Part shown: one piece after another, positions 1 to 64,000 of the stretch
Layout of the letters: each line of letters starts with the position of its first letter
Numbering within the stretch: the stretch's first letter is position 1
From: Candidatus Bathyarchaeia archaeon
GTDB taxonomy: Archaea; Thermoproteota; Bathyarchaeia; 40CM-2-53-6
Assembly: GCA_049517415.1 (NCBI GenBank)
Contig: JBEKSC010000002.1
Location: forward strand, 32,001 to 96,000
Length of the DNA stretch: 64,000 nucleotides
Reading direction: 5' to 3'
Program-made: the position numbers and the translations under genes
Notes under the pieces: generated by a model
The model's input: the letters and a program-made list of their open reading frames with translations, nothing else
The model's database searches: none
What the model was told of the DNA's origin: nothing

Positions 1-198
1 TGCGTCTTCAACTATGTGGTGATTGGTTAAGATTCCGCCGTTAGAATCGAATATTATGCCTGACCCTAAACCGCGTAATGGTATTGTGTCGTAGAAGTTC
101 TCGCGAATCACGCGCAGAGTCGCCACAGTGACTACTGCGGGGCTGACTTTCTGGATAGCAGCAGTTACATCTTTCTCGTTAACAGGAATCAATTCCAA
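1..198 (-). CDS. HtrA/DegP-like trypsin serine protease, N-terminal part (runs off window)
   Basis: Hand translation from TTG at 198: MELIPVNEKDVTAAIQKVSPAVVTV...GLGSGIIFDSNGGILTNHHIVEDA; GSG and TNxH motifs; GAGGT RBS upstream. Confidence 0.85.
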   Translation of the reverse strand, partial: MELIPVNEKDVTAAIQKVSPAVVTVATLRVIRENFYDTIPLRGLGSGIIFDSNGGILTNHHIVEDA

Positions 199-280
199 TG
201 ATACCTCAGAGCAAAATGAAAACAACCGAGCTCTATTTAATGACTAAGTGATCATAAAACTAGACAAGAGGGCCAACGAG

Positions 281-421
281 ATGGATGATGCGAAGTTCCT
301 TAGGTGCGGAAAATGCGGTTACGAATTCCTTTCCAAAGCGTTGAACTCACCATGCCCTAAATGCAAGAGCCAAACCCTCGAAGAGAAAGACATGAAAACC
401 TTGTCCGGTTTCAATGATTAG
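281..421 (+). CDS. Small zinc-ribbon protein (46 aa)
   Basis: Hand translation MDDAKFLRCGKCGYEFLSKALNSPCPKCKSQTLEEK...; two CxxC motifs. Confidence 0.7.
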   Translation: MDDAKFLRCGKCGYEFLSKALNSPCPKCKSQTLEEKDMKTLSGFND

Positions 422-481
422 ACAGAAGACTTTGCCCTAGCGTCCTGGCCTCTCTTTATTGTAGGAGTGCCGAACGCGGGT

Positions 482-586
482 TGGCGCCCTTCGCCAGGAG
501 AAGGCTAGGCTGCTCCTTTGGGCGGGATTCGAACCCGCGTCGACGACGTGACAGGCCGTCATCCTAGACCACTGAACGACCAGGGC
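482..586 (-). tRNA. tRNA-Asp(GTC) with 29-nt intron at 68/69 (490..518); CCA encoded
   Basis: Cloverleaf GCCCTGG...ACGGC CT GTC AC GTCGT...GCGGG TTCGAAT CCCGC; acceptor 3' strand CCAGGGC is restored only after removing a BHB intron. Confidence 0.93.
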
Positions 587-614
587 ATCGGCACCCCAGA
601 AATCGCTGTGCCAG

Positions 615-620
615 CTTAAA
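615..620 (-). promoter_or_regulatory. Putative TATA box of tRNA-Asp
   Basis: TTTAAG on minus strand about 30 nt upstream of the tRNA 5' end. Confidence 0.5.
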
Positions 621-717
621 GCCTTGCTACAACATATACGCGGAACAGAAAAGACGCCAAGCATATCTTACGGTGGTCTTCGCTAGGATGTGACGGCATA
701 CGGACTCATATTTGGTT

Positions 718-819
718 ATGCTGTTGGTCATAGTCGCGGTGCTGATCCTTGTACCGGTCATCGTAGCCTACGCACATGTTCGTCAACGCCTGCTCGAAAG
801 AATCTTCAAGAACAGATGA
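718..819 (+). CDS. Possible small single-TM membrane peptide
   Basis: MLLVIVAVLILVPVIVAYAHVRQRLLERIFKNR: hydrophobic helix followed by basic tail; fills an intergenic gap. Confidence 0.4.
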   Translation: MLLVIVAVLILVPVIVAYAHVRQRLLERIFKNR

Positions 820-821
820 TT

Positions 822-2543
822 TCACGGGCGGGTTGTAAGGACCTTCGCGAAATCGTTCTCGAAATATTCATCTTTGTTCCTGGTTAGGGAACCTCTCTGG
901 TCGGTTCCGAGTTTCCGCAGGTCTGTCCTCTTGATCTTCCCGCTCACGGTCTTAGGCAGTTCGCTTACGAATTGTATGATCCGCGGCCGTTTGTAGGGCG
1001 CCATGTGCTGCCTGGTGAAGTTGAATATCTCCAAGGCCAGTTCTCTAGAAGCAATCAAGTTTGGTTTTAGCATCACGTACGCTTTTGGAACGAACCCTCT
1101 CAACGGATCTGGACTTGCAACGACAGCAACCTCCGTAATGGAAGGGTGGACCAGAAGTTCGCTCTCCACTTCGAAGGCACTGATCCTATAGTCTGAGCTC
1201 TTGAACACGTCGTCGGCTCGACCTATGAACCAGAAGTAGCCTTCGGCGTCCCGTGACGCCAAGTCGCCAGTGAGGTACCAATCGCCGACGAAGACCTCCC
1301 GATTCTTCTCGCGCGGGTCGATATAGCCATTCATCACTCCGACCGGCCTTCGCGGCTTAACCCGAATAGCAAGAATACCATCGGTCTTTGGTGCAACGGG
1401 ATTATATTCATCGTCCAAGATTTCTACGTTAAACCCCGGAGCTACAACTCCCATCGAACCCAATTTGATCTTCATCCCTGGGAAGAAACCAACTGTTATG
1501 GTTGTCTCAGACTGTCCGAAGCCTTCTCGTATGGTAAGCCCAGTTGCGTCGTGCACTTTCTGGTTTATTTCTGGGTTCAATGGTTCGCCGGCGCTAATGA
1601 GTTCTCTGAGCGAGAAGTGGTAGTCCTTCAAGTTCTCCAAGAGTAGGAATCTCCATACGGTTGGGGGGGCGCAGAGGGTTCTCACGTCGTGGCTTTCAAT
1701 CACGCTTAGAACGCGCTTGGGGTCGAATTTTCCAGAGTAATTGTAGAGGAAACTTGTAGCTTCTGCGTTCCAGGCTCCAAAGATACTACTATACGCGTAC
1801 TTAGCCCAGCCAGGCGCACTGATGTTGTAATGTACATCTCCCCTTCTGGCTCCGATCCAGTACATGGTACTCAGGTGCCCAACCGGGTAGCTTCCGTGGG
1901 TTTGAAGAACAAGTTTGGGCTTCGCAGTCGTTCCCGATGTAAAGTAGATGAGGAGTTCGTCTTCGGGGCTAAATGTATCCTCGGTTCTAAAGTTTGCAGA
2001 CTGATCGTCTATCTCCGCATAATCTGTCCAACCATTCCAACTTCCTCCAACGCTAACCTTGGAGACAGATTCGGGAAGTGAAGCTGAATCGATTCTACTA
2101 GTCAGTTCAGCGCCGGTGAAGATGCACTTAGCCTTCCCCCTTCCAATTCTGTCTCGAATATCGTCGACCGTCAGTAGGGTGGAGGCAGGTATGATTACGC
2201 ATCCAGCTTTCATCGCCCCGAGGAAGACTTCGAACAATTCAACGGAACTAGGCATCATGAGCATGATTCGGTCCCTTCTCTTGAGCCCTAGGGTCATCAG
2301 GAAATTTGCTGCCTTGTTGGACCGTTCTTTCATCGCTTCAAAAGTGACCTTCGTCTCCGACCCTTTGTCGTCTACGTACATTAGAGCAGGGTTGGAACAT
2401 TGCCCCGCCAGTGTATCGAAGTAATCTAAGGCCCAGTTGAACTGATTCAGCTCTGGCCAGTCGAATCCAACCTTCGCTTCCTCGTAGTTGTGTGCGTTTA
2501 GGAGGAGATCTCGAGCTGCAGTGAATTCTTTTAGGCCTGTCAA
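822..2543 (-). CDS. AMP-forming short/medium-chain acyl-CoA synthetase
   Basis: YFTSGTTAKPK, EGFGQSET, TGDLA, GRADD, PKTVSGKIKR adenylate-forming motifs. Confidence 0.92.
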   Translation of the reverse strand: MTGLKEFTAARDLLLNAHNYEEAKVGFDWPELNQFNWALDYFDTLAGQCSNPALMYVDDKGSETKVTFEAMKERSNKAANFLMTLGLKRRDRIMLMMPSSVELFEVFLGAMKAGCVIIPASTLLTVDDIRDRIGRGKAKCIFTGAELTSRIDSASLPESVSKVSVGGSWNGWTDYAEIDDQSANFRTEDTFSPEDELLIYFTSGTTAKPKLVLQTHGSYPVGHLSTMYWIGARRGDVHYNISAPGWAKYAYSSIFGAWNAEATSFLYNYSGKFDPKRVLSVIESHDVRTLCAPPTVWRFLLLENLKDYHFSLRELISAGEPLNPEINQKVHDATGLTIREGFGQSETTITVGFFPGMKIKLGSMGVVAPGFNVEILDDEYNPVAPKTDGILAIRVKPRRPVGVMNGYIDPREKNREVFVGDWYLTGDLASRDAEGYFWFIGRADDVFKSSDYRISAFEVESELLVHPSITEVAVVASPDPLRGFVPKAYVMLKPNLIASRELALEIFNFTRQHMAPYKRPRIIQFVSELPKTVSGKIKRTDLRKLGTDQRGSLTRNKDEYFENDFAKVLTTRP

Positions 2544-2679
2544 ATTTGTCGTGCCCGAGTCGAATAGAGTTTCTTCTAAGGGTTGTTTTTGATTCCTCGC
2601 ATTAGCAAGAAGCTTGAGAAATCATTCATTGTCTCTAATCGTAAGTTGCTAAATATTGCAGCCGACATAGGCAAACAAA

Positions 2680-3165
2680 TTGGTTGAAGCTAGCTTGCCG
2701 AAGAAAACTTCGATCAGGAAGAGCAAACAGGCCACCGATTTCGCACTCGTGGACCATGCGGGGAGGTTGGTGAGGCTTCGTGATTTTCGCGGCAGGAAGG
2801 TTGTTCTCTTCTTCTATGTTCACGATGATACGCCAGGGTGTACGAAGGAAGCGTGCAACTTCCGGGACGGCTATGGACGCTTGAAAGCGAGGGATGTAGT
2901 GTTGCTAGGCATCAGCCCGGACCCGATAGAATCACACAACAATTTCGCGGACAAATACAACCTTCCGTATCCTCTGCTCGTTGACGCGAAGGCGGAGGTC
3001 GCAAAGAGGTTCGGCGTTTGGGGTAAGAAGAACATGTATGGCAGAACATACTTTGGAGTAATTCGCTGCACCTTCATCATCGACGAGACGGGTACAGTCG
3101 TGAAGGAATACAGGCGTGTGAAGGTGGATGGACACTTGGACCAAATTCTCAAAGACTTGGGATGA
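2680..3165 (+). CDS. bcp: Peroxiredoxin, BCP/PrxQ family
   Basis: DDTPGCTKEACNFRD active-site motif. Confidence 0.92.
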   Translation: MVEASLPKKTSIRKSKQATDFALVDHAGRLVRLRDFRGRKVVLFFYVHDDTPGCTKEACNFRDGYGRLKARDVVLLGISPDPIESHNNFADKYNLPYPLLVDAKAEVAKRFGVWGKKNMYGRTYFGVIRCTFIIDETGTVVKEYRRVKVDGHLDQILKDLG

Positions 3166-3665
3166 CTCTTAGGGCAACCAGCCTCAGCAAGGTGGATCCC
3201 ATGGTAAACTTGGACGTCGCGTATGTCCCAACCCCCAAGGACATCGTTCGAAGGATGCTTAGGCTGGCAAGCGTACGTCGCGGTGAAACCGTTTTCGACC
3301 TTGGAGCGGGAGACGGCCGAATCCTGATTGAGGCAGTGAGAGGGTTTGGGGCACAAGCCATAGGAGTAGAGGTAGACCCAGAACGACTAGTTCGTATGAA
3401 AGAACGATTAACGGCGACGGGCACAGAAGCCACGGTGATTCAAGGAGATTTCATGGATGCAAACGTCTCATTGGCCGACGTTGTTGCTATCTACCTTTCT
3501 GATTCGGTCAACGCTAAGCTAGAATCAAAACTGAGGAAAGAGCTCAAAACTGGGGCACGGGTTGTCTCCTTAGATTATACCCTTCCAGGCTGGGTGCCAG
3601 AGAAGGAGTTGACGGTCAAAAGCGGCGGTATTTCGCGTAAAATATACCTATATAGGGTCGCGTGA
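3162..3665 (+). CDS. Class I SAM-dependent methyltransferase (protein-lysine MTase-like)
   Basis: YVPTP, DLGAGDGRI, GVEVD motifs. Confidence 0.85.
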   Translation: MTLRATSLSKVDPMVNLDVAYVPTPKDIVRRMLRLASVRRGETVFDLGAGDGRILIEAVRGFGAQAIGVEVDPERLVRMKERLTATGTEATVIQGDFMDANVSLADVVAIYLSDSVNAKLESKLRKELKTGARVVSLDYTLPGWVPEKELTVKSGGISRKIYLYRVA

Positions 3666-3778
3666 AACGCGCGTGTACCATACCGTACAGGTATCTACAT
3701 AACTTACCCAGAGGGGGGCCGAAACTTGTAAATAAAGAAGCATGCTACGCTAGTATGTTAGCATGGGGGAGGTGAGAG

Positions 3779-3961
3779 ATGTTGTCTAAGTTCAAATTTC
3801 TCCTACCCGCAATAGTACTAATCATCGTAGTAGCGCTAATCCTGGCCTCAAGCAACGCTAGTTTCCTTACATTCTCGCACGCCTGGATCGCCAAGGCTCT
3901 ATTGGGTCAAGGTACTGGAGGCGGCGGTCACGGCATGGGTAGAATAATAGGGCATCATTAA
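3779..3961 (+). CDS. Small secreted or membrane peptide with Gly/His-rich tail
   Basis: Strong RBS GGAGGTGA; signal-peptide-like N-terminus; tail GQGTGGGGHGMGRIIGHH. Confidence 0.6.
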   Translation: MLSKFKFLLPAIVLIIVVALILASSNASFLTFSHAWIAKALLGQGTGGGGHGMGRIIGHH

Positions 3962-4050
3962 GGCCCTAGAGAGAGGCCTCTAGTTCATTCTCCTCCCCTT
4001 TTTAGTGTAAATTATAAAGTTATTATACTTGCGGCGCCATTTCCGCTTAA

Positions 4051-5226
4051 ATGCGAGCAAGGATGCTAGCGACTGAGAAGGTAGGGCTCCTCCAAAGGCA
4101 CAAAATTGTCACGGAGATCATGAAGCAACTCGACCCTACAAATATCAAGATCCTTTCCACGATGTGGGAAACTGGCCCACGGAACCTTCTCGAAGTTTCT
4201 AGAAAAACTGGTATACCATTTACCTCTGTGTATCATCGTGTGGGCAAGATTGAGGCAAAGTCAAAACGCCTCGCCACTGTGATTCCGCAGGTTTCCAAAC
4301 TTGGAATGGTAAGGATTGCTCTTTTCACCGCTGCTAGACCAGGCTCCGAAGAGAGCGTAACTACTGCGCTGAAGATACCCAACCTTTGGCGTTCCGTGAA
4401 CCGTTGCGAAGGCGCCTTCACACACGTGTCAATTCATGTCGTCCCTGTACAATTCATGAAACATTTCAGGACATACCTGAAACGACTTTCCGAATCAGGT
4501 TTGATTAAACAGTCGAAAATGTTCCTTACAGGAGAATACATTCCTAACTTCCCAGCTTTCAAGTACTACGACCCGTCCTCTAATCAATGGACATTTGACT
4601 GGGAGCGCTGGTTGAACGCGCTCAAACGGGACCCCACCAAGACGATCGAAGACCCGGAAAGTTATGCTATGCTTGCAGACGAGAAAGACCTGCTAATTAT
4701 CAAGGAACTTGAGAAGAATGCGCGACAGAGCTTCGCGGAGATTGCGCCGCTCATGGGAATATCTTTGCAAGGCGTCAAGTACCATTACGACAAGAAACTG
4801 GTTCCATCTGAAATTGTGAAGTATGTTGGTTACGATGTCTGGCCGTACCCCGAAGAAGTGTCGGCTTATCATGAGATCTTCCTCAAGTTCACTAGCACAA
4901 TAGAGATGAACAGGTTCTATTCCTTAGTCCGTGAATTGTTCTTTGTACTTGGCGTCTCAAAAGTACTTCACGAGAACTCATTGATCGTGCGAACCTACAC
5001 GCTACAAAACCAGGTTTGGAGCATGTTCTCTTTCTTCTCACAAATGGCGAAGGAAGGGATAATCGAATCATATTCTTCTGTTAGGCAAGATTTCAGCGGC
5101 AGAGAGACACAATCAATATCATTTGAGCTCTTCGACAGCGAGAAAGGATGGACTTTCGATTTAGATAACTGCCTGTCAGATCTAGCGAAACTAACTCAAC
5201 TCGTCCCAGCCGTTCAAAAGGTCTAA
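4051..5226 (+). CDS. Tandem wHTH Lrp/AsnC-like transcriptional regulator
   Basis: Two HTH repeats (LDPTNIKIL...SVYHRV; DEKDLLIIKELEKNARQSFAEIA...VKYHY). Confidence 0.8.
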   Translation: MRARMLATEKVGLLQRHKIVTEIMKQLDPTNIKILSTMWETGPRNLLEVSRKTGIPFTSVYHRVGKIEAKSKRLATVIPQVSKLGMVRIALFTAARPGSEESVTTALKIPNLWRSVNRCEGAFTHVSIHVVPVQFMKHFRTYLKRLSESGLIKQSKMFLTGEYIPNFPAFKYYDPSSNQWTFDWERWLNALKRDPTKTIEDPESYAMLADEKDLLIIKELEKNARQSFAEIAPLMGISLQGVKYHYDKKLVPSEIVKYVGYDVWPYPEEVSAYHEIFLKFTSTIEMNRFYSLVRELFFVLGVSKVLHENSLIVRTYTLQNQVWSMFSFFSQMAKEGIIESYSSVRQDFSGRETQSISFELFDSEKGWTFDLDNCLSDLAKLTQLVPAVQKV

Positions 5227-5229
5227 TGC

Positions 5230-5296
5230 TGGTCCCGCGGACCGGAGTTTCGTAGAGTTTAACATCGTTTCAGTCGCTCTAAGCCTAGTAGGCTGA
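5230..5296 (-). repeat. Degenerate partial duplicate of the tRNA-Tyr 3' end plus intron fragments
   Basis: 5230..5255 matches 5341..5366 at 24/26; 5282..5296 matches 5438..5452 at 14/15. Confidence 0.75.
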
Positions 5297-5340
5297 ACTC
5301 CAAATCGCTTCGGACCAAGACCTAGTGTAAATGACTATTA

Positions 5341-5542
5341 TGGTCCCGCGGGCCGGAGTTTCATAGGGGTTTAGGCCCTATTTTGAATTCGCCGAGCCAG
5401 CAAGGGGCTCTCCAGCGACACTCCGGTGTCCGTTGTTAGCCCAGTAGGCTGACATGGGTACGCCTTGGGCGCACACCTACAGCGTCTCCGTCGCTCCGAA
5501 TAAGAGAGACTCGGAAGCTCTACCAGGCTGAGCTACCGCGGG
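5341..5542 (-). tRNA. tRNA-Tyr(GTA) with four introns: 30/31 (5484..5511), 37/38 (5428..5476), 53/54 (5388..5411), 59/60 (5358..5381)
   Basis: Spliced product CCCGCGG TA GCTC AGCCTGGTA GAGC T TCCGG CT GTA GA CCGGA GTGTC GCTGG TTCAAAT CCGGC CCGCGGG A CCA; archaeal Tyr identity C1-G72 and A73; each intron forms a BHB. Confidence 0.92.
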
Positions 5543-5677
5543 ACTGATTCAAAACCTTCGCTCTGTAGCCTATAAGGTTTCATGAACCATACGCCGAACC
5601 ACCCGTCTTAGTGGTCCGAAAATACTCGCCCGGATTAAATCCCTGGAGGCATTCTCCTCCGCGTTAGGTTAGTTAGG

Positions 5678-6085
5678 ATGATATTCAAGCGATCTTTCCG
5701 TGTTCACTGGGTTGACACAGACACTGCAGGCGTCATGCACTTTAGCAACTTCTTCCGTTACTTCGAAGCTTGCGAAGAAGAATTCTATCGTTCCCTCTCT
5801 CTGCCGCTGACTGAGATCCACGATAGATTTGGTGTATTATTACCCCGCGTCGAGGCCCACTGTCAATACAAAGCCGCGTGCAGATTCGATGAGCTGATCG
5901 ATGTTACGTTGAAAATTCGCGAGGTCCAGAAGAAGGTCATCATCTACGATTTCCAAGTTATGCGTCAATCAGATGGAAAACTGGCGGCGGAAGGCTTCGT
6001 GAAATGCATTGCTGTAGATTCAGAATGGAAAGCCGTCTCCTTACCCGGTGAAGTCTCAAGAACAATTCGTAATAGCATACTCTAA
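5678..6085 (+). CDS. Acyl-CoA thioesterase, YbgC/4HBT hot-dog family
   Basis: RVHWVDTDTAGVMHFSNFFRYFE motif. Confidence 0.9.
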   Translation: MIFKRSFRVHWVDTDTAGVMHFSNFFRYFEACEEEFYRSLSLPLTEIHDRFGVLLPRVEAHCQYKAACRFDELIDVTLKIREVQKKVIIYDFQVMRQSDGKLAAEGFVKCIAVDSEWKAVSLPGEVSRTIRNSIL

Positions 6086-6128
6086 AGACTAGATCGTGGC
6101 TGAAACTATACAACGTAAGGGTTAGAAA

Positions 6129-6794
6129 CTATCGCTGCGACCGTCCACACTTCTCGCAGAAAATTAGATCCTTGGCATTCTTCTTGCCGCAGAATTTGCA
6201 TTTCCATCGGTCAGTTTGAGCTGAGATTGCGTCATGCTTTTTTCCGCCCCTGATTCCGAGCCAGCATAGGATGATTCCTATCAACAGGAACTCGTAGCCG
6301 GCGAACTCAATAATTGGATTCAGGAGCGTTACATTCTCGACGGTGTTTAAGCTAAAGATTACGACTCGGCGAGCCGTGTCCTCGTTGTCGAAGACGAAGT
6401 AATAAGTGCTGCTAGTTGTGGGTATGAAGGTGAAGTTGGAGGATATGACCGTCGGCCGAACGAGGATGATTGCGCTGGGCTTTCCTGCTCGCCATAGGGA
6501 GAAGTTCCCCTGATCCATCACGTAGAATGCTACCTCATGCCCATCGGAGACCTCCAATGCCCCTTCCACCTGGGTACCCCCTCTTAGGTCGGCCGAGAGT
6601 GAGGTGTAGTTTGTGGCTGGCACTGCGATGAGTGTCGGTGGTAGGATTGGGAGCAGAGTCTGAGCGTGCGATGCTAAACCGAAGGTCTGTGCAATTGGGC
6701 TGAGAAACAGTGGGCCCTGCTCAAGCGTGAACACTCCCGCTAGGAGTAGGAGCACGCCGATTGTCAAAACCTTTCTTCGCATCATCCTCACCAT
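6129..6794 (-). CDS. Membrane protein with extracellular beta domain and C-terminal zinc ribbon
   Basis: N- and C-terminal TM helices, YYFVFDN, WKCKFCG...FCEKCG. Confidence 0.7.
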   Translation of the reverse strand: MVRMMRRKVLTIGVLLLLAGVFTLEQGPLFLSPIAQTFGLASHAQTLLPILPPTLIAVPATNYTSLSADLRGGTQVEGALEVSDGHEVAFYVMDQGNFSLWRAGKPSAIILVRPTVISSNFTFIPTTSSTYYFVFDNEDTARRVVIFSLNTVENVTLLNPIIEFAGYEFLLIGIILCWLGIRGGKKHDAISAQTDRWKCKFCGKKNAKDLIFCEKCGRSQR

Positions 6795-6834
6795 TATTCA
6801 GCTAGTTTAGTTGTTCCATCGCTCCTCGACAGGG

Positions 6835-6949
6835 TGGCGGGCCCGCGGGGATTCGAACCCCGGATCCCAGGCTTTCACCGCTTCCGCCCCGAAGGCTTAC
6901 ACGACTCTTACGCATCTCTGTGTCTTAATCCTGGCTCGACTACGGGCCC
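6835..6949 (-). tRNA. tRNA-Arg(TCG) with two introns: 29/30 (6897..6917) and 37/38 (6874..6888)
   Basis: GGGCCCG acceptor; spliced anticodon arm CAGGC CT TCG GA GCCTG; T arm CGGGG TTCGAAT CCCCG; GCCA end. Confidence 0.9.
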
Positions 6950-7153
6950 TTGTTGCCGGCAGCCATAGACGAAGATTGGCGTATATGGTTAGCGAAACGC
7001 CCGTGGACCGAGCACGGGAAGCTTAGATTGCGGTCCCGGTAACATCGTATTGAAGACGATACCCCCCTCTGATATCCCTTCATGGAGAAAAAGGAATACT
7101 GTTAGGTACCATACGTCTATGCGTCGAACATGTGGTGAAAACAACTGCCCATC

Positions 7154-7579
7154 TTGTCGGGTGAGGAAATTGAAAGCCGCGTGCGAAACGGTTCGCTTGC
7201 CCTCACGCCTTTCGAACGGGTCTGCCTGAATGGAGGCGGTTACGACTTGCGCCTGGGAATGGAAGTGATCATTCCACCCGGAGAAAATCGCTTGGTAGCA
7301 ACCCTTGAGAGAGTTGAGTTGGGAGATGATATAGCTGGGACATTGCATCTTCGCTCCTCCCTTGCACGCAAGGGAATAATCGCCAGCCTAGCGTTGGTAG
7401 ACCCAGGCTTTCACGGGCAACTAACGATTTCTCTCTTCAACGGAGGAGAAGAATTATTCAAAATGAGTCGGAATGGCAAGTTCGTGCAACTCGTGCTACA
7501 TGAGCTTAGCAGCAAGACGAATTTTATGTACAGTGGGAAGTACCAAGATAGCCAAGGAATTGTAGATAGCCGCCCCTAG
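7154..7579 (+). CDS. dcd: dCTP deaminase / dUTPase family
   Basis: GYDLRLG, RSSLARKG, VDPGFHGQLT, YSGKYQ. Confidence 0.88.
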   Translation: MSGEEIESRVRNGSLALTPFERVCLNGGGYDLRLGMEVIIPPGENRLVATLERVELGDDIAGTLHLRSSLARKGIIASLALVDPGFHGQLTISLFNGGEELFKMSRNGKFVQLVLHELSSKTNFMYSGKYQDSQGIVDSRP

Positions 7580-7681
7580 GCACCCCACTCTTTGTGTCAA
7601 TACATGTCGAAAGTATTATTACCGGTGTGCATGAGCATGTGAATATCCCTACTTGTCAAATCGACTACAGAAGGCGGCATC

Positions 7682-8431
7682 TTGAAAGCAGGTTCACGTA
7701 TATCCGACCTAAAGTACAAGCTCATGACCATAGAGCTCCTCAACTTAGCGAAAAACTACTACACATACAGAGAACTCGCACAAATCATCGGACTCCCTGA
7801 GACCGTTCTAAGCAGATACGTAAAGGGCCACGTGCTACCGACGATAGATCGAGCGCAGAACATCAACAGAACCCTACAGAAAATAATGCGTCTCGAAGGG
7901 GAGATTCAGCAAAGAATCCGTTTCGACGAATCTGGATACTTCGACAACACTAAACTCATCTCAGACACACTGCTCCTCGAACGTGCAGTTCAACATGCCG
8001 TAAACGCATTCGCTGGCATGCGCATTACAAAGATCCTTGCGGCAGCCGTTGACGGTGTACCGTTGGCGGCGCTTCTCGCACACAGGCTTGGTGTTGGCCT
8101 CATAATCGCAAAGAAAACTAGGGAAGTGGGAGTACGAGAGTTCATTGAAGAAGTCTACATCCCCAACAGGACTGCAATAATGGTCAGTCTATATGTCCCA
8201 CGAGACGCGCTAAGAAAAGGGGATTGCGTACTCATAGTGGACGATGTCATCGATAGCGGCGAAACACAGATTGCATTAACCCGAATCGTTCAGAAAGCCA
8301 AAGCAGAAGTCACAGGCATGTATGCTCTCATCAGTACGGGTTCAGAGTGGAAGAGCAGGATCGAAGCAGTCACTCATTGCCCAGTAGAAATCGTTTTGCA
8401 AGTGGGCAAGAAACCACTACAAGAAGTCTGA
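7682..8431 (+). CDS. HTH-fused purine phosphoribosyltransferase-family protein (PurR-like regulator)
   Basis: N-terminal HTH (TYRELA...LSRYVKGHVLP); PRPP motif VLIVDDVIDSGET. Confidence 0.85.
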   Translation: MKAGSRISDLKYKLMTIELLNLAKNYYTYRELAQIIGLPETVLSRYVKGHVLPTIDRAQNINRTLQKIMRLEGEIQQRIRFDESGYFDNTKLISDTLLLERAVQHAVNAFAGMRITKILAAAVDGVPLAALLAHRLGVGLIIAKKTREVGVREFIEEVYIPNRTAIMVSLYVPRDALRKGDCVLIVDDVIDSGETQIALTRIVQKAKAEVTGMYALISTGSEWKSRIEAVTHCPVEIVLQVGKKPLQEV

Positions 8432-8472
8432 ACAAAGTTCGGACTTCGCTCGGCAACCAGCCCAGTTACGAC

Positions 8473-9582
8473 TCAATTTGCACCTCCAAAGCGGGAAATA
8501 TTAGAATACCCAGTTGTCGAGTGAACCCGCTGGCTTTCATGCGCCGACAACTTAGCTTCTAGGCTATCCCGAGTTAGCAGGCCTTTTTCTGTGATGAAAC
8601 CTGTTACAAGCTCGACTGGTGTGAGGTCAAATGCGGGGTTGAAGACTGGAACACCTTTCGGTACAATTCGTTTTCCTCCTATGTGAGTGACTTCTTGCGG
8701 GCTCCTTTCCTCGATTCTTACCTCAGACTGCTCGGTCTTAAGGTCGAAGGTTGAGGAGGGTGCAACAACGTAGAACGGAATCTGGTTTGCTTTCGCTGCC
8801 AGCGAAATAAGATAGGTACCAACCTTATTGGCGACGAACCTCTTTGTGATTCTGTCCGCACCTACGAAGACGCTTTGTACCATGCCCCTACTCATCACGT
8901 ATCCAGCGGCCCCGTCAACAATTAGTGTCACAGGGATTCCGTCCCGGAGAAGTTCGTAGGTCGTTAATTTTGCTCCCTGGAGCCTAGGCCGCGTTTCAGT
9001 AGCAATCACACGAACTCTTTTGCCCTGCCCGATCGCTGTGCGAATCGGAGCGATGGCTGTGCCGTAACTGACAGTCGCGAGCGTTCCAGTATTACAGTGG
9101 GTTAGGACTTGATCGCCGTCGTTAATCAGTCCGGCGCCATATTCGCCGATTTTTCGGCTTGCCTGAACATCTTCCTCAGCCATTTTCTGAGCCTCGGCGA
9201 CGATGTGAGATGCTACTTCGTTCGGTCCCCCCGCTGTTTGTCGAGCTTCTCGAAGGATTCTATCAATAGCCCAGAACAGGTTCCTTGCTGTTGGGCGACT
9301 CTTTCGAAGTGCTTCCGCCGCTGTTTCAAGGTCCTGCATGAAATGTTCTTTGTCTTTCGTTCTGCTCGCGTTGGCGGCGAGGGCGAGCCCCATGGCCGCG
9401 GCGATGCCTATTGCCGGAGCACCTCGGACAGTCATTTCTCTTATGGCCTTGGCAACCTGGCGGTAATCTTTGAAGGATACGTAGGCAAACTTGTAGGGTA
9501 ATCTTGTTTGGTCTATCATTCTCACTCGGCCGCCAACCCACTCGACTGTTCTTAGTTCGGACATCGGCCGCAAGTAATCCAC
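8473..9582 (-). CDS. mtnA: S-methyl-5-thioribose-1-phosphate isomerase (eIF2B-like)
   Basis: VRGAPAIG, RPTARNL, LTHCNTG, ETRPRLQG, GADRI, NKVGTY, NPAFDLTP. Confidence 0.9.
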   Translation of the reverse strand: MDYLRPMSELRTVEWVGGRVRMIDQTRLPYKFAYVSFKDYRQVAKAIREMTVRGAPAIGIAAAMGLALAANASRTKDKEHFMQDLETAAEALRKSRPTARNLFWAIDRILREARQTAGGPNEVASHIVAEAQKMAEEDVQASRKIGEYGAGLINDGDQVLTHCNTGTLATVSYGTAIAPIRTAIGQGKRVRVIATETRPRLQGAKLTTYELLRDGIPVTLIVDGAAGYVMSRGMVQSVFVGADRITKRFVANKVGTYLISLAAKANQIPFYVVAPSSTFDLKTEQSEVRIEERSPQEVTHIGGKRIVPKGVPVFNPAFDLTPVELVTGFITEKGLLTRDSLEAKLSAHESQRVHSTTGYSNISRFGGAN

Positions 9583-9772
9583 CTGTTGACGAGAATGGTC
9601 GTGCGCGTTGAATTAGCTTTCCCATGCGAATCAATACCATGACTCTTTGCGAGGTTCAATTTCAAAGAAGTTCTGTTTGGGGATGCTTACGGAGTGAATT
9701 ATCGCTCGCTGGTGCTCTTGGTCGCAAAAGCATTAAGGGATGATGTACCAGCGGTGAGTCGAGTGCCCTTTC

Positions 9773-10336
9773 ATGGAGAACAACCTCGGCTCAACACCTC
9801 AAGCTCCCGCGCAGGTCCAAGAAAAACCGCCGTTTACCCCTTGGAACGCGGTGTCCGGTCCGCGTTTGGTATACATACCCTATAAATCTGAACTCATGGA
9901 GTTAAGGGACCGAGGATTTGGCGACCTCCGGAAGGACAAGCTTGTCCTTTCTCCGTACGAATCATTCTATCTTCTAGAGAAACAGAAGATTAGAGTGTTT
10001 GCCAAGGATGCAGGCCGGGAGTTGGAGCTTCGAGACTTAGTCCAGAAGTATTCAGTTGACAAACCCGAGATCTGGATCAAGTACTTGGTGTACCGTGACC
10101 TACGGGAGCGTGGGTACATAGTCCGTGAGTCCACTAGGGCCTTCGATTTTGACATTTACGGAAAAGGGCCGCTGAGGCGTTTAATCTCAATCGTATACGA
10201 AGGCGGCGAAGCGAGCCTTCGTAAATTAAGTAAACTGCTTCAATATTCTGACAAAGAGAAGAAGGAGTTGATACTAGCCGTCGTTGATAGGCGGACCGAT
10301 ATTGTGTACTATACGTTGAGTTCGTTGAATGTCTAA
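9773..10336 (+). CDS. endA: tRNA splicing endonuclease subunit (probably the structural beta subunit)
   Basis: LSPYESFYLLE, YLVYRDLRERGYIV, ELILAVVD; no His after DIYGKGP. Confidence 0.8.
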   Translation: MENNLGSTPQAPAQVQEKPPFTPWNAVSGPRLVYIPYKSELMELRDRGFGDLRKDKLVLSPYESFYLLEKQKIRVFAKDAGRELELRDLVQKYSVDKPEIWIKYLVYRDLRERGYIVRESTRAFDFDIYGKGPLRRLISIVYEGGEASLRKLSKLLQYSDKEKKELILAVVDRRTDIVYYTLSSLNV

Positions 10337-10352
10337 CAACAGTTATTGTAGC

Positions 10353-10913
10353 CTACTGGGGCTGCCGCGCGTTGCAGTGGGGACAAATAAGTTCCCCACC
10401 TTGTAGCTGAGCACCGCACTGGACGCAGTACTTGACCTGAGCTACTCCTGTCCCGGGCTGGAGGATTGGTTGTGGTATGACAGCTTCGGCGCCACGATGG
10501 CGGATGGTTCCTCCTAGGGCTCCGCCGAAGGCACCAGCAACCAGATTTGTTAGCAAGATGAAAATGACTGCTTCCTGCAACTGCGATAACGGGGGGGTCG
10601 GCGTGTTTGGGATCGGTATTACTTCGAAGATTAGGAAGATTTGGGAGACGCCAAGGAAGAATGGTGCGTTGAGAATTCCTGCAAGGGCACCAGCCGCTGC
10701 TGCCTGACCAACCCTGCCGTAAAGAACGTATGCAGCGACAATTCCTCCAACGACTGCCCCTATCACTGTCGAGAATTGCAAATCAGTGATGCTTAAAACC
10801 GCGGATAGAAATCCGCCTACAATCAGGCCGCTCAACGTTGCAGCCCAGAGGTCTTTGCTTTTGGTGGACAAAGTAGTTCGAATTGCCAGAATTCCCGCTT
10901 CGCTATAAAGCAT
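10353..10913 (-). CDS. Gly-rich membrane protein with C-terminal zinc ribbon
   Basis: About 4 TM helices; YCVQCG...CPHCN. Confidence 0.7.
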   Translation of the reverse strand: MLYSEAGILAIRTTLSTKSKDLWAATLSGLIVGGFLSAVLSITDLQFSTVIGAVVGGIVAAYVLYGRVGQAAAAGALAGILNAPFFLGVSQIFLIFEVIPIPNTPTPPLSQLQEAVIFILLTNLVAGAFGGALGGTIRHRGAEAVIPQPILQPGTGVAQVKYCVQCGAQLQGGELICPHCNARQPQ

Positions 10914-10992
10914 TGTACCTTCGATGTCTCGAATTTAACTCACAACATTATAGGAGAGGCTCTCGCTACTGCGAAGGCTAGCGTGTTGAAAC

Positions 10993-12306
10993 TTGACCGC
11001 AAAAGCGTTCACGCTCCCGCGGGGCATTAGAGATACGGACTCAGTGGAGATGAATCAAAGGCTTTGGCTCTATGGTAAGATACGTGATGTGGTCCGCAGA
11101 TACGGGTTCCAAATGGTTGAACCTGCAACGATTGAGAACCTCAATACTCTTGAAGCCAAGAGTGGCCCAGCGATACGGAATGAGATTTACTGGTTCAAGG
11201 ATAAGGGCGGGAGAAGCCTTGGCCTTCGCTTCGACCTCACCGTCGGCATAGCAAGGATGGTCGCGAACCGATCCGACCTACCCGAGCCTATGAAATTCGC
11301 CACAATTGGCGGGAACTGGCGCTATGATGAGCCACAATACGGGAGATATCGCTACTTCACCCAATGGGACGTAGAAATCTTCGGCTCAGAAAGTCCTTTG
11401 GCAGATGCAGAGGTGATCTGTGTCGGGGCAGACATCCTAAGCAGCGTCGGGTTGAAAGACTGCATTATCAGAATTAGCAACAGGAAACTCACAGAAGCTT
11501 ACCTCAAGCAATTGGGCATCAAATCGGGCAAGAGACTGGATCAGTGCCTTAGGATCATCGATAAGCTCAGAAAGGCTAACCGCGAGCAACTGGAAAAAGA
11601 GTTCCAAGCTGCTAAGATCGGGAAAGAAGCAGTAAAGGAAATTTTCTCGTTCATCTCCCTGAACGGGTCTCCAGCAAGTGTCCTTGCGAAGCTGAACAGT
11701 TTCACTTTCACTGAAGAGAATGCCAAGAAAGGTTTGGAGGAGTTGACGAATCTAGCAGACGCCCTAGCATCATTAGGGCGTTTAGGGATCTGTGTATATG
11801 ACCTTAGCATAGTGCGCGGAATTGGATACTACGACGGAATTGTCTTCGAAGCTTTCGATAAGGGTGGGGAAGGCGTTGGCTCAATCTTCGGTGGCGGGAG
11901 ATACGACCGGTTGTGCAGAATATATGGAAAGCGTGACATACCAGCAACCGGCGTGGCGGGTGGGATCGAGCGCCTAATGATTTCACTGGAACGAGACAAC
12001 CTGTTTCCGAAGGGCCCTATGGGTGCCAAGGTCTTCATCGCTACGGTCCAAGAAGGCCTCAAGCACGAAGCAACGAAGCTGGCACAAAAGCTTCGAGATA
12101 ACGGAATCGCAACCGAGGTTGACTTGAAGACACGCCCTTTGGGCAAGCAGTTAGAATACGCGAACGCAGCTAAGATCCCATTCTTGATAGTGCTCGGCCC
12201 ACAGGAACTTCAAACCCAAACCGTCAAAGTTAAGGAAATGGCCACTCGAAACGAGATGCCCGTACCCCTCGACGCTCTTGTGGAAAAGCTCCAGTCTTTG
12301 AATTAG
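10993..12306 (+). CDS. hisS: Histidine--tRNA ligase
   Basis: PRGIRD, LRFDLT, RYDEPQYGRYR, RGIGYYDG, GGGRYD, GIERL; anticodon-binding domain. Confidence 0.97.
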   Translation: MTAKAFTLPRGIRDTDSVEMNQRLWLYGKIRDVVRRYGFQMVEPATIENLNTLEAKSGPAIRNEIYWFKDKGGRSLGLRFDLTVGIARMVANRSDLPEPMKFATIGGNWRYDEPQYGRYRYFTQWDVEIFGSESPLADAEVICVGADILSSVGLKDCIIRISNRKLTEAYLKQLGIKSGKRLDQCLRIIDKLRKANREQLEKEFQAAKIGKEAVKEIFSFISLNGSPASVLAKLNSFTFTEENAKKGLEELTNLADALASLGRLGICVYDLSIVRGIGYYDGIVFEAFDKGGEGVGSIFGGGRYDRLCRIYGKRDIPATGVAGGIERLMISLERDNLFPKGPMGAKVFIATVQEGLKHEATKLAQKLRDNGIATEVDLKTRPLGKQLEYANAAKIPFLIVLGPQELQTQTVKVKEMATRNEMPVPLDALVEKLQSLN

Positions 12307-12731
12307 TCGCCGCCGATGAAGACTTCTTTCTCATTGGACTGCAAGATTGCAGTTAGAGTTGCCCGTTCACCGACTAAATCTCGCATTGAAACAACTCCAA
12401 TTGGTTTCCCCTGCTCATCGACCACTACGACGTGTCTTATCCTATTCTTGTTCATCGCTTTGGCCGCCTCAGCCACGTCCGAGCTGGCTTTTGCGGTAAT
12501 AACATGTTTCGTACTCACTTCGTCCACTGCTGCGTTCAGCGTTTTTCCCGATGCTATGGCTTTCATTATGTCCCTTTCCGAGATTACGCCGACGAGTTTT
12601 GTTCCTTCTTTTGCGTCGCATATGACTAGGAGGCCCATGTTGTTGTCCACCATGAGTTTTGCTGCGTCGAGCATTGTCGTGCCCGAGGGAATCGCGACTA
12701 TAGGCCGTTGCAGAATATGCTCAAGCTTCAT
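12303..12731 (-). CDS. CBS-domain protein
   Basis: GVISERDI, IRHVVVVD...GVVSMRDL. Confidence 0.9.
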   Translation of the reverse strand: MKLEHILQRPIVAIPSGTTMLDAAKLMVDNNMGLLVICDAKEGTKLVGVISERDIMKAIASGKTLNAAVDEVSTKHVITAKASSDVAEAAKAMNKNRIRHVVVVDEQGKPIGVVSMRDLVGERATLTAILQSNEKEVFIGGD

Positions 12732-13903
12732 GCTTGCTGATCCTCCTCTCTACCAAGCCTGGAACCCATCGGAGTATAAGGTAAACCTGTTTTCCCGATG
12801 TAGAGAGCTTTAGGTCGAATCAGCCTGTTAGCTTTCAAGTATTCAATTGAGTGCGCCGTCCAACCTGCAATTCTGCTCATCGCGAAGATCGGCGTGAACA
12901 GGTCAGTAGGGATTCCCAATATGTGGAAGACAATACCCGAGTATGAGTCAACGTTCGGAAAAATCGGTAAACCTGCAAGGTGTTTAAGGGCGCTGGCCTC
13001 AATCGCGCTGGCGGTATCAAATAACTTAGTCTGATTCCGCTTTACTGCAAGTTCCCCACCGAGTTTCTTGAGAATAACGTACCTGGGATCCCAAGTCTTG
13101 TACACTCGATGGCCAAAGCCCATGATCTTTTTCTTTTGAGCCAGAGCTTCAACAACATAGCCTTCAGCTCTGGAAGGGTCACCAACCTCGATGACCGTTT
13201 GGAGAGCAACCTCATTTGCCCCGCCGTGAAGAGGCCCCCTCAATGTCGCAATACCAGAGGTAATTATGGAGTACATGTCAGCCAAGGTTGAAGCCGTCAC
13301 CGTGCATGAGAAGGTTGATGCGTTCATTTCATGTTCCGCGTGGAGGATCAGAGCGACGTCCATGACATGGGCATCATATGGATCAGGCTCTTTCCCCGTC
13401 AGCATGTATAGGAAGTCTGCAGCGTGGCTCAAACCCTGCTTGGGTAAAACAGGGTCCTTTCGGTTTCTGATTCGGTCAAATGCTGCAATGATCGCTGGCG
13501 TTCTCGCTAAAATTCTGAGCGCCTTGTCGACTCGACCCTCGATGCTATCCGTCGTTGGTTGGGGGTCGTACAAGCCGAGGGCTGAAACTGATGTTCGCAA
13601 AACGTCCATCGGATCGCCTTTGATGGGAAGTGACAGAATTAATTGTGATATCTCAGGTTCAAGGGATCGATAAGATTCGATTCGCCCATTGAATTCTGCC
13701 AACTGGGATTTTGTTGGAAGCCAGCCGTATATTAGAAGGTAGGCAGTTTCCTCGAAGGTAGCATGCTCAGCCAAGTCTTCGATGCTGTAGCCTCTGTAGA
13801 AGAGTTTGCTGGCCTCACCATCAATGAAGCAGATCTTACTCTCCTTCACGTACACGTTGTCGAGCCCTTTGTGGATGACGACGGGTTCTCTTACGAGAGA
13901 CAA
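12728..13903 (-). CDS. gltA: Citrate (or 2-methylcitrate) synthase
   Basis: HAEHEMNAST, GPLHGGA, MGFGHRVYK, PNVD. Confidence 0.93.
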   Translation of the reverse strand: MSLVREPVVIHKGLDNVYVKESKICFIDGEASKLFYRGYSIEDLAEHATFEETAYLLIYGWLPTKSQLAEFNGRIESYRSLEPEISQLILSLPIKGDPMDVLRTSVSALGLYDPQPTTDSIEGRVDKALRILARTPAIIAAFDRIRNRKDPVLPKQGLSHAADFLYMLTGKEPDPYDAHVMDVALILHAEHEMNASTFSCTVTASTLADMYSIITSGIATLRGPLHGGANEVALQTVIEVGDPSRAEGYVVEALAQKKKIMGFGHRVYKTWDPRYVILKKLGGELAVKRNQTKLFDTASAIEASALKHLAGLPIFPNVDSYSGIVFHILGIPTDLFTPIFAMSRIAGWTAHSIEYLKANRLIRPKALYIGKTGLPYTPMGSRLGREEDQQA

Positions 13904-13993
13904 TCTGACCTGAACGGGCTCCCACGAGGTTCTTTATACAAATTGCCCAGTACAGACAAGGGAGCCTTGAGGAGCCTTTGAGTGATTCAATGG

Positions 13994-14728
13994 TTAGACG
14001 ATGCTGATTGTGCCGTCTCCAGTGAACCAAAAGGGCGGACTGTAGACCGAATCAAGAGGATCGCTCGATTCCAACCTGCTGAAGGGCGAGACGGTATTGT
14101 ATACGGAAGCGAATACGGAATTGCCGCTTGCTAGGTAGTAGAACAGAGCGCCAGTCAAGTCGTCGATTTGTCCGAAAGCGAGGGTGATGCGTCCATTGCA
14201 AGAGATTACAGCCTTAACGCCTGCATTAATGAAATAGCTGGCAATGAGGACTGAATTTGATGACATCAACACTACCAATTTGACGTTCTCTAGAGAATCC
14301 GCCTGCAAATGTTCGCTCAGGAATTGAATACTAATGCCGAGGATTCCAGCATTCTGATTAACTCGCCCCTGCTCGAAGTCATCCGCGTATTTCCGTTCGG
14401 CAGCTAGATTGACGGTCTGTCCGACGTACCAGTAAGTTCTGTGTGCGAATGAATACGTATTCGTGCGCCAGACGATCACATCGTAGTTGTTCAGTTGAGT
14501 CGTGAGGAAGTCAAGTGTCACAGCAGAGCTGGAAAGGAAACTCACTTGATACCCAACGTGAGCTAAATCGTATTTGAGCGTCGTGGCATAGTAGCCCATA
14601 GGGGCTAGTGCATCGAGCGAAGAGAGGATCACGGCCTTGCGCTCTGGTTGGGCCTGAACCGGCGCGATCGCTACCAACGCCAATGAAACTAGGACCAACA
14701 TAAACGCAGCATGTAACCTTCGTTGCAA
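13994..14728 (-). CDS. Secreted hypothetical protein
   Basis: Long ORF; signal peptide MQRRLHAAFMLVLVSLALVAIAPVQA from TTG 14728 (ORF track extends to 14854). Confidence 0.65.
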   Translation of the reverse strand: MQRRLHAAFMLVLVSLALVAIAPVQAQPERKAVILSSLDALAPMGYYATTLKYDLAHVGYQVSFLSSSAVTLDFLTTQLNNYDVIVWRTNTYSFAHRTYWYVGQTVNLAAERKYADDFEQGRVNQNAGILGISIQFLSEHLQADSLENVKLVVLMSSNSVLIASYFINAGVKAVISCNGRITLAFGQIDDLTGALFYYLASGNSVFASVYNTVSPFSRLESSDPLDSVYSPPFWFTGDGTISIV

Positions 14729-15253
14729 ATTCCTACAGCTACGCGGCCACGAAGGATTCTGTGAGATAAAAGGTGCCTTAGCCAAGTGACAAATGCAAGT
14801 AAAAGACATGCCATAATTCTTTCCGGAGTTACTTCTAGAATGCAAGAACGCCATGGACGCGAGTACGACAATGCCTTCAGTTTGCCATCCGCTTTCCAGT
14901 CATTTCTCATTGCAAGGCCGCCATCGCGGCCAGAACGGTTTCTTGCCATTATCGTCTCTTGGGATAAATGTGAAATTCACTTACTGAAACGAATAAGCAA
15001 TAGCCGGATCACGACTAGGATGCTTCGCGAAAAATCGTGTCCCATGCGAGGTTGAATGTTCCAAAACACCAGTAAGCTGCTCCGTAGGCGTTGCTTAAGT
15101 AGGCTCCTCAAAAAGTGCAAATCAAACCGCCGAGGCATTTCCATCTCCATAGAATGGAGACATGGTGTTTCGGATTATGATTAATGGGTGCCCCTCCATT
15201 AGACTGAAACATTAATATACGTAAAATGGTACACCAGTGTTTCGGCGCCCGAC

Positions 15254-15733
15254 ATGTCCCAAGCTTTCACAACGAAACCCCTTACCACAGACAACGAGAT
15301 ACTTTGGGCAACCTTCACGCATGACCAAAGCCTCTTCAACGCCCCTCGACTCACAATAGTGCTACCAAACCACTTAACAGACCTAAGCCTGAACCTCGAA
15401 AAGCTCTCAAAGAAAATAACCGGCCGCATACCACTAATCGTCGGGGACTTCCTCGACAACCTGCTTTCTGTTTCATCGGCTCCAGCAGGGCTCTACTCCT
15501 TCCTTTGCAAACTCTTCACGGGAATTGGAACAAACGGGCAGACCGGTTTCTTCCTAGCGACAGAGGATATGCACGACTCAAAGAAAACTGCGATTCTCAA
15601 GAGATTCGCTGACGTTGTCATCGAATACCGGGCAATACAAGAAATAGCCAACTACCGGCTTGAGGCTCGAATCCTCGACCAAGCACAAAACCATTACAGT
15701 ACATGGGACAGCAGCGAAAACTCGGATTCATAA
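15254..15733 (+). CDS. RAD55/KaiC-like ATPase C-terminal portion lacking Walker A (possibly truncated)
   Basis: DLSLNL...IVGDFLDNL...EDMHD...FADVVIEY pattern of RecA-superfamily DUF835/RAD55-like domains. Confidence 0.5.
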   Translation: MSQAFTTKPLTTDNEILWATFTHDQSLFNAPRLTIVLPNHLTDLSLNLEKLSKKITGRIPLIVGDFLDNLLSVSSAPAGLYSFLCKLFTGIGTNGQTGFFLATEDMHDSKKTAILKRFADVVIEYRAIQEIANYRLEARILDQAQNHYSTWDSSENSDS

Positions 15734-15866
15734 TATGAAGACCAACCTTTCCTAAGCAACCAGCTCTCTAAGATCGGGCGCCAGCCAAACCTCCTCCGAA
15801 AGCCTATCCCGGCTTGTTCTGAAGCTCCAAGCGCATCCTGAAGCTTCGAGAGAACTTTTCGGCCAC

Positions 15867-17603
15867 TCACGCGGTTCTTATCGAGGCTGCTTCCTCCAAC
15901 CCTAGTTCCTTAGTCGAAATCTCTCGCATCTTGAATTTTTGGACCTTCCCCGTAACCGTCATGGGAAACGTTTCTGTGAACTTGAAATATGCTGGAACCT
16001 TGAAGTAGGCAATTCTAGTTTTGCAGAATTCCTGCAACTCCTCGGCAGTGGCTGTCTCGCCCGGTTTCAACTTAACCCAAGCCATAACCTCTTCTCCGTA
16101 CTTCCGACTGGGAATGCCGATTACCTGCACGTCAGAAATCTTAGGGTGTGTGTAGAGGAAATCTTCCACCTCCCTGGGGAAAACCTTCTCTCCACCCCGG
16201 CTAATCATGTCCTTCGTGCGCCCAACAATGTTCACATAACCATTCGGTTGCATGAGTGCGAGGTCCCCCGTATGCATCCACCCCTCCCGGTCAATGGCTT
16301 CCCGCGTGGCTTCCGGATTGCTCCAGTACTTCAGCATCACGAGGTAACCACGTACGCAAAGCTCGCCAGCTGTCCCACGTGGGACGGTACGGTTGGTTAG
16401 TGGTTCAATGACCCTTGCTTCGACATGTGGAAGTGGGCGGCCGACCGTTGATACTCGAAGTTCCAAGGGATCGTCGAGCCGGGTTTGAAATGAAACGGGG
16501 GATGTTTCCGTCATTCCATAACAAATTGTGATCTCACGTATGCCCATGTCCGAGATGACTTTCTTCATGACCTCGACGGGGCACGGCGAACCTGCCATGA
16601 CACCAGTTCTTAGGCTTGACAAGTCGAATTGGTTGAAGTTGGGATCGTTCAGTTCGGCTATGAACATTGTTGGTACGCCGTGAAGCGCCGTACACCTTTC
16701 TTCCTCCACGGTCCGGAGCACGGTTTCTGAGCTGAAGGCATCTGACGGAAGAACCATGGTGGCACCGTGGGTTACGCACGCGAGGTTTCCTAACACCATG
16801 CCAAAACAATGGTAGAAGGGGACTGGGATGCATAGTTTGTCGTGGTGGGTAAATTTCATTTCTTCTCCGACGAAGAAACCGTTATTCAAAATGCCGTAAT
16901 GGGTTAGGGTTGCGCCTTTAGGAAAACCGGTAGTTCCCGAAGTATATTGAATGTTAATGGCATCATAACACTCAAGCATCCTTTCTCTCTCCTTGAGTTC
17001 CCGTGGGGAGGAGTTCATTGTTCCGATTTCTAGAAAACGCTCCCAGGAAAGCATTGAAGGCGGAGAAGGCTCCCCCCCATCGCTGAGTGTTACGATTCGA
17101 CGTAGAGCAGGGACTCGAGCAGCCTTGATTTCTTGGCCAGCTCCTATCTTCGGGAGCTTTCTGATTTCAGGTGCCAGTTCTGTTATCATCCAATGGTAGT
17201 CCGAGGTTTTGAATTGTTTGGCCGTTATGAGGAGGCTTATCCCGGATTGGTTCAGCGCATACTCCAACTCTTGAACTCGGTATGCGGGATTGACGTTGAC
17301 TAGGATCGCCCCAACCTTTGCAGTAGCGAACTGGGTCAGAACCCATTCCGCATTATTTGGCGACCATATACCAACTCGGTCTCCCTTCTGTACGCCGAAA
17401 CCAAGAAGCGCTACGGCGAACTCATCCACCCGCTCCTTCAGTTGGGCGTAGGTCAATCTCAGGCCCTGATGCCTAGAAACGAGCGCTTCTGCATCCTCAT
17501 GCCCCGAAACGACCTCGTCGAAGAGACGCCCAACGGTCTTTTCGATGAGAGGTTTCTCCGTTGGGCCGTGTTCGTAGCTTGGCTCGGGCCCCTTTTCCTT
17601 CAT
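15867..17603 (-). CDS. AMP-binding fatty-acyl-CoA synthetase (ACSF2/YngI-like)
   Basis: [34 protein letters not shown]. Confidence 0.92.
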
Positions 17604-17678
17604 TTGCGGTCGCGTGCCGTTTGGGGCTTGGTGTGAAAGAATAATTCTTGGTACCTTTACTAATTATGGTAAAATTCA

Positions 17679-17827
17679 TGGCGGGCCCGCGGGGATTTGA
17701 ACCCCGGACCTCTGTACCAGTGCTGGGCTGGTTCTACAGCTTTTTCCGGTGTTCCTTAGGGGGTTCGGCAACAAATTCCGCTTTATGTGCGGAGCCTGCC
17801 GCTCTATCCAACCTGAGCTACGGGCCC
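17679..17827 (-). tRNA. tRNA-Arg(CCT) with three introns: 30/31 (17764..17795), 37/38 (17742..17756), 45/46 (17710..17733); C at position 33
   Basis: Spliced GGGCCCG TA GCTC AGGTTGGATA GAGC G GCAGC CC CCT AA GCTGT AGGTC CGGGG TTCAAAT CCCCG CGGGCCC G CCA. Confidence 0.82.
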
Positions 17828-17883
17828 AAGGGTGGAACGCGGCGGGTAAAGTAAAAGGATTAAGGCGCAGCGATTCGAAGAAG

Positions 17884-17889
17884 TTTAAA
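17884..17889 (+). promoter_or_regulatory. Putative TATA box of tRNA-Leu in a divergent tRNA promoter region
   Basis: Purine-rich BRE-like sequence then TTTAAA about 29 nt upstream of 17918. Confidence 0.55.
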
Positions 17890-17917
17890 GAACCAATCGG
17901 ATTTCCTTTGTCTCTGT

Positions 17918-18079
17918 GCGGGGATTCCCGAGCCAGGTCAAAGGGGCAGGACCACCCGGCGCGGTGGGGCCACACTTAAGATCAGAACTTGCCTTGGGAG
18001 ATGAGGAGACATCCTGTGGCGTAGAGCCAGCGGATGGGCGCGTAAGCCTTCAGGGGTTCGAATCCCCTTCCCCGCACCA
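17918..18079 (+). tRNA. tRNA-Leu(TAA) with three introns: 30/31 (17951..17973), 37/38 (17981..18010), variable-arm loop (18025..18045)
   Basis: Spliced GCGGGGA TT CCCGAGCCAGGTCAAAGGG G CAGGA CT TAA GA TCCTG TGGCGTAGGCCTTC AGGGG TTCGAAT CCCCT TCCCCGC A CCA. Confidence 0.92.
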
Positions 18080-18182
18080 ACCACACCAAGTATAACGCAT
18101 GTAAGAACCGTGATGAATGCGAAAAATTGGTTCCGGATACATTTCGATTCACCTTTGAATAAGGATGTTAGTTGCGTGATCA

Positions 18183-18419
18183 TTACCTGATTTTTCGAGT
18201 AAGCAAGAGGCTAAACGAAATAGAAAGCAACAGTATGACTCCGAACATTATCCCAACCAACTTTCCCAATGACAAGACAGTCAACACTAAGACCCCTACG
18301 ATTAATAGAAGAATGATGTTGAACCTGACCCCAACGTTTCTTGACCTGACGATTAGAGCAACCAAACTCACAACCACAAGTAACACAAACAGGTCTACAA
18401 CAAGACTGAGCAAGCTCAT
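18183..18419 (-). CDS. Small membrane protein (about 3 TM)
   Basis: Almost entirely hydrophobic ORF; GGAGG upstream. Confidence 0.55.
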   Translation of the reverse strand: MSLLSLVVDLFVLLVVVSLVALIVRSRNVGVRFNIILLLIVGVLVLTVLSLGKLVGIMFGVILLLSISFSLLLTRKIR

Positions 18420-18728
18420 TCAAAACGCCTCCACGAAACGGCCGGCCGAGAGGTAAGGTTCATCCGCGGAAAGAAAAGACCCTCAAGAGAATCGGAAGAC
18501 TTAGAGGCCGTATTCAACCTTTCCAAAGCCAATATTCAGTATCAGTCCAACCTAGGCCTAGCTGATTCTTGAATACAAGTTGATCGGGTAGATAGTTCAA
18601 TCAGCGAATTCACAGAGCAGTCTTGCTCCGCAGGATGATGTCGCGAAGAAAAGTGCGCGGATCTGGTTTACAGGCCACAATGTCTGGGTGAATGAGAAAG
18701 GTTAGGTGTGAAGCTTGGGTTGGTCGTA

Positions 18729-19211
18729 CTAGTACAAAGTAATGTAGTAATATGTTATGACTCGGACGTAGATGTCGCCGAAGAAAAATAGTGGCGGTAC
18801 CCATTGATCAGCTTGGAAAGCGGATGGGGTCACGAATAACCCGGAGACTACCACACTCGACCCAGCTAAGCTCGCTGGAATTTGCATTTTGCCTGAAACC
18901 ATCAACCGGTAGTTGCGCCCGTTAACTTGAACGTAGAAAATCTGCGTCACCGGAGTGGAACAAGGATCGACTGCCACACTGCATACTGGTGCCAAAGTCA
19001 ACACCTTCAGCTTTCCTAGCACAGTCACGTTCTCATGCATTGGTTGGATTCCCCCCCCCACTCCGACAGATGGTGGAGGCGCGGCGAAGATTTGAGGTTC
19101 AACCATCGAATTGGTGCGAACCACAGAATTGTAGGAGTAAACGGCGGCCATTACCAGGAAAGCAACCGCGACAAGCGCTATGATGGAGTTTACGTGCTTT
19201 CGATTTTTCAC
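18729..19211 (-). CDS. Secreted or anchored hypothetical protein
   Basis: Basic N-terminus plus hydrophobic helix; Pro/Gly linker; Cys pair. Confidence 0.6.
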   Translation of the reverse strand: MKNRKHVNSIIALVAVAFLVMAAVYSYNSVVRTNSMVEPQIFAAPPPSVGVGGGIQPMHENVTVLGKLKVLTLAPVCSVAVDPCSTPVTQIFYVQVNGRNYRLMVSGKMQIPASLAGSSVVVSGLFVTPSAFQADQWVPPLFFFGDIYVRVITYYYITLY

Positions 19212-19599
19212 AACGACCAGCCGCTAGAGTGAAATCTACGAGCGTAACAAGCTCGGAAACCTAAAGGAACTCTTGACTAAACTTATCAAATCTCAAAACC
19301 CCGCCGTATTCAAATTGATAATAACTAGCTACCTTATCTAGGAAAGTGCGACAGAATAAACTGCAACCTAATAGAACGATCTAATGGGGAAAGGGGTAAT
19401 TCTACCTGTCTAGGATTAAATCCCAGTTCCCATTGCGTCAAGATGAGCCTCCCGAACACTCCCCCCACGGGTTCTCCCCTCAGGCCTCGCAAGCCGCTAG
19501 GTTTAACGAACTGGCGTATGCCCTGGCATTTTGCAATAGACTGTTGGCTTATTATACGACTGTCCCAAGCCTTCCTTAGCGCACGGAAGTGAAAATCTG

Positions 19600-20754
19600 T
19601 TGGCGAAGAAGTTTAAACGGATTGACACCAAACTCATCCATGCTGGCGAACCCGAACCACGCATCATGGGCGCGGTTAGCATCCCGATATTTCAGTCGGC
19701 AATGTTTGAATATTCTGGCGAGACGAGCTACCACGACCTCAAATATATTCGCTTGAACAACACCCCAAACCATACGGCGCTCCACGAAAAGTTGGCAGCC
19801 CTCGAAAACGCTGAAGCCGCATTGGTCACAGCCAGCGGGATGGCCGCCATCTCAACAACCTTACTGTCGTTTCTCTCCACAGGCGACCATTTGCTTGCCC
19901 AAAACTGCCTGTATGGAGGAACTCACGATTTTGTAACGAAGGATTTTCGCACATTCGGCATATCTTACGATTTCATTGACGCTAACGACTCAGAGTCATG
20001 GAAGGAAAAGCTGCGGCCCAATACCAGGGCAATTTACGTAGAAACGATAACAAACCCTATGATGCAGGTTGCCGACCACAAGGCGGTCGTCAAATTTGCT
20101 AAAGCTAATGGGCTAGTGACAATAATCGACAACACCTTCGCGAGCCCGATCAACTTCCGTCCCTCAGAATGGGGCTTCGACCTATCACTGCACAGTTGTA
20201 CAAAGTATCTGAACGGCCATTCCGATATTGTGGCCGGCGCGATCATAGGCCGCGCAGGAATGGTTGAGAAAGTGAAGCATAGGCTTGACCACTTGGGTGG
20301 TTCGCTCGACCCTCACGCCTGTTTTCTACTCCATAGGGGAATCAAAACGCTTGGAGTTAGGGTCAGGTACCAGAACGAGAGCGCAATTAAGATCGCAAAA
20401 TTCCTGCATGAACATCCGGCCGTCGAGAAAGTCAATTACCCAGGCCTCGACACACACCCGCAGTACTCGAGAGCAAGAGAACTCTTTGACGGCTTCGGGG
20501 GCATGTTAAGCTTCGAACTAAAGGGCGGAGTTGCAGCAGCCCGCCGCTTCATGGATCACACGACGCTACCAATAATAGCGCCAAGCCTTGGCGGCGTAGA
20601 AACTTTACTCACGCTACCAGCCACTACATCACACTCCGGAATGTCCCCAGAAGATCGCAAGGCACTTGGAATCTCCGACGGGCTCATTCGCTTGTCAGTT
20701 GGAATAGAAGCAACCGAAGACATAATCGAAGATTTCCAACAAGCCTTAGCGTAA
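19600..20754 (+). CDS. Cys/Met metabolism PLP enzyme (cystathionine or methionine gamma-lyase family)
   Basis: SGMAAI, DNTFASP, HSCTKYLNGHSD, SLGGVETL, RLSVGIE. Confidence 0.92.
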   Translation: MAKKFKRIDTKLIHAGEPEPRIMGAVSIPIFQSAMFEYSGETSYHDLKYIRLNNTPNHTALHEKLAALENAEAALVTASGMAAISTTLLSFLSTGDHLLAQNCLYGGTHDFVTKDFRTFGISYDFIDANDSESWKEKLRPNTRAIYVETITNPMMQVADHKAVVKFAKANGLVTIIDNTFASPINFRPSEWGFDLSLHSCTKYLNGHSDIVAGAIIGRAGMVEKVKHRLDHLGGSLDPHACFLLHRGIKTLGVRVRYQNESAIKIAKFLHEHPAVEKVNYPGLDTHPQYSRARELFDGFGGMLSFELKGGVAAARRFMDHTTLPIIAPSLGGVETLLTLPATTSHSGMSPEDRKALGISDGLIRLSVGIEATEDIIEDFQQALA

Positions 20755-21086
20755 TAGCTCATTGACCGGGCCCACATCGGTCAAGCGAGCAAAACAGAGA
20801 GTTTCCACAGGTAAGAGATCACAAGAGTCCGTTCAAGCGAGGCAATTTGCACCAACGCTTTCGCCATCCGCACAGAACTAAGTATTAGCGGACCAAGGTG
20901 AACTTGATACCTTCGACTCTTGAAGGGATCTAGAGCGTAAGTTCGCAAAGCTCGAATCGAGGCGTGTCCTGTGCTCCCAATCGGACTTGCGCTGTACGGA
21001 GCCACCTTCTGTCCTAATGCGGAATAATGTGTAAATATGAATTCAACTACGACGCGTAGTTCAAATCCTAAGGATATGATACTGCC

Positions 21087-22310
21087 TTGAAAGGTGGAAA
21101 GACTGTCACACAAAAGACCGCAGTAGTTCTAATTATCTCAGTTGTGGTTTTGGCATCAATTTCGACGTACTCAAGCTTGGCGCTCAGGGCGGAGGCAACT
21201 CGAATCACGCAACTGCAAACTCTGGCGTCTGATCTGGAAAGCAGAAACACCGTGTTGGAAAACGCCCTGTCGTCACAGCCTCAGCCTGCCGGAAATGCAT
21301 CGTTCGGCCTCAATGCAGTTGCGATCTATGATATCTCGAATCAAAGCGTGGTGACCGTTCAGAGCACCCAAGTCTCTGTTGTTCAGACCATCTTTGGACC
21401 ACAAACCGGAATATCGAGTGTCCTCGGCTCCGGTTTCGTGGTGGACTATTCAAATGCTTACTACATTGTGACTAACTTTCATGTGATCGATAGCGCGGTT
21501 AACTCGACTGTAACCTTCTGGGACGGCGACTCCTACCCAGCGAAGGTCATAGGTTCCTATCCTTACAGCGATATTGCAGTGATTATAACTCCAGCTCCCG
21601 AAAGCGATTTCCATCCCCTCAAACTCCCCCCATCAGCATCTCTTAGAGTGGGGCAAACAGTGATGGCAATCGGTAACCCGTTTGGACTCTCAGGTTCCAT
21701 CACGATTGGAATAGTAAGCCAGTTGGGAAGAAATATACAGTACCAGTCTGCCAGTCAAGTGCTCTCAATATCTGACGTTATCCAGTTTAGTGCCCCGATA
21801 AACCCTGGAAATTCTGGAGGACCACTCTTGAACGCTGGCGGAATGGTGGTCGGAATCACAACCGCCACAGCAAGTGGTTCGCAAGGTGTTGGGTTCGCGA
21901 TACCATCCGACACCATACTAAGAGAGCTACCTTCCATCATAAGCAGCGGCGGGTACCGTAATCATCCGGACCTAGGAATTCAAGCAGCTGACATGAACTA
22001 CGAACTCTCACAAGTTACTGGGGCAAACGTGACTAACGGCGTATTGATTGAAAAGACCGTTTCGGGAGGACCCGCGGACCAAGCAGGGCTACGAGGTGGC
22101 CAGCAAATTACAACAATCGCTGGCCAGCAGTACATTATCGGCGGTGACGTCATAGTTTCCGTAAACGGAAATAGAATAGTAAGTTATGATGCGCTATCAA
22201 CCTATCTAGAGAGGTACATCCTCCCGGGACAGATAATCCGGGTGGGCATAATTAGATCCGGAAACTACCAAGAAGTAGAGGTCACCGTCGGCGCAGCGTC
22301 CGACCCATAG
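21087..22310 (+). CDS. Membrane-anchored HtrA/DegP protease with PDZ domain
   Basis: TNFHV, SDIAV, NPGNSGGPL triad; C-terminal PDZ. Confidence 0.92.
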   Translation: MKGGKTVTQKTAVVLIISVVVLASISTYSSLALRAEATRITQLQTLASDLESRNTVLENALSSQPQPAGNASFGLNAVAIYDISNQSVVTVQSTQVSVVQTIFGPQTGISSVLGSGFVVDYSNAYYIVTNFHVIDSAVNSTVTFWDGDSYPAKVIGSYPYSDIAVIITPAPESDFHPLKLPPSASLRVGQTVMAIGNPFGLSGSITIGIVSQLGRNIQYQSASQVLSISDVIQFSAPINPGNSGGPLLNAGGMVVGITTATASGSQGVGFAIPSDTILRELPSIISSGGYRNHPDLGIQAADMNYELSQVTGANVTNGVLIEKTVSGGPADQAGLRGGQQITTIAGQQYIIGGDVIVSVNGNRIVSYDALSTYLERYILPGQIIRVGIIRSGNYQEVEVTVGAASDP

Positions 22311-22322
22311 AGGAGGAAAGGT

Positions 22323-22475
22323 TTGACGAGGAAGGCAACTGAAACCAGCAGGTCGAAAACTGCTCTCGTGACAGGTGCGTCCAGTGGAATCGGTCTGGAA
22401 CTCACGAAGTTATTCGCCAAAGACGGCTACAGCCTTGTTCTCGTGTCAAGAGATCATGTTGCCTACATCTTGTAG
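22323..22475 (+). pseudogene. Truncated short-chain dehydrogenase (N-terminal Rossmann fragment only)
   Basis: [32 protein letters not shown], then stop after 50 aa. Confidence 0.75.
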
Positions 22476-22554
22476 TTCGTATCATCTTTGAAGGAATATA
22501 TAACAAGGCTGGGTGAGTCAACGTCAGATTCCATTAAAGAGATGAAACGGTATC

Positions 22555-22767
22555 TTGAGTCAGAAGAGGGGCGTGTCGGTTCTTGCTTACGTGTTGACCG
22601 CCGTAGGTATATTGGGAATTATTATTTCTCTGGTTATAGAACAATCCGATTACGACACCGTTGCTTTTGGAATCGCCACCATTTCGATGCTGATAGCGAT
22701 AGCAGGCCTCGCCCTTGCGTTCAAACTTCCAGCTGGTACTGACCAGCCGAGAGAAGGCGACCTTTAA
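22555..22767 (+). CDS. Small 2-TM membrane protein
   Basis: Two hydrophobic helices. Confidence 0.55.
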   Translation: MSQKRGVSVLAYVLTAVGILGIIISLVIEQSDYDTVAFGIATISMLIAIAGLALAFKLPAGTDQPREGDL

Positions 22768-22934
22768 GGGAATCCAACAAACGCTCTGTCCTCGTCCCTT
22801 GGACTAAACCAGTCAAGTCAAGGCCATCCCGCACACGCTCAACTGGAGAGTCCATCACTTTTGTAGTGAATAGTTGAGGTTGTGAAGAGTTTTTCTTTGA
22901 GAGGATTGGTTTGGCGTAAGTTCGTGTCAAGATC

Positions 22935-24368
22935 GTGCAGTATCGTTGGATTGTCCTTTCGGTAACGACAGTCGGCATCTTCATGGCCGGTCTTGATACA
23001 CGAATAGTACTGATCGGCCTTCCCACGATAGCTGAATCACTCCAGACAGACCTTGAGACGATGTTATGGGTGACTCAGGGCTACCAAATCGCAATAACTA
23101 TCGGCCTGCTCTTTCTCGGACGATTCACTGACATCTTTGGACGGGTGAAGGTTTACAATCTAGGGTTTGCAATTTTCACCGTCGGTTCAGGCCTTTGCGT
23201 CATTGCTCAAACGGGGGAGCAACTCATAATTTTCCGGGTCATCCAGGGCGTTGGCGCGGCTATGGTGATCACCAACAGCTTCGCCCTGATCACAGACTCC
23301 TCGCCAGCGGCAGAGCTTGGCTTTGCGCTCGGAGTTAACCAAGTAGCGTTCACGCTTGGTGCTATCCTTGGGTTGACAGTGGGCGGTGTCTTGATCGACA
23401 CGGTAGGGTGGAGAAGCATATTCACACTAAACGTTCCCATCGGAATCTTCGGAACTCTTTGGGCTCACTTACGCCTGAAAGAAATTGCCCATACTGAAAA
23501 GCACACTGGCTTTGATTATTCGGGACTATTCCTATTCACGACCTCCTTGACATTGGTACTACTAGTCATCAGCTTACAGACTATGGCCGCAATAGGCTAC
23601 ATCGAAGCCGCGGTCCTTTATCTCGTCAGCATAGTTACCTTTGCACTCTTTCTCTACGTCGAACCGCGCACGGCTGAACCGATTCTGGATATGCGGCTGT
23701 TCAAGATTCGGCTCTTCTCGGCGGGGAATGTTAGTCAATTCTTGTATTCTCTCGGTTTTGGCTCTCTAAGCCTTATCATAATTCTGTACTTTGAACTGAT
23801 CCGTGGATTTGATGCCCTCACGGCCGGGCTTCTCTTTCTCCCTTTAGATGTGGCGTTTGTGAGCATCGCCCCAATAAGCGGGAAACTTTCTGATCGGTAC
23901 GGAACACGCTGGTTGGCCACTTTAGGAATGGCTGTGGGAACCGTTGGTTATGTTGCCCTCGTTTTTCTCAGCGCGACAACCCCGCTAGTACAGATAGAGC
24001 TCATTCTCATTTTGTCTGGCCTTGGTATGGGACTTTTCTCCTCTCCAAACATTAGCGCAGTGATGGGCTCTGTTCCCTCCCAACGGCGTGGGGTTGCTTC
24101 AGGGATTAGAGCAACGGTCTTCAATTCGGGAAGTGTGGTAAGCATCGGCCTCGTAGCGTTCATAATCACGACGGCTATACCTTACCAAGTGGTTTCAGGC
24201 ATAATCACCGGCGGCTACACGACACTTACGCCTGGAGAGGCGTTAGGGTTTGTGAGCGGTATCGGGCGCGCGTTTCTTGTAGCCGCCGCAATCACTTTCG
24301 TAGGAATGTTCGCAGCCAGCCTACGCGGACCTGAAACGAAAACGCATACAGACCTAAGCGCAAAATGA
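22935..24368 (+). CDS. MFS transporter, DHA2/EmrB-like
   Basis: About 14 TM; GRFTDIFGR, WRSIFTLNVPIG, GKLSDRYG. Confidence 0.92.
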   Translation: MQYRWIVLSVTTVGIFMAGLDTRIVLIGLPTIAESLQTDLETMLWVTQGYQIAITIGLLFLGRFTDIFGRVKVYNLGFAIFTVGSGLCVIAQTGEQLIIFRVIQGVGAAMVITNSFALITDSSPAAELGFALGVNQVAFTLGAILGLTVGGVLIDTVGWRSIFTLNVPIGIFGTLWAHLRLKEIAHTEKHTGFDYSGLFLFTTSLTLVLLVISLQTMAAIGYIEAAVLYLVSIVTFALFLYVEPRTAEPILDMRLFKIRLFSAGNVSQFLYSLGFGSLSLIIILYFELIRGFDALTAGLLFLPLDVAFVSIAPISGKLSDRYGTRWLATLGMAVGTVGYVALVFLSATTPLVQIELILILSGLGMGLFSSPNISAVMGSVPSQRRGVASGIRATVFNSGSVVSIGLVAFIITTAIPYQVVSGIITGGYTTLTPGEALGFVSGIGRAFLVAAAITFVGMFAASLRGPETKTHTDLSAK

Positions 24369-24390
24369 AATTGGAACACTCAACCGCGAC

Positions 24391-24912
24391 CTATCCCCAG
24401 TTCTCGCTTATGTCAGCTATCTTTGGGCTTAGAATGGCAACCATATCTCTGGTCCTGACCTCCAGTAGCTTGTTGACATCTCCCCCACCAACTATTGCCG
24501 TTTCCTTCTCGAGAACTTGCGGGTCTAGCAGAATACGAATGATGTTGCTGAAGGGGGGCACACCTCCGGCAGGGTACCCCGAGTGCCTGAGCACTTCTTG
24601 AGGGGTGGCGAGCCGCACATCCCTGACAGCGAGGATGCTCTTGAGTTTCCTGTGGCTGACCTTGCGCTTCGCTGGCACAATTGCGAGTAATGGGTCGCCT
24701 GCTGAGTCGACCATTACGATCGACTTCGCTATTTTCTCCACCTGAACCTTTCTGCCGGCCTGTTCAACCGTCTTCACAGGCTCGCTGAACTCGATGAAGC
24801 GGTGCCACACGTTCTTGGAGCTGAGGACGAGTTCAAGTTTCTCAGAGTAACTCGATCCTGGCGTCTTCTCCCCATGAAAGGCCATTAGAGGAACCCGCTG
24901 CCCGAATCTCAA
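24391..24912 (-). CDS. YbaK/EbsC aminoacyl-tRNA deacylase-like protein
   Basis: IAKSIV, SGYPAGGVPPF, VGGG. Confidence 0.85.
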   Translation of the reverse strand: MRFGQRVPLMAFHGEKTPGSSYSEKLELVLSSKNVWHRFIEFSEPVKTVEQAGRKVQVEKIAKSIVMVDSAGDPLLAIVPAKRKVSHRKLKSILAVRDVRLATPQEVLRHSGYPAGGVPPFSNIIRILLDPQVLEKETAIVGGGDVNKLLEVRTRDMVAILSPKIADISENWG

Positions 24913-25005
24913 CGATTAAAGTAAACGTATTGCCTAAGCAAATTGGGAGAACTCGGAAACCCGTATAGCCAAGTGCATGAACCTTCATATTGTAAAGTGA
25001 ATCAA

Positions 25006-25410
25006 ATGTCGCCTCGCAAGGGGCTAACAGCTGCAGACATTATGACTGAACATGTCGTGACGGGTGGGCCACACGACGGCCTGTGGAGAATCGCTAATGA
25101 GATGCAACGTCACAATATTGGGTCGGTCGTGATCGCGGAGAAGGAAAAGATACTTGGCATCTTGACAGAGAGAGATTTCGTTCGAATAGTCGAACAGGTG
25201 GGGGCTTTGCTTGAGAAAAATCTAGCCATACACCACATGTCCAAGCCCGTTCTTACCGTGCAATCGGATGCCCCGGTCGCGGACGTCATCAAGCTCATGC
25301 GTGACAAACATGTAAGGCATTTGCTCGTGCTAAGCAAAACTGGTGACGTCGCAGGCATAATAAGTTCCCGGGACTTGATGAAAGTCGTAACAGACGTCAT
25401 GTCGGTTTAG
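25006..25410 (+). CDS. CBS-domain protein
   Basis: ADIMT, GILTERDF, VRHLLV...GIISSRDL; likely ATG at 25006. Confidence 0.88.
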   Translation: MSPRKGLTAADIMTEHVVTGGPHDGLWRIANEMQRHNIGSVVIAEKEKILGILTERDFVRIVEQVGALLEKNLAIHHMSKPVLTVQSDAPVADVIKLMRDKHVRHLLVLSKTGDVAGIISSRDLMKVVTDVMSV

Positions 25411-25494
25411 AGTTGCGATGGTATGAAAGAATCTCTTTTAGTTGAGATAACTCATTAAGTTCATCTTCGATTCCAGACTGAAATCACGTTTAGG

Positions 25495-25959
25495 TTATGT
25501 GAATTCGGCGACGGTTGGATTGGCTAGCTTGGTGAGGGCTTGCGTACTAATCTTCACGCTCTTCGTGTGCGAGCCAGGGTTGAAGTACACATATTCCTGG
25601 TGCAAGATCGCACTATCAAACAACGTTTCGAGGTTAATGATGCTTCCAAGCGGGTAGACGCAGCCCACTGAGCATTGCGCAATCTCTTCTACTTCCTTCT
25701 TCGGCGCCAAGATGACAGGAGCTGCCTTGGTAACCAGGCCTAACCTGTGGAAGTCGATCTTCTTGTTCCCCGGGAGAACGGCAAGTAAGTAGGTGCCGTC
25801 GCTCTTCTTCACTATCATTGACTTGGCTATGTGGGCTTCATCGGTCTTCAGGAAATTCGCCATCTGAGCGCAGGTGTATACGGGGTCGTGTTCGAAGACC
25901 TCGTATTCTATCCCCTGCGCCTTGAGCACAGACAGGATTTCTTCTTCTACCTCAGTCAT
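25495..25959 (-). CDS. YbaK/ProX(PrdX)-like aminoacyl-tRNA deacylase
   Basis: EHDPVYT, IAKSMIV, GCVYPLG, FNPGSH. Confidence 0.85.
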   Translation of the reverse strand: MTEVEEEILSVLKAQGIEYEVFEHDPVYTCAQMANFLKTDEAHIAKSMIVKKSDGTYLLAVLPGNKKIDFHRLGLVTKAAPVILAPKKEVEEIAQCSVGCVYPLGSIINLETLFDSAILHQEYVYFNPGSHTKSVKISTQALTKLANPTVAEFT

Positions 25960-25965
25960 GTAGGC

Positions 25966-27579
25966 CTATTTCACGATCCACCTTGATTGTTCGTGCATGA
26001 ATTGCTGCACGTAATACGGACCTAACCCACTTTTGCCGGTAGACCCGCTGCCTTTCCATCCCCCGAAGGAGTTAACCCCAGGCCATGCACCAGTCGTCGC
26101 GCCAGCGCGCCTATTCGCGTAAGTTACTCCAGCCTGAATCCGGTCGAAGAACGTTTGCATTTCCTTCTTGTCCTTCGTGTAGATCCCAGCGCAGAGGCCG
26201 AACTCGCTTTCGTTCGCAAGTTTCAGGGCTGCATCGAATGATTCTACGCCTGCGACCACAACGAACGGTACGAACAGTTCTTCCTTGAAGAGGCGGTGAG
26301 TTGTAGGTAGGCCGTCAACTATCGCTGGTTCGACGAAGTAGCCACTTGCGTACTCGGCACCCCGTGGTGTGCTGCCTCCGTTGATGAGTTTCGCGCCATC
26401 TCGCTTCGCCTCCTCTACCGCCCGCTGGTATGTTTCGACGGCGGCTTTGTTGATTATTGGTCCCAGGAAGGTATCTTTCCGGGTGGGGTCGCCTACCTTC
26501 ACGTATTTCTGCGTGTAGTCTCTCAGAAGTTCTAAGAACTTGCTCTTGACACGTTGGTCGACGTATACACGGGAGCAGGCGCTGCATTTCTGCCCTCCGA
26601 AACCGAAGGCTGCGCGCATGACCCCTTCCGCAGCTTGATCTAGATCTGCGTTAGCGGTGACTATGGCTGGGTTCTTGCCTCCCATCTCGGCTATGACGGG
26701 TTTAGGGTAGTCCTTTGCGAAGTGGTGGTATACTTGCATTCCAACATCCTTCGAGCCCGTGAAGACAAGCCCATCCACCCCCGGGTTGTTCTGTAATTCG
26801 GCCCCTACTGTTGCACCTGGTCCAGTTACAAAATTGTATACGCCTCGTGGGACGCCGGCGTCAACGAAGGTTCTGCAGAGCTCATAGCCTAGAAGTGGCG
26901 AGTCGCTTGAGGGTTTGAAAACCGCTGTGTTACCCGCGGCTAGGACGCCCGCGGACATGCCCGTGGTCAATGCGATGGGGAAGTTCCAGGGACCGATAAC
27001 GGCCCAGACTCCAAACGGTCGAAGTATGCTCTCTGTCTCTTGTCCTGGTCCCGGCGGTTCAAGTGGCCGCAAGAAGCCTTTGTTAATTTCCATCTGCTCG
27101 CAGTAGTATCGAATCAACTCCGCGGCTTCGTTAACCTCCGCTAACGATTCGGCGCGGTTCTTTCCGACTTCGAAGGCCATCCAAGCTGAGAGCTCAAATC
27201 GCCTTTTAATAATCAAATCAGCGGCTTTGCGTAGGATCGCAATACGGTCCTTGTATGGGGTCGCGGCCCATTTAGGATACGCTTCTCTAGCTGCTGCAAT
27301 TGCAGCTTTCACGTCGTCGCTTGTTCCTTTCGGAAAGTAGCTCACGACGACGCTGGTATCTATGGGGCAAACATGGGCCATCTCCTCACCGGTCGCTGCC
27401 CGTTTCTCTCCATTGATGAAAATCGGGTAGTGGCTGCCAAGCTTCGCTCTCGCTTGTTCAACCGCCTCATCATACGCCTTGTCGTCGTCCGGTGTGACCT
27501 TAAGCGTTGCGTACGTAATCCGAGGTAGTTTCGATGCCGCCTTACTTTTCGTCTTACCCTTCGCTTTCGTACGTCCCAT
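25966..27579 (-). CDS. Aldehyde dehydrogenase, probably 1-pyrroline-5-carboxylate dehydrogenase
   Basis: PWNFP, FTGS, AEMGGKN, FGFGGQKCSACSR, NR..GATTGA, FGGWKGSG. Confidence 0.85.
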   Translation of the reverse strand: MGRTKAKGKTKSKAASKLPRITYATLKVTPDDDKAYDEAVEQARAKLGSHYPIFINGEKRAATGEEMAHVCPIDTSVVVSYFPKGTSDDVKAAIAAAREAYPKWAATPYKDRIAILRKAADLIIKRRFELSAWMAFEVGKNRAESLAEVNEAAELIRYYCEQMEINKGFLRPLEPPGPGQETESILRPFGVWAVIGPWNFPIALTTGMSAGVLAAGNTAVFKPSSDSPLLGYELCRTFVDAGVPRGVYNFVTGPGATVGAELQNNPGVDGLVFTGSKDVGMQVYHHFAKDYPKPVIAEMGGKNPAIVTANADLDQAAEGVMRAAFGFGGQKCSACSRVYVDQRVKSKFLELLRDYTQKYVKVGDPTRKDTFLGPIINKAAVETYQRAVEEAKRDGAKLINGGSTPRGAEYASGYFVEPAIVDGLPTTHRLFKEELFVPFVVVAGVESFDAALKLANESEFGLCAGIYTKDKKEMQTFFDRIQAGVTYANRRAGATTGAWPGVNSFGGWKGSGSTGKSGLGPYYVQQFMHEQSRWIVK

Positions 27580-27724
27580 TCATAATTCCCTCACAACCAT
27601 CTCGCTTCTGATTACTTGAACTTAGCGGGGCCTCTTTCACATTACTGTGTGACGAAGGGGGTATTGCGTGGTCGGCGTTGAGTTTCATTCTCCGCAAAAT
27701 ATAGCCAGTTCCAAGCAGAGTAGA

Positions 27725-28438
27725 TCACGAAGCCAGCACGCCCAAGTAAAGCCTTCCAAGCTCTTTGTGTTCTAGGAGTTCACGAGCAGTTCCTTCAAAA
27801 GCATTTTTGCCGCCAACGAGCAGATAAGCAACGTCACCAATCTCCAAGGCGCGCCTTGCGTTTTGTTCTGCAAGGAGAATGGTTAAGCCGATGTCTTTGG
27901 CAAGCGACGAAATGAGGTTTAGGACCTGTGTTGCAATTTTGGGCGCCAAATTTGCGGTCGGTTCATCGAACATCATTATGTTCGGTTCCCTTATGAGCGC
28001 TAAGGCCATTGCGAGCATCTGCCGCTCTCCGCCACTAAGGCTAAACGCTTTTGTGTTCGTGTACGCTGAAAGCTGTGGAAAGAGTTGGAAGATCCTCTTT
28101 AGTCTCGTCCGATAGTCATTCTGGTTAATCGTGTACCCCGCGAGTCTCAGGTTCTCCGTTATGGTAAGGTTCGTGAATACGTTGTCAGTCTGGGGGAGAA
28201 AAGCGATACCACTCCTGGCGATTTTATGGGAAGCCAAGCCGGTGATCTCCTGCCCGTTATGCTTTACAGTCCCCTCGTAAACAGTCGTGAGGCCCGCGAT
28301 CGTCTTCAGGAGTGTGCTCTTCCCTGAGCCGTTCGGGCCGACGATGACCGTGATCTCTCTGGGTTTGGCCGTGAGTGTGACGCCGTTCAGAATTTGCAGT
28401 TTCCCGTAGCCAGCGAAGATGTTTTTAACATTTAGCAA
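27725..28438 (-). CDS. livF: Branched-chain amino acid ABC ATPase (LivF-like)
   Basis: GPNGSGKS, LSGGERQML, DEPT. Confidence 0.9.
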   Translation of the reverse strand: MLNVKNIFAGYGKLQILNGVTLTAKPREITVIVGPNGSGKSTLLKTIAGLTTVYEGTVKHNGQEITGLASHKIARSGIAFLPQTDNVFTNLTITENLRLAGYTINQNDYRTRLKRIFQLFPQLSAYTNTKAFSLSGGERQMLAMALALIREPNIMMFDEPTANLAPKIATQVLNLISSLAKDIGLTILLAEQNARRALEIGDVAYLLVGGKNAFEGTARELLEHKELGRLYLGVLAS

Positions 28439-28441
28439 TTT

Positions 28442-29206
28442 TCACGCGCCCAAGTATGCTTCGATTACTTTGGGATCGTTGATGACTTGTTGGGGCGGGC
28501 CGGCTGCAAGAAGCTTACCCGAAGCCATCGCGTTCACGTAATCGACGTATTTGAGAGCGATGTCGAGTCTGTGCTCGACAATGAAGAAGGTTATTCCATA
28601 TTGTTCCCTCAGCCGAATAATTCTTGCGAATATTTCATGGGCTAAGGTTGGGTTTACTCCTGACACCGGCTCGTCGAGCAGGTACAGGTTGGCGTCACTC
28701 ATCAGGGCTCTCCCAATTTCCACTAGCTTCATTTGTCCACCGCTCAGGAGCGAAGCCGGGGTGCTCAATTGCTCGGACATCCCAAGCAATTCCAGTATTT
28801 TCGTCGCTTTCTCAATAGCGCCTGTTTCGTGTTTTACCCAAAGCCGTTTGACCATCGACTTCGCGAATGATTCTCCGGGATGATTCTTCTCAGCGACAAG
28901 TAAGTTCTCGAGCACTGTTAGCTTGCCGAACATCGAGGGTATCTGGAAAGTCCTTGCGATGCCCGTTCCGTAGACCTGCTGGGGCGACCATCCAGTTATC
29001 TCTGTTGAGCCATAGTAAATCTGCCCTTCGTCTGGTTTCTGGAAGCCCGTGATAACATTGATCAATGTAGTTTTTCCCGAACCGTTTGGCCCGATGAGAA
29101 TGGTCACTGTCTTCTCGTCTACGTTGAGTGTCACTCCGTCTAAGGCGTGAAGATTACCGAATGACCTCTTTACGTCCTTGACCTGCAACAGGCTGCCCAT
29201 TTCCAA
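28442..29206 (-). CDS. livG: Branched-chain amino acid ABC ATPase (LivG-like)
   Basis: GPNGSGKT, ARTFQ, DEPVSG, VIEAYLG. Confidence 0.9.
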   Translation of the reverse strand: MEMGSLLQVKDVKRSFGNLHALDGVTLNVDEKTVTILIGPNGSGKTTLINVITGFQKPDEGQIYYGSTEITGWSPQQVYGTGIARTFQIPSMFGKLTVLENLLVAEKNHPGESFAKSMVKRLWVKHETGAIEKATKILELLGMSEQLSTPASLLSGGQMKLVEIGRALMSDANLYLLDEPVSGVNPTLAHEIFARIIRLREQYGITFFIVEHRLDIALKYVDYVNAMASGKLLAAGPPQQVINDPKVIEAYLGA

Positions 29207-29207
29207 A

Positions 29208-30236
29208 TCACTTCTTTGCCTGGACGGCTGCAGGTTCCCTCTGCCAGGTTCGGACGATGCCTTCGGGCCTATAGATGAGAATGAGGATCGTTATGAAGCC
29301 GAGTAGGAGATAATTCAGCCAAATTATGTTGAATGGCAGAATCCCAGCAAAGGCATACTTGTAGTAGAGGATTAGCTTGTCCAGAGCGACAAAAATGAAG
29401 GTGCCCACGAAAGCCCCTCTGTTGCTTCCCATTCCACCGATCAAGATCATAAGCCAAGGCAGAAACGTCCAGTCAAATCTCGCATAAGTGGGCGTTACGG
29501 CGCCGCTGTACATAACCCAGAGGCTTCCAGCAATGCCGCACAATGTTGAGCCAATCAATATCGCGACTGTTCTGTATCGAGTGATGTCTTTACCAAGCGA
29601 CCTCGCCACGATCTCGTTGTCCCGAATGGCTCTCAGAGTCCTTCCAAGAGGCGTTTTGATGAGATAACCTGCGTAGGCAAAGATTGCGATTGCTACGACG
29701 AGGAGCACGAAGGTTCCCGCGTAGAACCTGTACTGCCCTGCCCACCCTAGGACGTCTGGTACGCTAACCCCAGGCGGCCCACCTATGAGAGGCGTGTACC
29801 CTATTCCTATGACGTTTAGTATCTCTCCGAAAGCCAGAAGCGTGATCGCCAAATAATCCTCCCGGAGTCTAACGGCAGGCGCTGAGGAAATCAGACCCAT
29901 CGCCGCACCCGCTACGCCTCCAACCATTAGGAACAAAACCAGAAATGCGATGGCTATGAAAGGCTGCGATATTAGAATGGGATTGATAATCGCTAACACT
30001 GAAACATTATTGAGAATGGGATTCAAGTTCGTTCGTACACCTAGAAGACTCAAAGCGAGTCTTGTTGAGAGGCCACCTGTGAAGTAGGCCCCACCTGCGA
30101 CTGCGAAGAGAATGCCGAAATTAGGTATCCCGGTTATGCCCTCTTGCAAGTTGAGGCCTATGTTGATGATTAGATAGACCGCGAACAATGCCAAAAGGTC
30201 TGTTGTGAATAGGATGAGTTGGTCTAGCGCTGACAC
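29208..30236 (-). CDS. livM: Branched-chain amino acid ABC permease (LivM-like)
   Basis: RLREDYLAITLLAFGE, GRTLRAIRDNE, RPEGI. Confidence 0.9.
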   Translation of the reverse strand: MSALDQLILFTTDLLALFAVYLIINIGLNLQEGITGIPNFGILFAVAGGAYFTGGLSTRLALSLLGVRTNLNPILNNVSVLAIINPILISQPFIAIAFLVLFLMVGGVAGAAMGLISSAPAVRLREDYLAITLLAFGEILNVIGIGYTPLIGGPPGVSVPDVLGWAGQYRFYAGTFVLLVVAIAIFAYAGYLIKTPLGRTLRAIRDNEIVARSLGKDITRYRTVAILIGSTLCGIAGSLWVMYSGAVTPTYARFDWTFLPWLMILIGGMGSNRGAFVGTFIFVALDKLILYYKYAFAGILPFNIIWLNYLLLGFITILILIYRPEGIVRTWQREPAAVQAKK

Positions 30237-31144
30237 TACTTACCCCTCCGAACTCGAAGGCCTGCGAGCCCTCGAGGCGCAACTATCAAGGTGACCGAGA
30301 GCACTATGAGTGGGATAATGGGTTCGTAGAATGAAATCCAAGGACCAATCATTGAGGCTAGCACCGACGTGCCGACCACGTCGACCAAACCTAGCAGGAG
30401 GCCTCCCAATACGGCGCCGTATATCTGCTCAAGGCCCCCAACTATACTGGCGCAGAAAATGCTGGCCAGTAGGATTGTTCCGATGTCTGGGTTGATCTCA
30501 GTCCATAGCGGAATTAGGGATCCCGCAATTCCTGCGAGTCCTCCAGCGATGAACCAGGACACGGCTAGCATCAAGCTTACGTTGATGCCAATTGCTTCTG
30601 ATAGAGAGGGGTTCTCCATCGACGCCCTCAACGCTATGCCCAACGTGGTAAAGTTCAGAAGCAGGTACATGGCTGCCGAACAGACGGCTAGTGTTCCGAG
30701 CGCAACAAAAAGTATTCCCGGCTCGCCCAAGAACTTGAAGTCTAATACACTTAACAGAACATCGCGTGACGGAACCCTGTAAGCAGTGTTCAGGTAGTCA
30801 GCGTGTATGTTCGTGACACCAAGCAATATGATATCAAATGCTAGAGTTGCAATCATCAACATGACGGTAGATGAGTTCCTCCTCCTCATCGGTTCCAGAA
30901 CCCCATAGAACAGCAACAAACCCACGAGGCCTACCACAACGAAAGCAACTGGAACGCCAACATACGGGTTCGGACTCAGTACGATAGTTAGCGTGTATGT
31001 GACGTAGGCACCGACCGTCACGAAGGATGCGTGTGCGAAGTTTGCAACCTTCGTCGTCCTGTATAACAGAGTAACTCCCAGCGCCATAAGCGACAGAAGC
31101 GCTGAGTAGGTGAGCCAACTCACAATAGTCGGCAACATTTCCAT
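30236..31144 (-). CDS. livH: Branched-chain amino acid ABC permease (LivH-like)
   Basis: NFAHAS, GIALRASMEN, PRGL. Confidence 0.9.
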   Translation of the reverse strand: MEMLPTIVSWLTYSALLSLMALGVTLLYRTTKVANFAHASFVTVGAYVTYTLTIVLSPNPYVGVPVAFVVVGLVGLLLFYGVLEPMRRRNSSTVMLMIATLAFDIILLGVTNIHADYLNTAYRVPSRDVLLSVLDFKFLGEPGILFVALGTLAVCSAAMYLLLNFTTLGIALRASMENPSLSEAIGINVSLMLAVSWFIAGGLAGIAGSLIPLWTEINPDIGTILLASIFCASIVGGLEQIYGAVLGGLLLGLVDVVGTSVLASMIGPWISFYEPIIPLIVLSVTLIVAPRGLAGLRVRRGK

Positions 31145-31339
31145 AGCTCAGTCAACCCATTCCTAACCCGAGCTTCATGCCTTTTCCTAAGGCCACCTCT
31201 TAGAGGTCACGCATCAACACCTTTCTTGCAATTAAGATCTCTCAGAGTTCATACGTAATTTTCAGTGCGCCCCCAGGAGTTCGCGCCGACATGACGCATG
31301 ATTATCTCGATCAGAGTCACATCCGTAAGGAAAGATTAG

Positions 31340-31358
31340 AAAAAAGGAGAGAGGGGTT
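31340..31358 (-). terminator. Pyrimidine/T-rich terminator after the substrate-binding protein gene
   Basis: CCCCTCTCTCCTTTTTT on minus strand right after the stop. Confidence 0.45.
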
Positions 31359-31364
31359 GTGAGG

Positions 31365-32618
31365 TTAAAGTTGTACCAGCCACGTTACCTGTTGGGTTAG
31401 TGAGGAATAGGTGGCAACCCTTTGCCAATTGCTTTGAACCACGGCCCAGAACTCCATGTCCATGGTCACTCTGTCTCCATCCGAGTTGAGTTCAGTGTTG
31501 CCTGTGGCACCCCAGTATTTTGCTGCTACCGTCGGAATTGCGGCCTTGATCGCGTCACTGTCGTATTTGCCAGCGTTGAGAATTGCGAGGGCCGCTATCC
31601 AAGCTGCGTCGTAGGTGGCCAGCGCGTAGATGTCCGGTTGCTGCCCAATCGCAGCTTGAACTTCGGTGTTCAGGGCCAGATGCTTAGAAGTCAGTGGCGC
31701 CATGAGTTGTACGGATATTAGATTTACCTTTGTCGCTATAGCTCCAGCGTTCTGGATGATTACGGTGTCCTGCGACAACGTATCAGGGCCAAACCACGTT
31801 AGCGTGAGCAGCGGACTATTCCTGGTGTTGGCTTGGGACAGCATTGTAGCAACGTCTTCCCACATGTTGGCAAAGATTGCAACAGGCGTCTTGGCGGCCA
31901 GGAGAGGGGCAACTTGCTGTTCAAGTGTGTTGAGTACGACAGTGAAATCTGTCGTAGTTGGATAAGCGTAGGTTATGTCCGCTACCAAGTTTCCTCCAGC
32001 GGCTGTCCATGCGGCCTTGAACGCGTCATGAATAGACAGGCTGTAAGTATCCTCGGCCGAAACCATGGCAACGTTCATGAACCCTTTACTCTTAAGGGCG
32101 GCCACGAGCGCGGCGCCTTCAGCTTCAGCCGCGGGAACGACACGATATTCATAATCGCCGGGTGGAGCCACGGATTCTCTGGCAGCAGTTGAAGTCCCGT
32201 CGATCACGATTATCTTATTGGTGTCGGCGTACGAGTCGATCGATTTCATAGCCCCGCTGGTCAATCCTCCTATGACGACTTGGCAACCTTGAGCATACAG
32301 GTCTTGTATTCGTTGAAGGGCAACGTCGGGCTTTGTCTCGAAGTCTTCATAGAAGAACTTGAAGGTTGTCGGAATGCCCAAAGAAGTAGTGTAGTTGTTG
32401 ATCTCACTCTCGGCAATCTTGACCGTTGCTTGCGCCCTCACACCGTAGCTCGAAAAGTCCCCAGTTAGACTTAGCAGAACGCCGATTGGAATCACAGATG
32501 GCAATGTGGATGTCATCGGCGGTGGGGTTGGATGTAACGCGTAGCCAAGTCCGCCGCCAATCACAAGCATTACTAGCATCAAAGCAATTACGGGTGGCGT
32601 TAGAAATTTACTAGCCGT
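31365..32618 (-). CDS. ABC substrate-binding protein, LivK/PBP1 family (start uncertain)
   Basis: IPIGVLLSLTGD, YDAAW, GATG...GDR; frame stays open upstream of TTG 32582 to ACG 32618. Confidence 0.88.
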   Translation of the reverse strand, partial: TASKFLTPPVIALMLVMLVIGGGLGYALHPTPPPMTSTLPSVIPIGVLLSLTGDFSSYGVRAQATVKIAESEINNYTTSLGIPTTFKFFYEDFETKPDVALQRIQDLYAQGCQVVIGGLTSGAMKSIDSYADTNKIIVIDGTSTAARESVAPPGDYEYRVVPAAEAEGAALVAALKSKGFMNVAMVSAEDTYSLSIHDAFKAAWTAAGGNLVADITYAYPTTTDFTVVLNTLEQQVAPLLAAKTPVAIFANMWEDVATMLSQANTRNSPLLTLTWFGPDTLSQDTVIIQNAGAIATKVNLISVQLMAPLTSKHLALNTEVQAAIGQQPDIYALATYDAAWIAALAILNAGKYDSDAIKAAIPTVAAKYWGATGNTELNSDGDRVTMDMEFWAVVQSNWQRVATYSSLTQQVTWLVQL

Positions 32619-32799
32619 TTTTCATATCCTCCTCGAAAGGAAAATCGGCGGCGATTCGGCATTTAAGTGTTTGTGAAGTATATCTTCAGAATTTTCATAG
32701 CTAGTAGATTTCAGAAGGAACTTCTCGTCGAATAGCTTGGCTGGAGATACTGATTCCTTCCCAAAAGGTACAGCCTCGTCTCGATTCCGGTACAGTCGA

Positions 32800-33903
32800 T
32801 CATTGGATTATGACCAATGGCTTACCTAAAACGTCCGTCTTCGGCTGAATTCCGAGCCCCGGTTGGTTGCTCGCAGCCATGCGGCCGTTCACGCGTTGGG
32901 GTGCACCGTCAGCGGTCGTCACGGTAACGTAGCTGTTAAAGTCGGTTGTAGTGAAGAGAAACTCCGGGGGCGTACTGTGAGCTAGATGCGCGATTGCCGC
33001 GGTCGTAATGTCGCCTCCCCAACTATCTTCAATAGTCATAGCTATGCCCAGCGAGACGCAGAGATCACGCGCTTGACGCGTCTTCGTAAGGCCACCGAAT
33101 TTGCTAATTTTGAGATTCACCACGTCCATCGCCAAGTCAGCCTTGCCGCGCAATAACATGTCGACGCCATCGATCACTTCATCAAGTATAAACGGATGGT
33201 TCGTGTGGCGGCGAATGGAAAGACATTCTTCATAGGTCAAGCATGGTTGCTCGATGTAGACATCCGCATCTTGAACTAAGCGAATAACTCGCATGGCATC
33301 GTGCATCAACCATCCCGTGTTCGCGTCCGCCACAAGACGGTCACCCGGCTGAAGTTGCGCGGATACGGCGCGGATGCGCTTGATGTCTACGTCTGGGTCG
33401 CCACCAACCTTGAGTTGGAAGCGGCGATAACCTTCTTTGCGATATTGTGCCACTCGACTAGCCATCGTTTCAGGTGACTCTTGGGAAATGGCACGGTAGA
33501 GCCCAAAATCTTCCCCGTAGCGCCCGCCCAGTAAGGTGCAGACTGGTTGGCCCGTGACTTGGCCGAGGATATCCCAGCAGGCGATGTCGATGGCAGACTT
33601 CACGTAGGGATGCCCTTTGAGTGCAGCGTCCATTCGACGATTTAGGCGGGCAAGTTCGAGTGGGTTTTCGCCTAGTAGATGCGGACCCAGTTCGGCCACG
33701 CCAGCGCGGACGCCGGTCGCGTAAGCAGGCAGGTAGTACGGCCCAAGTGGGCACGTCTCACCGTACCCGATGACACCGATATCCGTCTCAACGCCGACAA
33801 TTGTACTATCGAACACCGAGACAGATTTGCCGCCAGACCACTTGTAGCTCCCCTCTTTCAAGGGAAGGTCAACTTTCCAAGCGGATATTTTCTTAATCTT
33901 CAT
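32800..33903 (-). CDS. Enolase-superfamily cis-3-hydroxy-L-proline dehydratase / hydroxyproline betaine 2-epimerase
   Basis: [46 protein letters not shown]. Confidence 0.82.
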
Positions 33904-34051
33904 ACCGCGACCTCATGAGCTCGCACATTAAACCCTAGTTCTTCCGGTTGCATTCTGGCAGGGTCAATTAGGTCAACGTCCTAAGGGTGATTTGACGGCT
34001 GATAGAATACGGAAAGCCATTAATGGAGATTGGCGTGCGGCGAGCATCAAG

Positions 34052-34495
34052 TCACCATTTCTTGATTTCTTCAGGTTCGAGTAGAATGTTCTTCTGAGAT
34101 TCGATTTTCTTCAACTGGTCGTATGCTCTCTCGAACAATTCCTCATTCAGGTTTCCAACAGTAAACCGCATAGCGTTTTCCAAGAATTTCTGGATTTCAA
34201 ATGGGCTCTTCAATTCATGTGTCATCCCTACCTCTATGTCCCCTGCCTTCACAACTCCAACGGTAACATTCCTGGCTTGAAATTTCACTCCTAGCCTTTT
34301 CCTTCTTCCCCAAATCGCCCATGCCACAACCGAATCATTATGCGTTCTTGCGTACGAAGCTAGAAGCCTCAAACAACTCAAGTAATCTTCTTGGATGGAT
34401 ACTCTTTGGGAATCAATGTTGAATTGAGTATTGTTGTCAGTGGTGTTCTTAGCCATCCAGTATAGTTCCACAGTTCGCTTGTATGCTTCCGACAT
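34052..34495 (-). CDS. Hypothetical protein, visibly AT-richer than neighbours
   Basis: 147-aa ORF, no recognised motif. Confidence 0.5.
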   Translation of the reverse strand: MSEAYKRTVELYWMAKNTTDNNTQFNIDSQRVSIQEDYLSCLRLLASYARTHNDSVVAWAIWGRRKRLGVKFQARNVTVGVVKAGDIEVGMTHELKSPFEIQKFLENAMRFTVGNLNEELFERAYDQLKKIESQKNILLEPEEIKKW

Positions 34496-34658
34496 TGACT
34501 GGGAATTCTCCTCAGGCCTAAGTTAGGTAAGCCACATCCACTCGGCCGCAAGTGACAAAAATAAACAATTCTAAGGACAAGTGCAGGGCTTTGGTTCAGG
34601 TAGTTTGTCCTAGCCAACGATAAAAGGTTCCGAATACTACGAATAGCGTGACCACCCA

Positions 34659-35330
34659 ATGCACCAGGCTAAAGCAATACTTTCTTGGTCTTCCGGTAAG
34701 GACGGCGCAATGGCGTTATACCGAATTCTCGCCTCGAAACAGTTCGAAGTAGTCTGCCTGCTGACCACGCTGAGCCAACCATTTCGCCGGGTTTCCATGC
34801 ATGGAGTCAGGGAGGAACTTCTTGACCGGCAGGCGGAATCCCTAGGAATAGCCTTGGAGAAGGTGCTGATCCCCTACCCGTGTCCGAATGAAGTGTACGA
34901 AGAAAAAATGCGAAACATTCTATCTCTGTGGAAGGAGAGAGGCGTCACACATGTCATATTCGGCGACTTGTTCCTTGAAGACATTCGCAGATATCGGGAG
35001 GCGAACCTGTCGCAACTCGACCTGACACCAGTCTTTCCTGTCTGGGGAACGGACACGGCAAGTCTTGCGCGTGAAATGTTGGAGGTTGGTTTCCGAGCGA
35101 TCCTAACTTGCGTTGACCCTCGGAAGCTCGATGAGAAATTTGCTGGCCGCCAATTCAACAATTCCCTACTGGAAGATCTGCCACCGACGGTCGACCCTTG
35201 TGGCGAGAACGGTGAATTCCACACATTCGTTTATGATGGACCAAACTTCCGGGAATCGATCCCCGTAGAAGTCGGTCAATCGGTTTTGCGAGATGGGTTC
35301 CAGTTTGCGGATGTACTGTTGAAGCGCTAA
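34659..35330 (+). CDS. Diphthine-ammonia ligase-like PP-loop ATPase (DUF71 family)
   Basis: SWSSGKD, FGDLFLED, DPCGENGEFHT. Confidence 0.88.
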   Translation: MHQAKAILSWSSGKDGAMALYRILASKQFEVVCLLTTLSQPFRRVSMHGVREELLDRQAESLGIALEKVLIPYPCPNEVYEEKMRNILSLWKERGVTHVIFGDLFLEDIRRYREANLSQLDLTPVFPVWGTDTASLAREMLEVGFRAILTCVDPRKLDEKFAGRQFNNSLLEDLPPTVDPCGENGEFHTFVYDGPNFRESIPVEVGQSVLRDGFQFADVLLKR

Positions 35331-35698
35331 CTTGGTTTTGCACCTAGCCGTCTACGCAAGTAGTAGACAGGAATTAGAATTACGAGGACCAATTGGAGCG
35401 CCGACCCAGCTAGAAATGTCAAGGATGCAAGTGAGAAACCCGCCATCACGAATGATTGGTGCTCTGGTTGGGGAACGGAGACCGCAAGCGTGAGAATTGA
35501 GAGAACGAACGCGAGCGGATACGCTGTCCTACGTCCAGTGGCGGCAAGGGCGGCCACAAGCACGTAGGCTAACCATCCTCCCAATACCGAGATGAAAAGC
35601 CAAGTCGGTACGAGGCCGTATAGTTGGGGAAGGAGAAGAACACCTAGGGCGACTGAGAGATAGATCATTAGGTTGATCGAACTCGTAATGGAGGGCAT
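35327..35698 (-). CDS. Membrane protein (about 4 TM)
   Basis: Hydrophobic ORF with basic C-terminus. Confidence 0.65.
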   Translation of the reverse strand: MPSITSSINLMIYLSVALGVLLLPQLYGLVPTWLFISVLGGWLAYVLVAALAATGRRTAYPLAFVLSILTLAVSVPQPEHQSFVMAGFSLASLTFLAGSALQLVLVILIPVYYLRRRLGAKPS

Positions 35699-35789
35699 GG
35701 CAGACCGCCGTTTCTGCGATGAAGTTGGACAGATGATCGTTCCATATGAAGTTGAAGAAAGATAGAGGGGAAGGAAGGCGGGAATGCTT

Positions 35790-35912
35790 CTAATGCTTCA
35801 GTTCATCGATTCTCTCAGTTACGCCCTTCAGCTCACTCTCGAGGTTGCTCTTGTATTCCTGAAGCCATTCTAGCTTCTCTTCCTTCGTAAAGAACCTGCG
35901 TTCACCACACAT
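35790..35912 (-). CDS. Small coiled-coil protein (40 aa, DUF5320-like)
   Basis: Hand translation MCGERRFFTKEEKLEWLQEYKSNLESELKGVTERIDELKH; GGAGGTG RBS. Confidence 0.75.
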   Translation of the reverse strand: MCGERRFFTKEEKLEWLQEYKSNLESELKGVTERIDELKH

Positions 35913-36060
35913 TACTTTTGCACCTCCTTGATACTTCAACACTCAAGACTGTGCAAGGCAGATTTAGCGACTAAGCTCAGCCGTTGTCGGTCATACGATG
36001 TCGACCGTTCGGAACGCGCATTTCAACGCGTGCTTGAAATCGATAATCGCCGAGACATGG

Positions 36061-36573
36061 CTATCGTGCGATTATGCGGAATTCATTCAGAACATCTCCG
36101 TGCCCACGCGTGAAATCCTCGCTACTCAATTCCTTGGGGTTTACGAATCTTAGGTCGGAGAACCAGTCTGGCCGCACGACCTTATCCTTCAATGTCCCCT
36201 CGTATACGAAACAAATGTCCCAATGGGCGGCCTCAGGGTCATTCGGATCTTGAGAAAGATGGGACTGCACCTCCCGAAAGGTCAGCTTACCGCGACCAAT
36301 CCCAAGTTGCTGCGTAAGAACTCGCATGGCGGCGTCATCAGGCTTTTCGCCGTACTCCAAATGGGACGCAGGAAGAAGCCACTTGTTAGAGGAGGCGTAT
36401 TTTGGCGCGAACATTTCGCCGACATAGAACCTTTCGACCCACACCTCAGGTTTAGCCATCTTCCCTACAAGGATACCACCCTTTCCCTTCAGAACGAGGA
36501 AGACAGAAATGCATGTACCACCCTTCGGCACATGCCCTTCCATGAACAACGCTTTCTTGATCATTACCAACAA
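36061..36573 (-). CDS. NUDIX-fold protein with degenerate Nudix box
   Basis: WLLPASHLEYGEKPDDAAMRVLTQQLG. Confidence 0.7.
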   Translation of the reverse strand: MLVMIKKALFMEGHVPKGGTCISVFLVLKGKGGILVGKMAKPEVWVERFYVGEMFAPKYASSNKWLLPASHLEYGEKPDDAAMRVLTQQLGIGRGKLTFREVQSHLSQDPNDPEAAHWDICFVYEGTLKDKVVRPDWFSDLRFVNPKELSSEDFTRGHGDVLNEFRIIAR

Positions 36574-36634
36574 CGCCTAATTTACGACCCGCTCACAATA
36601 TAAGAATTGAACGCAAACCTCCAAGACTGGACCC

Positions 36635-38329
36635 TTGACCTCCGCATTCTCGCAAGCCGTGCAAGCAGAACCTCACACCCCAGTTTACACTATGCACAAG
36701 TATTTCGCGCGAAGGCCTTGGAACGTCTTCAACGAGCTCATCTCGCACTATTCCACGACGGGCGAAATTGTTCTGGACCCATTTTGTGGCGGCGGAGTCA
36801 CGGTCGTTGAGTCACTCAAACTAGGCAGGAAAGCGGTCGGGGTTGACGCTAACCCGCTGGCCACTTACGTAACGGAAATGGAATGTAAACCCCTAAACGT
36901 GCCTTTTTTCCGTCAAGCGCTCCTCGAGCTGAGTCAAAAGGTCGAATTGAAAATATCACAGCTTTATCGAACCAGATGTGCTAGATGCGGGTCTGAAGCG
37001 GTTGCCGATTGGATTGAATGGGATGAAGCAACACGCCGAATGCTTCGGTTAAAATACAATTGCCAGAAATGCGGAACAAGCGGCAAGAGGACACCTAAAT
37101 CGTATGACCTCAAGCTTGCGAAACAAATCAGCGAAAACTTTACTCAAAACGTTGGACAGAAGAAACTGTGGTACCCTAAGACTCGAATTCCTAGCGGTGA
37201 CAAAACTAACTCTCTCCTGAGCAAGAAGATCAATTTCTTCCACGAGCTCTTCACGAAAAGAAATCTGCTTGGGCTCTCCATTCTTCTAGCTGAGATTAAT
37301 CAGGTGGAGGACAGGGAGTGCAGGGATTTTCTGAGGTTTGCGTTCAGTAGTTCATTGAAGTGGGCAAGCAAACAATCCCACCTTAGAGGTGAAATAGTTG
37401 AGGGTTGGGCCATGCACGCTTACTGGGTATATCCGAAAAGCCTCGAAATCAACGTCTGGAACACTTTCCGAAGACGAGCACAAGCCATCTTTCGTGGGAA
37501 GAAGTATAGCAATGAACAAATAGGAAAATCATTCACACCTGCAAGAAACTTCAACGAATTGGTCACCGGAAACGCTTCATGCCTCATCCTCAACCAGAAT
37601 TCCACCAAACTTCCATTCCCTGAGAACTCTATCGATACTGTCATTACAGACCCACCCTACGGCGGTAACGTGAACTATGCTGAACTCTCGGATTACTGGC
37701 ACATCTGGCTGAGCGAAGGAAAAATCATTGACAAGAGCAGCGAGGTAATAATCAACAAAACTCAGGAGAAGGGAGTTGAAGAGTATGAATCACTTCTTTC
37801 CGCCGTGTTGAAAGAGTGCTACAGGGTTCTCAAACCAGGCCGTTGCCTCGTATCCACTTTCAACAGTAGAGACATACGAGTTGTTGCAAGCTTCATAACC
37901 GGGGCCGCGAAGGCTGGTTTCACGCTTCACGCTGACGGGCTACTTTACCAGGAGCCCATCCGATCTTACACGACAACTTTTCACGCCATGCAAATCGGCG
38001 CCTTCGTCGGAGATTTCATTTTCACCTTCGTCAAAGAAAGTACCGGTCACGTTGCTGATCCAGGGCAGAGTTTTCTTGATTTGAAAGAAACTTTGGCCGC
38101 ATCGGTTGAAGGTGCGGTGGCTGGTGAAATAACTGAGCCGCAGCTAAGGGAACAAGCATACAGGTCGCTGATCCCATTTCTTGCTGCCAACGCCCGCGAT
38201 GATCCCGAGACGTGTAATGAAGCTATTGATTTCTTTGAGGCCAAAATGAAAGAACGTGAGAAATACTTTGGCCAACTCAGAAGGAGAATCGTTGCGAACA
38301 GAAAACAAAAGTTCAGTCGGCGAGAATAG
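36635..38329 (+). CDS. Amino-DNA methyltransferase (N6A/N4C) with inserted zinc ribbon
   Basis: MHKYFARRP, LDPFCGGG, CARCG...CQKCG, ITDPPY, CYRVLKPG. Confidence 0.88.
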   Translation: MTSAFSQAVQAEPHTPVYTMHKYFARRPWNVFNELISHYSTTGEIVLDPFCGGGVTVVESLKLGRKAVGVDANPLATYVTEMECKPLNVPFFRQALLELSQKVELKISQLYRTRCARCGSEAVADWIEWDEATRRMLRLKYNCQKCGTSGKRTPKSYDLKLAKQISENFTQNVGQKKLWYPKTRIPSGDKTNSLLSKKINFFHELFTKRNLLGLSILLAEINQVEDRECRDFLRFAFSSSLKWASKQSHLRGEIVEGWAMHAYWVYPKSLEINVWNTFRRRAQAIFRGKKYSNEQIGKSFTPARNFNELVTGNASCLILNQNSTKLPFPENSIDTVITDPPYGGNVNYAELSDYWHIWLSEGKIIDKSSEVIINKTQEKGVEEYESLLSAVLKECYRVLKPGRCLVSTFNSRDIRVVASFITGAAKAGFTLHADGLLYQEPIRSYTTTFHAMQIGAFVGDFIFTFVKESTGHVADPGQSFLDLKETLAASVEGAVAGEITEPQLREQAYRSLIPFLAANARDDPETCNEAIDFFEAKMKEREKYFGQLRRRIVANRKQKFSRRE

Positions 38330-38339
38330 CTAAACATTG

Positions 38340-38813
38340 TTACGTGGGCGTTGCCATTGACTCGCCATTTTCCTGCCGCTCGGAATCTCCCCGTCCATAA
38401 TCCCAAGATAGCACGCGGTCGGGCTTCAACATCATAACTACACGGTCAGGCTGCTTAACGGCTTCAGCTAACCATTCTCTTGCATCCTCTTCTCCGTAAC
38501 GGAAGGAAATTTTCTTCAACCAGTCGTCGCGATTCTCCTTAACGATCTGAGCGTTGCCGAACGCGCATACAGCTACGTAGGGATGCGTGTCCGTTGCGAT
38601 ACTCAAAGCAACGGCGGGGTTACGCTTGATTTGTTGTCCCTTCAAGCGGCTGAGGCGTGTTGTGAAGTAGAATATTCCATTCTGATAGGCGTACCAGATA
38701 GGATTCACACGTGGCTTTCCTCTCTTTGAGGCAGTCGCTAGATGTGCCATTCGCGGTGCTTGCAAGAACCTTTCGACTTCAGCCTTGGATAATGGAAACT
38801 TTCTTCCCTCGAT
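38340..38813 (-). CDS. Pyridoxamine 5'-phosphate oxidase-like (PPOX/F420) protein; start uncertain
   Basis: LSKAEVERFL...AHLAT...GKPRVNPIWY...RNPAVALSI...SWDY. Confidence 0.82.
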   Translation of the reverse strand: MEGRKFPLSKAEVERFLQAPRMAHLATASKRGKPRVNPIWYAYQNGIFYFTTRLSRLKGQQIKRNPAVALSIATDTHPYVAVCAFGNAQIVKENRDDWLKKISFRYGEEDAREWLAEAVKQPDRVVMMLKPDRVLSWDYGRGDSERQENGESMATPT

Positions 38814-39341
38814 CTAGTCCTGGAGTTTACCTCGCTCGAGGCGATTGTTGTAATTGTTTAGGTAGGCAAGCTCGCTAAGCGGTTTGCGGTTCTTCCGTTT
38901 TCCGGCGAGTTTCTTGGCTGGGTACCCGAACCCTACGACGACGCTAGGACTCAAGTCCTTTGGAATTCCAAAGTCTTTTCGTAGCGTTTCGAGGTTCAAC
39001 CCGGTGAACAGACAAGAGATAACGCCGAAGTTCCACGCAGCGATTTCCATATCCTGAGCCGCCCTGCCCGCGTCGAGGATGTGGAACCCAAATTTCGGAT
39101 TCGTTAGGACAATAATGGCGAAGTTGGCTTTAGCAACCCAAGCGCCCGTAGTGCTGTCTTCGGCCAGGCGTTTGAGGCGATCACGCCCCTGGACGAGGAT
39201 GAAGCGCCAATGTTGATTGTTGATGCCGCTTCCAGTGAGGCGGGCGGCTTCCAGCACTTTCAGCTTCACGTCGGCGGGAACGTCTCTAGGTTCGAATTCG
39301 CGCACTTCCAGTTTCGTGGCAACGCATTCATACGCATCCAT
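38814..39341 (-). CDS. Nitroreductase family protein
   Basis: LEAARLTGSGINNQHWRF, DAGRAAQDM, GFGYP, RKPL. Confidence 0.9.
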   Translation of the reverse strand: MDAYECVATKLEVREFEPRDVPADVKLKVLEAARLTGSGINNQHWRFILVQGRDRLKRLAEDSTTGAWVAKANFAIIVLTNPKFGFHILDAGRAAQDMEIAAWNFGVISCLFTGLNLETLRKDFGIPKDLSPSVVVGFGYPAKKLAGKRKNRKPLSELAYLNNYNNRLERGKLQD

Positions 39342-39393
39342 CTAACTCATCTCACCCCTAGTGGAATAAATCAAGAGATAAACTCAGAATGCG

Positions 39394-40680
39394 TTAGCCG
39401 GGTTGAAGGGCCTTTAAACCTGCAAAGTGGGCTCTGCTGCCAAGCTCTCTCTCGATGCTAAGGAGCCTGTTGTATTTGTTTACTCGTTCACCTCGGCAAG
39501 GGGCTCCCGTCTTGATTTGCCCCGCGTTCAAGGCCACGGCGAGGTCTGAGATCGTTGTATCCCACGTTTCCCCTGACCTGTGGCTTACCACAACCCTGTA
39601 ATGATTAGCAAACGCCAACTTCGAGGCATCCAAGGCCTCGGTCAATGTGCCAATCTGGTTGACCTTCAGCAAGAGCGCATTCGCGGCACCTGCATCGATT
39701 CCCTTTTGCAACCGCGAAACGTTAGTGACGAAAATGTCATCGCCCACGATCTGAACCCTACTGCCCACCTTATGTGTGAACTGCGCAGTATGGTCGAAAT
39801 CTTCCTGCTCGAAGGGGTCCTCGATGTAGCGAATTGGGAAACGACCTATCAGCTCTTCATAGAAATCTCCTAGCTGTTCCGGGGACAGGCCCTTTCCATC
39901 GATTTGGTATGTTCCGTTTTGGCAGAATTCGGAGGAGGCGGCGTCAAACCCTAAGAAAACATCTTTTCCAGCGGCGTAGCCGGCTTCGGAGATGGCTTGC
40001 GATAGGATCTCTAGCGCCTCGAGGGTTCTGTTCAGTGGCGGCGCGAATCCGCCTTCGTCGCCAACGTTGATTGCTAGTTTTCCATGTTTGGACTCGATGA
40101 CGTGTTTGAGTGTGTGGTAGATTTCTGCGCCAAAGCGTAGGGCTTCTGTGAAACTCTTAGCCCCCGCCGGTAGAACCATGAACTCTTGGATTTTCAGTTC
40201 CGTCCCCGCATGTTTGCCACCATTGATTACATTCATGGCCGGTACGGGTAGGGTTCTTCCCTTTCCATCACTGAGATAACTGTAGAGTGATTTTCCCTCA
40301 AGCCGAGAGGCCAGCTTCGCCACAGCCAACGAGACGGCTAAGAGGGCATTCGCGCCCAGCCTAGACTTGTTCGGAGTTCCGTCAAGGTCTATCATTACAT
40401 GGTCAACGTTCGATTGTTGCCGCGGGTCGAGGCCTTTGAGTTTCGGGGCAATCACTTCCTCAATATTCCTTACCGCTTTGAGCACGCCCAACCCTGAGTA
40501 ACGCTTCTGATCCCCGTCCCGGAGCTCTAGGGCCTCGTGCGTTCCCGTCGAAGCACCCGAGGGCACTGCAGCCCTCTCGCAAATGTCATCAGAATAAGCG
40601 GCTGCCTCAACGGTTGGGTTCCCCCTTGAATCTAGGATTTCCCGGCTGCTAACCTTCGTTATTTTGAATTTGCTGGGCAA
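39394..40680 (-). CDS. eno: Enolase
   Basis: ILDSRGNPTVE, VPSGASTG, GDEGGF, SHRSGET, KYNRL. Confidence 0.98.
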   Translation of the reverse strand: MPSKFKITKVSSREILDSRGNPTVEAAAYSDDICERAAVPSGASTGTHEALELRDGDQKRYSGLGVLKAVRNIEEVIAPKLKGLDPRQQSNVDHVMIDLDGTPNKSRLGANALLAVSLAVAKLASRLEGKSLYSYLSDGKGRTLPVPAMNVINGGKHAGTELKIQEFMVLPAGAKSFTEALRFGAEIYHTLKHVIESKHGKLAINVGDEGGFAPPLNRTLEALEILSQAISEAGYAAGKDVFLGFDAASSEFCQNGTYQIDGKGLSPEQLGDFYEELIGRFPIRYIEDPFEQEDFDHTAQFTHKVGSRVQIVGDDIFVTNVSRLQKGIDAGAANALLLKVNQIGTLTEALDASKLAFANHYRVVVSHRSGETWDTTISDLAVALNAGQIKTGAPCRGERVNKYNRLLSIERELGSRAHFAGLKALQPG

Positions 40681-40792
40681 TTGGCAACATCAAGGCATGG
40701 AAAAACCTGCGCGACATAACAATCTTTGCGAAGCAATAATACGCACAGATGCAATACCCATGAGTGATTGTGAAGAGGTGTACCCGCAGGAG

Positions 40793-42715
40793 TTGCGCCC
40801 GATAATTTGCGTGTCTTTGTCTGTGCTCTTGCTCTTGGTGGCAGTTCCATTATCAGCTGCCCGGACTAACCCGTCGGCTTCGACGGCAGACAACTTGAAC
40901 GGCGTTGCTATTTTGGCGTCGAATAACGGTTGGGCTGTTGGGAACGAGGGAACAACTGAATATTTCGATGGTTCGTCTTGGACCCTGGTCGCTTCGGGTA
41001 CCACCTCAGACCTTCTCGGGGTCTCCTTTGGGCCGCCGGGTTCTCCCAATGCGGATTCAGGTTTCGCGGTAGGTGGAAGCGGCGGGGCCGCTGTGGCACT
41101 TTTCCGGAGCCCAGTTTCATGGCAATTAGCAATGGCTGGACTCTCAGGGCCGGGCGCGCAGAAACTTGGGTCGGTCTTCTCGACCAGTTCCACTGACGCG
41201 TGGGCGGTTGATTCTGTTTCAGGTGCCTTCTGGCATTGGTCTGGTACGGTGGGGTTGGGGGGTGGATGGAACGAGGTTTCCTCAGCTTCGGCCGGTCTTA
41301 ATTCCATCTTCATGGTCAGCTCATCAGAAGGGTGGTCGGTGGGCGTTGGTGGAATCATATACCACTATACAGGTGGGGGATGGACGTCATCCTCCACTGT
41401 CGGAACAACGCTCAACTCCGTCTTCATGGTTAACCAAAACGAAGGATGGGCCGTTGGCAATAGCGGAACAATTTTCCACTACTCGTCGGGAACATGGTCA
41501 GGCCCCGTCTCACCCTCGCCCACGAACCAGAACCTCAAAGCAGTTTTCATGGTGAGTCAAACTGAGGGCTGGGCAGTGGGCGCTTCCGGAACTGTGCTGC
41601 ATTACTTAAACGGAGCTTGGTCGCTGGCCTCGAACCAGTTTGGGACAAACCAAAATTTGAATGCAGTCTCCTTCTTCGGGGCAAATGGTTGGGCAGTAGG
41701 TGACTTTGGAACGATCGTGCCGTTGGGCGCTCAAATTCCTCCCCAAGGTATTCCTGGGGCGACTTTTCAGTCCGTCTACCTTTCGAACGGTGGCGACGGG
41801 TGGATAGTCGGGTGCTCTACTGGAGGTTGTGGAACCGGCGCTGGCGACCTCACGCTGCTCCATTGGAATGGCAACTCATACACTCGAGGCAGCGCGTCCG
41901 CGAGCACGACGGATCTTTACTCAGTCTCCATGGTGAGCCCCTCCGAGGGGTGGGCTGTTGGCGGTTTGGGCAGCAGTCCAGCCATACTACAGTACAATGG
42001 CGGAACATGGGTGCAAACCGCCGCGCCACCCGTCAACGGGGTCTTACACTCAGTGTTCATGGTTGATGGGAGCGACGGTTGGGCGGTGGGAGATAACGGC
42101 GCAATCCTTCAGTACTCTGGAGCTTGGGGATCAGTCTCCACTCCCACAACGAACACGTTACGGAGTATCTTCATGGTCGGCGCTGGTGATGGGTGGGCTG
42201 TGGGTGATGGGGGAACGATAGTCCGATACCAGGGCCAATGGGTAACTTACGCCAGCCCAACAAGCGCGTCTTTGAATTCGGTCTATTTCCTGGACGCCAC
42301 TCACGGATGGGCGGTTGGAGCCGGGGGCACGATCCTGTACTACAATGGTTTACTGTGGAGCCCCGTTGCCGCGGGAGTTTCAGCAAACCTAGACTCCGTA
42401 GTACAGGTGAACCCGCAGGAAGCTTGGGCCGTGGGTGACTCTGCGATAATCCTGCATTGGAATGGAATAAGCTGGTACCAGGTTTCGCCTTCCCCGCCAA
42501 TCTCCGGCAACCCCAACTTGAATTCCATCTTCATCTCGTCGAATGGTTTCGGTTTAATCGTGGGCGCACCTCAGGCGCCAGGCAGCCAAGGAACCATACT
42601 ACGGCTCTCAGCGCTGAGCCCAGTACCAGAACTACCTAACGCACAACTCATATTTGCAGCGATAATCGGAACGGCGCTGCTCATTAGCCCAATCAGGCGC
42701 CGAAGACTCAAATGA
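40793..42715 (+). CDS. Secreted repeat beta-propeller (YCF48-like GWAVG repeats) with PEF-CTERM-like anchor
   Basis: Repeated L.SVFMV...GWAVG..GTI units; C-terminal VPELP plus TM plus RRRRLK; start uncertain (ORF open from 40664). Confidence 0.8.
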   Translation: MRPIICVSLSVLLLLVAVPLSAARTNPSASTADNLNGVAILASNNGWAVGNEGTTEYFDGSSWTLVASGTTSDLLGVSFGPPGSPNADSGFAVGGSGGAAVALFRSPVSWQLAMAGLSGPGAQKLGSVFSTSSTDAWAVDSVSGAFWHWSGTVGLGGGWNEVSSASAGLNSIFMVSSSEGWSVGVGGIIYHYTGGGWTSSSTVGTTLNSVFMVNQNEGWAVGNSGTIFHYSSGTWSGPVSPSPTNQNLKAVFMVSQTEGWAVGASGTVLHYLNGAWSLASNQFGTNQNLNAVSFFGANGWAVGDFGTIVPLGAQIPPQGIPGATFQSVYLSNGGDGWIVGCSTGGCGTGAGDLTLLHWNGNSYTRGSASASTTDLYSVSMVSPSEGWAVGGLGSSPAILQYNGGTWVQTAAPPVNGVLHSVFMVDGSDGWAVGDNGAILQYSGAWGSVSTPTTNTLRSIFMVGAGDGWAVGDGGTIVRYQGQWVTYASPTSASLNSVYFLDATHGWAVGAGGTILYYNGLLWSPVAAGVSANLDSVVQVNPQEAWAVGDSAIILHWNGISWYQVSPSPPISGNPNLNSIFISSNGFGLIVGAPQAPGSQGTILRLSALSPVPELPNAQLIFAAIIGTALLISPIRRRRLK

Positions 42716-42795
42716 AACCTGCCACATAGCCGATAATCCGTGAGCAATTTTTTCCTTAAGGAACCGCCCAACTGGAATAGGCTGCGGATTAGTCG

Positions 42796-43779
42796 ATGAA
42801 ACGATGGATACGGAACTTACTGATTATAGCTCTGCTCGCATTCCCATTCGCCTTCATTGCGCTAGATTACCTCGAAGACCTTACCGAGACAGGTTCGGGG
42901 AGCCCAGTTGAAGAAATAATCTCTTCGATGTTGAACCTTCCGCAACTTGTGATCAACTTAGCTACGGTGGGCGGTTATACCGGGATCTTCGCACTAATGT
43001 TGCTGGAAGCCGCCGCTTTCCCTGTTCCCAGCGAGATAATTCTACCATTAGCTGGGTACTTGGTTTCGCGAGGAGTATTGGGGTTCTGGTTGGTTGTTGC
43101 ATATAGCACAGTTGCCGCCATCGTAGGGTCATTCATCGACTTCTTTCTAGGCTGGAAACTTGGCAGCCCATTTCTGAGCGGAGAGGCAAGGTTACCCTAC
43201 ATCGATGCAAGGCATCTGCAGAGAACGCGCGGTTGGTTCGAGAGATATGGGCCAGTGGCGGTTGCGTTATGCCGGCTGGTTCCCGCGGCGCGAGTCTTGA
43301 TCTCCTTTCCAGCAGGCGCATACAGGATGAGTAAGTGGAAGTTCGTACTCTACACTACCGCGGGCTGCCTGCCTTGGAACATAACGCTCGTCTACTTGGG
43401 ATGGTGGCTCGGCTCCTCGTGGGGAGAAGTCGTTGGCGCTTTCAGATACATCAATGTCGTCGTTTACGTTCTCCTAATACTTCTCGTGATTTGGGTTGGG
43501 TGGAGGCTGACGGCAAAAAGGAAACCCTCTGCTAATTCATTCATTAGTTTTCTTTTAGGGCTCTGTAAAGTTCATCCACCCGACGCTTCGTCACCCAGTC
43601 CTTGTGGTGCCGAAATCCGCCCCCGAAAGTTTTCGGGATATGCAGCAATTCGTGGATCAAGGTTTTCTCTTTTTCTTCGTAGGGTAATGAGTCGTATTGT
43701 TCAGACAAGACTTCGACTGCATAGTAAGCTGGTTCGCTCAAGGCTTGTTGCCAAATGCGCGGCAACGAGTGGACTCTAG
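42796..43779 (+). CDS. DedA/VTT family membrane protein with anomalous 3' extension
   Basis: PVPSEIILPLAG, WFERYG, RLVPAARVLISFPAG. Confidence 0.88.
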   Translation: MKRWIRNLLIIALLAFPFAFIALDYLEDLTETGSGSPVEEIISSMLNLPQLVINLATVGGYTGIFALMLLEAAAFPVPSEIILPLAGYLVSRGVLGFWLVVAYSTVAAIVGSFIDFFLGWKLGSPFLSGEARLPYIDARHLQRTRGWFERYGPVAVALCRLVPAARVLISFPAGAYRMSKWKFVLYTTAGCLPWNITLVYLGWWLGSSWGEVVGAFRYINVVVYVLLILLVIWVGWRLTAKRKPSANSFISFLLGLCKVHPPDASSPSPCGAEIRPRKFSGYAAIRGSRFSLFLRRVMSRIVQTRLRLHSKLVRSRLVAKCAATSGL

Positions 43780-43960
43780 CTATGACGTTGCCTGCCTTTG
43801 ACCCGTAGCTTCGGTAGCAGTAAACCCGATTCTTCGGAATATGCGTGAAACCTAGCTTGTCTACGATCTCCACTAGCATCTCGGATACGTCGGGTGCACG
43901 TTCGTAACGAAATTGCATGGACACCAGAATATCATACATGTCTAAAATGTGATTGGCCAA
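43544..43960 (-). CDS. Putative zinc metallopeptidase (HExxH)
   Basis: TLIHELLHIP; likely start nearer MQFRY. Confidence 0.82.
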   Translation of the reverse strand: MANHILDMYDILVSMQFRYERAPDVSEMLVEIVDKLGFTHIPKNRVYCYRSYGSKAGNVIARVHSLPRIWQQALSEPAYYAVEVLSEQYDSLPYEEKEKTLIHELLHIPKTFGGGFRHHKDWVTKRRVDELYRALKEN

Positions 43961-43988
43961 GTTCTTTGAAATGAATGCCGAGAAGCGT

Positions 43989-44504
43989 TTAGGTGTTTGA
44001 CTTAATCAGCGCGAGAGCCGTTTCCACCGCTTTCTGCGGGGTATTCTCTCCGAGGATCCGTTCGACCTTGCGATCGTCGATGTAAGTGTCCACTAGCCGG
44101 TCAGCCATTCCCCCAGTCCCTTTCAGGGCTATGATCGGTATCCCCTTCTGGTAGGCCGCTGCCACTTCGATCATAGTTCCCGCCCCGCCCGCAACGATTA
44201 TGATTGCATCCGCAGAGTAAGAGGTCACGAAATCCCTGGCGAAGCCTATTCCAGTTGCAATAACCGCGTCGCAGAATTCGTTCGCTGCCCTCTTATCGTC
44301 TTGAGGTACAATGCCTATCACGAAGCCGCCACCGTCCTTAGCGCCGCGGCTAGCTGCCTCCATCACCCCGCCCAGCCCACCGCTGAGCAGAAGCGCGCCG
44401 CGTCTTGCAACCTCCAACCCCACTTGGTAAGCCGCTTGGTATGCGACCTCGGAGCAATTGTCTTTATTGGAGCCGATAACCAGAATTTGTACGCGTCTGA
44501 GCAT
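43989..44504 (-). CDS. LOG/SLOG-family Rossmann protein (TIGR00725-like)
   Basis: GGLGGVMEAASRGA, GGAGTMIE. Confidence 0.88.
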   Translation of the reverse strand: MLRRVQILVIGSNKDNCSEVAYQAAYQVGLEVARRGALLLSGGLGGVMEAASRGAKDGGGFVIGIVPQDDKRAANEFCDAVIATGIGFARDFVTSYSADAIIIVAGGAGTMIEVAAAYQKGIPIIALKGTGGMADRLVDTYIDDRKVERILGENTPQKAVETALALIKSNT

Positions 44505-44529
44505 CTAGATCACTTGACGAGTTCTGGAG

Positions 44530-45129
44530 CTACTGTACTGGCTCAGCTTCAATCCTTCTACGTATCTCCGCCACTAATGTTTTCACTGATGCAAGTTGGA
44601 TTTGGTCGAGTTTCGAGAGGATGTCTTCTACGATTAGCGCCTTTCGTACATGCACGTTTCCCAGCAAATATTCTTCGTAGGCCCAGAGAAGTGCCTCAAT
44701 TTTGTCGGCTGCTTTCACAATATTTACCTCGGTTAGCGAAGTTTCTCGGCTTGACCTGCGCAGTCGAATATACTCGTGGGCGAGGCTTGGCGGCAAGCTT
44801 CCCATCAGGTTCTCGAACCACTCAAGGGCACGGTTATCCAATTTCTCCGCGAAAGCCGCATCCTGGTGCTTGAAGGGGTGGTGAATGTCTCCGGTTCGGG
44901 CCTCCTCGGCATCGTGCAAGAGCGCCATTCTAAGTAACCGCTCCACGTCAACTCTAGTGCCCTTCTCCTGTTCGAGGTCTCCCAGAACCATAGCGTACAA
45001 GGCCGTAAAGTAGGAATGTTGCGCCACATCTTCGCGGAAATGGCATTTGTAAACGCTAAACCGACCAACGGTCATTAGCGACCTGATGGCTAATAGAAAA
45101 TCGAGGACTTCCGGATTCAAAAGTGTCAC
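44530..45129 (-). CDS. HD-domain 5'-deoxynucleotidase, YfbR-like
   Basis: EDVAQHSY, ALLHDAEE, TGDI, ADKIE. Confidence 0.88.
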   Translation of the reverse strand: MTLLNPEVLDFLLAIRSLMTVGRFSVYKCHFREDVAQHSYFTALYAMVLGDLEQEKGTRVDVERLLRMALLHDAEEARTGDIHHPFKHQDAAFAEKLDNRALEWFENLMGSLPPSLAHEYIRLRRSSRETSLTEVNIVKAADKIEALLWAYEEYLLGNVHVRKALIVEDILSKLDQIQLASVKTLVAEIRRRIEAEPVQ

Positions 45130-45159
45130 TCGAGTCTAGGAAGAATCGTCTGGCGTATT

Positions 45160-45699
45160 CTAGCTTTCTACATGCTTCAAGCTCTTTTCCAGCGTGAGTG
45201 AGTTCAGCCGCTGGACTTCAGGAATGTCATAATACTTGATCAGAACTTCCTGCGGGTTACTCGATTCTCTATACCCATGCTTCTGGTAGAAGGAAATTGC
45301 CCATGACGCCTTGGTGTAAGTTCCGATTATAATCCTAGTGACCCTGTTCGAATTGGCTATGGTGTCTTCAATGCGGGTCAGCAAGAGGGTGCCGATGCCT
45401 CTACCTTGCGATTCAGGACGGGTGTAAGCATGCCTGATGAGCGCTACGTCTTCAACGAATTCGTACCCCATTACCCCGAGCACGTGGCCTTTTTCTTCAT
45501 ATGCGAGGAAGGAGACCCTCTTCATTTCCCGTTCCAATTCATCCATGGGCATCTGCGGGTCATGGTAAACGTAAGGCGGCAAGACAGGTTGGTACGCCTT
45601 CGCCGCCTCATTGATGACTCTGTAGATTGCCTCAAGGTCCCGAGGGGAACATTCTCTGATGGTTCCTAGAGGAGAGGACATCTCGATCAAGAGCTTCAA
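45160..45699 (-). CDS. GNAT acetyltransferase
   Basis: QGRGIGTLL, FYQKHGY. Confidence 0.88.
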   Translation of the reverse strand: MKLLIEMSSPLGTIRECSPRDLEAIYRVINEAAKAYQPVLPPYVYHDPQMPMDELEREMKRVSFLAYEEKGHVLGVMGYEFVEDVALIRHAYTRPESQGRGIGTLLLTRIEDTIANSNRVTRIIIGTYTKASWAISFYQKHGYRESSNPQEVLIKYYDIPEVQRLNSLTLEKSLKHVES

Positions 45700-46053
45700 T
45701 TAGCTAGGAGCATCTGAGACTCAGACTCAAACGCCTCATTTTGGGGAATCTCAACTATAAGCCGTTAAGTCTCAAAATGGGGCCGCGAGTAGGGCCAAAC
45801 CCCCCTTACCCGTCTTATTAGGCCCAAGGCTTTCTCCCCGTATTCATGCGAATTTAAGGGGAAATACGCCTCTGTAGCCGTCTAATAGACGCTCGAACAT
45901 GTGAAATTCAACGCCCCGACTCGGGCTGGGTACGCACGTGGCAGTGTCCAATTGAAAAATTGAGTCTCATTCTTGAGAAAGAAACGAAGCCAGAACGCGA
46001 TTCGCACGTCTTGGCCCAGGATTAAGGTCGCCTAACTGTCTGGAGGTGATTGC

Positions 46054-46296
46054 ATGGCTAGAACGAGTATGCTCACACAAAGGTCAATCGTTGCTGACGA
46101 TACGCTCTCGATGCTTACCGGCCAACCAAGGGGTGCTCTTCTGAGCTACACCGAGCTTACCAAGATGATGCACCAGTACATCAGAACGAAACAACTCAGG
46201 CTCAAAGCTTGCCCGAGTTGCAACGCTCCAATCCCAGGCTACGCGACCTTCTGTGACAAGTGCGGTAAGGACGTAACACCAATACAAATCAAGTAA
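46054..46296 (+). CDS. SWIB/MDM2-like helical domain fused to zinc ribbon
   Basis: LSYTELTKMMHQYIRTKQL; CPSC...FCDKCG; GGAGGTGA RBS. Confidence 0.7.
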   Translation: MARTSMLTQRSIVADDTLSMLTGQPRGALLSYTELTKMMHQYIRTKQLRLKACPSCNAPIPGYATFCDKCGKDVTPIQIK

Positions 46297-46322
46297 ACTC
46301 GGAAAAGTAACACAACTATACC

Positions 46323-46337
46323 TTTTTTCCTTTTTTT
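46323..46337 (+). terminator. Oligo-T terminator
   Basis: TTTTTTCCTTTTTTT downstream of the stop. Confidence 0.5.
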
Positions 46338-46703
46338 GTTCCTTGCAATTTATGCTGAGATGCAGAGAGGTTTGTCGGGTAACCTCTACTGAGACCCGTA
46401 AGTCAAGAATCTGAAGGCATTCTAGGCCGCTTGCCTGCGCTGTTGCAGATCGGCCATTTCTGAAAGCGCCCAATGTCGTCCTTGCCGATTATCCAGGTTC
46501 CGCAGCTTCCCAAACATTTTGGGCAAATGTCAGTGTCCGGTTTCTTGACTGAGAGTTCAGCAGTTGGCATACCGTCTCGTTGGTCAATTGGCGGGATTAG
46601 GCTATGAGGTGTGGGAATTGTCGGCTGAGTTCTACGAAAGTAAGTTATGGTCTGAGCGGAGCCAACAATCTAGTTGAGTATGGTTCATCTGGTGTCGGGC
46701 AGG

Positions 46704-49244
46704 TCATTCGCTCAGGGTGGCGAGCGCCTCCAACGGAATTGCTTCAACCTTTCTGTAGACCATTCCGGGTTTCGCTACATGCCCCTCAACTTTTAGCAGG
46801 TCTTCCACTTTGACTCCGAATAGTTTCTGGTTCTCCTGAAGGTAGGGCAAGATCAGGTTCCAGTCAGCGGTTTCAACGGAAGTTAATTGGCCTCCGTTCA
46901 ATTGATCCAGGCCAACCTTCCTGGACGGGTCTCTGACGTATATTGCTCCGCCGGAAGCGAGGGAGAAGAGGTTGCCGCCGGGGTATGGTGTTTCAAGTTC
47001 ACGGATTCGGCCGTCATCCTCTAACGCTATTCCGTTAACAATTATGAAGCCGCCCCCATTTAGGGGGTCGCCTGCCATGAAAGATTCGGCTAGGTAGTCG
47101 AGGCATGTGCCGTTTATCACGACACGCGGGCGACCAACGGCGTTGATGAGTGGTCGGCCAGCTGCGTTGCCTAAGACGTAGACGTCGCCGCCTTTGGCAG
47201 CGTACATGAACGTTTGACCAACATCCCCGAAGATAACCAGTTTTCCGGACTTCATGATCTGGGCAACTTGGTCTTGGGCTGAGGTGTGGACGTAGATTTC
47301 GGCGCCATCAAGCCCCGAACCTAAATAATCGCCCGGGTTTCCGAAGACGTCGATTCGAAAGCCTTCCGAATGCTCACCCAACCCTGCACCGCAGAACCGC
47401 TGCCCACGCCAATCAAAAGACATCACATGCTTCCAACCTTGCTTATAGGCGGCTACAATCATGGCTGAAGCCGAACCCTCACCTTCCGCCCCGAAGCCTG
47501 AAACATCAAGCAAAAGCGTGTCCTCACTCTTGGTGGGGGACCGCAGCGAACCCCTGTTTGCTGAATTGACCAAGACCCATCCCGAACCGTTCTGGTCCGC
47601 CAGTTGCGGAAATTCCCTAAGGATATTGAAGAGCGATAATTCCAGCTGTGCGTGGATCCTCCCTTCCTTAGCGTATGGAATCAGGTGAAGAGAGTCTAAC
47701 ACCCAGGTCAGAATTTCTACACTCTTTACTTTCTCGCTGTACCCGTTTTTCGCCGCGTTCGCTAGGTTCACGCAGAGGTCTTCAATGGATTTTGCGCCCG
47801 CTCGAGCCTCAGCTAGCTGTTCCGCGAAATTGTCTGGCGCAAATCTCAAAGTTTCATTTAGAAGTTCATTTGTTGGCTTCTTGGCTGGGACGGAAACTTC
47901 GCGCCCGAATTTATCTGTGCATTTCAGTTGAGGCGTCGCGGATGATCTGTCGACGGTGAAGATGAAAGCGCCTCCGTCCGTGTAGCTTCCGCCTCTTGCA
48001 TTCCAGTAAAGGTCAGCTTTGGCTGCGAATCGCGAATCCTCGCCGGCGAGGCTCTTGAGGCAGGCGTCAATTGCCTGGCGTTCGGAAGCGATCAGGCCGA
48101 TCTTGACTGGACCATCTTGTAATGCGAATACTTGGGGTCGAAGCATTGACGTGTCGGTTATGCCCAATAGGTGCAGCTTGCTTCCGTTCTCTTCGCTTCG
48201 ACCAACTATGAAGAACCATGGCCCATCGGGTGAACCGTGAATATGTGCAGTCTGAATCTCCCGATAGAGAGACCTCTTGTCTTCGGGAAGCATGTAGAAG
48301 TCACGTTCCGTTGTCGGCGCCATCGCCTCAATCAAAACTTCAATCGGGTAACCGTACACTCTCCTCCAAAGGTCGAAGAGATAGACCGCGACCTCCGTGT
48401 CGGTCAGGAAGAGCGGGTAGATTTTTCGTTGGGCAAGGTATTCACAGATTGAATGGTAGTTCGAGAAGTCGCCGTTGTGCACTAGTGCCTCGTGGAGGCC
48501 GACGAAGGGATGTGCGCCGCCGGGATGCCAAACCTTACCCTTTGTAGGATAACGGTGGTGTCCGATCCAGACATGTGCCTTGAAATCCTCCAACTTGTAA
48601 TAGCGTATGACTTGGTCTCCCCAACCAACAATCTTCAGGACCATCATGTCCTTTCCATGCGAAAGGACGAACGCCTTCTTCTCACCGAGGGATGCGTAGA
48701 ATTTCTTATTCAGAGCGTAACTGTTCTGGAAGACGAACTCGTCTTCGGCAAGTTTGCGATCCAAGATTCCGCTCTTATTCATGAATTGGCTGAGGACATC
48801 TTCCTTCACCCGGCAGAAATAGCGGCGAACGGCTGGAGGTTTCACCTGTAATCCGGGTATACTCTTGTGGTCGGGTATGGCCCCAAGCCATTCGGCTGAG
48901 TCGACTCTTAGGTTCGGTAGGATGAATTCATTCTCGACCACGCTGCTTGCTGAAGGGTCGAGGTATGCGATTTGGATTAGGTAGTCTTCGCGAAGAACCT
49001 CTTCTGATACTCCGAGCTGTTCCGGTGAGAGGCCTAGGGCTGCGATTCCGCCTCCCTTTCCGTTTCCGCGGTTCTTCATTTGGAGGAGGGCTTGGAGGAA
49101 GTGTTTGCCAGCGATTGGTTCTGAACAGGCAGCGCCAACTACACCGCACCCGCCTTCAGCCTCAACCCTTCGGCTGAGACTCATCCCCTCAACTAGCCTG
49201 GCCCGGGATTTGATGATGCTTGTGGCTGAATGCATTCTGCTCAC
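46704..49244 (-). CDS. Glutamate synthase-like subunit: class II glutamine amidotransferase fused to GXGXG beta-helix domain
   Basis: EGGCGVVG (Ntn Cys), HHRYPT, VHNGDF, TDTE; C-terminal G..G..GG repeats. Confidence 0.88.
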   Translation of the reverse strand: MSRMHSATSIIKSRARLVEGMSLSRRVEAEGGCGVVGAACSEPIAGKHFLQALLQMKNRGNGKGGGIAALGLSPEQLGVSEEVLREDYLIQIAYLDPSASSVVENEFILPNLRVDSAEWLGAIPDHKSIPGLQVKPPAVRRYFCRVKEDVLSQFMNKSGILDRKLAEDEFVFQNSYALNKKFYASLGEKKAFVLSHGKDMMVLKIVGWGDQVIRYYKLEDFKAHVWIGHHRYPTKGKVWHPGGAHPFVGLHEALVHNGDFSNYHSICEYLAQRKIYPLFLTDTEVAVYLFDLWRRVYGYPIEVLIEAMAPTTERDFYMLPEDKRSLYREIQTAHIHGSPDGPWFFIVGRSEENGSKLHLLGITDTSMLRPQVFALQDGPVKIGLIASERQAIDACLKSLAGEDSRFAAKADLYWNARGGSYTDGGAFIFTVDRSSATPQLKCTDKFGREVSVPAKKPTNELLNETLRFAPDNFAEQLAEARAGAKSIEDLCVNLANAAKNGYSEKVKSVEILTWVLDSLHLIPYAKEGRIHAQLELSLFNILREFPQLADQNGSGWVLVNSANRGSLRSPTKSEDTLLLDVSGFGAEGEGSASAMIVAAYKQGWKHVMSFDWRGQRFCGAGLGEHSEGFRIDVFGNPGDYLGSGLDGAEIYVHTSAQDQVAQIMKSGKLVIFGDVGQTFMYAAKGGDVYVLGNAAGRPLINAVGRPRVVINGTCLDYLAESFMAGDPLNGGGFIIVNGIALEDDGRIRELETPYPGGNLFSLASGGAIYVRDPSRKVGLDQLNGGQLTSVETADWNLILPYLQENQKLFGVKVEDLLKVEGHVAKPGMVYRKVEAIPLEALATLSE

Positions 49245-50500
49245 CTGTAGACCAGCAGGTCAGTTCTTCCCCTGAGTTCCTTGATCGAGCGGAGGCCGAG
49301 GCCTGCTAGGATGGTTTTCCACTGCTCGACCCACGAAGTGTAGAGGTTGATAATCCTTTGAGCGCCCCATTGTGGGTCAATGAGCAAAGTGAGTTCGGGA
49401 TCGGTTGTTGTGATTCCTACTTGGCAACCCCTTCCGCGCTCGCAGTTGCCGCAATGCGTGCATCCAACCGCAACAGCTTCAGCCGTCCCAATTACGCACC
49501 CGTCAGCCCCGAGGGCAATGGCTTTGGCTACATCGTAAGCAGTTCTTATTCCGCCACTCGCTATCACCGTTAACTCGTCCCTCACTCCTTCTGCGGTGAG
49601 GTAGCGGTGAACCCTCGGAATCGCATACTCTATTGGCATGGCGATGTTTTTCTTGGCGATCTCCGGGGCCGCGCCCGTCCCGCCGTAGCCACCGTCGATG
49701 TGCAGGATGTTCGCGTTTGCGTAGTAGCTGCCTATGGCGACCATGTCAACATCGACTGGAGTCGAAACTTTCACGGAAACCAAGCAGTTGGGATTTACGG
49801 CGCGAATCCAGTCGACGTGCTTCTTGTGGTCCTCGACCGAGTAGACGCTGTGAAATGGAAATGGGGAATAGAGTGAGGTGAAGGGCAGTGATTCTCTCAT
49901 GCTGGCGACTTCTGAGGTCACCTTGTCCGCGAGCAGGTGGCCCCCCAAGCCGGGTTTCGCTCCTTGCGCATACTTGAACTCCACAATCCTCGCCGCCTGA
50001 ATCGTCTCCTCGCGTACCCCGAACATTCCGGTCGCGACTTGCGTGATCACGGAATCCTTGTACTCCATGAGCTGCGGTGGGTACCCCCCTTCACCAGTGG
50101 AGGTGAAGGTGTTCAGCCGTCTTGCAGCAATAGCCCTGGCAAGCATGAAGTTGAGGCTGACCGAACCGAATGACATGCCGGCGCCGTAGATTGGGATGGG
50201 AATTGTGATCTTGGGGCCGAAGCTGCGGCGGTTCAATTCTATGGATAAGTCATAGTCTTCGCCTTCCACGCTCGCATTGTCTTGGGTGCTCTTGAAATCG
50301 AGCCGGTCGAAACCTCCGCCTGATTTCCCTACCTTGTACTCAAGTTGGGTGGGAGGCTTGCCCGTCGTGGCTTGGTGGTAGGTTGCGAATATCAACTCCG
50401 AGGTCCAACGCTTGTTTCCAAGCCCGCTCGGAATACGTCCAAGGGTTGGCAGGACTTTGAGCCCGTGGTGGATTAGCTCAGAGTGCTTCTGAACGATCAT
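49241..50500 (-). CDS. Glutamate synthase FMN-binding subunit (archaeal type)
   Basis: GMSFGS, TGEGG, KYAQGAKPGLGGHL, CTHCGNC...CQVGI; ATG at 50500. Confidence 0.9.
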   Translation of the reverse strand: MIVQKHSELIHHGLKVLPTLGRIPSGLGNKRWTSELIFATYHQATTGKPPTQLEYKVGKSGGGFDRLDFKSTQDNASVEGEDYDLSIELNRRSFGPKITIPIPIYGAGMSFGSVSLNFMLARAIAARRLNTFTSTGEGGYPPQLMEYKDSVITQVATGMFGVREETIQAARIVEFKYAQGAKPGLGGHLLADKVTSEVASMRESLPFTSLYSPFPFHSVYSVEDHKKHVDWIRAVNPNCLVSVKVSTPVDVDMVAIGSYYANANILHIDGGYGGTGAAPEIAKKNIAMPIEYAIPRVHRYLTAEGVRDELTVIASGGIRTAYDVAKAIALGADGCVIGTAEAVAVGCTHCGNCERGRGCQVGITTTDPELTLLIDPQWGAQRIINLYTSWVEQWKTILAGLGLRSIKELRGRTDLLVYR

Positions 50501-50501
50501 T

Positions 50502-51992
50502 TCACGTTCCGTGCGTGATATCGGCAAACGCCTCCTTTTCCAAATCCTCGTTGAACATCGCCCGGCCCACGTCACCCCTTAACCGTCTAACATCGCGCAT
50601 TCCCATCGCGCTTAAAATCTCGATGAGCTGGTCGTGCCACGAAACGAGCAGGTTGACCAAACGCTGTTCCCCCCACCTCGTGTCAAATTTCTCCGGCGCG
50701 ATGCGGCCAGTTTCAGGTGACTTGCACTCGCCCGAGAATTGGGCCTGAAGGGCGATGAGCATGGTTGTATCGATGGCTACGAGGTCGGCACCACAGATTA
50801 TTGCCTTGGGGACGTGTTCAGCGAATATAATTCCCCCGCTCACGATTATTGTCACGTCGTCTCGGAGAGATTCTTTCACAAGCTTGCCGTGGACGGAACG
50901 AACGAGATCCCCGACGAAGGAGGGGTTCTCCTTGCCCCATCCTCGGCCGTGGTAATCTGCGCAAAGATGAATTATGTCCACACCTGCCTGAGCAAGGTCT
51001 ACGGCCGTTTCACCTGAATCGTTTGAGAGTGGAACGCGAACTGAAACGGGCGCTTTCGGGTTTGTTTCTCTAATTTTATCAATTGCTCCCGACTCGTATT
51101 TCGTTAGCTCGATTGCTTGCGCTGCAAGTATCGAACCATCGTTAGCGTTTGCCGGTGATATCATGGGGATTATTCGTTGCGGCTGTGGGGCTGGGATTTG
51201 CTTGATTTGGCTCGGATGTGCGATGAATAGGGTTCCTGTTTTCGTAGCGGCCCCGGCGATTGATTGCAGGATTGATTGGTTGCTTAGGTTTGGTGGCAGG
51301 TAGTCGAAGATTATTGGTATTGCGATTTCGACGTTGCTGGTTGACTGGCTGGGTTTCTGGTTGAAGAATTCTAAAAAGCGCTGTTTCCTTCCTACGTCGA
51401 CTATGGTTGAGATGTATTCCCTTCCGTAGACGCCGTCGCGTGTGGGCCGGACTATTTCTGACATGTCGGTCCACATTGAGTCCCAGCCTGGGCCGGAGAA
51501 GGCTCCTTTGTACCCCATCCCCTTGATCGGAATCTTTCCCGTCTCAGCCTCGTACGAGACCGTAGCTATTGGTGACCCGCTCGCGGTTGCTGGATCCTCA
51601 GGAATCCAGTAGGAGTCTGCGAATTTGTAGAATTCCGGGTTACGGTCGACCGTACAGAAGTCTGGGTACTCCTGAACGCACCGCATGCACCCCGTACATT
51701 TTTTCCTGATGGGGTGAAAACCACCGAACCGGCTGCCAAACACTCCGTAAATGCATGGCCTAGTCATCAGGGCGGCGCGGTACTCTTTTTTCCTTAAGTT
51801 GAATCCGTAATCGAAGACTTCTCGAAGCAACAAGCTTGCGAGGCCGACCTTGCCCACTCTCGGATAGAAGGGATGTGGCTCTTTCCGTCGTGGTAGTGCA
51901 GGCTTTGCCTCAACCTTGTAGCGGACATATGCGCCCGGTTTTTCTGCCTGCAAAGCCGGACCGTCGTCTATGCTACTCGCCTGCTCCTGCAA
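50502..51992 (-). CDS. Ferredoxin-fused, degenerate glutamate synthase FMN-domain paralogue
   Basis: CTGCMRCVQEYP, GWDSMWTDMSEIVRPTRDG, KAIICGAD, GMRDVRRLRG; TTG 51992 inferred start. Confidence 0.8.
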   Translation of the reverse strand: MQEQASSIDDGPALQAEKPGAYVRYKVEAKPALPRRKEPHPFYPRVGKVGLASLLLREVFDYGFNLRKKEYRAALMTRPCIYGVFGSRFGGFHPIRKKCTGCMRCVQEYPDFCTVDRNPEFYKFADSYWIPEDPATASGSPIATVSYEAETGKIPIKGMGYKGAFSGPGWDSMWTDMSEIVRPTRDGVYGREYISTIVDVGRKQRFLEFFNQKPSQSTSNVEIAIPIIFDYLPPNLSNQSILQSIAGAATKTGTLFIAHPSQIKQIPAPQPQRIIPMISPANANDGSILAAQAIELTKYESGAIDKIRETNPKAPVSVRVPLSNDSGETAVDLAQAGVDIIHLCADYHGRGWGKENPSFVGDLVRSVHGKLVKESLRDDVTIIVSGGIIFAEHVPKAIICGADLVAIDTTMLIALQAQFSGECKSPETGRIAPEKFDTRWGEQRLVNLLVSWHDQLIEILSAMGMRDVRRLRGDVGRAMFNEDLEKEAFADITHGT

Positions 51993-52134
51993 ATCTCGCG
52001 CTCCATCGCTGCAACGAACTATAGAACCAGACCGAATACGTTGAACAAATAAATCTATTGAGGAAAAAACAATAGACAAATGTACCTCAAATAAACGTAT
52101 TTTCAGATGAACGTGCAAAATATAGGTGTGAAAT

Positions 52135-52596
52135 TTGTCTGCTGCTGAACGTTTGCACATCGATGATGTTGACCGAAAGATTCTGGGCGAGCTTCTTCGT
52201 GATTGCAGGCGGTCTTACAGGTCGCTCGCTCGTCAGGCGGGCGTATCTGTTGGGACCGTTCTCAGCCGCATCCGTAAGCTGGAAAAGGCTGGGGTCATAC
52301 GAAGCTATTCGGCTCTGCTCGACCATGAGAAGCTTGGTTACCAGCTCACCGTCGTAGCAGAAATCACCGTATTGAAGGGAAAGCTGCTTGAGATGGAGGA
52401 GGCGATTGGAAAACTGCCCAATACTTGCGCTGTCTACGACGTCACAGGACTCACGGACGCTCTTGTAATAGCGAAGTTCCATACTCGAGAAGAATTGAGT
52501 AAGTTCACCAAGAATCTTCTAAGCATGCCCTTCGTGGACCGAACCAACACGCACATCGTCTTGACAACGGTTAAGGAAGATTTACGGCTCCTGTAG
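52135..52596 (+). CDS. Lrp/AsnC transcriptional regulator, divergent from the glutamate synthase cluster
   Basis: IDDVDRKIL...RSYRSLAR...RIRKLEKAGVI; YDVTG. Confidence 0.93.
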   Translation: MSAAERLHIDDVDRKILGELLRDCRRSYRSLARQAGVSVGTVLSRIRKLEKAGVIRSYSALLDHEKLGYQLTVVAEITVLKGKLLEMEEAIGKLPNTCAVYDVTGLTDALVIAKFHTREELSKFTKNLLSMPFVDRTNTHIVLTTVKEDLRLL

Positions 52597-52618
52597 CCCC
52601 GACAGGTCGTCTAGGAAA

Positions 52619-53620
52619 TTGGCTTACGCGTCGAGGCAGACGAGCTACCTAGTCGGCACCATAGGAGTCTTTCTTCAAGTCGTGGGCCTGTGGGGCATGT
52701 ACTCAAACGTTCAGCTCGGAACGAATGAAGCCTCGTGGAACATAGCTCAACTCACGCTCTATGCGGGATTTGCCGTATCGGTTCTGATAATTTGGCGTGG
52801 GCTCCGGGTTCCTAGGATCCAACCCGCCACCACTGTCCCGATTCGATTCGTGAATGTGGCCGGACTAAAGTTGGCGGGTGCAGGGTCAGTGATTGAGATC
52901 GTCGCTCTGGCCTCGAATGAAATTATATTGCATCTCTCCCCCAGTGAACAGTACGTTGCGTTGCCGCTTTCGCTTCTGGCGATTGGCTTGTTGACCGTCA
53001 CGCTTGGGATCGTCATTGGATTAACAATCGAGTATGGGATGATTAGACGCGAAATAATCGCCGCCTCGGCGCTGAAGCGATGGCTGACGCTCATTTCAGT
53101 TATCTTGATGTTCACTTCAATCTGGTTAACTGCATCAGGGATTTTCTTTTACTTGGCGGCTGCTTTCCGAAGTACACTCGTCAACTTGCTAGCCGCGGCC
53201 TTCCTTGGGCTTGTTGCACCGCTTGTTCTGGTTCCCGCGAAGAGGGTGTTTCCGAAAGTTGGGACCGCCATTTCGATTGGCGTCGCATTCAACGCGGTGG
53301 TTTACTTCTTCGTCGTAGTAGTGGCGCATGCTCCGTCCTATGTTCCATGGGGGTTGCTTTCTCTGGCCTTGTTTGACGTTCTGATCTTAGGTTTGAAACG
53401 AATCATGATCATAACAAGGGCTGGGCTTGTCTCGTCGCTGGTAATCGGGGTGCTCTTTTGGGCTACCTATTTTCCGTTCAGTTTGTACTTGTTTCCTTGG
53501 TCGTCTTCACCGCAGCCCCCGCTAGTCGCGGTGGTTCTGGCTAGCCTCGCGGGAGCAACGCTTGGCAACTCGGCCTATGCAGGGCTTACTTCAGTTGTGC
53601 TCGGTGACGTCACGGGTTGA
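52619..53620 (+). CDS. Polytopic membrane protein
   Basis: About 10 hydrophobic segments. Confidence 0.65.
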   Translation: MAYASRQTSYLVGTIGVFLQVVGLWGMYSNVQLGTNEASWNIAQLTLYAGFAVSVLIIWRGLRVPRIQPATTVPIRFVNVAGLKLAGAGSVIEIVALASNEIILHLSPSEQYVALPLSLLAIGLLTVTLGIVIGLTIEYGMIRREIIAASALKRWLTLISVILMFTSIWLTASGIFFYLAAAFRSTLVNLLAAAFLGLVAPLVLVPAKRVFPKVGTAISIGVAFNAVVYFFVVVVAHAPSYVPWGLLSLALFDVLILGLKRIMIITRAGLVSSLVIGVLFWATYFPFSLYLFPWSSSPQPPLVAVVLASLAGATLGNSAYAGLTSVVLGDVTG

Positions 53621-53627
53621 CTAGGTT

Positions 53628-54299
53628 CTACTTTCTCTTGTTTACGTAAATGCCGTTGGCAACGTCCAAGCTGAGTGGGTACGAGTTTGACCCTACCTTA
53701 ACCAGCATTGGGCCCTTGAATGGGGCCTTCTCCTCAACCTTTACCTCAACACCCGGAAGCATACCTAAGTTGGCAAGGTAGCGTAGCAGTTCCGTGTTCT
53801 CGTCGGGGATCTCGCTTACGACACCATGTTGACCTGCGCCGAGGTTGGATAACGCTTCGCTTTTTGAAGGTGAGAGGTACCCTTTCTCATCTGGGATTGG
53901 ATTCCCGTGCGGGCAGGTTTCGGGATTACCAAGCGTCTTTTCAATGGAGTTAGCTAGGGTGTCGCTTACTGCATGTTCAAGCTTGCAAGCTTCATCGTGC
54001 GACTCAGCCCAATCGTAATGCAAAACATCCGTTAGTAATCTCTCTGCGAGCCTGTGCCGCCTGAACACTGAGAGGGCTAGGCTTCTTCCCTGTCCCGTTA
54101 ACTTGACACCCTTGTACGGTTCCCGTTCAACGAAACCTTTCCCTTCCAGAACTTCCAGGGTGTTCGTTACGCTTCCAGGCGTAATGTTCAGTAATTTGGC
54201 GATGTCTCCGGTTCGTGCGGCTCCCGTCTTCGCTTCCAGGTTATAGATGGTCTTCAGGTACATTTCAGGGGCAACTGAGAATTCGTGACTCAAAGGCAA
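53628..54299 (-). CDS. DtxR/MntR metal-dependent repressor with FeoA domain
   Basis: EMYLKTIY, RRHRLAE, EACKLEH, CPHGNPIP. Confidence 0.93.
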   Translation of the reverse strand: MPLSHEFSVAPEMYLKTIYNLEAKTGAARTGDIAKLLNITPGSVTNTLEVLEGKGFVEREPYKGVKLTGQGRSLALSVFRRHRLAERLLTDVLHYDWAESHDEACKLEHAVSDTLANSIEKTLGNPETCPHGNPIPDEKGYLSPSKSEALSNLGAGQHGVVSEIPDENTELLRYLANLGMLPGVEVKVEEKAPFKGPMLVKVGSNSYPLSLDVANGIYVNKRK

Positions 54300-54433
54300 A
54301 ACCTAACTTGACTTTTGTTTCTCGTATCCATGAATAAGTCTACTCGAAGAAAGATTCTTGGCATTTAGTATAAGTGCTGTATGGGCGGATAAAACAAGTC
54401 TAAATACGGTACAAACATGGGCGTGAAGAGTCC

Positions 54434-55072
54434 ATGGCTGGTAAGAAACCTGGCAAGAAACCTTTCGGAAGGGACGGCCCACCGAAAGGGTACCCAAAGG
54501 ACCAAGCCGTCTACGCTGACCCTGAGAACTGGCGGTACCCCCTACATACCCCTTGGCACGCGAAACCCGCACGCCGCTATTTCGACGATTATTCAAACCG
54601 GCGCAAGTATGCCCAGGAAGAGCAGGCGTACATCGATTCGCGGATCAACCAGGCTTTGGAGAAATTCGGAAAATCAGCTTCATCAACAAGCGGAAGACGC
54701 CCCCCACCGAAAGTGCCTTCCCGCAAGGTCGAAGAGTTATCACTAGACCAACTCCTTCGATTGTTCTTGGGCGCAGCGCGGCTCCAGCGTGCCAAGGAGA
54801 TGGATGATTCGCTCGTCTCAGTTTCTGCTTTGACACCTGATCATGTTGGAGGCAAGGTGAAGGACTACGTAGTTGAGATAGACCTCAAGAAACGAACGAT
54901 TATGCATAACTGCGAGGATTGGCGGAAGAATTTGGATTCAAAGAACATGTGCAAACACCTCGGCAAGTTTCTACTAACATTGGACGAGAAGAGGGCGACG
55001 GACTTGTTGAGGGAGTTGTTGGTCGACAAGAATCAGTGGACATTCGCCGCGCCGGCGATCGCATCTGTTTGA
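54434..55072 (+). CDS. DUF6582-like domain fused to SWIM-type zinc finger
   Basis: YADPENWRYPLHT; HNCEDW...MCKHL. Confidence 0.7.
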   Translation: MAGKKPGKKPFGRDGPPKGYPKDQAVYADPENWRYPLHTPWHAKPARRYFDDYSNRRKYAQEEQAYIDSRINQALEKFGKSASSTSGRRPPPKVPSRKVEELSLDQLLRLFLGAARLQRAKEMDDSLVSVSALTPDHVGGKVKDYVVEIDLKKRTIMHNCEDWRKNLDSKNMCKHLGKFLLTLDEKRATDLLRELLVDKNQWTFAAPAIASV

Positions 55073-55075
55073 TTA

Positions 55076-56401
55076 TTAGCGCGCTAGCCTCTTCAACATC
55101 GCCAAGATTTCGTAGCCATGCTTAATCATTCCCAAATTTCCTTTCCTTCCATAAGTCTCCGTGAATCGCACTGAACCATCCGATTTGACGTTCAACCCTG
55201 TTACGAGGATTGGCACTGGGTCATCGCTATGCCCCTTCTTGATGCATGGGGTAGAATGGTCCGCTGTGACGCATAACAATTTTGAACCCAGTTCAAGCCC
55301 CGCGAAGAAACCTGCGTCAATATCTTCAATCGACTTCGTCTTTCCATCGAAGTCTCCGTCATGCCCAGGTTCATCAGGGCCTTTGAGATGTACGTAGACT
55401 AGGTCGTATTTGGCGGCGAGTTCCAAGGCCTTCTTTACTCGTTGAGAGTAACCTTCAAGCGACCGGTCGGGTGGGAATACTTCCGCGTCCATTCCTATCA
55501 CTTTCGCGATCCCTAGCTCTACGGGCATATCTGCCACCGCTACTGACTTGAACCCAAATTTCTCCCGGAGCGTTTTCACTTTAGGCGTCTTGGTTCCGGC
55601 ATCACGCATTAAGAGAAAGTTGGCGGGCATGTCCCCGCGATTCCTTCGTTCGATATTGACCGGGTGATCCCTCAGGAGATCGTAGACTTGTGCTGCGAAT
55701 TGGTTTAGCAGTTGAGCCGTCTCGGCCGCTGGTTTCGTTTTCTTTAGCGGAACGCATTTGGGGATGGGGATTGGTAGCGTGACGCCGGATAACGCAATCG
55801 TAACGTTACCTTTGCGAGAGTAAGCTGGGTCCAGGTTGGAAACAGCGCCTGAGAAATGATTTCGAGCGCTGTGGAAGACGAGTGCACAGCGATGCCCAAT
55901 TGTTGCCTTAAGCTCGAAATCAGCTAGAGCCCTCAGTTTCGAGTCTTTGTTGACAGCATCTACGAGTTCCCGTGCCTCATCGGTGGAAACGTTTCTGCCC
56001 GCACGTCGGTCGATAATCTGCCCGTCTTGGACGGTGGCAAAGTTGCACCGTAAGGCAAGGTCTCCGGTCTTGAAATCCAGCCCTGAGCCTAGCGCTTCAA
56101 CAACGCCCCTTGAAAGGTCAAGTTTGGACGGGTCGTAGCTGAGTAAGGAGAAAACCCCCGCATCACTCTCCGGCGCAATTCCCCGTTTCACCGTGTAAAC
56201 GGTACCCATCATTCCCTTCGCAGTGAAATTGTCGAAGTGAGGAGTTGCCGCCGCTTCAAGGGGTGTCTGATTTCCGCGTTCCGGGAAGGGTAGGTCGCCC
56301 ACACCGTCCAGGATGACGTAGATTATCGGATTACGCAAGTCCAGGCCACTCGGCCGTAAACGTGACGCCCTCAATATATTGATTAGAGCTGGGAACTGCA
56401 T
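55076..56401 (-). CDS. apgM: 2,3-BPG-independent phosphoglycerate mutase, archaeal type
   Basis: ILDGVGD, TPLEAA, ESD, DEPGHDG, TADHSTP; real start likely near TTG 56338. Confidence 0.92.
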   Translation of the reverse strand: MQFPALINILRASRLRPSGLDLRNPIIYVILDGVGDLPFPERGNQTPLEAAATPHFDNFTAKGMMGTVYTVKRGIAPESDAGVFSLLSYDPSKLDLSRGVVEALGSGLDFKTGDLALRCNFATVQDGQIIDRRAGRNVSTDEARELVDAVNKDSKLRALADFELKATIGHRCALVFHSARNHFSGAVSNLDPAYSRKGNVTIALSGVTLPIPIPKCVPLKKTKPAAETAQLLNQFAAQVYDLLRDHPVNIERRNRGDMPANFLLMRDAGTKTPKVKTLREKFGFKSVAVADMPVELGIAKVIGMDAEVFPPDRSLEGYSQRVKKALELAAKYDLVYVHLKGPDEPGHDGDFDGKTKSIEDIDAGFFAGLELGSKLLCVTADHSTPCIKKGHSDDPVPILVTGLNVKSDGSVRFTETYGRKGNLGMIKHGYEILAMLKRLAR

Positions 56402-56412
56402 GTCGTGACGAA

Positions 56413-57846
56413 GTGTTCACGATGGATTCGGAGAAAACGAAGACCAAGATTGTTTGCACCATAGGCCCTTCAACGTCTTCGAAGGCGATGCTCCGACGAT
56501 TGACGCGTGCGGGAATGAATGTTGCTAGGCTGAACCTATCCCACGGAACGTTAGACGAGCACGCTGCCCGAATTCGCTTGATTCGTGCGGTTTCGAGGGA
56601 GTTGAAGACCTCCCTTGGAATATTGCTCGACTTGCCGGGGCCTAAGATTAGGGTTGGCAGGATATTCCCGGAGCCTGTGGAGCTACGGGAGGGTGCGCAA
56701 CTCATTCTCACGTCGAGGAGGGTTGTTGGCAATCAAAGGATGGTATCGATTAGCCATCCATCAATCCTGAAGCAGCTTAGGAAAGGCGACCGAGTTTTCC
56801 TTGAAGACGGCATAGTCGAGCTCACCGTTATCCAGGCGAACAAGGACCAAGCCACCTGCCAGATTGTGAGGGGGGGCCACATCTCCTCGGGAAAGGGAGT
56901 CAATTTACCCGGAAAGAAGTTGAGACTTGGCGCCCTAACCAAGCAGGACATTAGCCTCCTCAAATTCGCCGTTCAAAATCGGGTGGACTTTGCCGCCTTA
57001 TCATTCGTAACAACTGCTGCTGAAGTTGCCAAAGCCAAACGAATTGTGAAAGACGCTGGTTCCAAGGCATGGATCATAGCAAAAATCGAAAAACGCCAAG
57101 CGGTCGACAACTTTGATGAAATTGTGCAGAAGGCACATGGCATAATGGTCGCTCGGGGAGACCTTGGCGTCGAGATGGAGATTGAGGAGATCCCCACCCT
57201 TCAAAAGGAAATAATCACCAAGGCTAACGCAGCCGGAAAACCTGTGATCACAGCCACCCAAATGCTGGAATCCATGGTCAATAACCCCGTACCAACACGC
57301 GCGGAAGTAACCGACATCGCGAACGCAATAATCGATGGAACGGACGCGATTATGCTTTCAGAGGAAACTGCAGTTGGAAGCTATCCTGTTGAGGCCGTGA
57401 ACGTGATGAAGCGAGTTGCCTCCGCCACGGAAAAGAACCTGCCCTACAGCGCGCTTCTCGACAGTAGGAGCGAGCACCTGAGACCAATCGTTCAAGATTT
57501 GATCAGTTACTCAGCTTGCTTAGTTGCATACCGAGTGGACGCAGGTTGCATAGTGGCCCATACAAGAACCGGCCTCACGGCACATAGAGTGTCCAAGTTC
57601 CGGTCACCCGTTCCCATCATTGCCCTGACAAACAACGTCCCAATAATGAACAGACTTTCAGTGCTCTGGGGCGTGTACCCCTACCGCGTGAAGAAGCTCT
57701 CGACCACGGCTGAGATATTCTCCGCTGCGAAGATCGCAGCCAGGCATAGCGGGACAGTTAGCGAGAACGGCAAGATAGTTGTGGTTTGCGGAGACCCATC
57801 CACACCAGGGGGAACTACAGACCTGCTTCGAGTCCAGACGGTCTAG
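56413..57846 (+). CDS. pyk: Pyruvate kinase
   Basis: TKIVCTIGP, RLNLSHG, MVARGDLG, ATQMLESM, PTRAE. Confidence 0.97.
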   Translation: MFTMDSEKTKTKIVCTIGPSTSSKAMLRRLTRAGMNVARLNLSHGTLDEHAARIRLIRAVSRELKTSLGILLDLPGPKIRVGRIFPEPVELREGAQLILTSRRVVGNQRMVSISHPSILKQLRKGDRVFLEDGIVELTVIQANKDQATCQIVRGGHISSGKGVNLPGKKLRLGALTKQDISLLKFAVQNRVDFAALSFVTTAAEVAKAKRIVKDAGSKAWIIAKIEKRQAVDNFDEIVQKAHGIMVARGDLGVEMEIEEIPTLQKEIITKANAAGKPVITATQMLESMVNNPVPTRAEVTDIANAIIDGTDAIMLSEETAVGSYPVEAVNVMKRVASATEKNLPYSALLDSRSEHLRPIVQDLISYSACLVAYRVDAGCIVAHTRTGLTAHRVSKFRSPVPIIALTNNVPIMNRLSVLWGVYPYRVKKLSTTAEIFSAAKIAARHSGTVSENGKIVVVCGDPSTPGGTTDLLRVQTV

Positions 57847-58055
57847 GGACCTTCTTTGGTTATACGCGTAACTGAACGGTCAAGCTCTTTGGTAGATTTC
57901 TCTCTTAGGATAGCCAAATGCAGGTCTACGGCGCGTTCAAAATTCTGCCTTGCATCCTTCAGAGTCGTCCCAACCGAGTAGCCACCTAGTGTAGAGCGTG
58001 CCATAGCGTAAGTTCCATTATCTTCTAGCATGATTTCTGTCCTAGCATCTTTCAA
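57843..58055 (-). CDS. HicB-like antitoxin-fold small protein
   Basis: EDNGTY...GYSVGTTLKDARQNFERAVDLHL. Confidence 0.6.
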   Translation of the reverse strand: MKDARTEIMLEDNGTYAMARSTLGGYSVGTTLKDARQNFERAVDLHLAILREKSTKELDRSVTRITKEGP

Positions 58056-58133
58056 TCAACTAGTAAAGAATGTGCCCAGACTCCAGCTTGATTTTAATTC
58101 CACAGTACTCATCTTGATGGTAAGCGAACGAGT

Positions 58134-58304
58134 TTGCCTTCGAACCAGTTGAAGCCTGAGGAGAGGGTGGCTGTAGCAGTTGGGATGGTGGATTGTGTTA
58201 CCCAGGTTTGTATTGACAGCATTAGAGAAAAGGAGTCCCGTATTTCAGATGCGCAGCTGATTCGCATCCTCCGCCGTAGATTTCGAGCAGGCCGAAGATC
58301 CTAG
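58134..58304 (+). CDS. Small helical protein, Rv0078B/MenA-like antitoxin candidate
   Basis: Hand translation MPSNQLKPEERVAVAVGMVDCVTQVCIDSIREKESRISDAQLIRILRRRF..; lies directly upstream of a nucleotidyltransferase. Confidence 0.6.
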   Translation: MPSNQLKPEERVAVAVGMVDCVTQVCIDSIREKESRISDAQLIRILRRRFRAGRRS

Positions 58305-58319
58305 AATGGTGTGTAGACT

Positions 58320-58928
58320 CTGGATAACTTCTCAGAGTTTGTCAGGAGAGTAGTTAGGACGCTCAACCGGAGCGGAGTACAGTACATGCTCACAGGAGCA
58401 TTAGCATCAAGCTACTACGGCCGTCCGAGAACTACGGTAGACTTGGATGTGGTAGTCGATACTAACGAAGATGAACTTACCGGATTGGCGAAAGTTTTCA
58501 CAAGTGCAGGTCTCAGAGTCCAAGTTCAAAAGCTGGAAGCAACTTGGCGTTCAGAGTACAGGATCATCACCATTGAAGATACCAAAAGTCCACACCACTT
58601 GGACGTAATATTCACCGATCAGAAACTTGAGAGGAAGGCAGCTCGTATTCTAGGGTTGCCAACATACTGCCAAACTGCGGAGTCACTGATACTTGCGAAA
58701 CTAAGAATGATCAAGGCCACCGTCCAGGTGGAGAGAGCCGCCACAGACCGCAATGATATCAGAGCGATCCTCGAGAATACCCATATCAACTTGAGAGGAC
58801 TGCGAAGGAAGGCCAAGAAGGAAAGTACTGCGAAGATTCTCGAAGCTTTGCTGCAGGAAGAGAGCATGTTTAGCACGATGCAAGGAACTTCTCTGAGAGA
58901 CATAAGAGACCACAGGGACCGGGTCTGA
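58320..58928 (+). CDS. Pol-beta-family nucleotidyltransferase (DUF6036/MenT-like toxin candidate); probable CTG start
   Basis: YMLTGALASSYYGRPRTTVDLDVV, LILAKL, DRNDI; N-terminal helix extends upstream of ATG 58386. Confidence 0.78.
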   Translation: MDNFSEFVRRVVRTLNRSGVQYMLTGALASSYYGRPRTTVDLDVVVDTNEDELTGLAKVFTSAGLRVQVQKLEATWRSEYRIITIEDTKSPHHLDVIFTDQKLERKAARILGLPTYCQTAESLILAKLRMIKATVQVERAATDRNDIRAILENTHINLRGLRRKAKKESTAKILEALLQEESMFSTMQGTSLRDIRDHRDRV

Positions 58929-59061
58929 GGCAAATCGTAGAGCCGTATCGGTGACCGGAGATGCGTATTCTACGGCAGGTTTATGCTAGGGCCATTCGCA
59001 ATTCCTACTGAGAAATAGTTCAGATGGATTTCCATTCAAGCAGGCATCGGGGTGCGTCGGA

Positions 59062-60138
59062 GTGGGAGCCTTGACTGTGGGCAAAGAGGCGATACTCTAC
59101 CAGCAGCTGCCTGGTGGCCGGGTTAGATGCACGGCCTGCGCCCGATACTGCAACATTCCGGAAGGAAAGATAGGCCTCTGCGGAATCCGAGGAAACACAA
59201 ACGGAAAGCTCTGGCTCTACGTCTACGGCAAAATCATAGCCGGCCACGTAGACCCAATCGAAAAGAAGCCCGTGACCCACTACATGCCTGGAACTAAGAT
59301 ATTCTCAATCGCTACGACAGGTTGCAATTGGCTCTGCTCCTACTGTCAGAACAGTGACATTAGTCAGCGGCGGAAAATCGAGGGTATAGATGCAACGCCC
59401 GAAACCGTCGTGGAGATGACTAAGCGTTATCGTTGTGAGGGATTGGCGTATACTTACAATGAGCCGTCGATTTTCATTGAGTTTGCGCATGATATTGGAG
59501 TTCAGGCGCGGAAGGCGGGGCTCATCAACATCTTCGTCTCGAACGGGTACGATACGCCCGATACTGTTGGTTTGATGCGAGATTTCTTGGATTGCATAAC
59601 GGTTGACTTCAAAGGCAGCGGTGAGACCGGCTTCGTGCGGAAGTATATCGGTATCGCCAACGCAGACCCAATCTTGCAGACTCTGCTGGAGATTCGTGAT
59701 AGGACCAAGGTTCACATTGAGATCACGGACCTAATTGTTCCAGAGGTTGGGGACGACTTGGGGGCTGCTAAGAGGCTGTCTTCATGGGTCTATGATAACT
59801 TGGGCCCTGATACGCCGATTCACTTTCTTCGATTCCACCCAGATTACAAGATGATGAACTTGCCAGCAACCCCAGTCGGAACCTTGGTGAAGCATCACGC
59901 AGTCGCCAAGGAGGTAGGGTTGAATTACGTTTACCTTGGCAATGTGCCGGGGCATCCGCTAGAACACACATACTGCCCAGAATGCGGGAAGGTTGTTGTC
60001 GAACGTTTAGGTTTCGACATTACGGGATGGCATATGGACGACCAGAACCGGTGCAAGCATTGTGGAAACGAGATCCCAATCGTTGGCCATTTGAGTAAGT
60101 CGATAAACGAAGAACGCTTCATACCCATAATAATGTAA
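59062..60138 (+). CDS. amrS: AmmeMemoRadiSam system radical SAM enzyme
   Basis: CTACARYC, DPIEKKP, GCNWLCSYCQN, YTYNEP, RFHPDY. Confidence 0.92.
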   Translation: MGALTVGKEAILYQQLPGGRVRCTACARYCNIPEGKIGLCGIRGNTNGKLWLYVYGKIIAGHVDPIEKKPVTHYMPGTKIFSIATTGCNWLCSYCQNSDISQRRKIEGIDATPETVVEMTKRYRCEGLAYTYNEPSIFIEFAHDIGVQARKAGLINIFVSNGYDTPDTVGLMRDFLDCITVDFKGSGETGFVRKYIGIANADPILQTLLEIRDRTKVHIEITDLIVPEVGDDLGAAKRLSSWVYDNLGPDTPIHFLRFHPDYKMMNLPATPVGTLVKHHAVAKEVGLNYVYLGNVPGHPLEHTYCPECGKVVVERLGFDITGWHMDDQNRCKHCGNEIPIVGHLSKSINEERFIPIIM

Positions 60139-60178
60139 GAAGGCCTCGAACTACGAGACCGCTCCACCCCCACCGCGC

Positions 60179-61147
60179 TTAGAATTTGATTTCAATTCCG
60201 GCATTTTCGCGTAGAGCGGATTTGTATATCGTATTAGCGGCGGCCACATCTTCCACGGCTATGCCGACAGACTTGAACAACGTTATCTGTTGAGCAGTTG
60301 TTCGTCCAGCTTTTTTACCAGCAATTACCTCTCCGATTTCCCCGCTAATTTCATCTACCTTGTAACCTCTCGACATAGCTTCAATCAGGTCGCCGGACTC
60401 TTTAGTAGCTTGTTCAATCGAATCCACGAAGACCTTAGACCTTCGAAACAATGCTACGTCAAGTTCATGTCGAGAGGGCATGTTGGACCCGATTGCATTA
60501 ATGTGCGTCCCCGGGTTTGCCGCGGAGGCTTCGAAGAGAGCCTGAGTTGAGGTTGTAGCAGTTATTAGAAGATCAGCATTCTGCACAACTTCATCGGGGG
60601 ATTCAGCAACCTCAAGGGCCACTTTGAATCGGTCGAGAGCTATTGTGCGCGCCTTCTCCGCTTGCTCGCGCTTCACATCGTATACGTACCCGCTCTGAAT
60701 TCTGAGAACATGGCTAATTGCCTCAAGCTGTCCGAGTCCCTGCACGCCGGCCCCCAGCAATCCTAAGTTCCTTGAGTCTTTACGAGCCAAGTACTTCGTG
60801 GCCACGGCGGATGCTGCACCAGTTCTAAGTTGAGTAAGCCTGTTAGCACTCATCACGCATAACAGAGACCCATCTTGGTCGAATAGCATAACGACAAAAT
60901 AGGTTCCTTCAACCGCTCTCTTACCTGCGCTTCCTGTGAGTACCTTCAAGCCAGCCGTATTCAATTCTGGTAACGCAGCGAGCATGACGCGAAGCGTACC
61001 GGGTGTTCCGGGACGGTCCATCTGGTATCTCGGCGGCATTAATGTCGTCTTTTCACTGTATTGTTTGAGCGCCATCTCAACATCAGCAATTATCGAGTCT
61101 AAACTGGCTAGTTTCGATACGGCCTTCTCGTCTAGTATTAGGACCAA
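60179..61147 (-). CDS. Ornithine cyclodeaminase/mu-crystallin family (alanine dehydrogenase or imine reductase)
   Basis: LTQLRTGAASAVA, GAGVQG, HINAIGS, FKSVGIAVED. Confidence 0.9.
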   Translation of the reverse strand: MVLILDEKAVSKLASLDSIIADVEMALKQYSEKTTLMPPRYQMDRPGTPGTLRVMLAALPELNTAGLKVLTGSAGKRAVEGTYFVVMLFDQDGSLLCVMSANRLTQLRTGAASAVATKYLARKDSRNLGLLGAGVQGLGQLEAISHVLRIQSGYVYDVKREQAEKARTIALDRFKVALEVAESPDEVVQNADLLITATTSTQALFEASAANPGTHINAIGSNMPSRHELDVALFRRSKVFVDSIEQATKESGDLIEAMSRGYKVDEISGEIGEVIAGKKAGRTTAQQITLFKSVGIAVEDVAAANTIYKSALRENAGIEIKF

Positions 61148-61270
61148 ACTGGACCCCTAAACCGGACGCTTAGCCAAGGGCTCCATCCTTTAACGCTTTG
61201 GGCACTCGAAACCAACGGAAGTAATTATTAGCCGACGCCGTTAAGGCGAAAAACCTGAAGGGAAACATGC

Positions 61271-62209
61271 ATGGCCGCGAAACTACACGGTATGTGCGCC
61301 ATCTTGGCGACGCCATTCGATCCTCAAAAGAAGATTGATGAGAAAAGCCTTAGGTCGTTAATTGATTTTGAACTAAAGGCAGGCGTCCATGGCGTAACCA
61401 TCCTAGGGCTTCTGGGGGAGGTGTTACGACTGTCTGATGTTGAGAGAAGTGAAATCACAAGGATAGTAGTAAATGAAGTTCGCGGGCGTGTCCCCGTGGT
61501 GTCCGGAACAGGCGCATCGGGTACTGATCTCGCAATAATCTACAGCAAAGAAGCGGAAAAACTTGGCGTTGACGCCGTTATGATTGCCCCACCTAGGTTA
61601 GCCAAACAGAATGACGATGCACTCGTCAATTATTACAGTGAGATTGCAAAAGAAATCAGCATCCCAATAGTCGTGCAAGACGAACCGATGACATACGCAG
61701 TTCACATGTCACCCAAGCTGATCGCTCGTTTCTCCGAGATTGGGGGAATTGACTACATCAAATTGGAAGACCCGCCAACGCCAATCAAAATATCTCAAAT
61801 TCGAAGCTTAACCGATGACCGTTTAGGAATTTTCGGAGGCCTTGGTGGACTATACGCGTTTGAAGAGCTTTCTAGAGGGGCCGTTGGTGTTATGACTGGT
61901 TTCGCCTACCCCGAAGTACTCGTGAGCGTCTGCGAAGCCTTCTCAAGAGGAAAACGCGAAGTTGCACGCGACCTATTCTACCGCGCTCTCCCCTTGATTA
62001 GGTACGAAGCCCAACCAATGGTTAGTCTTGCAATCAGAAAGGAGATCTACAGAAGACGCGGCTCAATCAAAGACTCAATAATGCGTGACCCAGCAACTAA
62101 ACTGGACCAAGAAAGTTTCAAAGAAATTGACGAACTATTGGCTGGAATTAACATAGACGAGCTACTGGCAACATGCAAGAAAGTAGCAACCGGTAAAACC
62201 AGCGCTTAA
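61271..62209 (+). CDS. Dihydrodipicolinate synthase-family lyase or dehydratase
   Basis: TPF, LGLLGE, VQDEP, YIKLEDPPT. Confidence 0.88.
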   Translation: MAAKLHGMCAILATPFDPQKKIDEKSLRSLIDFELKAGVHGVTILGLLGEVLRLSDVERSEITRIVVNEVRGRVPVVSGTGASGTDLAIIYSKEAEKLGVDAVMIAPPRLAKQNDDALVNYYSEIAKEISIPIVVQDEPMTYAVHMSPKLIARFSEIGGIDYIKLEDPPTPIKISQIRSLTDDRLGIFGGLGGLYAFEELSRGAVGVMTGFAYPEVLVSVCEAFSRGKREVARDLFYRALPLIRYEAQPMVSLAIRKEIYRRRGSIKDSIMRDPATKLDQESFKEIDELLAGINIDELLATCKKVATGKTSA

Positions 62210-62310
62210 GGGCTGAAGCCTCTCACTTGAAATCGAACAGAGGCTGCGCAAAACGGCGCGTTTTCGTTCTAACGAAAAGCAATTTACATTCACAGCACAA
62301 GCATTAGCCT

Positions 62311-63414
62311 ATGCAAATCACGAAAGTTCAAGCGTATCCTGTCCGCTTGCCGATGCGACAGTTCAGTGATGCATATTCCGATTATCCGATGGGGCAATTT
62401 GTGCTCGTCGAAATCGACACCGACCAAGGTACAGTTGGCTTCGGTGAGGCTCCCTGCACAGTCACCGTGGGGTTCTACGGAGAAACATTGGAGACGGTAA
62501 CTGCTGCAATTCGGAATCACCTTGGACCAAAGTTGTTGGGGGAGGATCCGCTCAATATACGAAAGGCTACTTCACTCATGAATTCCATCCACGGAGCCGC
62601 ATTCATCGCTAAGACAGGCATCGATACAGCGCTCTATGATTTAGCGGGCAAAGCCCTCGAAGTGCCCGTAAGCACCTTGCTAGGTGGCAGACAAAGAAAC
62701 AGCATAGAGGCTGCGTCTGAGATAGCGATAGTTAATCCCGAAGAAATGGCTCGAGAAGCCCGCCGCCTCATTGAGTTGGGTTTCAAAGTCATCAAAGTCA
62801 AGGCCGGCAGAAATGTCGATGATGAGGTCAAGGGTATCAAAGCGATTCGGGACGCGGCAGGCTCAGACATCGAACTGAGAGTCGACCCAAACGCAGGGTG
62901 GTCACGCCTCGACACTCTCCGAGCCCTCAAGGCCCTTTCGCGTGAGGAAATCAGTTACATCGAACAACCGCTGCCTGGCTGGGATCTGGAAGGCCTCGCA
63001 TGGCTACGGAAGACAACGGGTGTTCCCGTAATGGTTGACGAGAGCGTCTGGACTCCACAGGACGTGATTAAGATCGCAAGAGCAGAAGCCGCGGACATAA
63101 TCAACATTAAGATCACAAAGGCTGGCGGCTTGAAGAACTCTCTGGCCATCTACACGACCGCAGAAGCGGTGGGCATCCCGTGCATCGTTGGAACCGAACT
63201 CGAATCATGCGTCGCAGTCGCCGCGAAACTGCAACTCGCGTCATCTTTTGAGAAGCTACCTTTTGCCTGCGAATTTACGGAATTGGCTTTCCAGAGAATA
63301 GCCATAACGGAATCTCTGCACCTCGAAAATGGTACCTTGAAGGTTCCGACAGGCCCAGGCCTGGGCATGGCTCCAGATAGGCAATTGATAGACCAGAACA
63401 CCGTTTCTCTGTAA
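62311..63414 (+). CDS. Mandelate racemase/muconate lactonizing family (dipeptide epimerase-like)
   Basis: GFGEA, IKVKAG, DPNAGW, EQP, DES, NIKITKAGG, PGLG. Confidence 0.9.
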   Translation: MQITKVQAYPVRLPMRQFSDAYSDYPMGQFVLVEIDTDQGTVGFGEAPCTVTVGFYGETLETVTAAIRNHLGPKLLGEDPLNIRKATSLMNSIHGAAFIAKTGIDTALYDLAGKALEVPVSTLLGGRQRNSIEAASEIAIVNPEEMAREARRLIELGFKVIKVKAGRNVDDEVKGIKAIRDAAGSDIELRVDPNAGWSRLDTLRALKALSREEISYIEQPLPGWDLEGLAWLRKTTGVPVMVDESVWTPQDVIKIARAEAADIINIKITKAGGLKNSLAIYTTAEAVGIPCIVGTELESCVAVAAKLQLASSFEKLPFACEFTELAFQRIAITESLHLENGTLKVPTGPGLGMAPDRQLIDQNTVSL

Positions 63415-63634
63415 ATGACAAGTAAGCTACCAATTCGCGCCGTCTTTTTGTTGTTAGCTTCCTACGGACGAAATACTCATTGTCCCGCCATTTTACAGTA
63501 AGCCGTGTGTTGTACCAACGGGACAATACCCGTAATCTTCAAACTCCGAAAAATTCATCCGTAGACATTCTGGAAACGAGTTCGTTGCCTCGTCGTTCGG
63601 CAGCTTTATACAGACACCAAAAATAATCTGAGTT

Positions 63635-64000
63635 ATGGCCAGACTGCGAACTGATGGTCTGCCTGCGGCTATTACTCCGGAAGATATCCTAACGAGGAAG
63701 GTCATTGCTGACGCGCAGATTTCATCCGATGGGAACTCTATCGCTTTTGTTGTAGGAGATTGTTTCAAGGAAAAAATCGGGAAAGCAAAATCGAACATTT
63801 GGTTAGCTGATGTGGGTTCGGGGGCCTCGCGTCAATTCACTGGAGGGGCTGGGACCGACAACTTTCCAAGGTGGTCACCCGACGGGACGAAGCTTGCTTT
63901 TCTGTCAGATAGGTCCGAGAACCGCCTGGTTCAGGTCTACCTGGTAGACCGAGAAGTAGGTGAAGCGCTGCAGCTGACTGACATTAGGGGTGAGATCGCT
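63635..64000 (+). CDS. S9-family (acylaminoacyl/dipeptidyl) peptidase, N-terminal propeller, runs off window
   Basis: Hand translation ITPEDIL...AQISSDGNSIAFV...PRWSPDGTKLAFLSDR...EALQLT. Confidence 0.8.
   Translation, partial: MARLRTDGLPAAITPEDILTRKVIADAQISSDGNSIAFVVGDCFKEKIGKAKSNIWLADVGSGASRQFTGGAGTDNFPRWSPDGTKLAFLSDRSENRLVQVYLVDREVGEALQLTDIRGEIA

Follow-up and report, generated by a model that had tools for sequence, protein, structure and literature searches.

Nearly every tRNA gene in this genome of Candidatus Bathyarchaeia archaeon is interrupted: a genome-wide search aware of bulge-helix-bulge (BHB) motifs, of the kind that the initial annotation had proposed, identified 112 introns in 46 tRNA genes (2.43 per gene), with 45 of the 46 interrupted. 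This intron load equals that of the most extreme archaea on record. In the window (the whole stretch of 64,000 nucleotides that was analysed), exactly five tRNA genes lie within positions 482–18079 and all five are interrupted (Table 1). These loci are very probably functional and the genome's only genes for the five tRNAs, giving rise to pre-tRNAs from which one to four short introns are spliced.

Interrupted tRNA genes in the window

The initial annotation had described five interrupted genes with 13 introns, nine of them at non-canonical sites. Our independent BHB-aware finder recovered all of these genes and introns at every listed position, which confirms the description as real; the remaining four introns are at the canonical 37/38 site. 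All five genes encode CCA. Removal of the 13 inserts restores cloverleaves that score 33–35 out of 35, with C33 in place of U33 in tRNA-Arg(CCT), an unusual anticodon loop that also occurs in tRNA-Arg(TCT). A strict hBHBh' filter, in which both outer helices must contain at least 2 bp, recovered too few introns, and relaxed rules were therefore needed; the relaxed finder returned spurious low-score solutions on random anchors, and a score threshold and a reversed-genome control were therefore applied. The reversed genome contained 1092 acceptor/CCA anchors, none with a cloverleaf scoring 31 or more (maximum 30), compared with 33–35 for the five window genes, which thus did not arise by chance.

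The motif of each intron was scored twice, in its genomic sequence and after removal of the other introns, and the better score was kept. The central 4-bp helix has all four pairs in eight of the 13 window introns, three in four and two only in the putative Arg(CCT) 37/38 intron, and four of the 13 satisfy the strict form; genome-wide, the corresponding numbers are 75, 34 and three of 112, with 27 strict motifs. Since the finder pre-filters on a relaxed form of the same motif, the proportion of good motifs is to some extent predetermined and this test is partly circular. The Asp 68/69 motif is a strict BHB with outer, central and inner helices of 2, 4 and 5 bp, and the central helix is complete in all four introns of tRNA-Tyr. 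The initial annotation had further stated that cutting at both 3-nt bulges restores the cloverleaf in each case; the restoration holds in all five genes, but the motif is not uniformly regular, with the central helix incomplete in five of the 13 introns and the strict form present in only four. A few intron boundaries can slide by 1–3 nt.

Table 1. Positions of the tRNA genes, their introns and associated features (window positions unless prefixed by a contig handle)
Feature	Position	Strand	Intron length (nt)	Remarks
tRNA-Asp(GTC)	485-586 + CCA 482-484	(-)		exon 1 = 519-586, exon 2 = 485-489
Asp intron 68/69	490-518	(-)	29	
tRNA-Tyr(GTA)	5344-5542 + CCA 5341-5343	(-)		four introns
Tyr intron 30/31	5484-5511	(-)	28	
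Tyr intron 37/38	5428-5476	(-)	49	
Tyr intron 53/54	5388-5411	(-)	24	
Tyr intron 59/60	5358-5381	(-)	24	
Second copy of tRNA-Tyr 3' part	5230-5302	(-)		degenerate
tRNA-Arg(TCG)	6838-6949 + CCA 6835-6837	(-)		two introns
Arg(TCG) intron 29/30	6897-6917	(-)	21	
Arg(TCG) intron 37/38	6874-6888	(-)	15	
EndA paralogue, beta-like	9773-10336	(+)		PF01974 56.5 bits, PF02778 38.8 bits
tRNA-Arg(CCT)	17682-17827 + CCA 17679-17681	(-)		three introns
Arg(CCT) intron 30/31	17764-17795	(-)	32	
Arg(CCT) intron 37/38	17742-17756	(-)	15	weak motif
Arg(CCT) intron 45/46	17710-17733	(-)	24	
tRNA-Leu(TAA)	17918-18076 + CCA 18077-18079	(+)		three introns
Leu intron 30/31	17951-17973	(+)	23	
Leu intron 37/38	17981-18010	(+)	30	
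Leu intron, variable arm	18025-18045	(+)	21	
RtcB	C5:94022-95332			PF01139 572.9 bits

The tRNA set across the genome and its relatives

The 46 genes constitute the standard archaeal set, with 44 anticodons of which CAT is present three times and every other once; the completeness and uniqueness of this set, like the gene structures, are seen directly. After removal of the inserts, all 46 genes score 32–35 of 35, and CCA is encoded in 45. The number of introns per gene reaches five (Trp), with at least four in 11 genes; Glu-TTC and Gly-CCC have either three or four each. None of the 46 genes is split or permuted, all being collinear at single loci, and the isolated tRNA 3' fragments are duplicates of parts of complete genes. 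Contiguous copies of the five spliced sequences were not found in the assembly, nor was any intron-less copy of the window isoacceptors, whose possible existence elsewhere in the genome the initial annotation had raised.

Standard tRNA finders perform poorly on these genes, as had been anticipated. ARAGORN with default settings reports one of the five window genes, with a mispaired acceptor stem, and the Rfam tRNA model detects two at the gathering score and three at E ≤ 10; genome-wide, 17 matches pass the Rfam cut-off against 46 genes. With introns allowed, ARAGORN makes 30 calls, of which only four have the correct anticodon when compared with our 46-gene set. On inspection, we considered its calls at C10:40509, C17:32499 ('Arg cct'), C57, C58:114 and C4:117730 to be either false or fusions of genuine halves. 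The number of RF00005 matches, taken as a stand-in for intron load throughout the class, has a median of 12 within the family, 16 elsewhere in the order and 28 for the other orders, which is only a hint because 30 candidates were scored per genome and completeness varies.

The same architectures are observed in up to 22 genomes of the genus and in other families of the order. All 23 genomes of the genus have the Asp 68/69 intron; the exons are invariant, whereas the intron loop varies. The two-intron layout of tRNA-Arg(TCG) occurs in 25 of 30 related loci, which are all of the solvable ones, and the three-intron layout of tRNA-Leu in ten of 12, the other two giving no solution; across these Arg(TCG) and Leu loci the exons do not vary, whereas the introns differ in length and sequence. 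In the 12 aligned same-genus loci of tRNA-Arg(CCT) the exons are invariant, with introns 1 and 3 varying in length and sequence. The tRNA-Tyr gene was solved in 20 of 24 related loci: 12 have four introns, four lack the 53/54 intron, three have neither the 53/54 nor the 59/60 intron and hence a T arm without interruption, and one has an intron at 57/58 instead. The introns missing from sister genomes are absent precisely at the predicted junctions. Close relatives are still diverging in intron content, and the heavy load affects the whole tRNA set of the genus and, to a lesser degree, the order. The extreme load, as interpreted in the initial annotation, is supported by the genome-wide count and by this recurrence across the genus and order; the failure of standard finders that it expected is supported by the results of those finders given above.

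Splicing enzymes and alternative explanations

Two EndA paralogues were found in the genome (PF01974/PF02778). The β-like paralogue in the window contains N and C domains, and the catalytic His is not aligned in the alignment to 1a79 and 5x89. The α paralogue, on another contig, has the Tyr/His/Lys catalytic residues and a loop that aligns with the crenarchaeal-specific loop; among proteins of solved structure, it is closest to the A. pernix α subunit (3p1z_B, E 7.5e-39). By these alignments and the RtcB match, the genome encodes a crenarchaeal-type α/β EndA plus RtcB. We infer that the primary transcript of each gene would be a pre-tRNA with one to four short introns, that a heterotetrameric (αβ)2 endonuclease of the crenarchaeal type would cut BHB motifs, or relaxed versions of them, at the exon–intron junctions, and that the exons would be joined by RtcB; some introns may become open to cleavage only once an adjacent one is gone.

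If the inserts were instead damage, in decaying tRNA pseudogenes or mobile-element relics, the working tRNAs would have to be encoded elsewhere. Most of the genes are indeed rejected or misread by standard finders, and real tRNA fragments exist at 5230-5302 of the window and at C11:15907-15969, C7:37455-37479 and C2:122837-122900. However, each window anticodon occurs once and in interrupted form only, the spliced sequences lack contiguous copies, the inserts drift among up to 23 genomes in which the exons do not vary, and the estimated completeness of the genome is 100%, all of which makes this explanation highly improbable. An assembly or binning artefact, in which a chimeric or incomplete bin would account for the inserts or for the missing intron-less copies, is more improbable still: the assembly comprises 59 contigs with an estimated contamination of 6.86%, but the same structures are found in many independent assemblies, including G014, G016, G018 and G017, which consist of three to six contigs.

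A further alternative, which we consider unlikely but which carries considerably more weight, accepts the genes as real and holds that some weak-motif inserts are not classical EndA introns or have boundaries that differ from those in Table 1. The candidates, in their genomic context, are the Arg(CCT) 37/38 and 30/31 and Tyr 53/54 introns, which might be handled by ordered splicing, by a relaxed bulge-helix-loop mode or in another way. The Arg(CCT) 37/38 insert has helices of 5/2/2 and, unlike the other introns, is nearly conserved across the genus; fewer than four central pairs are present in 37 of the 112 introns, and several motifs become complete only once a neighbouring intron has gone. 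The five junction fragments that were folded are no more stable than shuffled sequences (z from -1.08 to +1.29), with the predicted bulge-helix arrangement in the minimum-energy fold of only two. Against this, α/β EndA is reported to cut relaxed motifs (PMC5829648), boundary shifts of 1–2 nt leave the mature product unchanged and the cloverleaf forms only when every insert is removed. The reading of all five loci as functional genes with spliced introns is therefore preferred.

Comparison with known systems and LAGLIDADG cassettes

Among the Thermoproteales, the record reported is that of Pyrobaculum calidifontis, with 71 introns in 46 genes (1.54 per gene), and the order averages 0.84 introns per gene, with 'up to three' in a gene (PMC8450103). 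That system resembles the present one in its short BHB introns, several per gene, which occupy the canonical site and many non-canonical ones, in its α/β EndA and in having genes that plain tRNA finders miss. It differs in the lower load, compared with 2.43 per gene, up to five introns in one gene and 11 genes with four or more here, and the present lineage belongs to a different class. About 28% of Thermoproteales introns are assigned to cross-tRNA families in the Asgard tRNA-intron preprint, whereas no sequence families were found among our 112 introns; the top score in an all-against-all blastn comparison (18.3 bits) does not exceed those of five shuffles (18.3–22.3 bits). This agrees with the earlier observation that the introns are unrelated to each other, and the comparison gave no sign of a Thermoproteales-type expansion by transposition.

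Another parallel is with some Asgard archaea, for which 2.2 introns per tRNA gene are reported (bioRxiv 10.1101/2023.11.21.568159; bioRxiv 10.64898/2026.10.13.758758). Both systems have approximately 2.2–2.4 inserts per gene, up to five in a single gene, 92–98% of genes interrupted, many D-arm positions, a median intron length of 22–23 nt and mutually unrelated introns. The present genome differs in belonging to Bathyarchaeia, in the TACK group, in encoding CCA in 45 of 46 genes and in having mobile LAGLIDADG cassettes at tRNA gene ends; the Asgard preprint reports no enrichment of mobile elements, in a test of limited power by its own account. That preprint contains no mention of Bathyarchaea, and our literature search found no paper on such tRNA introns in Bathyarchaeia. 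The novelty is narrower than the initial annotation implied, the load being equalled in print by some Asgard archaea. The nuclear tRNA genes of the red alga Cyanidioschyzon merolae likewise contain ectopic and multiple introns, several of BHB type at non-canonical positions, although this is a eukaryote in which some genes are permuted (PMC3728597), in contrast to the 46 collinear genes here.

With Bathyarchaeia, one of the most abundant groups of uncultured archaea, a third, unrelated lineage joins those in which almost all tRNA genes are fragmented, an argument for the repeated origin of such expansions. Annotation of such genomes by routine means reports a badly incomplete or wrong tRNA set, which distorts inferences of genome quality and codon usage.

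LAGLIDADG genes also occur inside archaeal rRNA introns. At tRNA gene ends, both here and in related genomes, there are mobile LAGLIDADG cassettes and displaced 3' pieces of tRNA genes, which provide a context for the function put forward in the initial annotation, namely that the introns may mask tRNA att sites from integrating elements. Both LAGLIDADG genes found in the genome abut tRNA genes (His and Val-GAC), with displaced tRNA 3' pieces on the far side. Homologues are present in nine of 41 related genomes; at nine of the 11 loci the distance to a tRNA gene is at most about 340 nt, with six different tRNAs involved, and tRNA-derived direct repeats flank the homologue in seven of the 11. 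The degenerate Tyr copy in the window consists of the tails of the 37/38 and 59/60 introns and the last exon with CCA. In two relatives a LAGLIDADG ORF separates the tRNA-Tyr gene, which has three introns, from an intact counterpart of this copy that carries the 53/54 and 59/60 introns. Not every tRNA fragment fits the cassette picture, because on C11 a tRNA 3' fragment lies 1.1 kb downstream of a CAT tRNA with no LAGLIDADG gene between them; the intervening ORF is protease-like by eye. The arrival and persistence of BHB introns can be tested directly in this genus, which has mobile endonuclease cassettes at the ends of tRNA genes and offers more than 20 genomes to compare for the presence or absence of an intron at a given site.

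As to why introns have accumulated, one hypothesis, which we consider unlikely but of interest, is that tRNA genes are attacked by a family of free-standing LAGLIDADG cassettes and that the extreme load would be the outcome of this arms race. Cassettes would insert at the tRNA 3' end, bringing their own copy of the tRNA 3' part, and could thereby add, remove or exchange introns; the introns would split putative endonuclease or integration target sites and might spread through co-conversion in a manner resembling the collaborative homing of phages. In T4-like phages, free-standing homing endonucleases are described beside intron-bearing genes, in 'collaborative' or trans homing; the endonuclease gene adjoins the intron-bearing gene rather than lying within it, and neighbouring DNA is co-converted (PMC2790892). 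Here, unlike in the phages, the genome is archaeal and the adjacent introns are of the BHB type, in tRNA genes, and the putative endonuclease gene lies immediately beyond the tRNA 3' end in antisense orientation.

Interrupted tRNA genes of the window

A finder was written for this analysis that reads the cloverleaf along the DNA and is allowed to skip candidate introns, each jump being required to match bulge–helix–bulge (BHB) geometry (an outer helix, a 4-bp central helix and two 3-nt bulges, with the cut after the second bulge nucleotide). With relaxed filters it recovered all five tRNA genes of the window (see table), and the intron counts and positions that the initial annotation had claimed for them agree exactly with its output. 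Their cloverleaf scores are 33–35 of 35; in a reversed-genome control, none of 1092 anchors scored above 30 of 35. The Asp insert is a perfect motif under this geometry. Each motif was scored both in its genomic setting and after removal of the other introns, and the better score was used. Among the 13 introns of the window, the central helix is complete in eight, has three pairs in four and two pairs in one (Arg-CCT 37/38), and a strict hBHBh' motif is present in four; since the finder already filters on a relaxed motif, these counts have no standing as independent evidence. When five junction fragments were folded, their energies did not improve on those of shuffles, and the predicted arrangement was the minimum-energy fold in only two of them.

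The expectation that standard finders would miss most of these genes is borne out. Across the 64-kb window, ARAGORN at default settings reported a single tRNA (Asp, 512–587, minus strand), and the Rfam tRNA model reported two of the five at the gathering score and three when all matches to E 10 were listed. The Asp match of these tools has a mispaired acceptor stem, and the remaining matches contain long unaligned inserts. Intron-less copies elsewhere in the genome, in combination with a lack of junction-spanning reads, had been named as grounds for refutation; for none of the five genes does the assembly contain a contiguous copy of the spliced form, so this test does not refute the claim.

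Features of the window, of its genome (G000; C, contig) and of loci extracted from contig 10 (L063) and from a relative (L050)
Feature	Location	Strand	Introns	Remark
tRNA-Asp-GTC			1: 68/69	Finder, relaxed filters
tRNA-Tyr-GTA			4: 30/31, 37/38, 53/54, 59/60	Finder, relaxed filters
tRNA-Arg-TCG			2: 29/30, 37/38	Finder, relaxed filters
tRNA-Arg-CCT	window 17682-17827	-	3: 30/31, 37/38, 45/46	Finder
tRNA-Leu-TAA			3: 30/31, 37/38, variable arm	Finder, relaxed filters
tRNA-Trp(CCA)	G000:C24:5195-5420	-	5: 10/11, 28/29, 37/38, 45/46, 59/60	
tRNA-Lys(TTT)	G000:C2:31012-31198	-	4: D-loop, 30/31, 37/38, 43/44	
tRNA-Arg-TCT	G000:C1:94777-94896			
tRNA-His	G000:C9:47177-47289	+		
EndA alpha paralogue	G000:C10 (L063:1213-1785)			
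EndA beta-like paralogue	window 9773-10336	+		Among interrupted tRNA genes
Degenerate second copy of tRNA-Tyr 3' part	window 5230-5302	-		~40 nt downstream of gene
LAGLIDADG homing-endonuclease-like gene, Tyr-linked	L050:1704-2516	-		At 3' end of tRNA-Tyr
LAGLIDADG homing-endonuclease-like gene	G000:C9:47297-48241	-		Starts 8 nt past tRNA-His
LAGLIDADG homing-endonuclease-like gene	G000:C6:55886-56725	+		Overlaps tRNA-Val(GAC) 3' end

The genome-wide tRNA set and its probable splicing enzymes

The initial finding is real and was read correctly, and it reaches beyond the window to the whole genome and the genus. When the 2.65-Mb assembly was scanned and the weak-motif loci were then curated, 46 tRNA genes emerged, which make up the standard archaeal set, with 44 anticodons (CAT three times and each other once). 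All are interrupted except Arg-CCG (45 of 46). The 112 introns (110 if Glu-TTC and Gly-CCC are each counted with three) amount to 2.43 per gene, which supports genome-wide the proposal of a lineage with an extreme intron load. One, two, three and four introns are carried by nine, 17, eight and ten genes, respectively, and five by Trp, the canonical intron of which is 61 nt long. Canonical introns number 28 and non-canonical introns 84, with 30/31 (13), 59/60 (9) and 45/46 (7) as the most frequent non-canonical sites and a total of 17 in the D-loop region. The introns are 11–63 nt in length (median 22) and, as had been claimed for the window, are unrelated to one another, their similarity being no higher than among shuffled introns. 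For Leu-TAG the solution was picked by hand over the top-ranked one, the criterion being likeness of the D arm to those of other Leu genes. The Lys(TTT) gene lies ~800 nt to the left of the window. CCA is encoded in 45 of the 46 genes, the sole exception being tRNA-His. Both AGR-reading arginine tRNAs, Arg-CCT and Arg-TCT, have C rather than U at position 33 (conserved for Arg-CCT in 12 of 12 same-genus genomes), which could reflect tolerance of C33 or C-to-U editing.

The genome encodes RtcB and two EndA paralogues. Over its full length, the contig-10 paralogue can be aligned with the catalytic α subunit of the heterotetramer from Aeropyrum pernix (E 7.5e-39). It has retained Tyr, His and Lys as catalytic residues, and a lysine-rich loop stands where the crenarchaeal-specific loop belongs. 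The paralogue in the window lacks the catalytic His, as would a structural β subunit.

Among the published extremes, Thermoproteales average 0.84 introns per gene, with 'up to three' in a single gene and a record of 71 introns across the 46 genes of Pyrobaculum calidifontis (PMC8450103), and three Asgard families have 2.2 per gene with a maximum of five in one gene (bioRxiv 10.1101/2023.11.21.568159; 10.64898/2026.10.13.758758). A full-text literature search returned no publication tying Bathyarchaeia to heavy tRNA interruption; the mechanism is thus a known one, in a lineage for which the searched literature has no description so far. As a crude proxy for intron load, we counted how many of the 30 best tRNA-model candidates per genome reach E 0.001. 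The medians of 12 for the family, 16 for the order outside it and 28 for other orders suggest that the load is highest in the family and is not a class-wide trait.

Conservation in related genomes

The collection contains 22 same-genus relatives of the window genome. The Arg-CCT exons are unchanged in 12 of 12 aligned loci, across which introns 1 and 3 vary in sequence and in length (12–33 and 21–35 nt) and the 15-nt insert at 37/38 is nearly conserved. The Asp 68/69 intron is kept in all 23 genomes, with a variable loop and paired changes in the inner helix. Arg-TCG was solved in 25 of 30 loci, other families of the order included, with an identical two-intron layout in all 25 (13–21 and 14–21 nt), and the three-intron layout of Leu-TAA is common to ten of 12 loci.

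The Tyr gene was solved in 20 of 24 loci and is the most informative about the junctions. All four introns are present in 12 of the solved loci; four lack the 53/54 intron, three (the closest relative among them) are without either T-loop intron, their T arm being contiguous, and one has an intron at 57/58 instead. Where an intron is absent, it is missing precisely between the predicted exon ends. The predicted junctions are thereby validated independently of the motif, and recent gain or loss of introns is evident. The canonical Tyr intron (window 5428–5476, minus strand) has a length of exactly 49 nt at every one of the 18 same-genus loci that were solved, and of 51 nt in two further families, while the other three Tyr introns differ in length; this constancy may indicate a function of its own.

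LAGLIDADG cassettes and displaced tRNA pieces

The degenerate second copy of the Tyr 3' part includes intron tails and resembles a scar left by the loss of a LAGLIDADG cassette, one that two relatives retain at the same site (loci L050 and L054). There, a complete three-intron Tyr gene is followed by an antisense 270-aa LAGLIDADG ORF (domain score 27.5 bits) and a displaced partial gene copy in which the 53/54 and 59/60 introns are present. Both LAGLIDADG genes of the window's own genome adjoin tRNA genes. Beyond the His-linked gene, as seen from the tRNA, is a displaced His 3' piece containing a 59/60 intron, which is absent from the working gene; beyond the Val(GAC)-linked gene is a displaced T-arm copy. 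Homologues are patchy (nine of 41 related genomes), with a tRNA gene (His, Tyr, Glu, Phe or Trp) within ~340 nt in nine of 11 loci and tRNA-derived repeats flanking the ORF in seven of 11. Judged from gene arrangement, these loci show putative mobile cassettes that target tRNA gene ends and alter intron content. Cassette turnover may explain the intron load.

Isolated tRNA 3' parts derived from a CAT tRNA, Leu-CAA, Leu-CAG and Pro-GGG also occur in the genome (G000:C11:15907-15969, C7:37455-37479, C2:122837-122900, C34:17338-17362 and C35:4186-4210), with no 5' half within 220–420 nt. Several additional copies of the 11-mer found at the end of Leu genes are present as well. All of these could be left over from insertions, or belong to contigs of another strain.

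Follow-up and report, generated by a model that had tools for sequence, protein, structure and literature searches.

A BHB intron at position 68/69 of the single tRNA-Asp(GTC) gene of a Bathyarchaeia archaeon, with a 3′ trailer predicted to aid its splicing

Introduction

How could an intron be spliced out of a tRNA when only eight nucleotides of the mature molecule follow it? The question is raised by the tRNA-Asp(GTC) gene of a Bathyarchaeia archaeon, which was read from the sequence on the minus strand from 586 to 482 (coordinates refer to the window, that is, the whole stretch of 64,000 nucleotides that was analysed). Two tRNA finders call this gene without an intron, ARAGORN at 512–587 and Rfam at 514–586 (43.4 bits), and a count on the sequence shows that the uninterrupted reading pairs 4/7 acceptor positions. 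A preliminary description proposed that a 29-nt intron with a strict hBHBh motif lies inside the 3′ strand of the acceptor stem, that it draws bases of the T-stem and the acceptor stem into the motif, and that its removal has to come before normal end processing. Here we analyse the insert, its conservation in relatives, the splicing enzymes of the host and the 3′ trailer of the gene, and we ask how such an intron might be presented to the splicing endonuclease.

Results

The gene as transcribed (482–586, minus strand) consists of a 5′ exon, a 29-nt intron and a 3′ exon with an encoded CCA, as judged from the sequence together with the ARAGORN and Rfam tRNA calls. The 5′ exon (519–586, minus strand) covers tRNA positions 1–68. 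Its acceptor 5′ strand, GCCCTGG at 586–580, is followed by a normal D arm, an anticodon arm (anticodon GTC, loop CTGTCAC) and a T arm (GCGGG/TTCGAAT/CCCGC); the T-stem 3′ strand CCCGC lies at 526–522, and C66, C67 and A68 follow at 521–519. The intron (490–518, minus strand) stands between positions 68 and 69, and the 3′ exon (482–489, minus strand) holds the remaining 8 nt, namely positions 69–72 (GGGC), the discriminator G73 and the CCA. When 490–518 was excised by script, the 3′ strand became the exact complement of the 5′ strand, with 7/7 acceptor pairs, G73 and CCA. Thus, the proposal that removal of the 29 nt restores the acceptor stem and leaves an 8-nt last exon was borne out. The spliced tRNA is computed to fold at −34.9 kcal/mol, with its acceptor stem complete and its T arm formed. 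Deletion of 491–519 gives an identical product, because an A stands on both sides; 67/68 and 68/69 are therefore equal by sequence, and we use 68/69 because the symmetric BHB cut sites alone select it.

Marker genes rate the 2.65-Mb assembly as 100% complete, and a blastn search of it with the 5′ exon found this locus as the sole match; a second intact tRNA-Asp(GTC), which according to the preliminary description would speak against splicing, was not found in the genome by this search. As a single copy in a 100%-complete assembly, the gene has to work. In a scan of the T arms of the genome, which excluded tRNAs whose own T arm is interrupted, 37 tRNA genes ran from the T-stem straight through 7+1 bases to an encoded CCA, and tRNA-Asp was the one gene seen with its 3′ end displaced by an insert. 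Upstream, a CTTTAAR box (615–621, minus strand) lies about 29–36 nt from the mature 5′ end and recurs at the same distance in 23/23 loci of the genus, where its flanks are variable. It is likely a TATA-type promoter element of tRNA-Asp, which would mean a short leader.

We also surveyed the other tRNA genes of the genome. The Rfam tRNA model gave 26 matches at E up to 1 over the whole genome, 17 of them above the gathering score, whereas at least 38 T arms are followed by tRNA-like 3′ ends; many tRNA genes of this genome are too interrupted for standard models. In the window itself, a scan at the Rfam gathering threshold returned two tRNA matches and nothing else. The second match, at 17682–17827 (minus strand; 37.4 bits), is read by the intron option of ARAGORN, whose calls across the genome are unreliable, as a tRNA-Trp(CCA) whose anticodon region holds a long insert.

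Three familiar kinds of interrupted gene were considered for tRNA-Asp and rejected. A canonical 37/38 intron does not fit a gene whose anticodon loop is uninterrupted and whose insert follows position 68, and a split or permuted gene does not fit exons that are colinear within 105 nt of one strand. A group I or II self-splicing intron would need a ribozyme core of hundreds of nucleotides, whereas the insert has 29.

The motif of the preliminary description was confirmed, with all helices and bulges as described and the gene on the minus strand, to which all of the following coordinates refer. In the central helix H, the exon strand CGCC (521–524; tRNA 63–66) forms four Watson-Crick pairs with the intron strand GGCG (492–495). 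On one side lies the 5′ bulge CAA (518–520), made of C67, A68 and the first intron base, and on the opposite strand the 3′ bulge AAG (489–491), made of the last two intron bases and G69; from the symmetry of BHB motifs, the cuts would fall after A68 and before G69. The inner helix h′ pairs AGGAG (513–517) with CTCCT (496–500), and the outer helix h pairs CC (525–526; tRNA 61–62) with GG (487–488; tRNA 70–71). The locus thus has the strict hBHBh′ geometry of two 3-nt bulges on opposite strands with a 4-bp helix between them. The canonical 37/38 substrate has the same arrangement of helices and bulges, with positions 32–35 paired with the intron. When both strands were scanned for the strict motif (h of 2 bp, H of 4 bp, 3-nt bulges, h′ of at least 5 bp, G-U allowed), we found 129 in the window versus 125–145 in five shuffles. 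Because the bare motif occurs at chance frequency, the evidence lies in its exact placement and in its conservation with covariation.

Conservation was therefore followed from the genus outwards. Within the genus, the matches in 22/22 other genomes extend across the intron and the 3′ exon at 90–98% identity, with the insert in an identical position. The intron loop varies in both sequence and length, and the introns of relatives measure 24–32 nt. A scan for the exact pattern in one genome per species (185,579 species) gave 63 loci: about 37 in records under the title Bathyarchaeia or Bathyarchaeota archaeon, 3 under bacterial titles but with the same tRNA-Asp, and the remaining ones chance matches in GC-rich bacteria without a surrounding tRNA. 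From 61 loci we obtained 35 unique T-arm-to-CCA sequences, and the 3/4/3 geometry is present in 35/35, with an h′ of 2–9 contiguous pairs, under a pattern that itself demanded the letters of H and h. A covariance model run on 150 sampled genomes of the class gave full-length matches of at least 46 bits in 22, which by eye comprise 21 tRNA-Asp and 1 tRNA-Met(CAT) and place the intron in 10 further families; many 28-nt matches of this model are intronless 3′ ends.

The intron is also found outside the class. Among 150 genomes from the phylum, the same tRNA-Asp intron was present in 6/7 genomes of genus g98, which belongs to another class. These g98 loci (L136–L141) come from AT-rich genomes of 1.2–1.5 Mb and combine the 68/69 intron with a trailer complement of 9–10 nt. 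Within the family of the window, the distribution is patchy: in the sister genera g2, g3 and g5, position 68 is contiguous with the letters of the 3′ exon. The tRNA-Asp genes of g5 (L024–L028 and L135) have no 68/69 intron and carry instead, within the T arm, an insert of 24–32 nt that follows the T-stem 5′ strand. Sister genera thus hold different introns in the same gene.

The helices were then evaluated in an alignment of 54 unique sequences (A3), with the intron in the same place throughout. This set is made of kin and not of independent samples, and the regular expressions used to select its sequences already required part of H and h; in it, 98.0% of cells were paired, versus 39–56% with the partners slid by 1–3 columns. 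To pass the filter for the 54, a sequence needed at least 3/4 H pairs, GG for the two h pairs, and pairing at the first two positions of h′. L005 (an A-C mismatch in the T-stem; this sequence is included in alignment A1), L116 (whose T arm is divided by another intron) and L117 (a tRNA-Met) were left out of the 54. In the inner helix h′, both sides change at 5/5 pairs, with 95.9–97.8% of cells paired. At the central-helix pair that joins position 65 to the intron, 40 of the 54 have C-G and 14 have G-C, in step with the T-stem type, GCGGG or CCGGG. The 2-bp outer helix h is invariant in all sequences and is for that reason uninformative. The placement at 68/69, with T-stem and acceptor bases drawn into the motif, thus recurs with covariation in the relatives, with 67/68 its equal by sequence. 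By every feature tested, the insert is an archaeal BHB intron of the EndA/RtcB type, with cleavage and ligation predicted from sequence.

The genome encodes the enzymes that such an intron would need. A profile search found two PF01974 genes above the cut-off. One, a 190-aa ORF on contig C10, aligns over its full length with crenarchaeal heterotetrameric catalytic subunits (3p1z_B, E 7.5e-39) and keeps the Y...H...K stretch aligned to them, residues that we take to be the catalytic ones. The other, of 187 aa (9773–10336, plus strand; PF01974, with PDB matches to splicing endonucleases), is more divergent, with no histidine seen at the corresponding place, and is probably a structural, non-catalytic subunit of the beta type; it happens to lie in the window, 9 kb from the tRNA-Asp gene. 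By analogy with the known architecture of the family, the two paralogs would form an alpha2-beta2 enzyme. RtcB is also encoded (572.9 bits). The heterotetrameric type of endonuclease has been linked, in a passage of one review, to a broad substrate range.

Immediately downstream of the gene, we found a second conserved element. The nine bases after the CCA (473–481, minus strand) form eight Watson-Crick pairs and one G-U pair with positions 46–54 of the tRNA (533–541, minus strand), which comprise the end of the variable region, the T-stem 5′ strand (49–53) and T54. We refer to this trailer element as the anti-T-stem; script counts, predicted folds and covariation all bear on it, and folds and covariation on its partner. 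An exact complement of the gene’s own T-stem 5′ strand occurs no more than 30 nt after the CCA in 39/54 intron-bearing genes, extending to a 6-mer in 38 and to a 7-mer or longer in 36. As controls, the 37 other tRNAs of the genome have a trailer complement in 4 (5-mer), 2 (6-mer) and 1 (7-mer), and the intronless Asp orthologs in 0/12. Where an exact complement is present, it fits the gene’s own T-stem: that of the other type (GCGGG or CCGGG) was found in 0/40 and 0/14. Most of the 15/54 genes without an exact 5-mer have G-U or shifted versions, and two of the 54, L112 and L113, have nothing convincing.

The distance of the element from the CCA ranges from 0 to 16 nt with the complementarity kept, and the complementarity continues into the variable region or the T-loop, as would not be expected of a mere copy of the T-stem 3′ strand. 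Because the spacing varies, MAFFT does not align the element, and we relied instead on the script counts and on a model-fitted alignment. In the latter (A5, from a second model), which leans towards structure by construction, pairing in the trailer helix reaches 91.4%, and position 49 and its trailer partner read G-C in 25 sequences and C-G in 9. Covariation thus forms a chain: 49 with 65 in the mature T-stem, 65 with an intron base in the BHB helix, and 49 with a trailer base. In genus g98, a run of 4–7 T stands between the CCA and the element, and for some transcripts it might act as a terminator upstream of it.

Similar elements were seen behind a few other genes. The tRNA-Met(CAT) of genome G063 (L117) has a 68/69 intron of the same geometry in addition to a canonical 37/38 intron, and the complement of its T-stem 5′ strand directly follows the CCA. 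Three tRNA-Glu(TTC) genes of relatives, L125 (G056), L126 (G050) and L129 (G091), were parsed by eye as having an apparent BHB-type intron at 70/71, with a central helix CCCG:CGGG, bulges GAA with AGG or AAG, an outer helix of a single pair and a 3′ exon of 6 nt; a trailer element stands behind 1/3 of them, and the other two are without it. Outside the window, two tRNAs of the genome with uninterrupted 3′ ends, near 24621 of C13 and near 29897 of C7 (both plus strand), are followed by 8-nt Watson-Crick complements of their T-stem 5′ strands. Both of these genes look multiply interrupted upstream, and trailer anti-T-stems may also serve other non-canonical introns.

In order to see how the trailer affects the predicted fold, we compared precursors with and without it; all energies are for naked RNA at 37 °C. 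In a precursor ending at the CCA, the T arm and five acceptor pairs are predicted to form and the intron to project as a hairpin to the side (−40.1 kcal/mol, z −0.58), and the strict BHB without the trailer comes to −30.5, about 9.6 kcal/mol worse. With the 9-nt trailer, both the MFE and the centroid become a long hairpin of −49.3 kcal/mol (z −2.22; 3/200 shuffles as good), which comprises the trailer helix, an internal loop, a BHB-like core and the inner helix. The MFE has the 3′ bulge in a register of 2 nt instead of 3 nt; when folds were forced in the presence of the trailer, the strict BHB reached −45.9 and the T-arm/acceptor fold −40.7. Folded locally, the intron region alone gave no BHB in its MFE, as is normal for BHB motifs. 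The relatives were folded as well. For the 54 sequences from position 43 onwards, folds without the trailer have the T arm in 54/54 and the central helix in 0. When 30 nt of trailer are added, 6 keep the T arm, 47 pair the T-stem 5′ strand with the trailer and 28 form the complete central helix.

Within these models, then, the trailer appears to flip the predicted fold from a cloverleaf-like one to one that presents the BHB, and such a trailer-dependent switch suggests that splicing probably comes ahead of 3′ trimming. Two statements of the preliminary description need adjusting in this light. The first, that neither stem can form completely until splicing has occurred, holds for the BHB conformer only; a precursor lacking the trailer is predicted to retain the T arm and five acceptor pairs. 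The second, that end processing follows splicing, receives indirect backing at the 3′ end only, through a covarying trailer that the energy models need, and we retain it as a model-based inference for that end.

Before accepting a spliced gene, one may ask whether there is an intron at all, since ARAGORN and Rfam (43.4 bits) both call an uninterrupted tRNA. Such a molecule of 73–76 nt would have a poor acceptor stem of 4/7 pairs and would lack the G73-CCA end, and neither it nor a decaying pseudogene sits well with the sole tRNA-Asp found in the genome. In addition, two classes conserve the 29 nt together with the 8-nt end and show compensatory changes in them, and insert-free orthologs run straight into the same 3′ end; we give this reading almost no credence. 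It is also highly improbable that a real insert is removed without EndA and RtcB, for example by a cut after 68 with template-independent 3′ repair or by use of a separate 3′ piece. The conserved 3-nt/4-bp/3-nt geometry with its covarying helices is that of an endonuclease substrate, the 3′ exon lies in cis 29 nt away, and both EndA and RtcB are encoded.

A more serious alternative accepts the BHB-spliced intron and denies the trailer complementarity any part in splicing, so that the element would be a termination or 3′-processing signal, a remnant of an old duplication or integration, or a folding brake for some other purpose. The fold predictions leave room for it, as even the presence of the trailer does not make the strict BHB the MFE and the central helix appears in 28/54 folds. 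So does the distribution of the element: an exact complement is absent in 15/54 genes, two tRNAs of the genome with uninterrupted 3′ ends have 8-nt trailer complements, and in g98 a T-run precedes the element. What such a view leaves unexplained is that the element covaries with the T-stem type, with zero cross-type cases, and that it keeps its complementarity at spacings of 0 to 16 nt from the CCA. A copy of the T-stem 3′ strand would not reach into the variable region or the T-loop as the complementarity does, and the element is absent from 12/12 intronless Asp orthologs and present behind a tRNA-Met with the same 68/69 intron. On this evidence, we consider a trailer without a role in splicing unlikely.

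Discussion

Taken together, these data make us fairly sure of the overall explanation, namely that the single tRNA-Asp(GTC) gene holds a BHB intron at 68/69 that is removed by a trailer-aided splicing pathway. We propose that the gene is transcribed from its own promoter, with the 3′ trailer included, and that the first 9 bases of the trailer pair with the T-stem 5′ strand and its flanks. T-stem bases 61–65 and base 66 would thereby be freed to pair with the 3′ part of the intron, and 61–62 with 70–71, giving the hBHBh′ fold. A heteromeric EndA, composed of the catalytic alpha subunit and the beta-like paralog of the window, would cut in both bulges, after A68 and before G69. The 3′ exon, which alone would be held by two base pairs, would stay tethered by the trailer helix together with the 2-bp outer helix until RtcB joins 68 to 69. 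The RNA would then refold to the cloverleaf, the acceptor and T stems expelling the trailer, and the ends would be trimmed to the encoded CCA. Our opinion is evenly balanced on the stronger claim that the anti-T-stem, by competing with the T-stem, forces the only fold that presents the intron to the endonuclease and holds the 8-nt 3′ exon (6-nt in the tRNA-Glu of relatives) for ligation, and that it represents a previously undescribed class of cis-acting processing element.

The locus pushes protein-spliced tRNA introns to within 8 nt of the 3′ end, and to within 6 nt in the tRNA-Glu of a relative. The usual view, in which the exons are kept together by the body of the tRNA, fails so near to the end, and the proposed pathway offers, for non-canonical archaeal introns, a concrete account of how the substrate is presented and in which order the processing steps follow. 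If it is true, the anti-T-stem hard-wires splicing first and trimming of the 3′ end later, and it explains how introns persist almost at the end of a tRNA in two classes of Thermoproteota. There is also a practical consequence: standard tools mis-call such genes, and both the tRNA counts and the estimated completeness of Bathyarchaeia genomes are affected. The tRNA-Asp gene may be of interest for another reason. Archaeal viruses favour the 3′ ends of tRNA genes for integration. tRNA-Asp(GUC) is named among the targets of Sulfolobus viruses in a passage of Yoshihisa 2014 (PMC4090602). We speculate that a tRNA-Asp intron at the 3′ end is a natural test case for introns protecting tRNA genes.

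In our literature search, we found no text that names an intron at 68/69 or 70/71 (a search for ‘68 69’ may miss ‘68/69’), none on tRNA introns of Bathyarchaeia, and none in which a trailer presents a cis intron by pairing with the T-stem. Introns in the amino-acid arm are reportedly mentioned by Marck and Grosjean in 2003. The position 68/69 is thus unusual and possibly unreported, although it may already be catalogued, our comparison having covered texts other than the primary position tables; the companion trailer element we believe to be undescribed. The paper on tRNAscan-SE 2.0, in the passage concerned with this step, extends candidates by 60 nt in order to find introns near the 5′ or 3′ ends.

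The closest relatives of the tRNA-Asp intron are the non-canonical BHB introns of Thermoproteota, for which Yoshihisa 2014 (PMC4090602), in the part compared here, gives positions from 20/21 through 59/60 ‘etc.’, with 3/4 in Thermoproteales as an extreme case. Like those introns, as that text portrays them, the present one is short, has two 3-nt bulges around a 4-bp helix, occurs in a host with two EndA paralogs, and recruits bases of the mature tRNA into the motif, which means that the cloverleaf must be partly unfolded. It differs from the introns in that part of the text in its position at 68/69, in its 8-nt 3′ exon and in a trailer that is apparently part of the substrate fold. A preprint on Asgard tRNAs (10.64898/2026.10.13.758758) refers in a brief mention to a few intervening sequences in the acceptor stem. 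These resemble our case as rare insertions in a lineage with heavily interrupted tRNA genes; the lineage is a different one, and the likeness extends as far as that mention.

For the trailer, the nearest analogy among the systems covered by the parts of the texts cited here is the leader-trailer pairing of split and permuted tRNAs, as described for Nanoarchaeum equitans, Caldivirga, Thermofilum pendens and Cyanidioschyzon merolae (PMC4090602, PMC3218864). There too, according to those passages, the pairing of a leader or trailer that is later discarded builds or stabilises a helix beside the BHB. Unlike what they describe, the exons of tRNA-Asp are colinear on one transcript, and the trailer pairs with the 5′ strand of the mature T-stem and not with a leader. 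In tRNA-Asp, the trailer would thus be a competitor of the T-stem, where the trailers in those accounts form a bridge between two transcripts.

What the first reader, a model, noticed from the sequence alone, without database searches (positions are those of the whole stretch)
5341..5542. A tRNA-Tyr gene with four introns (125 of 202 nt intronic)
Seen BHBs: 30/31 CTTC-CG^A...GGAG-AC^G (28 nt); 37/38 CTGT-AG^G...ACGG-AC^A (49 nt); 53/54 CGCT-GG^A-GAGCC...GGCTC-GGCG-AA^T (24 nt); 59/60 TTCA-AA^A-TAGGG...CCCTA-TGAA-AC^T (24 nt). The product has all stems paired and the archaeal Tyr identity elements C1-G72 and A73. From memory (unverified), the usual reported maximum for cis-spliced archaeal tRNAs is three introns, so a five-exon tRNA may exceed it.
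Basis: partly seen in the sequence, partly recalled or inferred. Interest (0 to 1): 0.9.

Follow-up and report, generated by a model that had tools for sequence, protein, structure and literature searches.

The report
Four-intron tRNA-Tyr gene in Bathyarchaeia
A tyrosine transfer-RNA gene of an uncultured soil or peat archaeon really is cut into five pieces by four small protein-spliced introns, and sister species carry the same gene with two to five introns, so it is a strong new example of a known archaeal oddity and not a new mechanism.

Summary
Confirmed. Window 5542..5341 (minus strand) is a 202-nt tRNA-Tyr(GTA) gene. It has four bulge-helix-bulge (BHB) introns of 28, 49, 24 and 24 nt at positions 30/31, 37/38, 53/54 and 59/60. 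Removing them gives a 77-nt product with a fully paired cloverleaf and encoded CCA. A blind parser of my own ranks the same solution best.

I parsed 46 orthologues in the same order. Their exons are 69-74 of 74, or 72-77 of 77, identical to G000. They carry 2 (11 genomes), 3 (7), 4 (14) or 5 (14) introns, gained or lost exactly at the predicted junctions. Intron-internal stems covary.

The genome encodes a two-subunit EndA whose catalytic subunit has the Crenarchaea-specific loop, plus RtcB. No second tRNA-Tyr was found. No RNA data could be obtained.

Reviews give a maximum of three introns (PMC4033280, PMC8450103). An October 2026 preprint reports up to five in Asgard archaea. This scan has also noted four-intron tRNA genes before, on other DNA (DPANN, Asgard). 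So this is a new member of a known kind, apparently undescribed for Bathyarchaeia.

The gene is followed by a decayed partial copy. Two relatives have a LAGLIDADG endonuclease gene at that spot.

The parts
5571..5575 (-). TATA-like element (TTATA) about 29-33 nt upstream of the first tRNA nucleotide; putative archaeal promoter
   Evidence: Read from the sequence. The motif 'cttatagg' recurs at the same distance in most genus-level orthologues while the flanks diverge. Promoter function is inferred.
5512..5542 (-). Exon 1 (31 nt): acceptor 5' strand, D-arm, tRNA positions 1-30
5484..5511 (-). Intron 1 (28 nt) at 30/31. BHB: CTTC-CG^A ... GGAG-AC^G. Inner helix is 7 pairs with one mismatch; outer helix is only 2 pairs (HBh'-like).
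   Evidence: Present in 41 of the 46 parsed orthologues. Five of its 7 inner-helix pairs show changes on both sides.
5477..5483 (-). Exon 2 (7 nt micro-exon): positions 31-37, including anticodon GTA
5428..5476 (-). Intron 2 (49 nt) at the canonical 37/38 site. BHB: CTGT-AG^G ... ACGG-AC^A. Contains two conserved internal hairpins. The outer helix (anticodon stem) is complete only once intron 1 is removed.
5412..5427 (-). Exon 3 (16 nt): positions 38-53
5388..5411 (-). Intron 3 (24 nt) at 53/54. BHB: CGCT-GG^A ... GGCG-AA^T. Inner helix 5 bp; no outer helix (HBh').
   Evidence: Three of its 5 inner pairs change on both sides. Precisely absent, together with intron 4, in close relatives G014, G019 and G013.
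5382..5387 (-). Exon 4 (6 nt micro-exon): T-loop positions 54-59
5358..5381 (-). Intron 4 (24 nt) at 59/60. BHB: TTCA-AA^A ... TGAA-AC^T. Inner helix 5 bp. The outer helix (T stem, 5 bp) forms only after intron 3 is removed.
   Evidence: Two of its 5 inner pairs change on both sides.
5341..5357 (-). Exon 5 (17 nt): position 60, T-stem 3' strand, acceptor 3' strand, A73 and encoded CCA
5230..5301 (-). Decayed partial copy of a tRNA-Tyr 3' portion: the 3' half of a different-type intron 2, the end of an intron 4 and a pseudo exon 5 with CCA. It lacks exons 3 and 4.
   Evidence: and alignment A2 to the intact distal copy of G004. The flank after it equals the flank directly after the gene in G014.
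9773..10336 (+). EndA paralogue (187 aa) without the catalytic histidine; probably the structural beta subunit of the splicing endonuclease. It lies 4.2 kb from the gene.
   Evidence: Pfam PF01974 + PF02778; alignment to solved EndAs; a second, catalytic paralogue elsewhere in the genome

Best explanation
This is the genome's working tRNA-Tyr(GUA) gene, written in five exons of 31, 7, 16, 6 and 17 nt. It is probably transcribed from a TATA-like promoter about 30 nt upstream as a precursor of at least 202 nt. The heterotetramer-type splicing endonuclease cuts inside the two 3-nt bulges of each of four BHB motifs. That enzyme has a catalytic alpha subunit with a Crenarchaea-specific loop and a beta-like subunit encoded 4 kb away. 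RtcB then joins the exons. Shown here: the sequence geometry, the cloverleaf of the product, exact presence/absence of the introns in relatives, covariation of the intron helices, and presence of the enzymes. Inferred: transcription, actual cleavage, and a preferred order. Introns 1 and 3 are self-contained HBh' motifs. Removing them completes the anticodon stem and T stem, which are the outer helices of the BHBs of introns 2 and 4. BHB3 and BHB4 also share one nucleotide (T54). A pairwise order (1 before 2, 3 before 4) would keep the 7-nt and 6-nt micro-exons tethered.
For: My acceptor- and CCA-anchored parser, given only the 202 nt, returns the same four introns as its top-scoring parse out of 15. 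All four BHBs have H 4/4.

I parsed 46 orthologues: 32 loci and 14 of 15 loci. Exons are 69-74 of 74, or 72-77 of 77, identical to G000. The intervening stretches differ in sequence and come and go exactly at the junctions. For example, G016 has introns 3 and 4, while G019 and G013 share its flanks and lack both. The same holds for G000 versus G014.

On 12 four-intron orthologues, 97.5% of cells are paired. Eleven pairs change on both sides, against 4.1 +/- 1.2 in shuffles (0 of 500 reach it) and 1-4 in slid controls. Ten of these pairs lie in the inner helices of introns 1, 3 and 4.

Machinery: there are two EndA paralogues. One matches the A. pernix catalytic subunit 3P1Z_B at E 7.5e-39. It keeps the histidine at the position mutated in 3AJV and has lysines aligned to K44 and R46 of the specificity loop. 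The other lacks that histidine. RtcB scores 572.9 bits.

No second tRNA-Tyr was found. There is one DNA match in G000. ARAGORN's other 'Tyr' call at C6:56704-56798 is Val(GAC) when spliced at a BHB, and it has G1-C72.
Against: There is no RNA evidence. No RNA run could be listed, so transcription and splicing are not shown.

The minimum-free-energy fold of the whole 202-nt precursor contains BHB3 and the inner helix of BHB4, but not the helices of BHB1 or BHB2.

Introns 1 and 3 lack a proper outer helix (2 and 0 pairs), so they need a broad-specificity enzyme.

My blind parser did not recover the Tyr parse for 10 of the 13 orthologue loci re-run. It gave no parse for 7 and only lower-scoring parses with other anticodons for 3, because some introns fall below its jump criteria. 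The orthologue intron counts therefore rest on homology-guided alignment.

The genome is a 59-contig assembly with 6.86% estimated contamination.

The locus is unstable: a decayed copy of the 3' part follows the gene.

I could not score the spliced product with the tRNAscan-SE or Infernal archaeal model.
Confidence: 0.9

Rival explanations
1. The locus is a decaying pseudogene, and the cell's tRNA-Tyr comes from another gene not in the assembly.
For: The assembly is fragmented (59 contigs). A decayed partial copy lies directly downstream, so this locus has been rearranged.
Against: Exons are 74 of 74 identical to those of 10 other four-intron genus members, while the introns diverge with compensatory changes. 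That pattern is purifying selection on both product and splice motifs. Estimated completeness is 100%. No other Tyr gene was found by DNA similarity, ARAGORN or my parser.
Confidence: 0.03
2. There are fewer than four introns. Part of what is called intron is retained, for example as a long variable arm or an enlarged loop, as in the alternative three-intron parses.
For: My parser also lists three-intron parses of the same 202 nt with a 9- or 20-nt variable region (score 14.5 against 15.0).
Against: Those parses have a non-standard T loop or a different anticodon. Relatives G014, G019 and G013 lack introns 3 and 4 exactly and have the plain T arm. G008, G009, G005, G003 and G002 lack intron 1 exactly. 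The mature form is therefore the 77-nt one.
Confidence: 0.02
3. The downstream pseudo exon 5 (window 5246-5230) is used as an alternative 3' exon, giving a second tRNA-Tyr isodecoder or another tRNA.
For: My parser produced an ARAGORN-accepted 'Asn(GTT)' parse (score 14.0) joining the Tyr 5' end to the remnant's 3' end.
Against: That parse needs introns of 60-82 nt with H 3/4 in two cases, and a non-standard 9-nt variable region. The remnant lacks exons 3 and 4. Most relatives have no remnant.
Confidence: 0.01
4. Assembly or binning artefact: the intervening stretches are chimeric joins.
For: It is a metagenome-assembled genome with 6.86% estimated contamination.
Against: The same four-intron architecture occurs in 13 other, independently assembled genomes. 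The five-intron form occurs in 14.
Confidence: 0.01

Closest known systems
Multiple-intron tRNA genes of Thermoproteales (Sugahara et al. 2008, as cited in PMC4033280 and PMC8450103; passages read)
   Same: Cis introns with BHB or relaxed BHB motifs at canonical and non-canonical positions. Splicing by a heterotetrameric EndA with the Crenarchaea-specific loop. Introns are sometimes so close that one must go before the next motif forms (PMC8450103 passage).
   Different: The published maximum there is three introns per gene. This gene has four, relatives have five, and the lineage is Bathyarchaeia. I found no sign of intragenomic copying of these introns, unlike the intron transposition proposed for Thermoproteales.
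[quoted passage not shown]
   Same: Most tRNA genes are interrupted. There are many non-canonical positions, up to five intervening sequences per gene, introns at BHB-capable sites, and repeated gains.
   Different: It is a different phylum-level lineage; the preprint text contains no 'Bathyarchae'. Here each of the four or five introns has an explicit 4/4 BHB plus comparative presence/absence within one genus. The preprint found no route of intron arrival. Here there are footprints of replacement of the gene's 3' segment.
Split and tri-split tRNA genes (Nanoarchaeum, Caldivirga; PMC4033280 passage)
   Same: The tRNA is made from several pieces joined at BHB-like junctions by EndA and a ligase.
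   Different: Those pieces are transcribed from separate loci and joined in trans. Here all five exons lie in order on one strand within 202 nt.
tRNA-gene-targeted integration that duplicates the 3' part of the tRNA gene, and LAGLIDADG homing endonucleases of archaeal rRNA introns (both recalled from general knowledge; no paper read here)
   Same: A complete gene is followed by a displaced partial 3' copy. In G004 and G011 a LAGLIDADG-type ORF lies between the two.
   Different: No integrase was seen in the roughly 0.9 kb between the copies. The endonuclease ORF is on the opposite strand and outside any BHB intron. Its target site is unknown.

Membership tests
Archaeal BHB (EndA-spliced) tRNA introns | [quoted passage not shown] | tested here: met
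   All four introns have H 4/4 (G-U allowed), and 3-nt bulges are placed so that cutting after the second nucleotide gives the exact mature sequence.
Archaeal BHB (EndA-spliced) tRNA introns | At least one flanking helix (h or h') of 2 or more pairs | tested here: met
   Inner helices are 3 (7 with one mismatch), 3, 5 and 5 pairs. Outer helices are 2, 1, 0 and 0 in the primary transcript, and 2, 6, 0 and 5 once the other introns are out.
Archaeal BHB (EndA-spliced) tRNA introns | Removal restores a canonical cloverleaf tRNA | tested here: met
   ARAGORN calls tRNA-Tyr(GTA), 77 nt, all stems paired. A tRNAscan-SE/Infernal score of the spliced product could not be computed.
Archaeal BHB (EndA-spliced) tRNA introns | Splicing endonuclease and RNA ligase present in the genome | tested here: met
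   Two EndA paralogues and RtcB.
Archaeal BHB (EndA-spliced) tRNA introns | Excision observed in RNA | not testable with these tools
   No RNA run could be listed for this DNA.
Heterotetrameric (alpha-beta)2 EndA with Crenarchaea-specific loop | Two separate subunit genes: one catalytic (Tyr/His/Lys) and one non-catalytic | tested here: met
   The C10 protein (190 aa) aligns end to end with A. pernix 3P1Z_B and keeps the histidine that is alanine in 3AJV. The window protein (187 aa) has a gap at that histidine in its alignment to 5X89. The two are only 33% identical over 81 residues. Physical assembly was not tested.
Heterotetrameric (alpha-beta)2 EndA with Crenarchaea-specific loop | Specificity loop with the conserved basic residues (K44 and R46 in A. 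pernix; PMC3241643, abstract and passages) | tested here: met
   The loop region aligns with only a one-residue gap just after it. Lysines sit at both positions (residue numbering counted by me from the printed alignment).
Split / trans-spliced tRNA | Exons encoded at separate loci with their own promoters | tested here: not met
   All exons are contiguous, in order and on one strand.
Self-splicing group I or II intron | Match to a ribozyme covariance model | tested here: not met
   The Rfam gathering-threshold scan of the window found only two tRNA hits. The introns are 24-49 nt.

The most novel reading that the evidence does not exclude
In this Bathyarchaeia lineage, the intron complement of a tRNA gene may turn over by replacement of whole gene segments, not by single-intron insertion. 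A foreign 3' portion of tRNA-Tyr, carrying its own set of T-arm introns and sometimes travelling with a free-standing LAGLIDADG homing endonuclease gene, would displace the resident 3' portion, which then decays downstream. That would explain three observations: introns 3 and 4 appear and vanish together between close relatives; alleles are mosaics of two intron-2 types and three T-arm states; and G000 keeps a 72-nt remnant. It would also give a concrete route for how intron DNA enters tRNA genes, which the 2026 Asgard preprint leaves open.
Probability: 0.25. Interest if true: 0.7.

Novelty: new member of a known kind. Interest (0 to 1): 0.5.

Why it matters
It extends tRNA genes with more than three introns to Bathyarchaeia, an abundant soil and sediment group. 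In the held library, my three relevant searches found no description of its tRNA introns. Standard finders miss the gene entirely, so such genomes will be annotated as lacking tRNA-Tyr.

The 2-, 3-, 4- and 5-intron alleles of one gene in one order, some differing between near-identical flanks, form a natural series. It can be used to study intron gain and loss, the order of multi-intron splicing, and how 6-7-nt micro-exons are handled. The displaced 3' copies, with a homing-endonuclease gene in two relatives, give a testable lead on how introns arrive.

Tried and rejected
- **Unspliced window.** ARAGORN and the Rfam gathering scan do not see the gene.
- **RNA evidence.** For window 3000-8000, no RNA holder was listed.
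- **ARAGORN with introns on the whole genome.** It called a second 'tRNA-Tyr(gta)' at C6:56704-56798. I rejected it: none of the BHB-compatible single-intron splices gives Tyr, the BHB-compatible one gives Val(GAC), and the gene has G1-C72. The script stopped with an error after printing these rows.
- **Parser false positives.** The parser gives many low-scoring parses in long regions: 79 of 104 3' ends were not ARAGORN-confirmed. Nine of the 1174 regions hit the per-region time limit.
- **Parser on orthologues.** It missed the Tyr parse in 10 of the 13 loci re-run.
- **Doubtful parses.** The 'Asn(GTT)' parse that joins the gene to the downstream remnant, and a 403-nt 'Arg(CCG)' parse at C15, are treated as artefacts or doubtful. 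The 'Pro(TGG)' three-intron parse at C2:49918-50079 has weak BHBs (inner helix 0) and is probably mis-parsed.
- **Spliced-alignment misplacements.** It misplaced junctions in G015 and G001, and misplaced the third intron of G004-type genes, G039 and G031. These were corrected by BHB sliding, anchored patterns or the parser. The pattern I wrote for the 9/10 intron was one base off, so the and values are used.
- **Loci left out.** The 17 loci L013-L029 were left out by a length limit. Those I cross-checked by contig and coordinates are the same genomes as G handles.
- It used a mis-specified acceptor helix and is superseded.
- **Intragenomic copies of the four introns.** None was found beyond self hits; the best other E-value was 0.49.
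- **Whole-precursor MFE.** It does not show BHB1 or BHB2.
- **Integrase.** No integrase-like ORF lies between the two Tyr copies of G004.

Full report
**What is there.** The minus strand of window 5542..5341 reads as a 202-nt gene that begins with a tRNA 5' end and ends in an acceptor strand, A73 and CCA. Neither ARAGORN nor the Rfam gathering scan sees it unspliced. These are gene positions 32-59, 67-115, 132-155 and 162-185, or window 5511-5484, 5476-5428, 5411-5388 and 5381-5358. This leaves 77 nt, which ARAGORN calls tRNA-Tyr(GTA). Every stem is paired, the D loop is 9 nt, the variable loop is 5 nt, and C1-G72, A73 and encoded CCA are present. C1-G72 and A73 as archaeal tyrosine identity elements is recalled knowledge, not checked in a paper here.

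**Independent parse.** It anchors on a 7-bp acceptor stem followed by N-CCA. It then reads the cloverleaf from the 3' end and may jump over any stretch of 11-130 nt with a BHB-like junction. On the 202 nt it gives 15 parses, and the best (score 15.0) is exactly the four-intron Tyr solution. Run over the whole genome, it examined 1174 acceptor-like regions. Of these, 107 regions gave a parse and 9 hit the time limit. This came to 104 distinct 3' ends with some parse, of which ARAGORN confirmed 25 as tRNAs. All 21 parses scoring 14.5 or more were confirmed, and no unconfirmed parse scored above 14.0. The genome therefore serves as its own null.

**Splice-motif geometry.** The canonical archaeal motif has a 4-bp helix between four exon bases and four intron bases, and a 3-nt bulge on each strand cut after its second base. 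It fits all four junctions with 4 of 4 pairs:
- CTTC-CG^A / GGAG-AC^G
- CTGT-AG^G / ACGG-AC^A
- CGCT-GG^A / GGCG-AA^T
- TTCA-AA^A / TGAA-AC^T

The intron-internal helices have 3 contiguous pairs (7 with one mismatch), 3, 5 and 5 pairs. The exon-exon outer helices have 2, 1, 0 and 0 pairs in the primary transcript. Once the other introns are out they have 2, 6, 0 and 5. Introns 1 and 3 are therefore relaxed HBh' motifs. Introns 2 and 4 become full hBHBh' motifs only after their upstream neighbour is removed.

**Comparative evidence.** A DNA search of 41 related genomes found the locus in 37. I fetched 31 orthologues and aligned the spliced G000 sequence to them with free long gaps. The 17 loci L013-L029 were left out by a length limit. 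I then refined the junctions by BHB geometry. Exons are 69-74 of 74 identical to G000. The 23 genomes of the genus, G000 included, fall into four classes:
- 11 have introns at 30/31, 37/38, 53/54 and 59/60.
- 3 (G014, G019, G013) have only 30/31 and 37/38.
- 4 (G004, G011, G006, G010) have 30/31, 37/38 and a different 59/60 intron.
- 5 (G008, G009, G005, G003, G002) have a different 54-nt 37/38 intron plus 59/60.

The differences are exact at the predicted junctions. G016 and its flank-sharing relatives G019 and G013 differ by the joint presence of introns 3 and 4. So do G000 and G014, which is 97% identical to G000 over the upstream flank and 5' part of the gene.

On a MAFFT alignment of 12 four-intron orthologues, the structure I specified comprised the acceptor stem, four H helices, four inner helices and two hairpins of intron 2. 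It is paired in 97.5% of cells. Eleven pairs change on both sides, against 4.1 +/- 1.2 in column shuffles (0 of 500 reach it) and 1-4 when partners are slid by 1-3 columns. Five of these pairs are in the inner helix of intron 1, three in intron 3, two in intron 4 and one in the acceptor stem. The tool warns that related sequences can beat shuffles, and that a structure derived from one member beats slid versions. The anchored per-intron tables over all orthologues show the same compensatory pattern.

**Five introns in relatives.** Three genomes of other families (G025, G034, G037) have all four introns plus a fifth at 9/10. Its junctions are GCGG-TA^A / CCGY-AA^G, it is 23-29 nt long, H is 4 of 4 and the inner helix is 4-5 pairs. 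I then searched the order with the G025 gene: 76 of 105 genomes matched, and 13 of 16 in family f2 matched. I parsed 15 of the 30 new loci; the other 15 repeated genomes already parsed. Fourteen could be parsed, and one at a contig end had no anchors. Eleven more f2 genomes carry the five-intron form, with 75-77 of 77 exon identity and H 4 of 4 at almost every junction. All 13 f2 genomes that matched have five introns.

Over all 46 parsed orthologues, 11 have two introns, 7 have three, 14 have four and 14 have five.

**Is it the only tRNA-Tyr?** The 471-nt query found one place in G000. ARAGORN with introns called one other 'Tyr(gta)', at C6:56704-56798. Its proposed intron has no BHB. The BHB-compatible splice of that gene gives Val(GAC), and it has G1-C72. 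My parser's two other GTA parses score 10.0 and 10.5 and are not ARAGORN-confirmed. I therefore found no second tRNA-Tyr. The assembly is in 59 contigs, with 100% estimated completeness.

**Machinery.** The window itself encodes a 187-aa EndA-family protein at 9773-10336 (Pfam PF01974 and PF02778). The genome holds a second paralogue on contig C10. The C10 protein (190 aa) aligns over its whole length with the catalytic subunit of Aeropyrum pernix EndA (3P1Z_B, E 7.5e-39). It keeps the histidine that is alanine in the mutant entry 3AJV. It also has lysines at the positions of K44 and R46 of the Crenarchaea-specific loop. Hirata et al. showed that this loop confers broad substrate specificity (PMC3241643, abstract and passages). 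The window protein has a gap where that histidine would be and is only distantly related to the C10 protein. This fits a structural beta subunit. RtcB is present (572.9 bits). These facts fit a heterotetramer-type enzyme able to cut relaxed motifs at non-canonical positions. Assembly and activity are inferred.

**How it probably works.**
- *Transcription.* It is inferred to start after a TTATA element 29-33 nt upstream. This element is conserved in position among genus members.
- *Cleavage and joining.* Eight cuts and four ligations are needed.
- *Overlap of neighbouring motifs.* The 7-nt exon 2 and the 6-nt exon 4 each lie between two introns, and the motifs of neighbouring introns overlap. 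The 2-bp outer helix of BHB1 uses C32 and U33, which are also the first two bases of the central helix of BHB2. T54 is both the third bulge base of BHB3 and the first paired base of BHB4.
- *Preferred order.* Taken with the outer-helix counts above, I infer introns 1 and 3 first, then 2 and 4. This order would also keep the micro-exons covalently attached. tRNAscan-SE's authors describe the same dependency for closely spaced introns (PMC8450103 passage).
- *Against a simple picture.* The thermodynamic fold of the full precursor forms BHB3 and part of BHB4 but not BHB1 or BHB2.

**Genome context.** Only 18 Rfam tRNA hits pass threshold in 2.65 Mb, so most tRNA genes here are interrupted. Among the 25 ARAGORN-confirmed parses, 1 has no intron, 8 have one, 6 have two, 3 have three and 7 have four. 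Of the seven, one is an artefact that joins the Tyr gene to the downstream remnant, and one (403 nt, score 13.0) is doubtful. That leaves Tyr plus four others:
- Lys(TTT), C2:31009-31198
- Pro(GGG), C6:94952-95131
- Pro(CGG), C19:52406-52580
- Leu(CAG), C4:118814-119008

Pro(GGG) has H 4 of 4 and inner helices of 4-5 pairs at all four junctions. I did not check these four against relatives. Four introns is thus not exceptional within this genome.

**The downstream remnant and a homing endonuclease.** Forty nucleotides after the gene's CCA lies a 72-nt stretch (window 5301..5230). It repeats the 3' half of an intron 2, the end of an intron 4 and an exon 5 with CCA.

In G004 and G011 the complete gene is followed by a 270-aa ORF on the opposite strand. 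That ORF matches LAGLIDADG_3 (PF14528, E 3.8e-6). After it comes a partial gene copy that starts at exon 2. The copy carries the 54-nt type of intron 2, exon 3, intron 3, exon 4, intron 4 and exon 5 with CCA.

The G000 remnant aligns to that distal copy, with about 50 nt deleted (exon 3 to the start of intron 4). It also shares the distal copy's 3' flank. The same flank follows the gene directly in G014.

So the resident 3' part of the gene has been displaced by another allele's 3' part at least once. Alleles in the genus are mosaics of two intron-2 types, presence or absence of intron 1, and three T-arm states.

Homologues of the endonuclease occur in 9 of 41 genomes searched. In 5 of these 9 loci a tRNA or tRNA-like gene lies within about 550 nt (within about 400 nt of the nearest one). 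These are the two Tyr loci, two Rfam tRNAs flanking G000's own copy at C9:47504-48211, a two-intron tRNA-Ala in G023, and a weak tRNA-like hit in G007. Whether the endonuclease drives the replacement is a hypothesis only.

The four introns have no other copies in G000, so intragenomic intron transposition is not supported for them.

**Lineage.** The closest public records of the window's EndA-like protein are titled Candidatus Bathyarchaeia or Bathyarchaeota archaeon. Two carry bacterial bin names.

**What is known.** I read passages stating a maximum of three introns per archaeal tRNA gene in PMC4033280 and PMC8450103. [quoted passage not shown] The preprint 10.1101/2023.11.21.568159 reports that over half of the tRNA genes of three Asgard genomes have multiple introns. 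[quoted passage not shown] Its text has no occurrence of 'Bathyarchae', 'homing' or 'LAGLIDADG'; its supplements were not readable.

Searches of the held library found no archaeal case beyond these:
- 'tRNA' + 'four introns' + 'archaea': 28 papers, 20 listed.
- 'Bathyarchaeia' + 'tRNA intron': 1 paper, not relevant.
- 'Bathyarchaeota' + 'tRNA' + 'bulge-helix-bulge': 2 papers, not relevant.
- A 2021-onward search on archaeal tRNA intron terms.

Subscription journals are not covered. Earlier notes of this scan list four-intron tRNA genes in DPANN and Asgard genomes. They are unchecked by me.

**Verdict.** The observation and the reading are right. The mechanism is the known one. The intron count exceeds the textbook maximum but not the most recent preprint, and relatives exceed it again with five. 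I class it as a new member of a known kind. What adds value is the lineage, the allele series and the replacement footprints.

Noticed in passing
L011 1721-2533 (minus; G004) and L033 (G011); G000 contig C9:47504-48211 (outside the window): A free-standing LAGLIDADG-type endonuclease ORF (270 aa, PF14528) sits between the complete tRNA-Tyr gene and a displaced partial copy in two relatives. Homologues occur in 9 of 41 genomes searched. In 5 of those 9 loci a tRNA or tRNA-like gene lies within about 550 nt.
   Followed up: partly
Loci L038, L040, L043, L053-L062, L071, directly upstream of the first tRNA base: All 14 five-intron tRNA-Tyr genes have a conserved leader string '..ggtcccgcg..' (one has ggtctcgcg) abutting +1. 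It repeats the acceptor-strand sequence. It is absent from the 2- to 4-intron genes printed. Its function is unknown; it might pair with the acceptor region while the 9/10 intron is processed.
   Followed up: no
window 5428-5476 (minus), intron 2: The canonical 37/38 intron is much more conserved than the other three. It has two hairpins kept even across families. No C/D-box-like motif was seen by eye. The reason for the conservation is unexplained.
   Followed up: partly
G000 C2:31009-31198 (about 0.8 kb before the window start), C6:94952-95131, C19:52406-52580, C4:118814-119008: Four more tRNA genes (Lys-TTT, Pro-GGG, Pro-CGG, Leu-CAG) are parsed with four BHB introns each by my parser and accepted by ARAGORN after splicing. 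They were not checked against relatives.
   Followed up: partly
window 17682-17827 (minus), 17918-18079 (plus) and 6835-6949 (minus): Further interrupted tRNA genes lie in the window: an Rfam tRNA hit of 146 nt (ARAGORN: Trp-CCA with a 61-nt intron), a divergent neighbour whose parse is uncertain, and a gene ARAGORN calls Arg-GCG. tRNA-Asp at 512-587 is the only uninterrupted tRNA in the window.
   Followed up: no
window 9773-10336 (+) and 10993-12306 (+): The EndA beta-like gene and a histidyl-tRNA synthetase gene lie within 7 kb of the tRNA-Tyr gene, a loose cluster of tRNA-related genes. The EndA to tRNA-Tyr neighbourhood is kept in relatives (G014 and G018 contig coordinates).
   Followed up: no
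G000 C6:56704-56798: ARAGORN with intron search mislabels a tRNA-Val(GAC) gene, which has a 17-nt intron at 39/40, as tRNA-Tyr(gta). It places an intron where no BHB exists. This is a trap for automated annotation of this lineage.
   Followed up: yes
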